Assembly: GCA_005222975.1 (NCBI GenBank)
Contig: NJBI01000054.1
Coordinates: 1-21,187 of the forward strand
Source of the DNA: Promethearchaeota archaeon Loki_b31
GTDB lineage: Archaea; Asgardarchaeota; Lokiarchaeia; Sigyniarchaeales; SOKP01
DNA length: 21,187 bases
Direction of reading: 5' to 3'
Within the stretch, counting starts at the first letter, position 1; every line of letters begins with the position of its first letter. Positions 1 to 21,187 of the stretch are shown here, piece after piece. Under the pieces are notes generated by a model. It was not told the DNA's origin. It saw only the letters and a program-made list of their open reading frames with translations, and made no database searches. A program made the position numbers and the translations under genes.

Positions 1-174
1 AATGCTTGAATGGTCGTCGTTTTCCTAACGAGGAAACATTACGGGAAGAGGTCCAAGCTTGGGTACATGAACGAAATAGGGAAAAAATTGGAATAAATTG
101 GAAATTTAGCAGAAAACAAGCAGAGGTGAAATTCAAGATTAAAAGTAAACCGAATTAAGTGAATTATGTACTAG
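1..174 (+). mobile_element. Right end of an IS630-family insertion sequence (transposase C-terminus 3..158; element end at about ...TATGTAC|TAG 171-174)
   Basis: Frame 3 from the window edge reads CLNGRRFPNEETLREEVQAWVHERNREKIGINWKFSRKQAEVKFKIKSKPN*, matching the IS630 transposase C-terminal pattern (CL.RR.P..E.L..EV.AW...RN......INW.F....A..K). It is followed closely by GTACTAG, a typical IS630 end with a TA/CTAG target. Confidence 0.85.
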
Positions 175-323
175 ACTATCAAATCGAAGATATTAAAGAA
201 ATTCTTGAAGATGATTTGTTTTTAAAGTTTTTAAAATATTTAAACCGAGAAGATTATAATGCTGACCAAAAAGAGCAAATGCGTAATTTAGTAATTAACG
301 CTATGAGGAGGTTAAATTCTTGA
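171..323 (+). pseudogene. C-terminal remnant of an IS-interrupted gene, probably the Mre11/SbcD/YhaO-like nuclease partner of the downstream ATPase
   Basis: An open frame starts at the CTAG junction (LDYQIEDIKEILEDDLFLKFLKYLNREDYNADQKEQMRNLVINAMRRLNS*). Its TGA (321-323) overlaps the TTG start (320-322) of the ATPase. The nuclease identity is inferred from the usual yhaO-yhaN gene order only. Confidence 0.6.
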
Positions 324-2644
324 AGATCACTGAATTTGAAATTAAGGATTATGGTCCTCTGCCTAATATTGGAGTTGTCAAGTTAAATGGTTTAAATCTA
401 TTCTATGGAAAAAATGAAAGTGGCAAAACTTTAGTTATAGATGCTCTTATTAGAATGTTGATAGATCTACCAAGCAGAAGTAATGATGGAATAAATCGAG
501 TTAAAGAAAAACCAATAGGATACATTGATATTATTAAAGATAATGGTGAGAGGGAAACATTAAAAAGAGATAAAAAGATAACCGAAATTTTAAAAATCTC
601 TCCATTAGAGTTTTATAATGTTTTCATAATAAGAGATAGCGATCTTTCAATTCATAATGAAAAGGAATTTTATGATAATATTACTGATCGTTTATTAGGT
701 TTAAGAATTAAAGATATCTATCAGATCAATCAAGAATTATTAAATATAGGGCAATTAACATCAAAAGGCAATTATAAGAATACAAAACCTGAGAAATTAG
801 ATGATAGAATTAAAAATGCTCGATCTTGTATGAAGGACATAACTAATTTGCAAATAAAAATTAAGGAAAATAATTTAGATAGCTTAGAAGAGGAAATTGT
901 TAAAATCAAACGAAAAATTGAAAAAATTGATTTAGATCTTAAAAATCTTGAAAGTGCAAGAAATCGAGAAAAGTACGAGAAGGGAAGAAAAGCATATACT
1001 GAGTTAAGTAATGCTATTAATAAGCTAGAAAGATTAACTTTCTTTAATGAGCAAGATGAGCGGGATTGGAGAGAATTCCAAAGCAATATAAAAGTGTTTG
1101 AGGATTCTCTCAATAATTTAAGAATAAAACTAAATAATTATCAAAGTAATCTGAGAGAAACTACTGAAAGTATAAAATATAAAGAGATAGAACTAAAACT
1201 CCCACAAAAAACCAAAAATCTCATAGATGAGAAAATTAAACCTGAAATGATAAATTATAAAGTAAAGAAAGGAGAATTAGCAAAAGAAAGTGTATTTAAT
1301 GATTTTTTTCGAAAACTTTGGTTTGGTTCACTACTACTATTTGGAATTTTCTATTTCACAGGAGCAAGTACAAATGTTGGATATTCATATTTCCTAGCGA
1401 TATTCTTTGTTATTATTACTCTTGGCTCTTTAATTTTTTTTAAATTCCCATACTTAAGGAAAAAAGCTTACACTGAAGGATTCGTAGAAAGAATTAATTT
1501 AGAACTTAAAGGGTTTAGATTAGATGGGGAGGATTATCAAGAACTATCTGAAAACATATTAAATTTTGAAAATGGATTTGAGCTTAAAAAAGAAGAATTA
1601 GATCATCTAATAAGCGCGAAAGAATTATTAGATAATAGTATTTCTGCAATTTTAATTGAAGATATACCTGCTGCAGAGAGGAAAATAATACAAAATAAAG
1701 ATTCGATAAATCTTCTTAAGAGAACTTCTAAAGTTGACACCATTAATGAATATGAAGAGAAACTATTACTAAAGAGAGAAACCGAAATCCAAATTAATGG
1801 ACTTAAATCAATATTAAGTATCTTCAAAGTGGGTGAGGATATAGAGAATGATAATATAATTAAATGGGAAATTGAGATAAATAAATTTGAAAAGTATAAA
1901 AATGAAGCATTAGGGACAATTTACGATGAAGAAGTATATTCTGAAAAAAAAATAACTTTGGAAGAGTTTAATAGTGGTTTTGTAAATCTGGAAAAACAAT
2001 ATGAAAATTTAAAGGATAATCTATTAGATGTTGAAAGAAAAGTAAATGCTATAATCCAAATAGAAGATTATCCTATCCTTTGCTCATCGATAGGTGACTT
2101 GGAAAAAGTTAACGCAAAAATTAAACAATTCTTGGAGGAAAAGGAGAGCCAAAGGATCAATATTATGGAAATCAGAAAGATTTTTGATCAAATCGAAATG
2201 AGGGAGAAAGAAAAAATTTCTAAATTATTAAGTAAGAAAAGTAAAATAATGGATTATTTTAAGCAAATAACTGGTGGGTTATATATTGAGGTTATTTTTA
2301 ATATGGATCCTATAGAAATTAAAGTGAAAAATAAATATAACGAAATTATTGATATATATCAACTTTCAGGTGGTGCATTAGATCAATTGAATTTTGCTAT
2401 TAGATTAGCATTAGGAGAAAAATTATTACAAGAAAATCCTGGTTTCTTCATTTTGGACGATCCTTTCATTAAATCAGATTCAATGAGATTAAAAAATCAA
2501 ACTGCATTATTAAGAACAATATCTCAATTAGGTTGGCAAATCCTCTATTTTACATGTAAAGACGAAATTATTAGCAATTTTAAACTCGATACAAATAACG
2601 ATAAATTAAATTTTCTTGAATTAAAAAATCCAAATGTTATTTAG
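320..2644 (+). CDS. YhaN/Rad50/SbcC-like ABC-type ATPase with long coiled coil and central transmembrane hairpin
   Basis: N-terminal MKITEFEIKDYG, Walker A GKNESGKT, signature LSGG, Walker B/D-loop FFILDDPF, QILYFTC at the H-loop position, long coiled coil, and two hydrophobic helices at about 1316-1456. Confidence 0.9.
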   Translation: MKITEFEIKDYGPLPNIGVVKLNGLNLFYGKNESGKTLVIDALIRMLIDLPSRSNDGINRVKEKPIGYIDIIKDNGERETLKRDKKITEILKISPLEFYNVFIIRDSDLSIHNEKEFYDNITDRLLGLRIKDIYQINQELLNIGQLTSKGNYKNTKPEKLDDRIKNARSCMKDITNLQIKIKENNLDSLEEEIVKIKRKIEKIDLDLKNLESARNREKYEKGRKAYTELSNAINKLERLTFFNEQDERDWREFQSNIKVFEDSLNNLRIKLNNYQSNLRETTESIKYKEIELKLPQKTKNLIDEKIKPEMINYKVKKGELAKESVFNDFFRKLWFGSLLLFGIFYFTGASTNVGYSYFLAIFFVIITLGSLIFFKFPYLRKKAYTEGFVERINLELKGFRLDGEDYQELSENILNFENGFELKKEELDHLISAKELLDNSISAILIEDIPAAERKIIQNKDSINLLKRTSKVDTINEYEEKLLLKRETEIQINGLKSILSIFKVGEDIENDNIIKWEIEINKFEKYKNEALGTIYDEEVYSEKKITLEEFNSGFVNLEKQYENLKDNLLDVERKVNAIIQIEDYPILCSSIGDLEKVNAKIKQFLEEKESQRINIMEIRKIFDQIEMREKEKISKLLSKKSKIMDYFKQITGGLYIEVIFNMDPIEIKVKNKYNEIIDIYQLSGGALDQLNFAIRLALGEKLLQENPGFFILDDPFIKSDSMRLKNQTALLRTISQLGWQILYFTCKDEIISNFKLDTNNDKLNFLELKNPNVI

Positions 2645-2666
2645 GGGATTTAGTAATACTTATTTC

Positions 2667-2724
2667 TCGTGAAATAACCGATGATCGTGAAACGGTTCCA
2701 ATTATTTATCTATAATTCGGTTTT
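2667..2724 (+). repeat. Boundary motif copy 1, intact: TCGTGAAATAACCGA-TGATCGTGAAACGGTT...ATCTATAATTCGG
   Basis: 2667-2681 is identical to 21029-21043. 2679-2720 aligns with 3897-3944. It overlaps the palindrome TTATTTC-tcgt-GAAATAA (2660-2677). Confidence 0.65.
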
Positions 2725-2882
2725 GAGGAATTATTAAGAATAATACCCTTTGTTCAATAGAGTACAATTACTTTATAAATCCTTATTAATTTAGCCAATA
2801 AATCCAAGATACAATTCATTTTGGAAAACAAATAAGTTTAATAAAATAAAGATTTTAATACTAATCATGTCTTATAGCTATT

Positions 2883-2887
2883 GGTGA
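2883..2887 (+). promoter_or_regulatory. Archaeal Shine-Dalgarno GGTGA
   Basis: GGTGA lies 7 nt before ATG 2895. The same motif precedes ATG 5010 and, on the minus strand, ATG 17475. Confidence 0.6.
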
Positions 2888-2894
2888 TGATAAA

Positions 2895-3137
2895 ATGACC
2901 AGCATTCCAATCGAAAAGGAATTATTAGAAGAATTAGTCGATTTAAAATTAAGGTTCTTATATGATGAGATTGATAAAATTTTGAATAAATGGAAATATG
3001 AAGAATCTTCTAAGTTCCTTCAAGATGCACGCGATGGTACCATTGAAGAAGCTGAAGATGACGCAATCTCCTTACGACACCTTTTAGACCAAAGAGAAGA
3101 ATTACTAGCATTAAAGAAAGATTGGAATGAGAAATGA
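2895..3137 (+). CDS. Small acidic helical protein, probable antitoxin (TumA-like) of the DUF6516 gene
   Basis: 80 aa with a GGTGA SD, 5 nt upstream of the DUF6516-like ORF. KWKYEESSKFLQDARDGTIEEAEDD resembles the 'KYGMSSEEF...GEL.D' helical antitoxin pattern. Confidence 0.6.
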   Translation: MTSIPIEKELLEELVDLKLRFLYDEIDKILNKWKYEESSKFLQDARDGTIEEAEDDAISLRHLLDQREELLALKKDWNEK

Positions 3138-3142
3138 CTTAA

Positions 3143-3526
3143 ATGGGCTCTAAGATGTCAAGTCTCCAGAAATTGGATAAAGCAAGAATGCTCCTCCCCC
3201 AATACTTGTCAATTCATTTGATTTCGCTCAATTTTGAACCAAAATTAGCAAGAATTCACGCAATACTGAGAGATAATGTCCAGATATATATTAGATACAA
3301 TAACTATGGAGAATATAGTTACACTATAATTTTTTCTAAGACTTCATTAGATCGTTGTAGATTTGACAACTATGACGACCGTTGGGAGGTTTCAACGAGA
3401 CCACATCATTTTCATCCAAGAAAAAAGAAAGAAGCCATCCATAGCGATATGACAGGTAATCCAGAAGAAGATATACCATATTTGTGTGAATTAGTCCTTT
3501 CTAGTAAACTATATGATATTGAATAA
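3143..3526 (+). CDS. DUF6516 / TumE-like toxin-antitoxin protein
   Basis: YSY...RFDNYDDRWEVSTRPHHFH matches the DUF6516 signature (YSY...R[WY]DN......TxPHHxH). The start may be the second Met at 3155. Confidence 0.7.
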   Translation: MGSKMSSLQKLDKARMLLPQYLSIHLISLNFEPKLARIHAILRDNVQIYIRYNNYGEYSYTIIFSKTSLDRCRFDNYDDRWEVSTRPHHFHPRKKKEAIHSDMTGNPEEDIPYLCELVLSSKLYDIE

Positions 3527-3772
3527 TCCCAATACCATCAATCATTATTTAAGAGGGCCCCTGGAGTGAAGCCATCTATAAGAAGACCGTCCTTAAAAGA
3601 GTCACCAAAACTACATGTTTCAAATATTAATGGGCAGATCTCAATGGTAAAGATCTGTACAAATATTAGTTAAAATTTATATTTTAATCAAAATAAGTAA
3701 AAATTGCTAAGCATGATAATCTTGGGATAGTATCAAGATATTGCATAGTATTAATATATATATAAATATACT

Positions 3773-3944
3773 TGAAATAACCGGATTATCTAAGGAAAAA
3801 ATATCTTCATTATCATGGAAGGCAAGACTTCTTAAGATTGTTTTTCTCCTTGAAAATTCAATATATTGCATTTAGAGGATTAATTTTTAGTGAATTCGAT
3901 GAATTCGTAAAACGGTTATTGTTTAATCATCTAAACTATTTCGG
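3773..3944 (+). repeat. Boundary motif copy 2, split: left half TGAAATAACCG (3773-3783) and right half CGATGAATTCGTAAAACGGTT...ATCTAAACTATTTCGG (3897-3944)
   Basis: Both halves align with the contiguous copy at 2670-2720 and are separated by about 113 bp. Confidence 0.55.
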
Positions 3945-3976
3945 AAAATTTAATCATTATGGATAAGTTCTAAATT

Positions 3977-4138
3977 TTAGGAAATCTGCTTTATATATTC
4001 AAGATAGGTTAAACCTTTCTTTTTCGCTTTTTTTGCTATAATTTTTCTCGCAATATGAACTTGTTACATTGCGGGGTCATTCGGAAATTCTAGTTCAACT
4101 TCTCTTTTAATTTTTTCAATTTCCTTGTCATTTAACAT
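3977..4138 (-). pseudogene. Small PIN-associated protein (probable antitoxin) with an internal stop
   Basis: MLNDKEIEKIKREVELEFPNDPAM*QVHIARKIIAKKAKKKGLTYLEYIKQIS*. The in-frame TAA at 4064-4066 is probably a former CAA. It starts 15 nt after the PIN stop. Confidence 0.65.
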
Positions 4139-4153
4139 ACCTAATAACACTTT

Positions 4154-4410
4154 TTAAATTAATTCTGCAGGAGTAATAATTTCAACTTGCCTTAAATTGT
4201 TAATAGTTATGATCATTTTTATAATATCTTTAGTTTTCTTTCTTACAATGTGTCGGAAATTCCAACTCAATAAAAAATCTACCCTATTAATAATAGCAAC
4301 TGCAACATGATACGCATCTTCAGAATATGATTCCTGAATTGCATTCATTTCTAAAATATTTTTTGTAAAATCTTCAACCTCTTCAGATATGGTAAGAACT
4401 CTACGCTTAA
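4154..4410 (-). pseudogene. N-terminally truncated PIN-domain (VapC-like) ribonuclease
   Basis: The frame extends upstream of the 64-aa ORF: RVLTISEEVEDFTKNILEMNAIQESYSEDAYHVAVAIINRVDFLLSWNFRHIV...IITPAEL. 'DA.H.A.A...D.L.SWNF.HIV' is the PIN C-terminal half. The N-terminal D-T-S/N motif is missing and a stop occurs at about 4424-4426. Confidence 0.8.
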
Positions 4411-4499
4411 TTTTTACAAAAACTCATAGCAATTCAAGTAATTCAAGTCTTTTATTTTTCTGAAGATAAAGATAAAACGAGATCTCTATCAATTAATAA

Positions 4500-4796
4500 A
4501 TCATACGTTTTTGGCAACAACAAATACACACCTCATCTTATCTAATCGTGGGAGTTTTTGATATTCCAGTGAATTCAAATAGGATCGCCCGAACAGATGA
4601 CAGTACCAAGGAATATGCTGTAATAAGTGAAAATGATGATTTAAGTAGTAATACAATATTATTAATAGATGATATCATTACTGATGGAGAGACTAAAGAT
4701 AAAATCTGACTTAAGTTAGGCGAAAAGGGCTGCATTAATGTAGACATGATAACTCTGGCAAGAACAGACCATAATATTTATGAGTATAATGAATAA
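4500..4796 (+). pseudogene. Type I phosphoribosyltransferase (ComF-like) fragment with an internal stop
   Basis: ...NTILLIDDIITDGETKDKI*LKLGEKGCINVDMITLART...* contains the PRPP-binding loop hhhhDDhhTxGxT and a C-terminal 'TLART'. There is an in-frame TGA at 4707-4709 and no N-terminus. Confidence 0.75.
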
Positions 4797-5009
4797 ATTC
4801 ATTCTTTATTTTAAATATTTATAAATAACAGATCTGTATGCTGAATTTAATTTTGTCGGTAGTATCTTAAATTCCATTACATATTTTACCGCTAATAGCA
4901 AATAATTAATAAATCTTTAACTTAATATTTTCATGGATGATATATATTGAGGAAATAGTAAATTAATTAATGAAAAAATATTGACAAGAAGAAACTCAAG
5001 GTGATTTAA

Positions 5010-6410
5010 ATGATGGAATTAGATCTTGAAGTAAAGATAAGCCAATTAAAAAAAATATTTTCAAATTCAACACCCTCAAAAAAGTTATATGCTATTACTG
5101 ATGAGCAAAAACCTTATGTAAGGAAATTAAATGTTCTTTTTGGGGGATTCCATGAATATTTAAAAAATGAGATTAATTTGACAAAAAAAGCAAGTGACGC
5201 AATAATAGAAGATATTGAAACGTTTCTCCAAATTTTTCATCTAGATTATAGTGATAAATGGTTATCTGAACTCGATAAGGAGGAGGTAGATTACTATTTA
5301 CAAGGCTTTTTACCACGGAAATGGTTAGGTTTCTCTAAAAGTGATTTGAAAAGCATGTGTAAGAGCTTAAAAGTATTTCTTGATTTTTTGAGAGAAAAAC
5401 TAGACTACTTTCCTAATGAGATACGCTATAGGAAAATGATGGATGCCCTTAATGCCAATGATATTATAGATACGATTGATTGGGGTGATGACGAAGATGA
5501 AGATGATATGGAAAATCCAAATACTTTTATCAAAAGTAATAGATTGCAATTTGAAGGGTATGATAATGGCAATTTAATATATTCACTTGAAGGGGATGAC
5601 GACATACCTCGAGATATCTTGGAAGCAAACTTCATGAAATGGTTAAAAACCATTCAGAATGTTAGAGAAAGTGATAAAATGTCAGAAATTGAATTTAAGA
5701 AAGACCACCTTAAAAAATCAATAACATTAGAGAAGGATTTGATGCCATGGTATTCCATTGACGAGATAAATGTCGGCAAAATGATTTTAAATAATGTTTA
5801 TAAAAATTTTCATAAACTCAAGACCATCAATGAACGCGGATTAGTGGCTGCTATAGATTGCGCCTTGAACGAGATACTCTCAAAAAAGGCGATCCAGAAG
5901 GAAATTGCCAAGCGCCACGACACATCTCCAGCTACTCTAATCAATAATCGCTATATAATTGCCCCTTGCATCCCCTTGGAATATTTTTACCCTCTTTTTA
6001 TTTCAGAGAGCGATCTCAACTCAGATAAGGAAAAAACATATATTTTTAAAATTAGTAATTATTACAACGGGCGAGATTGGTCTAAATTTGAATTATTAGA
6101 ATCCAACACCTTAGATGACCTCCATGATGTGATTCAACACTTTATGGAAGGAGGAGAATATGATGAAGGGCATTTATATTCTTTTTTCATGAACGGGAAG
6201 GAATGGGATGCAGAATATGCGGGACCTGAAGAATTTCAACGAGGACGCGCTTCCAAGTTCACGAACATCGCACTAAAAGAAACTAATCTCGGGTACAAGC
6301 AAAGGTTTCTATACTTGTACGATTATGGCGATCAAATCAAATACCAAGTGACAATCGTTGGATTGGGTGTATGGAATGAAAGTAAGACATATCCTCATCG
6401 TATAAGATAA
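5010..6410 (+). CDS. Multidomain protein: recombinase core-binding (SAM-like)-type N-terminal domain, acidic linker, TFIIB/DUF6398-like HTH, C-terminal pRiA4b ORF-3 (TnpR-like) domain
   Basis: C-terminal TLDDLHDVIQ...HLYSF...FLYLYDYGD is the pRiA4b ORF-3 signature. QKEIAKRHDTSPATLINN is HTH-like. The N-terminus FHEYLK...DIETFL...VDYYLQGFLPRK...KSLKVFLDFL follows a core-binding-like helical pattern. Confidence 0.75.
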   Translation: MMELDLEVKISQLKKIFSNSTPSKKLYAITDEQKPYVRKLNVLFGGFHEYLKNEINLTKKASDAIIEDIETFLQIFHLDYSDKWLSELDKEEVDYYLQGFLPRKWLGFSKSDLKSMCKSLKVFLDFLREKLDYFPNEIRYRKMMDALNANDIIDTIDWGDDEDEDDMENPNTFIKSNRLQFEGYDNGNLIYSLEGDDDIPRDILEANFMKWLKTIQNVRESDKMSEIEFKKDHLKKSITLEKDLMPWYSIDEINVGKMILNNVYKNFHKLKTINERGLVAAIDCALNEILSKKAIQKEIAKRHDTSPATLINNRYIIAPCIPLEYFYPLFISESDLNSDKEKTYIFKISNYYNGRDWSKFELLESNTLDDLHDVIQHFMEGGEYDEGHLYSFFMNGKEWDAEYAGPEEFQRGRASKFTNIALKETNLGYKQRFLYLYDYGDQIKYQVTIVGLGVWNESKTYPHRIR

Positions 6411-6529
6411 TTAAATATTTTTTTACATTTATGAAATAAATAGGTGTTAAGCTTTAAAGTCCGGGAATGATATGATTTCACAATAAACATGTTCATTCAT
6501 TTTTCAGGAAAGAACTCGAAAAAAATAAT

Positions 6530-8191
6530 GTGCGTACCATGAATTATACTGAATTAAAAAGAATGTTAGAAAAAAGAAGTAAAGACGATTTGCTCAAGAT
6601 TTTAAATAACCTAGTCCAATCAAATCCATCCCTGGTCTCCACGATTGAATTTTATCTCTCTAATACGGAGCAAGATGATAGAATAGATTTAGAACCAATC
6701 AAGAAAAAGATTTTGAGTGCCGTTTATGGTGATTTAGATTATTACCATATTGATGGAGCATTAGAGAAATTATACAAAGTGCAAAAAATTGCTGAGTCCC
6801 TTTCCAAAGCTTCTAAATTCAAATCTGCGGCAGAGATTTACTTTCTTCTCGTGGAGGGATGCGTGGATGCGTATGACGAAGGTGCCGATGACTCCTCAGG
6901 AGGAATGGGTTTTTTAGGAGAAGAATGCATCTTAGACTTTAATAAATGCATGAAAGAAGTTAAAGATGAGGGGTTTAAGGCTGATTTTATCGAGTGTGTA
7001 CTCGAACTGTATTGGAGAGAAGATTACGGTTTTAACGTGGAAGTCATGCTTGAAGGCACGGTAACTCAAGCTAATATTCATATGCTCGAAAAAGAATTTG
7101 AAGATTACTTGAAAATACCCAAGAATGATCATCATTTTGGTTATAGACGAAGTACTATTCGGAGATTGATGATAAAATTGTACAATTTAATTGAAATGCC
7201 CGAAAAATCCCTACAGACCGCTTTAAAAGGGTTGGCGACAGCCGATGATTATCGAATAGCTGCTGAGACTCTCATGGAATTAGAGAGACATAAAGAAGCG
7301 TTAGGACACGTCCTAAACGGATTGAAATTGAATGAATCTCACGGGCTCTTTGAGGTATATTTTATTATAATAGATTCGCTCACTTCCACCAAGAAAGGTG
7401 AGATGATTGATATTAACGAGATGATTACATGGGCAATCAAATTCATTTCCTCCTTCTCAAATTGGAGTTATAATGTGAAAAAATATAGAAAAATATGCGG
7501 TCTTTTTTCAAAACTTAATTCAAAAGAACTGTTTAAAGAAAAATTGTTTAATACATTAGAGGGCGAGATTTTAGTAAGAGTCCTCTTAGAAGAGGGTGAA
7601 ATTCTTAATGCTGTTGAGACTCTAAAGAAGTATGATCTCAAGGGAAGATTACCAAGCCTCGCATTATCAATAGCTCACAAAGCAAAAAAAAAGGAGTTTA
7701 TAGACATTGCTCGAAAAATGATAATTCTTGCGATAAAGAGTGGATTAAGATATATTGATGGAAAAGATGAGAGAGTTATTCGTGAGACTTTAGATAAACA
7801 TTCTATTGAAGAAATAGCTGAATCAATTCCAGATAACATAAATAAGAAAATTTCTCTATTACTCGCTGAAATCATATCAGTTGAAGCACCTCATATTATA
7901 AAGGAAGTGATTAAAGCCCCTGAAAATTATGGAGGCAAAGAGCTTCTTACTATTTGTAATAATCTCGTAAAAAAACGTCCACAAGACGCCTTCCACCTTT
8001 GCGAAGGATGGATTTTAAAATTCGTGGTACGGTCACATGTTTATTATGATGATGTTATCAGAATGCTGCGAATTATAAAACGCGCCCTAAGTCAAGAAGA
8101 AGAATGGGAAAAGTATCTCCTAAAATTTATGTCAAATTACAAATCTCGGAAGAAATTGATAAAAATGATCCAAGAGGCCAATTTATCATGA
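6530..8191 (+). CDS. All-helical protein resembling the C-terminal part of SWIM-finger/DUF6880-type proteins, without a SWIM domain
   Basis: Begins L...SKDDLLKIL..L...NP, has the ADDSSGGMG motif, and ends Y..VIRML...W..YL..F...YKSRKKL. The likely start is ATG 6539. Confidence 0.55.
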   Translation: MRTMNYTELKRMLEKRSKDDLLKILNNLVQSNPSLVSTIEFYLSNTEQDDRIDLEPIKKKILSAVYGDLDYYHIDGALEKLYKVQKIAESLSKASKFKSAAEIYFLLVEGCVDAYDEGADDSSGGMGFLGEECILDFNKCMKEVKDEGFKADFIECVLELYWREDYGFNVEVMLEGTVTQANIHMLEKEFEDYLKIPKNDHHFGYRRSTIRRLMIKLYNLIEMPEKSLQTALKGLATADDYRIAAETLMELERHKEALGHVLNGLKLNESHGLFEVYFIIIDSLTSTKKGEMIDINEMITWAIKFISSFSNWSYNVKKYRKICGLFSKLNSKELFKEKLFNTLEGEILVRVLLEEGEILNAVETLKKYDLKGRLPSLALSIAHKAKKKEFIDIARKMIILAIKSGLRYIDGKDERVIRETLDKHSIEEIAESIPDNINKKISLLLAEIISVEAPHIIKEVIKAPENYGGKELLTICNNLVKKRPQDAFHLCEGWILKFVVRSHVYYDDVIRMLRIIKRALSQEEEWEKYLLKFMSNYKSRKKLIKMIQEANLS

Positions 8192-8331
8192 AATTTAATG
8201 AGATTAATAACTGAAATCATTTTTTCCTTCCCTTCCTTATTTGATTTTTTAATTTTCCTTATTTAAAATTCTTTTACATGAAGTAAAAGTTCATTTTAAG
8301 AGTGTTTGTTAATGTAAGCAATTCTGATGTT

Positions 8332-10896
8332 TTAATTTCTTTCTTTTTCTAAATATTTAATAAAAAGTTCTTTTTTAGTCAATAACTTGTTCAGTTTGCT
8401 AAAAGTACCATCTTGAAAAAGACCGTATTCATGATATAATACACTAATTAAAGATTTAAGGCTTCGACTCATCTCAGCCATCGAAGTTTTTGTTGTAATA
8501 ATTTCATTTTTAAGTACATAATGACTTAAAAATTCTGAAATTGTATCTATAGTTATTAAGTCTTCAACCTCGTTGTTATCATTAATCTCATATTCATTTA
8601 TTAAAAAAGTGAAAAATAATTCGGCATCTTGAACTTTTATACTAATTGTCTTTTGTTTTAATCCTTTTTCTTCTAAATAGTATTCAAGATCACTAATGAG
8701 GCAATCAATATATGAAAATACATCATAAGCACCCATTAATTTATCATCCTCTATTTTTCCAAACTCGTAGAAAGCAAGGCACCATTTATTAGGCTTTATG
8801 GGACATTGATTCGGGCATTCTCTACATTCCAAAAATAAGGTTAACGCTGTCCCTATTAATATATTTGATACCTCTTGTTTAGAAATAAAGAAGTATAATA
8901 AATGAAGCTCGGGGTTATTAACGATTTTTTTATGAGTTAAAATTAATTCTGTATCAATTTCTGTTTGCGCTCTATTTTTCCCCATTGAAATTGTTTGGAA
9001 AATTGCATCTGTAGTAATTTTAGCGATTTCGAAACATAGTTGAACAAAATCTTCTGTAGCAATTAAAGGTGTAAAAGTAAAATATATTTGATAAAAATTT
9101 AGCAAGAGCCTTTGCATTAGCTCGAATGTAAACCAATTCCTTAAGATATGATCTGACCTATTAGGAAAGAAATGCAAAGGGTTTCTAACAATAACATTAA
9201 GCCTTTCCTTATTATCCTTCGTTAGGCCATCAGGATTCTTATCCATTACTTCTATAGCTTTTGAAATATATTGTTCACCTTGCATTCTCAATTCGTTAAA
9301 TTGTTTTCTCGTCATTCCAATGTATTTTAAAGAATCTCTGGGTTTAATTCTTTCATTAACCCAATATCGGGATAAAAAATTTGCTAAACGCATAGGATTT
9401 AATTGCCCTGCAAGTTTAAGTGCATTTTTATATGGTCCTAACAATTGATACGAATTTATGGCTAACTGAAGCAGATAATTGAAATCAAAAGGACTAAAGC
9501 GCATTAGTTGGCATGTGATAATTGTTGAACTATAGAAATAACCCCCAATTTCAAGAATGTATGAAAGATCCATGTATGCTTCAATTTTAAAAGGATCGAG
9601 TTCTATACATCTTGAAATATCTCTAAAGGCAGTATAGAATTGTCCTTGTGCTTCTCGCATCTTAGCTCTAAGATAAATAGGAATCGCATTTTCAGGAAAC
9701 TTTTTTATTAATTTATTAATTAATACCAATGCTTTTTTATATTGACCGTCATAATATAACTCTTGGGCTTTATGCATTATTTTTTTTTCTTCAACTTTTG
9801 AAAAATAGTCAGTAAAATCGCCATAATTAGATTTTATAAACTTATTCTTTTCATCCAAAGACCAATATACATCATCTAAGAAAGAACAATGCTTTTTTAT
9901 ATCCATCTTTATATCTTTAGGAAACTTGAAAAGATGACCTGTATCGATGTTAGTAAAGGGTATAGTTTTATCAAAGGGCTTAATTTTGTTAATTAAGCTT
10001 TTGACATCAATAAATTCTTTTATATCTTCGAGAATTTCCTCATTCTTCTTTACTTCATCTAAACTCGGAATTATCCCCATCTTAATAAAATTTTCTTTAA
10101 TAGTTTCGGGGTCTACCTCTAACTCTTCAATTAATTCCTCATAAGATTTTTTTAAGGTATACCCTGAAAAGAAAAAAGTCTGATATAAAAGGATTAACCT
10201 ATAGAAATATGAATTATGTTTTGTCTGCTTGCGTAAAATACTAATGACCCTTGAAGGAAGAGAATTAAACTTTACTAAATCAACAATAAAAGTAAAAAGT
10301 TTCATAAAAACCTCATTATCTTCCATTAATTTGAAAAGATCTAAAATTACGCTACCAATTATCGACTCTTTTTGTTGACCAAAATATTCAAAAATCTCAT
10401 GTTCTCTATGTTCTTCGATATATTCACCATAATTAAGAGAAAAATGAAGAATCTTGTTCTTTATTGTAAGAAGTTGCTCTTTATGAACTCTCTTTTTGTC
10501 AGAAACCTTCTCCTGTTTCTTATTTAGCACAGCTTTTAATTCAGATTTATTATAAAGAGTTCTAAATATGGTTTGGCTTTCCTTTTTTTTTATCACATCT
10601 TGAAGTGTAAGGTAATTTAAAAATTTCTTAATAATTGTTTGTGTTTTTACCACTTTATTTGTAGAAAATTCGGGAAAATTCTTAGGAAGTATCTCTGATA
10701 AATATTTATTTATAAATTCTGAATTTAGACTGTTTAGATTCAGAAATTTCTTGGTTCTCTTAAGCTCTTCCAAAAATAAAGAAATATTCCTTTCAATGAA
10801 TTCCAGATCAGTTTTCGAGTATTCTGACCTATCTAAGCTATCAATGAAATCAATTTCATGTGATTTAAATTGTTCATTTGAACTTTGTTCCTTCAT
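8332..10896 (-). CDS. TPR protein with N- and C-terminal core-binding-like domains and a 4-Cys domain
   Basis: TPRs (AQELYYDGQYKKAL...FP; A...ISRCIELDPFKIEAY), CRECPNQCPIKPNKWC at 8779-8826, and a C-terminal EYYLEEKGLKQKTI...DAELFFTFL...ISEFL...RSLKSL region. Confidence 0.7.
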   Translation of the reverse strand: MKEQSSNEQFKSHEIDFIDSLDRSEYSKTDLEFIERNISLFLEELKRTKKFLNLNSLNSEFINKYLSEILPKNFPEFSTNKVVKTQTIIKKFLNYLTLQDVIKKKESQTIFRTLYNKSELKAVLNKKQEKVSDKKRVHKEQLLTIKNKILHFSLNYGEYIEEHREHEIFEYFGQQKESIIGSVILDLFKLMEDNEVFMKLFTFIVDLVKFNSLPSRVISILRKQTKHNSYFYRLILLYQTFFFSGYTLKKSYEELIEELEVDPETIKENFIKMGIIPSLDEVKKNEEILEDIKEFIDVKSLINKIKPFDKTIPFTNIDTGHLFKFPKDIKMDIKKHCSFLDDVYWSLDEKNKFIKSNYGDFTDYFSKVEEKKIMHKAQELYYDGQYKKALVLINKLIKKFPENAIPIYLRAKMREAQGQFYTAFRDISRCIELDPFKIEAYMDLSYILEIGGYFYSSTIITCQLMRFSPFDFNYLLQLAINSYQLLGPYKNALKLAGQLNPMRLANFLSRYWVNERIKPRDSLKYIGMTRKQFNELRMQGEQYISKAIEVMDKNPDGLTKDNKERLNVIVRNPLHFFPNRSDHILRNWFTFELMQRLLLNFYQIYFTFTPLIATEDFVQLCFEIAKITTDAIFQTISMGKNRAQTEIDTELILTHKKIVNNPELHLLYFFISKQEVSNILIGTALTLFLECRECPNQCPIKPNKWCLAFYEFGKIEDDKLMGAYDVFSYIDCLISDLEYYLEEKGLKQKTISIKVQDAELFFTFLINEYEINDNNEVEDLITIDTISEFLSHYVLKNEIITTKTSMAEMSRSLKSLISVLYHEYGLFQDGTFSKLNKLLTKKELFIKYLEKERN

Positions 10897-10970
10897 AGAT
10901 ATACTAAAAATTACTATAAATTAAGAAATACTTATTGAATCATTAATAGCATATAATATCAGTAGAAATA

Positions 10971-11483
10971 TTAAGATGTATTTTTTTTCGACAAATGTTT
11001 TCCATAAATCTCTTCAATTAATTGTAAATCCCATTCTGAAGGTTTTTCCTTTAACTTTTGAATTAAAAATTCCCAATCCTCATCGGATTTACATGCTTCG
11101 AAAAAAAGTTCCATCAATCCATCATCAAAACCCGAATTATGTTTTTGATATTCAAATATCGCGTCATCAATAAAATATTGGCGAGCTTCAGACGAGAGAG
11201 AACCCGTTTTTAATAGCTGAGATATTTCTTCTAACCATTCATAAGCTTCTTCTTCCTTTTCTTCTGGACCACCACCCAATTCGTTGAATTCGTATATAAT
11301 TTCTGCCGCATTTGACCAATATTCTTGTATTAACTCCTCATTTACCTTTTCGGTATCTCCTAACCAAATGTAGGTTAATTTCTTGCAATCTCGGGATTTT
11401 CTTATGAGTTCAGAAATTAATTCTTGAAGTTGTGGTTTTTCAAGTGCTTTAATCTTATCTTCTAAGGATCTATGATTTTCCAT
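10971..11483 (-). CDS. Acidic helical hypothetical protein (EFNELGGGPE / NSGFDD motifs), possibly C-terminally shortened
   Basis: 170-aa ORF co-oriented between two paralogous genes. Its N-terminus (I.ALEKPQLQELISELI) resembles that of the 553-aa protein. Confidence 0.55.
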   Translation of the reverse strand: MENHRSLEDKIKALEKPQLQELISELIRKSRDCKKLTYIWLGDTEKVNEELIQEYWSNAAEIIYEFNELGGGPEEKEEEAYEWLEEISQLLKTGSLSSEARQYFIDDAIFEYQKHNSGFDDGLMELFFEACKSDEDWEFLIQKLKEKPSEWDLQLIEEIYGKHLSKKNTS

Positions 11484-11525
11484 AGTTTTTTCATCATCTA
11501 CAATTATGATTTTTTCGATTGTCTT

Positions 11526-13376
11526 TTATTCTTCCTTATTTAACATAGAGATCGGAGTATAAAATTTCAGGAAACCCTTTTCATTAGTATTCTTACTGTT
11601 ATTCTTATCTTTAACTAAGACTGTTGCCCGCTTGGTAATACGATCAACAATACCGATATATTTTTTAGTATTATATTCAAAGCTTACTTTATCTCCTACT
11701 TTAATACTAAATTTCAAAAAAGCCCTTTCTTCTTGGGTAATTAGCTCATGCTTATTACCAGTATGAAGGAAGATTTGCTTCGCTAAAATTTTAAAACTGT
11801 CAGATGAGCAACTTGAATCCCCCTCTATTAGCAGTTCAAGAAGGTGGATTAGTTCATGTTCAAAAATTCTTTGGAGTGCTTCTATACGGTCTTTACATAT
11901 TATCCCATTTATTTTTATTGTTCTTTTTATATCAGAAAATGATTGAAATAGAAGATAAGAGGAAATGTTGATTTTGTAAATTGTTTGGTCTTTTTTTATA
12001 ATTTTAGAAGTAGAACCACCACTCTTTGTCATTCGAGAAGAAAGTCGAAAAATTAATTTATATTTCTGCTCTTTATTAAGTAAATCCTCTAACAACCCAG
12101 AAAAGAAGTCTTTATTGTATTGTTCAAAGAGAAATCTCAAATCTTCCACAGAAATCTTGGTAAAATTACCTTCAGAAATTCTTTCAGAGTAATTAAGCAA
12201 ATTCATATAGATCTTATTTGTCTTAGCCAAAATTTCCTTTTGAGAATAATTAATCTCGGGAAGATGTGTTTCTTTTTTGTCTAACATATAATTTGAGGTA
12301 ATTTCCTCCAACAAATCCAACGCATAGAAGGGGTCTTCAAACATCGTACATTTGTTATAAGGAGAAATTAAGCAATGGTTTGAACAACCATGACAAAATT
12401 TTATCATTTCCTTTAAAGAACTATAAACGACATGCTCTATCTCTGTTTTAGAGGTATTAACACTATTTTCTTGTAAAAAGAGATTTCCTGTAAGACAATT
12501 CTCGAGCTCCTTTAAAATTAAATTTTTAGAGAAAAAAGTAGTCGGTGAAGGTGAATTATTCGTAATAATGGTTCTCGTTATTCTATTTGATAGAAAAAAA
12601 CAAAATTTAATATAATTCTCTATTAATATTATATCGGAAGTATTTAAGATACCATCATCGAAAAAATAATCTTCTAACATCCCAAAAAGATTAGTTGTAA
12701 ATTCATAGCAAAACCAATTTTTTAATATATATTCCCTTTCATCTGGAAAATAGTATAAGGGGGATTGTATTTCTTTATTAAATTTTTTAATGGCATCTTT
12801 TTGAAGCTCATCAAGAAAATTAGTATCAGATTGATTCAAATTGTTTCTCAAATATTCATCGTATTCCTTTTTTGAAACCCCCATTTGTTCTAATGTAATT
12901 ATGAATGAATTTTTAATTGAGCTTTTTGAATCCAAACACGATTTATAAAACTTTGAGAGTTTATTAATTGAAAAAGTTTCCTTGGATTTCTTATCTGTTG
13001 ATATTCTTGGATTGAAGTTAGAACTTTTTAAAAATTCTTTTGTAATAGATTTATGCAGGACATTTTGTAGAGTTAAATAATTAATGAAATAAGCAATGAT
13101 AGATTGTATTTTAAGAGAAGATACTCCCAGGAGTTCGGGAGATGCCAAATTTGATAAAAAGATATTAATAAAATCGATATTAAATCGAGTCCGCTTGAAT
13201 TTACTGCTATTATGCTTGAAATATTCCTTTAGATATAACAAAATCACTTTTTTTGTCAGATTTAATTCTTGAGCGGGGATATTAGTCTTTTTTAATGAAG
13301 AAATATATTTTGGAAACGTTGTCTTGCACTTTTCTATGAATGTCTTTAAATTGAAAATTGATTTATCCATAAACAT
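11526..13376 (-). CDS. SprT-like zinc metalloprotease fused to core-binding-like and 4-Cys domains
   Basis: LFEQYNKDFF...SSRMTKSGG...I.IS...FEHELIHLLE (HExxH at about 11835-11858) is the SprT pattern. The tail IKVGDKVSF...GIVDRITKRATVLV is KOW/SH3-like. CHGCSNHCLISPYNKC lies at 12348-12395. Confidence 0.8.
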   Translation of the reverse strand: MFMDKSIFNLKTFIEKCKTTFPKYISSLKKTNIPAQELNLTKKVILLYLKEYFKHNSSKFKRTRFNIDFINIFLSNLASPELLGVSSLKIQSIIAYFINYLTLQNVLHKSITKEFLKSSNFNPRISTDKKSKETFSINKLSKFYKSCLDSKSSIKNSFIITLEQMGVSKKEYDEYLRNNLNQSDTNFLDELQKDAIKKFNKEIQSPLYYFPDEREYILKNWFCYEFTTNLFGMLEDYFFDDGILNTSDIILIENYIKFCFFLSNRITRTIITNNSPSPTTFFSKNLILKELENCLTGNLFLQENSVNTSKTEIEHVVYSSLKEMIKFCHGCSNHCLISPYNKCTMFEDPFYALDLLEEITSNYMLDKKETHLPEINYSQKEILAKTNKIYMNLLNYSERISEGNFTKISVEDLRFLFEQYNKDFFSGLLEDLLNKEQKYKLIFRLSSRMTKSGGSTSKIIKKDQTIYKINISSYLLFQSFSDIKRTIKINGIICKDRIEALQRIFEHELIHLLELLIEGDSSCSSDSFKILAKQIFLHTGNKHELITQEERAFLKFSIKVGDKVSFEYNTKKYIGIVDRITKRATVLVKDKNNSKNTNEKGFLKFYTPISMLNKEE

Positions 13377-13821
13377 TATTAGCTCTGTACTAAATTAAAA
13401 ATCGTTTGATATTCCATTAATAATTAATAATTAATAATTGTAAGATAATAGATTTAGTTTTTTTAGCTATCAATGAAGACAAAATTAAAAATTATTTTTC
13501 GTCTGGGACTACGGGAAATATTGAATTAGATGTAATTTTAGCTGTTGTAAATCAAATAGAGAAGAATAAAGAAATAATTTGCTTATCTGAATTCTCAATT
13601 CTAGAATTAGTTTGCTCATTAAAAAGATTGAATAGCTCTCATAAAACTGCACATATATTATCTAAAATCTATCAAATTTCTGATGTTTTGCCTTTAAGAT
13701 ACTTAATGATAAAAAGACAGTATAAAATTTTCATAGTTATTACTTTAAGATATTTTTTTGAAGATCATAGTCTTTTCGGTCTAATATCGAGATATTTAAA
13801 GAAATGTTCTACAAATAAAAG

Positions 13822-13851
13822 AATAACTGATTTCTAAACACCTCAGTTATT
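13822..13851. repeat. Perfect 9-bp inverted repeat AATAACTGA-N12-TCAGTTATT, a variant of the AATAACCGA boundary motif
   Basis: Read directly. It lies in the intergenic region between the five-gene cluster and the TIGR04255 operon. Confidence 0.5.
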
Positions 13852-13931
13852 ATTTAACAAGTCTTATATTTTTGATGGAAAATATATAATATATTACATT
13901 ATTTAAAAAATAAAAAAGTTCAATTTAAATT

Positions 13932-13945
13932 GAAAAATTTATATA
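13932..13945 (+). promoter_or_regulatory. Putative BRE/TATA promoter of the TIGR04255 operon
   Basis: GAAAAA-TTTATATA about 43 nt upstream of ATG 13988. The AT-rich background limits certainty. Confidence 0.4.
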
Positions 13946-13987
13946 ATTAGAATAGTATGTTTTCTAACGAGAACCAACCCATATATA

Positions 13988-14722
13988 ATGATTGATTATA
14001 AGGAAATTTTTGATTATCCCCTATTATCAGAGGTAATAATAGACTTAAGATTTACTACTAAATTAGGAATGGCTAAATTTATGCCAGATTTCCAAGAAAA
14101 AATAGAAGAATTTTTTCCTAAATTACGAATACTTAATGTTCGAACAATGAAAATTTCTAGTAACCAAGATTCAGAGATAACGCAAGATAAATATTGGGAG
14201 TTTAGCAATCCTGAGGAGCAAACAGTTTGTAAAATATACAACAATAAATTTTCTTTAATATCTAATAAATACAAATCTTGGACGAAATATAAAGAAATTT
14301 TAGGATTTAAAGATATTATTAACTTGATTTTACCAGAATTTCTTAATATAGTTTCAATTAAAGAATTTGAGCGAATTGGATTAAGATTTATAAATAAAAT
14401 TGAACTTGAAAAAAACACCTCCAATTGGTTTAGTAATCTATTTATTCCTCTTTTTAACTTAAACAGATATTCAATTGAAAATCTAAATGAGAACTATGTT
14501 CGTTTCATTGTGCAAAAAGAGATGGAAACACAACTAATAACTCAAGCTGTATTTATTATTGAAGATAATAAGAAAAATTATATTCTAGATTTTGACGCAT
14601 ATTTAAGAAATATTGGAAGCACTGAAGCTAATGATAAGATTGATTTCTTACATGAAGTTATTCTAAAAGAATTTCATTCGTTGATTACAGATGAGTGTAG
14701 AAATCGAATGAGAGGTAAATAA
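13988..14722 (+). CDS. TIGR04255 family protein
   Basis: N-terminal PLLSEVIIDLRF, central Y..W..Y...ERIGLRFINKI, and C-terminal YILDFDAY...LH....EF..LIT are the characteristic TIGR04255 motifs. Confidence 0.85.
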   Translation: MIDYKEIFDYPLLSEVIIDLRFTTKLGMAKFMPDFQEKIEEFFPKLRILNVRTMKISSNQDSEITQDKYWEFSNPEEQTVCKIYNNKFSLISNKYKSWTKYKEILGFKDIINLILPEFLNIVSIKEFERIGLRFINKIELEKNTSNWFSNLFIPLFNLNRYSIENLNENYVRFIVQKEMETQLITQAVFIIEDNKKNYILDFDAYLRNIGSTEANDKIDFLHEVILKEFHSLITDECRNRMRGK

Positions 14723-14727
14723 AAATA

Positions 14728-15528
14728 ATGGTTCTAGAATTAGATAGATTAGTTGATGAAAAAACAAAAAAATATGAAGGCTTATTAGCGAAAGAAACTG
14801 AACCGGAACATTTTGCTTTTGTAAATGAAATAGATCAATATATACTAAATCTTTATGAAAGAGAGAAAGATAATCCTCATCCTAAAGTATATTTTAACAT
14901 CAATTTACCGATAGAATTAAAATCAGTGAAATCTCTTATTGGATATGAACACGGGGGATCTTCTAGTGGTTGGCCTTATAGCATTCACGAATTTCAATCC
15001 GAAATTCAAAATCTTCAGAAAAAAATTGAAAGAATAGAAAAATTAACAAAGAGTGAATCCCAATCTTTTATAAATATCTGTTTAGAGGATATAAGAAGAG
15101 CATTCGTACACATTTTAAGAAAAACTAAAAAATTAAGAATCAAGGATTATCTTTCTGTAGATTTTTTGAGAGAAATTGAATCTTCCAAAGATATTTTGGA
15201 ATATGAGGATAACTGGGATGGAGAAGGAAGTAAAAAATATAAAAAGGAAACATGGATTAAATTGAATCAGTTTATAATTAATGTTTCGAAAGAATTTTAT
15301 TTAAAATATAAAAAGCAAATAAAAACACCTTACATCAATCCAGGAATGGACGGTGCAATTGATCTTCATTGGAAAACAGAAAAATTTGAATTATTTTTAA
15401 GTTTCCCTGAAAGAGATGATGCTCCTATAACTTATTATGGAGATAATTATAGGGATAATATAATCAAAGGAACTTTGAAAACCGACAATTTCGGAGTATT
15501 AATATCATGGATCAAGACATTCCATTAA
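14728..15528 (+). CDS. Hypothetical protein with a C-terminal 'NWDGEGS...P.I.P..DG.I.L.W' domain, putative antitoxin
   Basis: Middle gene of a tight operon (5 nt gap upstream, 22 nt overlap downstream). The WDG motif is one I recognise from genes next to TIGR04255. Confidence 0.6.
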   Translation: MVLELDRLVDEKTKKYEGLLAKETEPEHFAFVNEIDQYILNLYEREKDNPHPKVYFNINLPIELKSVKSLIGYEHGGSSSGWPYSIHEFQSEIQNLQKKIERIEKLTKSESQSFINICLEDIRRAFVHILRKTKKLRIKDYLSVDFLREIESSKDILEYEDNWDGEGSKKYKKETWIKLNQFIINVSKEFYLKYKKQIKTPYINPGMDGAIDLHWKTEKFELFLSFPERDDAPITYYGDNYRDNIIKGTLKTDNFGVLISWIKTFH

Positions 15529-15974
15529 CAAATTGGCCAAAAGAAGATATACCTAATTTTGATCCTTATAGTAACGATTATCTACTATATCGTCATATCC
15601 ATAAAACATATATAAAAAAAACGAATCCTGAGATAATATCTCCAAGTGCTTTTAAAGATCCTCAAGGCGCAGGTATATCGACTGATTGGGGTAAATATTC
15701 TAGTCCTCAAGAGACTCAAAAACGTTCAGAGAAAAATCCACCAGAAGATTATGGAGTCGTTAGTTTAAAAGTAAGAGAGATTAGAGAAAAAGAAGAATTA
15801 AACAAATTAACAATTGAACATGCTCCTAAACAAAAAACAATAAATTATGAAGGAAATCAAGCATACACTAATATAAATGGACTCTTAAAATATGGGCTAC
15901 TAATAAGAGAAACTCAAGTTCTTCTTTCAAGGCTCGCAAAATGGGAAATTAATGAAAGAATGGGCTTAAAATAG
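15507..15974 (+). CDS. Putative ADP-ribosyltransferase/RES-like fold toxin
   Basis: LYR...SAFKD....ISTDW...YGVVSLKVREIR...IEHAP...NQAYTNI shows an R, S and (H to Y) motif order typical of small ART/RES-like proteins. Confidence 0.55.
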   Translation: MDQDIPLTNWPKEDIPNFDPYSNDYLLYRHIHKTYIKKTNPEIISPSAFKDPQGAGISTDWGKYSSPQETQKRSEKNPPEDYGVVSLKVREIREKEELNKLTIEHAPKQKTINYEGNQAYTNINGLLKYGLLIRETQVLLSRLAKWEINERMGLK

Positions 15975-15990
15975 TTATAATTCATATTTT

Positions 15991-17475
15991 TTATTTTATT
16001 GTTTTTGTATTTTCGTGAAGCCATTTTTTGAAAGCTTTTGTAGGAGTATCGGCATATATCCAACGCTTTCCTGTATCTTTTTTAAATCGTTCGATATCTC
16101 CTTTAGTACAATTGTATCTTCTCTTAAATCTTTTTAGACTGTACCACTTTTTAAAAGTGTTAGTAGCTATACCGCTCCAAATTGCCTGTTTTCTTGTCTC
16201 TTTTTGAAATTGATCGATATCTTTGCTAGTTAAAATATATAAATTGTCGAAAACAAGCTCAGGAACACCCTCTAAAGGACAATTTATTAAATAAAGTTCT
16301 TTAAGAGCTGGTAATTTTAGTATAGAATCGGGTACGATTTTAATTTTATTATTCGATAAATCAAGAATTCTTAAATTCTTGAGCGTTAGCAACCCTTTAA
16401 TTTCGGAAATCTCATTATTTGAAAGATTTAATATTTCCAAATTACGCTGTTTTTCAAGACCTTTAATTTCTCGGATATTATTATAAGAAAGATCTAAATC
16501 ATATAAATCAACAAGTCTCTCTAACCCTTCTATTTTAGTTATTTCTTTAATATTCATTTCATTTAAACAAAGAAAACCATCTACATCAATTATCGTAGAT
16601 TCATAAACAATGAATTCTATAAGCGCTTCTTTAAGTATTTCTCTTAAAGAAATTAACAAATCTATAAACAACCTGTGTGGATGTTTTTTATGTCTGTGGA
16701 TTATTTGAAAAAAAGTAGCATTTAAGAAAATCCTCTTTATACTTTCTGAAAGCTCGCGAATAATCTGAGAAACAAACGAATTGCCGTATCTATCCTTACA
16801 AATATCTATTAGTTCCTTAGTTGCTATTTCTATTTTTTTATTTATTTCAAATTTCAAATTATAATCAAACGCCTCGTCAATGAAATATTGAACTTTATCT
16901 TGTATTTGATATCTTACGACCTCATTGTTAATCAAAAAGGCGGGGTATTCGAGGACCGTCTTGATTACATTAAAGTCCAAATCCTCTGCCAAGGATTCGA
17001 TCTCGTCTTGACTTAAATAATCTAAATATCCTTCTTCTAATAAATAGGTAAATATAGGTTCATAACCACACGTAAGTCTTTTGGCTATTTCTTCCTTGAA
17101 TGCTTTTTTTGCTTGAGGGTCTCCTAGTTCGTATAATTCTTTCAATAAGGGAAACGCAAGGTTGCTGTGGAGCAAGCGTGTATCGTAAAAATTCTCAGCC
17201 CAAGCTTGTAAATTAGAACAATGACCCCAAAATTCTGCTTCAATAGATATTTGTGGCTCATCTCCTTCTAAAGAATGATCCAATAATTCTGCAGCTTCAT
17301 CTATAGAATTAATCTCGTCAAACTCGTGTATTTGGTTAATAGGAATATTCATCAATAAGTACTTACATTGAGAGAACTTTTCATTGTTTACATAGATGTT
17401 TACTTTGTTATTTTCTTGCTTAACCGTTATGAATTTGTTGATTTTAAATTCATTTTTTTCTATTTCTAATTTCAT
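15991..17475 (-). CDS. Lokiarchaeia-type leucine-rich repeat protein
   Basis: N-terminal domain FKINKFIT...IYVN...F.QCKYL...SIDEAAE.LD...EFWGHCSNLQAWAEN.YDTRLLHSNLAFPLL, SDS22-like LRRs (LDLSYNNIREIKGLE; LNLSNNEISEIKGL; LDLSNNKI), and two C-terminal 30-aa repeats. Confidence 0.9.
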   Translation of the reverse strand: MKLEIEKNEFKINKFITVKQENNKVNIYVNNEKFSQCKYLLMNIPINQIHEFDEINSIDEAAELLDHSLEGDEPQISIEAEFWGHCSNLQAWAENFYDTRLLHSNLAFPLLKELYELGDPQAKKAFKEEIAKRLTCGYEPIFTYLLEEGYLDYLSQDEIESLAEDLDFNVIKTVLEYPAFLINNEVVRYQIQDKVQYFIDEAFDYNLKFEINKKIEIATKELIDICKDRYGNSFVSQIIRELSESIKRIFLNATFFQIIHRHKKHPHRLFIDLLISLREILKEALIEFIVYESTIIDVDGFLCLNEMNIKEITKIEGLERLVDLYDLDLSYNNIREIKGLEKQRNLEILNLSNNEISEIKGLLTLKNLRILDLSNNKIKIVPDSILKLPALKELYLINCPLEGVPELVFDNLYILTSKDIDQFQKETRKQAIWSGIATNTFKKWYSLKRFKRRYNCTKGDIERFKKDTGKRWIYADTPTKAFKKWLHENTKTIK

Positions 17476-17621
17476 TATTTACATCACCTAAAAGAATCGT
17501 CTTTGGGGTAATCTTAACATAAATTTGGAATCTCATCTAAATTTTTGATTCTGTAAATATTGTAATGATGCTTAATTTATATTTCCCCTCTTACCGCCCT
17601 TAAGCATTATTCCCCAACCAA

Positions 17622-17650
17622 GTCCCCATACATAGGGGACAAGATTTATA
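17622..17650 (+). promoter_or_regulatory. Palindromic operator GTCCCC-N7-GGGGAC directly upstream of a TTTATA box
   Basis: Perfect GC-rich inverted repeat at 17622-17640. TTTATA at 17645-17650 lies 24 nt before ATG 17675, consistent with a leaderless transcript. Confidence 0.55.
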
Positions 17651-17674
17651 TTATTAGAAAATCATCTATTTAAT

Positions 17675-19966
17675 ATGGGTACTGAAAAAAAAGAAAAGGA
17701 AAAAAATTTCAGCAATATTGTAATAGAAAAAGATTTCTCTTCCAGGGAAAAAATCCTATTCGCTCTATACGAATTTGGAAGAATTAAACGAAAAGATTTT
17801 ATTGACATAGAAAAACGACTTCCTTTTTATGTAACAAAAAATACTTTCGATAGACATATAAGAAAATTAATTGAAAAACAATTAGTAATAAGAAAATATG
17901 AGGGTCCAGTTCACATCTACTCCATCACAGATTTAGGAATAATGACATTAAAAAGAAGATTAGAGAAATTAAACCTTGATACTTACATAATGGATATGGA
18001 AAAAAAGAGATTAATCGATTTAATTGAGGAGAAATCTGAGTTCATAAAAAAATATATTTTTGATGATGATAATATTTTAAAATTCTTAGAGTTGGTCAAT
18101 ACTATTAAATCAAATAATTCAAAATTAAGCGATTTAAAGCCAAAATTAGACTTTTTGATTTTATATCTCGCAGTAAATCACCCACAATTATATCCAAGAT
18201 ATTCAGTCTCAGAAGAGGATTTTATAAAAAAATATAATATCAAGAAATGGGAGCTAGAGTATTTTTTAGAAAAGGTCATTGAAGAAGATATTTACCATCT
18301 CTATTTTTTCAAAATCTCTGTTAAAGAAAAGGGCATAAATTTATTCTTTATGAAAAATAGTCAGTATGGAATTATATTTGAATCCACCATAAATTCACAT
18401 ATAAAGAAGTTTATTTATTTAGATTTATTAGAAAAAATTCAATACAATCTTGAAAGTCATAGACAGGTTTATAAGCAGATAGTTTCTTCCTTAATAGAGG
18501 GATATAATTTATTTCATGAAGATCTCCGCGATGCTCTTTACCATATACTTATAAAAATCGAAAGAAAAACTATGCTTGATTTAATAGAAAAAAAAAACCT
18601 CTCTCAAATATCTTTTAGCAAACATTTTCCTATTTATCTAAAATTACTTGTAAAATTATATAGATTCGAAGAACGCAAAAAAAAAGAATATGATATTGTA
18701 TCAATATCTGGAGATGATTTCTTTAAGAACTATATTTTTTTGAAGATAGAAAACGATAATCCTAAACTTAATTCTGTATTTAAAGAGATTGATAAACTGA
18801 GAATAAACAGGAATTTTGCTGAAGCAATAGAAAAACTCGAGAAAATCATTGAAAAATACCCAAATACTTATGCTTTTAATCAATATATAGAGATTTTATG
18901 CTTGATGAAAGATGATAATGCGACATTGGAAAAAGTAGAAAAAGCAATTGATTTAAATCTACATCCATCTCTTTTCCATTTTTACAAAGCTGAAATATTA
19001 CTCAATACGAGAAAATATCAAAAAGCTTTAGAAGCTATCGAAGCAGCAATATGTAAAAACCCTAATGTCCTTTATTTTTATGTCATAAAGGTATTAATTC
19101 TGATATCTTTAAATTCTATAGATGAGGCTAAAGATTCTATAGGAAAAGTGTATGAAAATGATGAATTCAAACTAGAAAAACAGAACGATGTTTTTGGGTA
19201 TGCTTGGCTCCGTTTTATAGAAAATTATTTTCCTCCAGAATCAAAAAAAAATGAAAAAAATTCCCAAATGCTTATCTTAATAAATTATCTAATTGAAATT
19301 GCTCCAGAAGATTATAAATTATATGACCAAAAAATTAGCATTCTACAATTTTGGAAACCTATTATATATGAAGAATTATTTAAAGATATTGACATCCGAA
19401 TAGATCTCAAAGAAGATGTTTTTTATCGCAATTTAAAAGCATCATTCCTGAAAAAAAAGAAGCAGTATGATGAAGCTTTAGAAACCATCGATTCCGCAAT
19501 TGAAATTAAACCAAATAAGAGCTATTTATACCATACAAAATCGAAAATACTATTTAAACTCGAACAATTTGATGAAGCCTTAGTCGAAATCGATAAAGCA
19601 ATTCTCAATGACTCTGAAAATAGAGATTATTACAGGTTCAAAACCTTAATTTACTTGAAAATGAACGATTATAAAAATGCCTTAAAATCTATTGATAAAA
19701 CAATTGAACAAGAACCTGATGTATACTATATTGGTGTTGAAGAGGAAGGAGCAGAAATACCTATGGTTCTTTATGATGATGAATTTGGTGAAGAAGTACT
19801 TGATGAAAGTACTTTGGATGATTATCTTATTAAGGCTGATATCTTGCTAAGACTAGAACGGAAAGAGGAAGCTCTTAAAGTTCTTGAAAAAGTGAGAAAA
19901 ATTGCTGAAAATCAAAATACCCTTGACTATGCGAAAAAAGTAGAAAATAAAATTAAAAATCTCTAA
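17675..19966 (+). CDS. Winged-helix + TPR protein, putative transcription regulator
   Basis: N-terminal REKILFALYE...VTKNTFDRHIRKLIEKQLV......YSITDLG is a wHTH. The C-terminal half has multiple TPRs (YQKALEAIEAAI..NP; YDEALETIDSAIEIKP; FDEALVEIDKAI; YKNALKSIDKTIEQEP). Confidence 0.8.
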   Translation: MGTEKKEKEKNFSNIVIEKDFSSREKILFALYEFGRIKRKDFIDIEKRLPFYVTKNTFDRHIRKLIEKQLVIRKYEGPVHIYSITDLGIMTLKRRLEKLNLDTYIMDMEKKRLIDLIEEKSEFIKKYIFDDDNILKFLELVNTIKSNNSKLSDLKPKLDFLILYLAVNHPQLYPRYSVSEEDFIKKYNIKKWELEYFLEKVIEEDIYHLYFFKISVKEKGINLFFMKNSQYGIIFESTINSHIKKFIYLDLLEKIQYNLESHRQVYKQIVSSLIEGYNLFHEDLRDALYHILIKIERKTMLDLIEKKNLSQISFSKHFPIYLKLLVKLYRFEERKKKEYDIVSISGDDFFKNYIFLKIENDNPKLNSVFKEIDKLRINRNFAEAIEKLEKIIEKYPNTYAFNQYIEILCLMKDDNATLEKVEKAIDLNLHPSLFHFYKAEILLNTRKYQKALEAIEAAICKNPNVLYFYVIKVLILISLNSIDEAKDSIGKVYENDEFKLEKQNDVFGYAWLRFIENYFPPESKKNEKNSQMLILINYLIEIAPEDYKLYDQKISILQFWKPIIYEELFKDIDIRIDLKEDVFYRNLKASFLKKKKQYDEALETIDSAIEIKPNKSYLYHTKSKILFKLEQFDEALVEIDKAILNDSENRDYYRFKTLIYLKMNDYKNALKSIDKTIEQEPDVYYIGVEEEGAEIPMVLYDDEFGEEVLDESTLDDYLIKADILLRLERKEEALKVLEKVRKIAENQNTLDYAKKVENKIKNL

Positions 19967-20069
19967 AAATCAAGAGTGTTCAGTTCCCGATTATTTTTTA
20001 GAGAGAGTATATATTGAAAGTTAAAATAATAGTATACATTGAAAGATAAATAACTTAAGAGAGATTAAT

Positions 20070-21026
20070 ATGAATAATCAGGAATTCAAGCAGTACCTAA
20101 TCAATATTCATGGAGAGTATGTGATTAATAATATATTGGAGAAAGATAAGCTTGAGTATGTTAAATCTAAAGATTTATGGAAATTTATCATGCAATACTC
20201 TCGTAAAACTGATATCAGTAATTTTTGTCTAAAAGACCGTGTAATGAATAAATTGTGTCCAATCTCTAAGAACCCTAAAAATCAAGTTTCGACAGATCCG
20301 AACAAAAGAGTAATAGAACTTCAAAACTGGGCGGGAGTGTTGGATCTGGAATCAAATGATGGCGCGATAAGGGATATTATGGTACTAGGGGAGAGTCCAA
20401 TTCATGATGTAGGTCAATATCTTAAGGAACAGTATAAACAACTATCAAATCCCATATTAGAACAGATATCAGAGGATATCGTAATTAATCCAAGTTGGGG
20501 TTTGAATCTAGGTTTTAGATCTTGGAAGGAATTACAGAATGAGATGGATAGATTAGAATCTAATGAGAAAACTACCACAGGGTGTGCATTTTGGATATAC
20601 TTGGGGAGACTTTTTAACAAAAATTGGAAATACATAGTAAAAAACATTTATGCAACAGATCTTGCTCACTGTAACGCTAATAAATTTCCTGATACCTTAA
20701 AAAATTGTGCTAAACTTCATTTTAAGGAAGAATTATTAACAATTAAGCCGAAAATACTTATAATTTTGGGTCATACAGCTGGAACAACTCTCATGAATCT
20801 AGAAATAGATCTTGGATTTCATATCGAAGAGCCAGAAGTATCTCTACAGACAGATTATCCATTTTATAAGTATAAATATCCACAGGCGGGTACGCTTCAG
20901 ATCGAGAATTATAGGACAAAATTTTTAGTCATTCCTCACCCTAGTCCCACGGAAACTACTTATAAAATGAATTTTGATTTTTGGAAACAGCTTAGTTCAT
21001 GGTTTTATGAATTTTATTCACCATAA
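20070..21026 (+). CDS. Uracil-DNA glycosylase superfamily protein (divergent)
   Basis: Motif 1 IMVLGESP, IYATDLAHC, C...HFKEEL..IKPKILIILG, and motif 2 IPHPSP. Confidence 0.85.
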   Translation: MNNQEFKQYLINIHGEYVINNILEKDKLEYVKSKDLWKFIMQYSRKTDISNFCLKDRVMNKLCPISKNPKNQVSTDPNKRVIELQNWAGVLDLESNDGAIRDIMVLGESPIHDVGQYLKEQYKQLSNPILEQISEDIVINPSWGLNLGFRSWKELQNEMDRLESNEKTTTGCAFWIYLGRLFNKNWKYIVKNIYATDLAHCNANKFPDTLKNCAKLHFKEELLTIKPKILIILGHTAGTTLMNLEIDLGFHIEEPEVSLQTDYPFYKYKYPQAGTLQIENYRTKFLVIPHPSPTETTYKMNFDFWKQLSSWFYEFYSP

Positions 21027-21028
21027 TT

Positions 21029-21046
21029 TCGTGAAATAACCGAAGA
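21029..21046 (+). repeat. Boundary motif copy 3: TCGTGAAATAACCGAAGA
   Basis: 17/18 identical to 2667-2684 and begins 2 nt after the UDG stop codon. Confidence 0.65.
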
Positions 21047-21187
21047 CCAAATAAAAGAATAATAAAAGTTTAAAAAGAAGAAATCTATGAATTAATCTTT
21101 GTCGGTTGGATAAATACTAATTAATATATAAGGAAAGATATAAAATGTTCTTCAAAATTTAAAGATATTTTTTATATGTATTTCTAT

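Follow-up and report, generated by a model that had tools for sequence, protein, structure and literature searches.

The IMEX that insert at dif, such as the CTX, TLC and VGJ phages of Vibrio cholerae and the gonococcal genetic island, have no integrase of their own and use the Xer recombinases of their hosts. One arm of their attP is defective; upon integration, a functional site is re-formed and hybrid sites remain, giving rise to tandem arrays beside one full site. The attC sites of integrons are imperfect palindromes of 57–141 bp which fold as single-stranded hairpins. A single integrated element carries its integrase inside, has repeats at its two ends only and usually targets a tRNA gene, and REP elements with RAYT are palindromes outside genes that occur together with a gene for a Y1 HUH transposase. 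In Acinetobacter, plasmid dif (pdif) modules and chromosomal dif-module islands, which involve XerC/XerD, consist of accessory modules, including toxin–antitoxin (TA) modules, whose borders are short Xer-type sites with 6 bp at the center; core orientation alternates from site to site, the modules are shuffled between replicons, and no recombinase gene lies inside them (PMC13141974, PMC6449649, PMC12907356). Integrons and CALINs, including archaeal ones, hold co-oriented, unrelated and often TA-encoding cassettes, between which a recombination site recurs, and distant hosts have cassettes in common (PMC9668308).

Here, we analyzed a 21,187-bp stretch of DNA (hereafter, the window) from Promethearchaeota archaeon Loki_b31. 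Genome comparison indicates that a 14–15-base motif in this window is one arm plus the core of a recombination site at which TA and other accessory modules are swapped in one Asgard (Lokiarchaeia-type) family. No description of this cassette system was found in the literature searched.

An initial annotation of the window had pointed to a repeated 15-mer, TCGTGAAATAACCGA, which we located exactly at 2667–2681 (22 nt past the stop codon of the ORF at 320–2644) and at 21029–21043 (2 nt past that of the ORF at 20070–21026). The related TGAAATAACCG at 3773 was also found again, and belongs to one of the five half-sites, of two types (A and B), that were recognized in the window; all five are on the plus strand, in the order A-B-A-B-A (table 1). 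Of the six inverted partners that had been proposed, two (CGGTT at 2693 and CGGTTATT at 3913) are parts of B sites; the TCGTGAAA arm is missing from the other four, at 4856, 13843, 19988 and 21102. Of the weaker variants, the one at 4823 departs from the 14-nt core motif at 5 positions and the one at 13822 at 6, which is chance level, as the annotation itself had cautioned, and degenerate sites within 3919–21028 also occur at chance level only. The five modules originally distinguished are thus not all separated by real sites, which part only the ATPase module, the TA module, a 121-bp unit and a 17.1-kb block.

Table 1. Half-sites and modules in the 21,187-bp window
Feature	Position	Strand	Remarks
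Module before first site	1..2666	+	SMC/Rad50-like AAA_23 ATPase (320-2644)
A half-site, exact	2667..2680	+	Arm TCGTGAAA + core TAACCG; intergenic, stop of ORF 320-2644 lies 22 nt before
B half-site TCGTGAAACGGTTc, 1 mismatch	2685..2698	+	Arm as in A, core inverted
Toxin–antitoxin module	2699..3769	+	80-aa partner (2895-3137), TumE-family toxin (3143-3526)
A half-site acTTGAAATAACCG, 2 mismatches	3770..3783	+	Pairs with B site 135 nt downstream
121-bp unit, A to B site	3784..3904	.	Without accepted gene
B half-site TCGTaAAACGGTTA, 1 mismatch	3905..3918	+	
17.1-kb block	3919..21028	.	Without recognizable internal site
A half-site, exact	21029..21042	+	145 nt from contig end

Half-site A is the 14-mer TCGTGAAATAACCG, in which an 8-bp arm, TCGTGAAA, is followed by a 6-bp core, TAACCG; this is the actual split, instead of the 11-bp arm and CCGAWG core assumed at first. 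Half-site B, TCGTGAAACGGTTA, joins the same arm to the inverted core. Both overlap within a complete 22-bp palindrome, TCGTGAAA-TAACCG-TTTCACGA, which has an 8-6-8 layout with an asymmetric core and is referred to below as the hub. The hub is present at seven loci and is absent from the assembly of the window's genome (G000). Conservation is restricted to the 14 nt, the flanks being unique to each site. The sites are intergenic and have one orientation per contig: in 24 of 25 cases, those left of a hub are on the plus strand and those right of it on the minus strand, and where an array has no hub its sites all share one orientation, the sole exception being a 2-mismatch hit in locus L038. Site orientation is independent of that of the neighboring genes (58 co-oriented and 48 opposed), which favors a role at the DNA rather than the transcript level.

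Judged inside the window alone, the 15-mer repeat is unremarkable. About seven other exact 15–16-mer repeats are found there, and a 15-mer repeat with at least six G/C is present in 59% of 21-kb windows of G000. The case for the motif is therefore made by its enrichment in relatives and not by window statistics. The exact 14-mer A had 63 hits, compared with 3 for a reversed control, in 22 of 68 family genomes, whereas outside the family it occurred in 6 of 233 genomes, which is background level. With at most one mismatch, there were approximately 70 hits against 11 for the control in 41 relatives, and with at most two, 129 sites against 6 in 550 kb of fetched loci. For B sites the counts were 57 and 5; this type surfaced de novo in k-mer enrichment (19 loci observed, 0.08 expected). 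Within G000, sites with at most one mismatch number 5 in contig C24, 2 in C95 and 3 elsewhere, and genome-wide 2-mismatch matches equal the control count.

The above-control frequency in the family rules out a chance repeat, a reading with which the lack of significance inside the window would agree. It is also very hard to believe that the pair of exact copies flanks one 18.4-kb island as its attL and attR, an alternative that had been offered. They are indeed identical direct repeats 18.4 kb apart with accessory content between them, but dozens of genomes have the same 14-mer at the borders of unrelated modules, and the interval itself contains additional sites (2685, 3770 and 3905). No integrase or PF00589 domain was detected on the window contig, in line with the suggestion that the recombinase is encoded elsewhere, and searches of the window and of the largest arrays gave neither a tRNA gene nor an Rfam match. 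A single integrated element was therefore rejected.

Pairwise comparison of loci indicated that the sites coincide with breaks in homology. Among A-site pairs, 19 were homologous on one flank only and 1 on both; the corresponding numbers for B-site pairs were 10 and 0, so that 29 of 30 homologous pairs lose homology on one side, at the site. In the case of a Na/Ca-exchanger cassette, the alignment runs from exactly A to exactly B (720–1980 of locus L047 vs. 5498–6780 of L035). This cassette is 93–95% identical between genera whose xerA loci are 75–80% identical. In two cassette comparisons, homology ended before the next site, at the stop codon of a gene. The cargo consists mostly of TA pairs (DUF433/DUF5615, MNT/HepT, VapBC, RHH/UPF0175 and TumE), together with assorted enzymes. 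These comparisons bear out the initial annotation in placing the motif at borders of unrelated, mostly TA, modules in a co-oriented array, in regarding it as a recombination site other than attC, and in likening it to a Xer/dif-type half-site.

An alternative is that arm and core are bound by a regulator, by a roadblock or by a protein of the terminator type, or form an RNA hairpin, and that other processes which break nearby cause the shuffling. Full palindromes with variable cores do lie between convergent genes, like terminators or REP-like elements, and dimeric proteins typically bind sites with a variable spacer. However, half-sites without a second arm keep an invariant 6-bp core in either orientation, which a spacer-blind binder would not need; the breakpoints described above fall at the sites, and cassette ends match them to the base; and polarity depends on which side of the hub a site lies, not on gene direction. 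A genome-wide promoter-proximal distribution, expected of a transcription factor site, was not observed, the G000 sites with at most one mismatch being confined to a few places. The hairpin version is contradicted by B-to-A junctions that have no hairpin potential. We therefore consider this explanation improbable. REP/RAYT elements were rejected on the grounds that PF01797 (Y1) was not found in G000, G015, G199 and G299 and that the half-sites are not palindromic.

Among the described systems, the dif modules share with the archaeal array all of the features listed above, namely TA modules, a 6-bp center, an alternating core, shuffling and the lack of a recombinase gene, and arms around a 6-bp center, a host Xer protein and modules without recombinase were all found here. 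On the other hand, the archaeal junctions are one-armed (8-bp arm plus core), and their arm polarity is constant while the core alone flips. Moreover, the archaeal arrays lie on the chromosome and run from both sides toward one complete palindrome, in an archaeal host whose single XerA is the candidate catalyst. The array resembles IMEX in having no element-encoded integrase, one-armed sites and a position beside one full site, with the host Xer as the candidate enzyme. It differs from them in that the hub, with its private core TAACCG among about 4–12 look-alike palindromes, need not be dif, in that the cargo is small gene modules and not phage genomes, and in that growth appears to proceed both ways.

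As in integrons, co-oriented sites part mobile cassettes. Unlike integrons, the array has neither IntI nor an attC hairpin, its junctions are just 14 bp in this genus, and gene orientation is mixed inside modules. In genus g12, the B-to-A junctions, 150 bp in length, did not fold better than shuffled sequences (z between -1.3 and +0.1); when 14 B-to-A junctions were folded as an alignment, a 6-bp terminal stem was all that appeared, and there was no covariation. Membership of the integrons was rejected, as there is no integron integrase beside the array and there are no attC sites.

Taken together, we interpret these loci as half recombination sites with module exchange, hub-directed growth of the array and XerA as the candidate enzyme, a reading to which we assign a probability of about 0.7. 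Speaking against it are the lack of a hub in the G000 assembly, the 17 kb of the window that are free of internal sites, the two cassette comparisons in which homology gave out at a stop codon, and the further palindromes with the same arms described below. The A sites of the window would retain the left arm and the core, and the B sites the left arm and the reversed core. Modules of 0.1 to about 17 kb between successive half-sites would, judging from genome comparison, be exchanged by site-specific recombination. The polarity of the sites suggests that new modules most likely arrive as circles bearing a half-site and recombine with the hub, which would be re-formed while older modules are displaced outward, such that the half-sites of both sides face the hub. 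The window would then be a piece of the left arm of an array whose hub is expected past its right end, possibly between the window contig and contig C95.

The host XerA was considered as the candidate because it is the sole tyrosine recombinase in G000; by elimination, it would most likely be the enzyme that cuts at the borders of the 6-bp core. Its gene, on contig C63, matches the XerA equivalog NF040815 (241 bits, cut-off 220), whereas its score against the integron integrase TIGR02249 is 100.7 bits (cut-off 265); its best solved relative is 4a8e. Purified Pyrococcus XerA cuts at the borders of its 6-nt spacer, and substrates consisting of a single arm and the spacer suffice for it to transfer strands (PMC3646895). 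It is this activity that, by analogy, lends support to the putative Xer catalysis at the sites of the array.

It is also conceivable that the cassette system is as proposed but is served by a dedicated recombinase other than XerA (an integrase encoded elsewhere or on the circles, or a member of an unrecognized enzyme family), XerA at most sharing the arm sequence. Some relatives do have additional tyrosine recombinases, with four in G017 and two each in G008 and G011, and about 4–12 look-alike palindromes per genome are unlike a single dif. Nevertheless, G000 and G015 (100% complete) carry arrays with one XerA-like gene only, and no Y1 transposase or serine recombinase was detected in array-bearing G015, G199 and G299; these enzyme families are lacking from most of the genomes with arrays that were searched. 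No integrase was found on any array contig fetched, and neither a recurrent large protein family across 70 array loci nor a recurring recombinase family among their 600 ORFs. A dedicated enzyme is thus rather unlikely.

Each genome contains 3–12 further exact palindromes which have the same arms and their own conserved cores, mostly between convergent genes. This implies that a protein binding the arms, which could be a non-recombinase, is active beyond the array. In G000, there are four exact palindromes with a spacer of 6 and none with a spacer of 5, 7 or 8; a dif-style 11-N-11 palindrome with the arm of the initial annotation, TCGTGAAATAA, gave nothing convincing in this genome. Single-copy palindromes with the cores TCATCG, CCATCC and GAACAG are candidates for dif among the 3–12 per genome, with none of the TCATCG type found in G000. 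No half-sites with TCATCG or GAACAG cores were found near those palindromes, and G000 has no half-sites for any core but TAACCG. A tentative extension of the XerA reading, for which we would not quite give even odds, is that this housekeeping enzyme runs gene capture: circular modules with a one-armed, private-core site would enter a matching hub and build two-armed arrays, and the other palindromes, about 4–12 per chromosome, would be landing pads kept apart by core incompatibility.

If the cassette reading holds, cassette exchange would take place in the closest archaeal relatives of eukaryotes with parts unlike those of integrons. It would account for TA, defense-like and metabolic genes that cross genera at 93–95% identity without an element-encoded enzyme, and for the breaking of assemblies of these genomes at such sites. 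It also yields a 22-bp substrate for assaying archaeal XerA or an unknown recombinase.

Within the window, the 17.1-kb block contains a decayed PIN-like gene and encodes PRiA4_ORF3, TPR, SprT-like, LRR, TPR and UDG-like proteins; four further genes of the block had no Pfam match at E ≤ 0.01. A search of 120 family genomes at E ≤ 1e-20 gave no homologue of the UDG-like gene, so a synteny comparison through it is impossible. The 121-bp unit does not resemble the 124-nt units of genus g12 in sequence. TA pairs homologous to that of the window are present in other cassette loci, and the TumE toxin gene is 97% identical to its counterpart on contig C51 of G017, with homology stopping at the stop codon.

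The 15-mer TCGTGAAATAACCGA is present in the window in two exact copies, as the initial annotation had stated. One (2667-2681) begins 22 nt past the stop of ORF 320-2644 and the other (21029-21043) 2 nt past the stop of ORF 20070-21026; TGAAATAACCG was found again at 3773. The window spans contig C24 of a 3.5-Mb assembly (31.5% G+C) entirely. Judged within the window alone, this repeat is weak evidence, because about seven other exact 15-16-mer repeats occur there; in the source genome (G000), moreover, a 15-mer repeat with six or more G/C is present in 59% of 21-kb windows.

That the motif exceeds background was settled by a scan of relatives rather than by the window. With at most one mismatch, ~70 matches were detected in 41 related genomes, grouped in co-oriented clusters, versus 11 for the reversed motif used as control. 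Of 68 genomes from the Asgard family of G000, 22 contain the exact 14-mer TCGTGAAATAACCG (63 matches vs. 3 in the control), as do 6 of the 233 genomes of the remaining phylum. Within 550 kb fetched around exact matches, 129 sites with at most two mismatches were identified (control, 6). Conservation is confined to 14 nt, with no information in the flanks. It is highly improbable that the two window copies are attL and attR of one island, or chance repeats. In G000 itself, sites with at most one mismatch are rare: C24 has five, contig C95 has two, and three lie elsewhere; two-mismatch matches equal the control count. The motif therefore lacks the genome-wide promoter-proximal distribution expected of a transcription-factor site.

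K-mer enrichment, run on loci selected solely for the first motif, revealed a second motif, TCGTGAAACGGTTA (19 loci observed vs. 0.08 expected; 57 sites vs. 5 in the control). Both are half-sites with the same arm, TCGTGAAA, which is followed by the core TAACCG in A and by its reverse complement in B. Seven loci have an A overlapping with a B on the other strand, which yields a full palindrome, TCGTGAAA-TAACCG-TTTCACGA, hereafter the hub. In all but one of 25 cases, a half-site left of the hub lies on the + strand and one right of it on the - strand. On hub-less contigs all sites are on one strand, the lone exception being a two-mismatch match in locus L038.

In genus g12, gene modules are joined by a B-124 nt-A unit whose length does not vary among 14 cases (L034:5548-5698, L047:584-734, L029:5167-5319, and 11 others); its 124-nt segment varies in sequence and assorts independently of both neighbors. 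Folding revealed no hairpin in these units (z about 0), covariation was absent, and the segment had no Rfam match. Upstream ORFs are co-oriented with the site in 58 cases and opposed in 48; such independence of site orientation from neighboring genes argues against a transcript-level role.

Comparisons between genomes point to recombination at the sites. Among site pairs with a common flank, 19 A pairs share one side and 1 shares both, and the corresponding numbers for B are 10 and 0; the homology break falls at the motif. The alignment of a Na/Ca-exchanger cassette runs exactly from an A site to a B site (L047 720-1980 vs. L035 5498-6780). Between genus g12 (G048) and genus g1 (G019, G116), this cassette shows 93-95% identity, compared with 75-80% for these genomes' xerA locus; hence modules cross genus boundaries. 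A binding site of regulator or terminator type, with shuffling unrelated, appears quite unlikely, considering that the core is invariant in one-armed sites, that breakpoints coincide with sites, and that polarity is directed at the hub. The assemblies are MAGs broken at sites, and the relatives' ORFs come from a crude ORF caller. Several contigs start or stop at, or within ~40 nt of, a site (e.g., G110:C105:1-14, and G110:C102 with a site at each end), and C24 ends 145 nt beyond its last site.

Recurring cargo includes the toxin-antitoxin genes DUF433 with DUF5615/PIN, MNT with HepT, VapB with PIN, RHH/UPF0175, DUF2283, and TumE. Other cargo comprises Na/Ca exchanger, aldehyde dehydrogenase, radical SAM, GIY-YIG, AAA ATPase, LRR, and TPR proteins.

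Coordinates of half-sites, palindromes and other features in G000
Feature	Contig	Position	Strand	Basis or matches
A half-site	C24	2667	+	motif scan
B half-site	C24	2685	+	motif scan
A half-site	C24	3770	+	motif scan
B half-site	C24	3905	+	motif scan
A half-site	C24	21029	+	motif scan
Decayed PIN-like gene	C24	3990-4400	-	72-73% DNA matches in G017:C79, G001:C187, G000:C27
TCGTGAAA-N6-TTTCACGA	C14	27413		exact
same	C33	1851		exact
same	C35	57866		exact
same	C97	14752		exact
same	C34	47229		1 mismatch
same	C56	11438		1 mismatch
same	C90	31174		1 mismatch
same	C94	1673		1 mismatch
Copy of window 1-200 repeat	C6	1-195		
same	C3	29529-29712		
same	C67	46419-46592		
same	C39	16081-16208		

In the window, A and B alternate on one strand throughout and delimit four units. 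The ATPase module comes first and a toxin-antitoxin module with TumE second; the third unit measures 121 bp, and the fourth is a block of 17.1 kb in which no internal site is recognizable. The proposal that such sites border modules holds for these units and fails for the junctions at 4823 and 13822, whose variants differ from the conserved core at 5 and 6 positions, respectively. The conserved arm is lacking in four of the six proposed inverted partners and present in the other two. G017:C51 has the TumE toxin gene at 97% identity, with homology stopping at the stop codon. An ORF fragment of the decayed PIN-like gene clusters with a PIN-domain cassette protein. The 318-aa UDG-superfamily protein ending the 17.1-kb block (20070-21026) has no homolog at E<=1e-20 in 120 family genomes. 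Site polarity would place the hub to the right of C24, and C95 may be the other arm of the array, as its sites lie on the - strand.

Where ORF 13628-13837 ends, AATAACTGA and TCAGTTATT (13812-13851) make up an inverted repeat of 9 bp around a 12-nt loop, a structure that looks like a terminator-type hairpin rather than a recombination site. The A/T-rich 15-mer CAAATAAAAGAATAA occurs exactly at 13812-13826 and 21048-21062, the second copy 4 nt past the A site at 21029, and this repeat may be due to chance. The start of C24 (~200 nt) is a dispersed repeat (96-99% identity within G000) that also occupies a contig start elsewhere.

No recombinase gene was found on C24. The only tyrosine recombinase of G000 is a XerA equivalog (NF040815, 241 bits vs. 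a cut-off of 220), whose closest structure is 4a8e. G015 (100% complete) has at least six sites and a XerA-type gene as its sole tyrosine recombinase. Y1 transposases and serine recombinases are absent from array-bearing G015, G199, and G299, and no large protein family recurs in arrays. XerA of Pyrococcus cuts at the edges of its 6-nt spacer and performs strand transfer on DNA with one arm plus the spacer (PMC3646895), making one-armed sites plausible substrates. By elimination, XerA is the candidate enzyme at these sites; that a dedicated, unseen recombinase drives the array is less probable, though it deserves some weight.

The closest systems in working are the dif modules of Acinetobacter (PMC13141974, PMC6449649) and IMEX arrays at dif. 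Unlike dif modules, the arrays of this family have one-armed sites, constant arm polarity with a flipping core, and a two-sided layout around a palindromic hub. In layout they are similar to integrons and CALINs, archaeal integrons among them (PMC9668308), but they do not qualify as integrons, since IntI and attC structure are both missing. No published description of the system was found in literature searches on Asgard integrons/cassettes, Lokiarchaeia mobile elements, or Asgard XerA.

Every g1 (41/41) and g12 (54/54) genome searched has 3-12 additional exact palindromes built from the hub's arms, versus one control site in 1 of 161 genomes. Their spacer is strictly 6 bp and each has its own core, of which TCATCG, CCATCC, and GAACAG are conserved and single-copy across genera; no half-sites carrying these cores were found. 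The published archaeal dif is a single site with an 11-6-11 layout (PMC2958812); these palindromes cannot all be dif. Those of G000 have unique G/C-rich cores and are intergenic, mostly between convergent genes, and several adjoin small TA-like gene pairs. One site, TCGTGAAATCATCGTTTCACGA, is a conserved single-copy palindrome in L096 (G005:C14) and L097 (G017:C78); its left flank (382-aa and ~248-aa genes) is conserved and its right flank differs among genomes. In G223, a homolog of the window TA pair lies directly beside the TCGTGAAATCATCGTTTCACGA palindrome.
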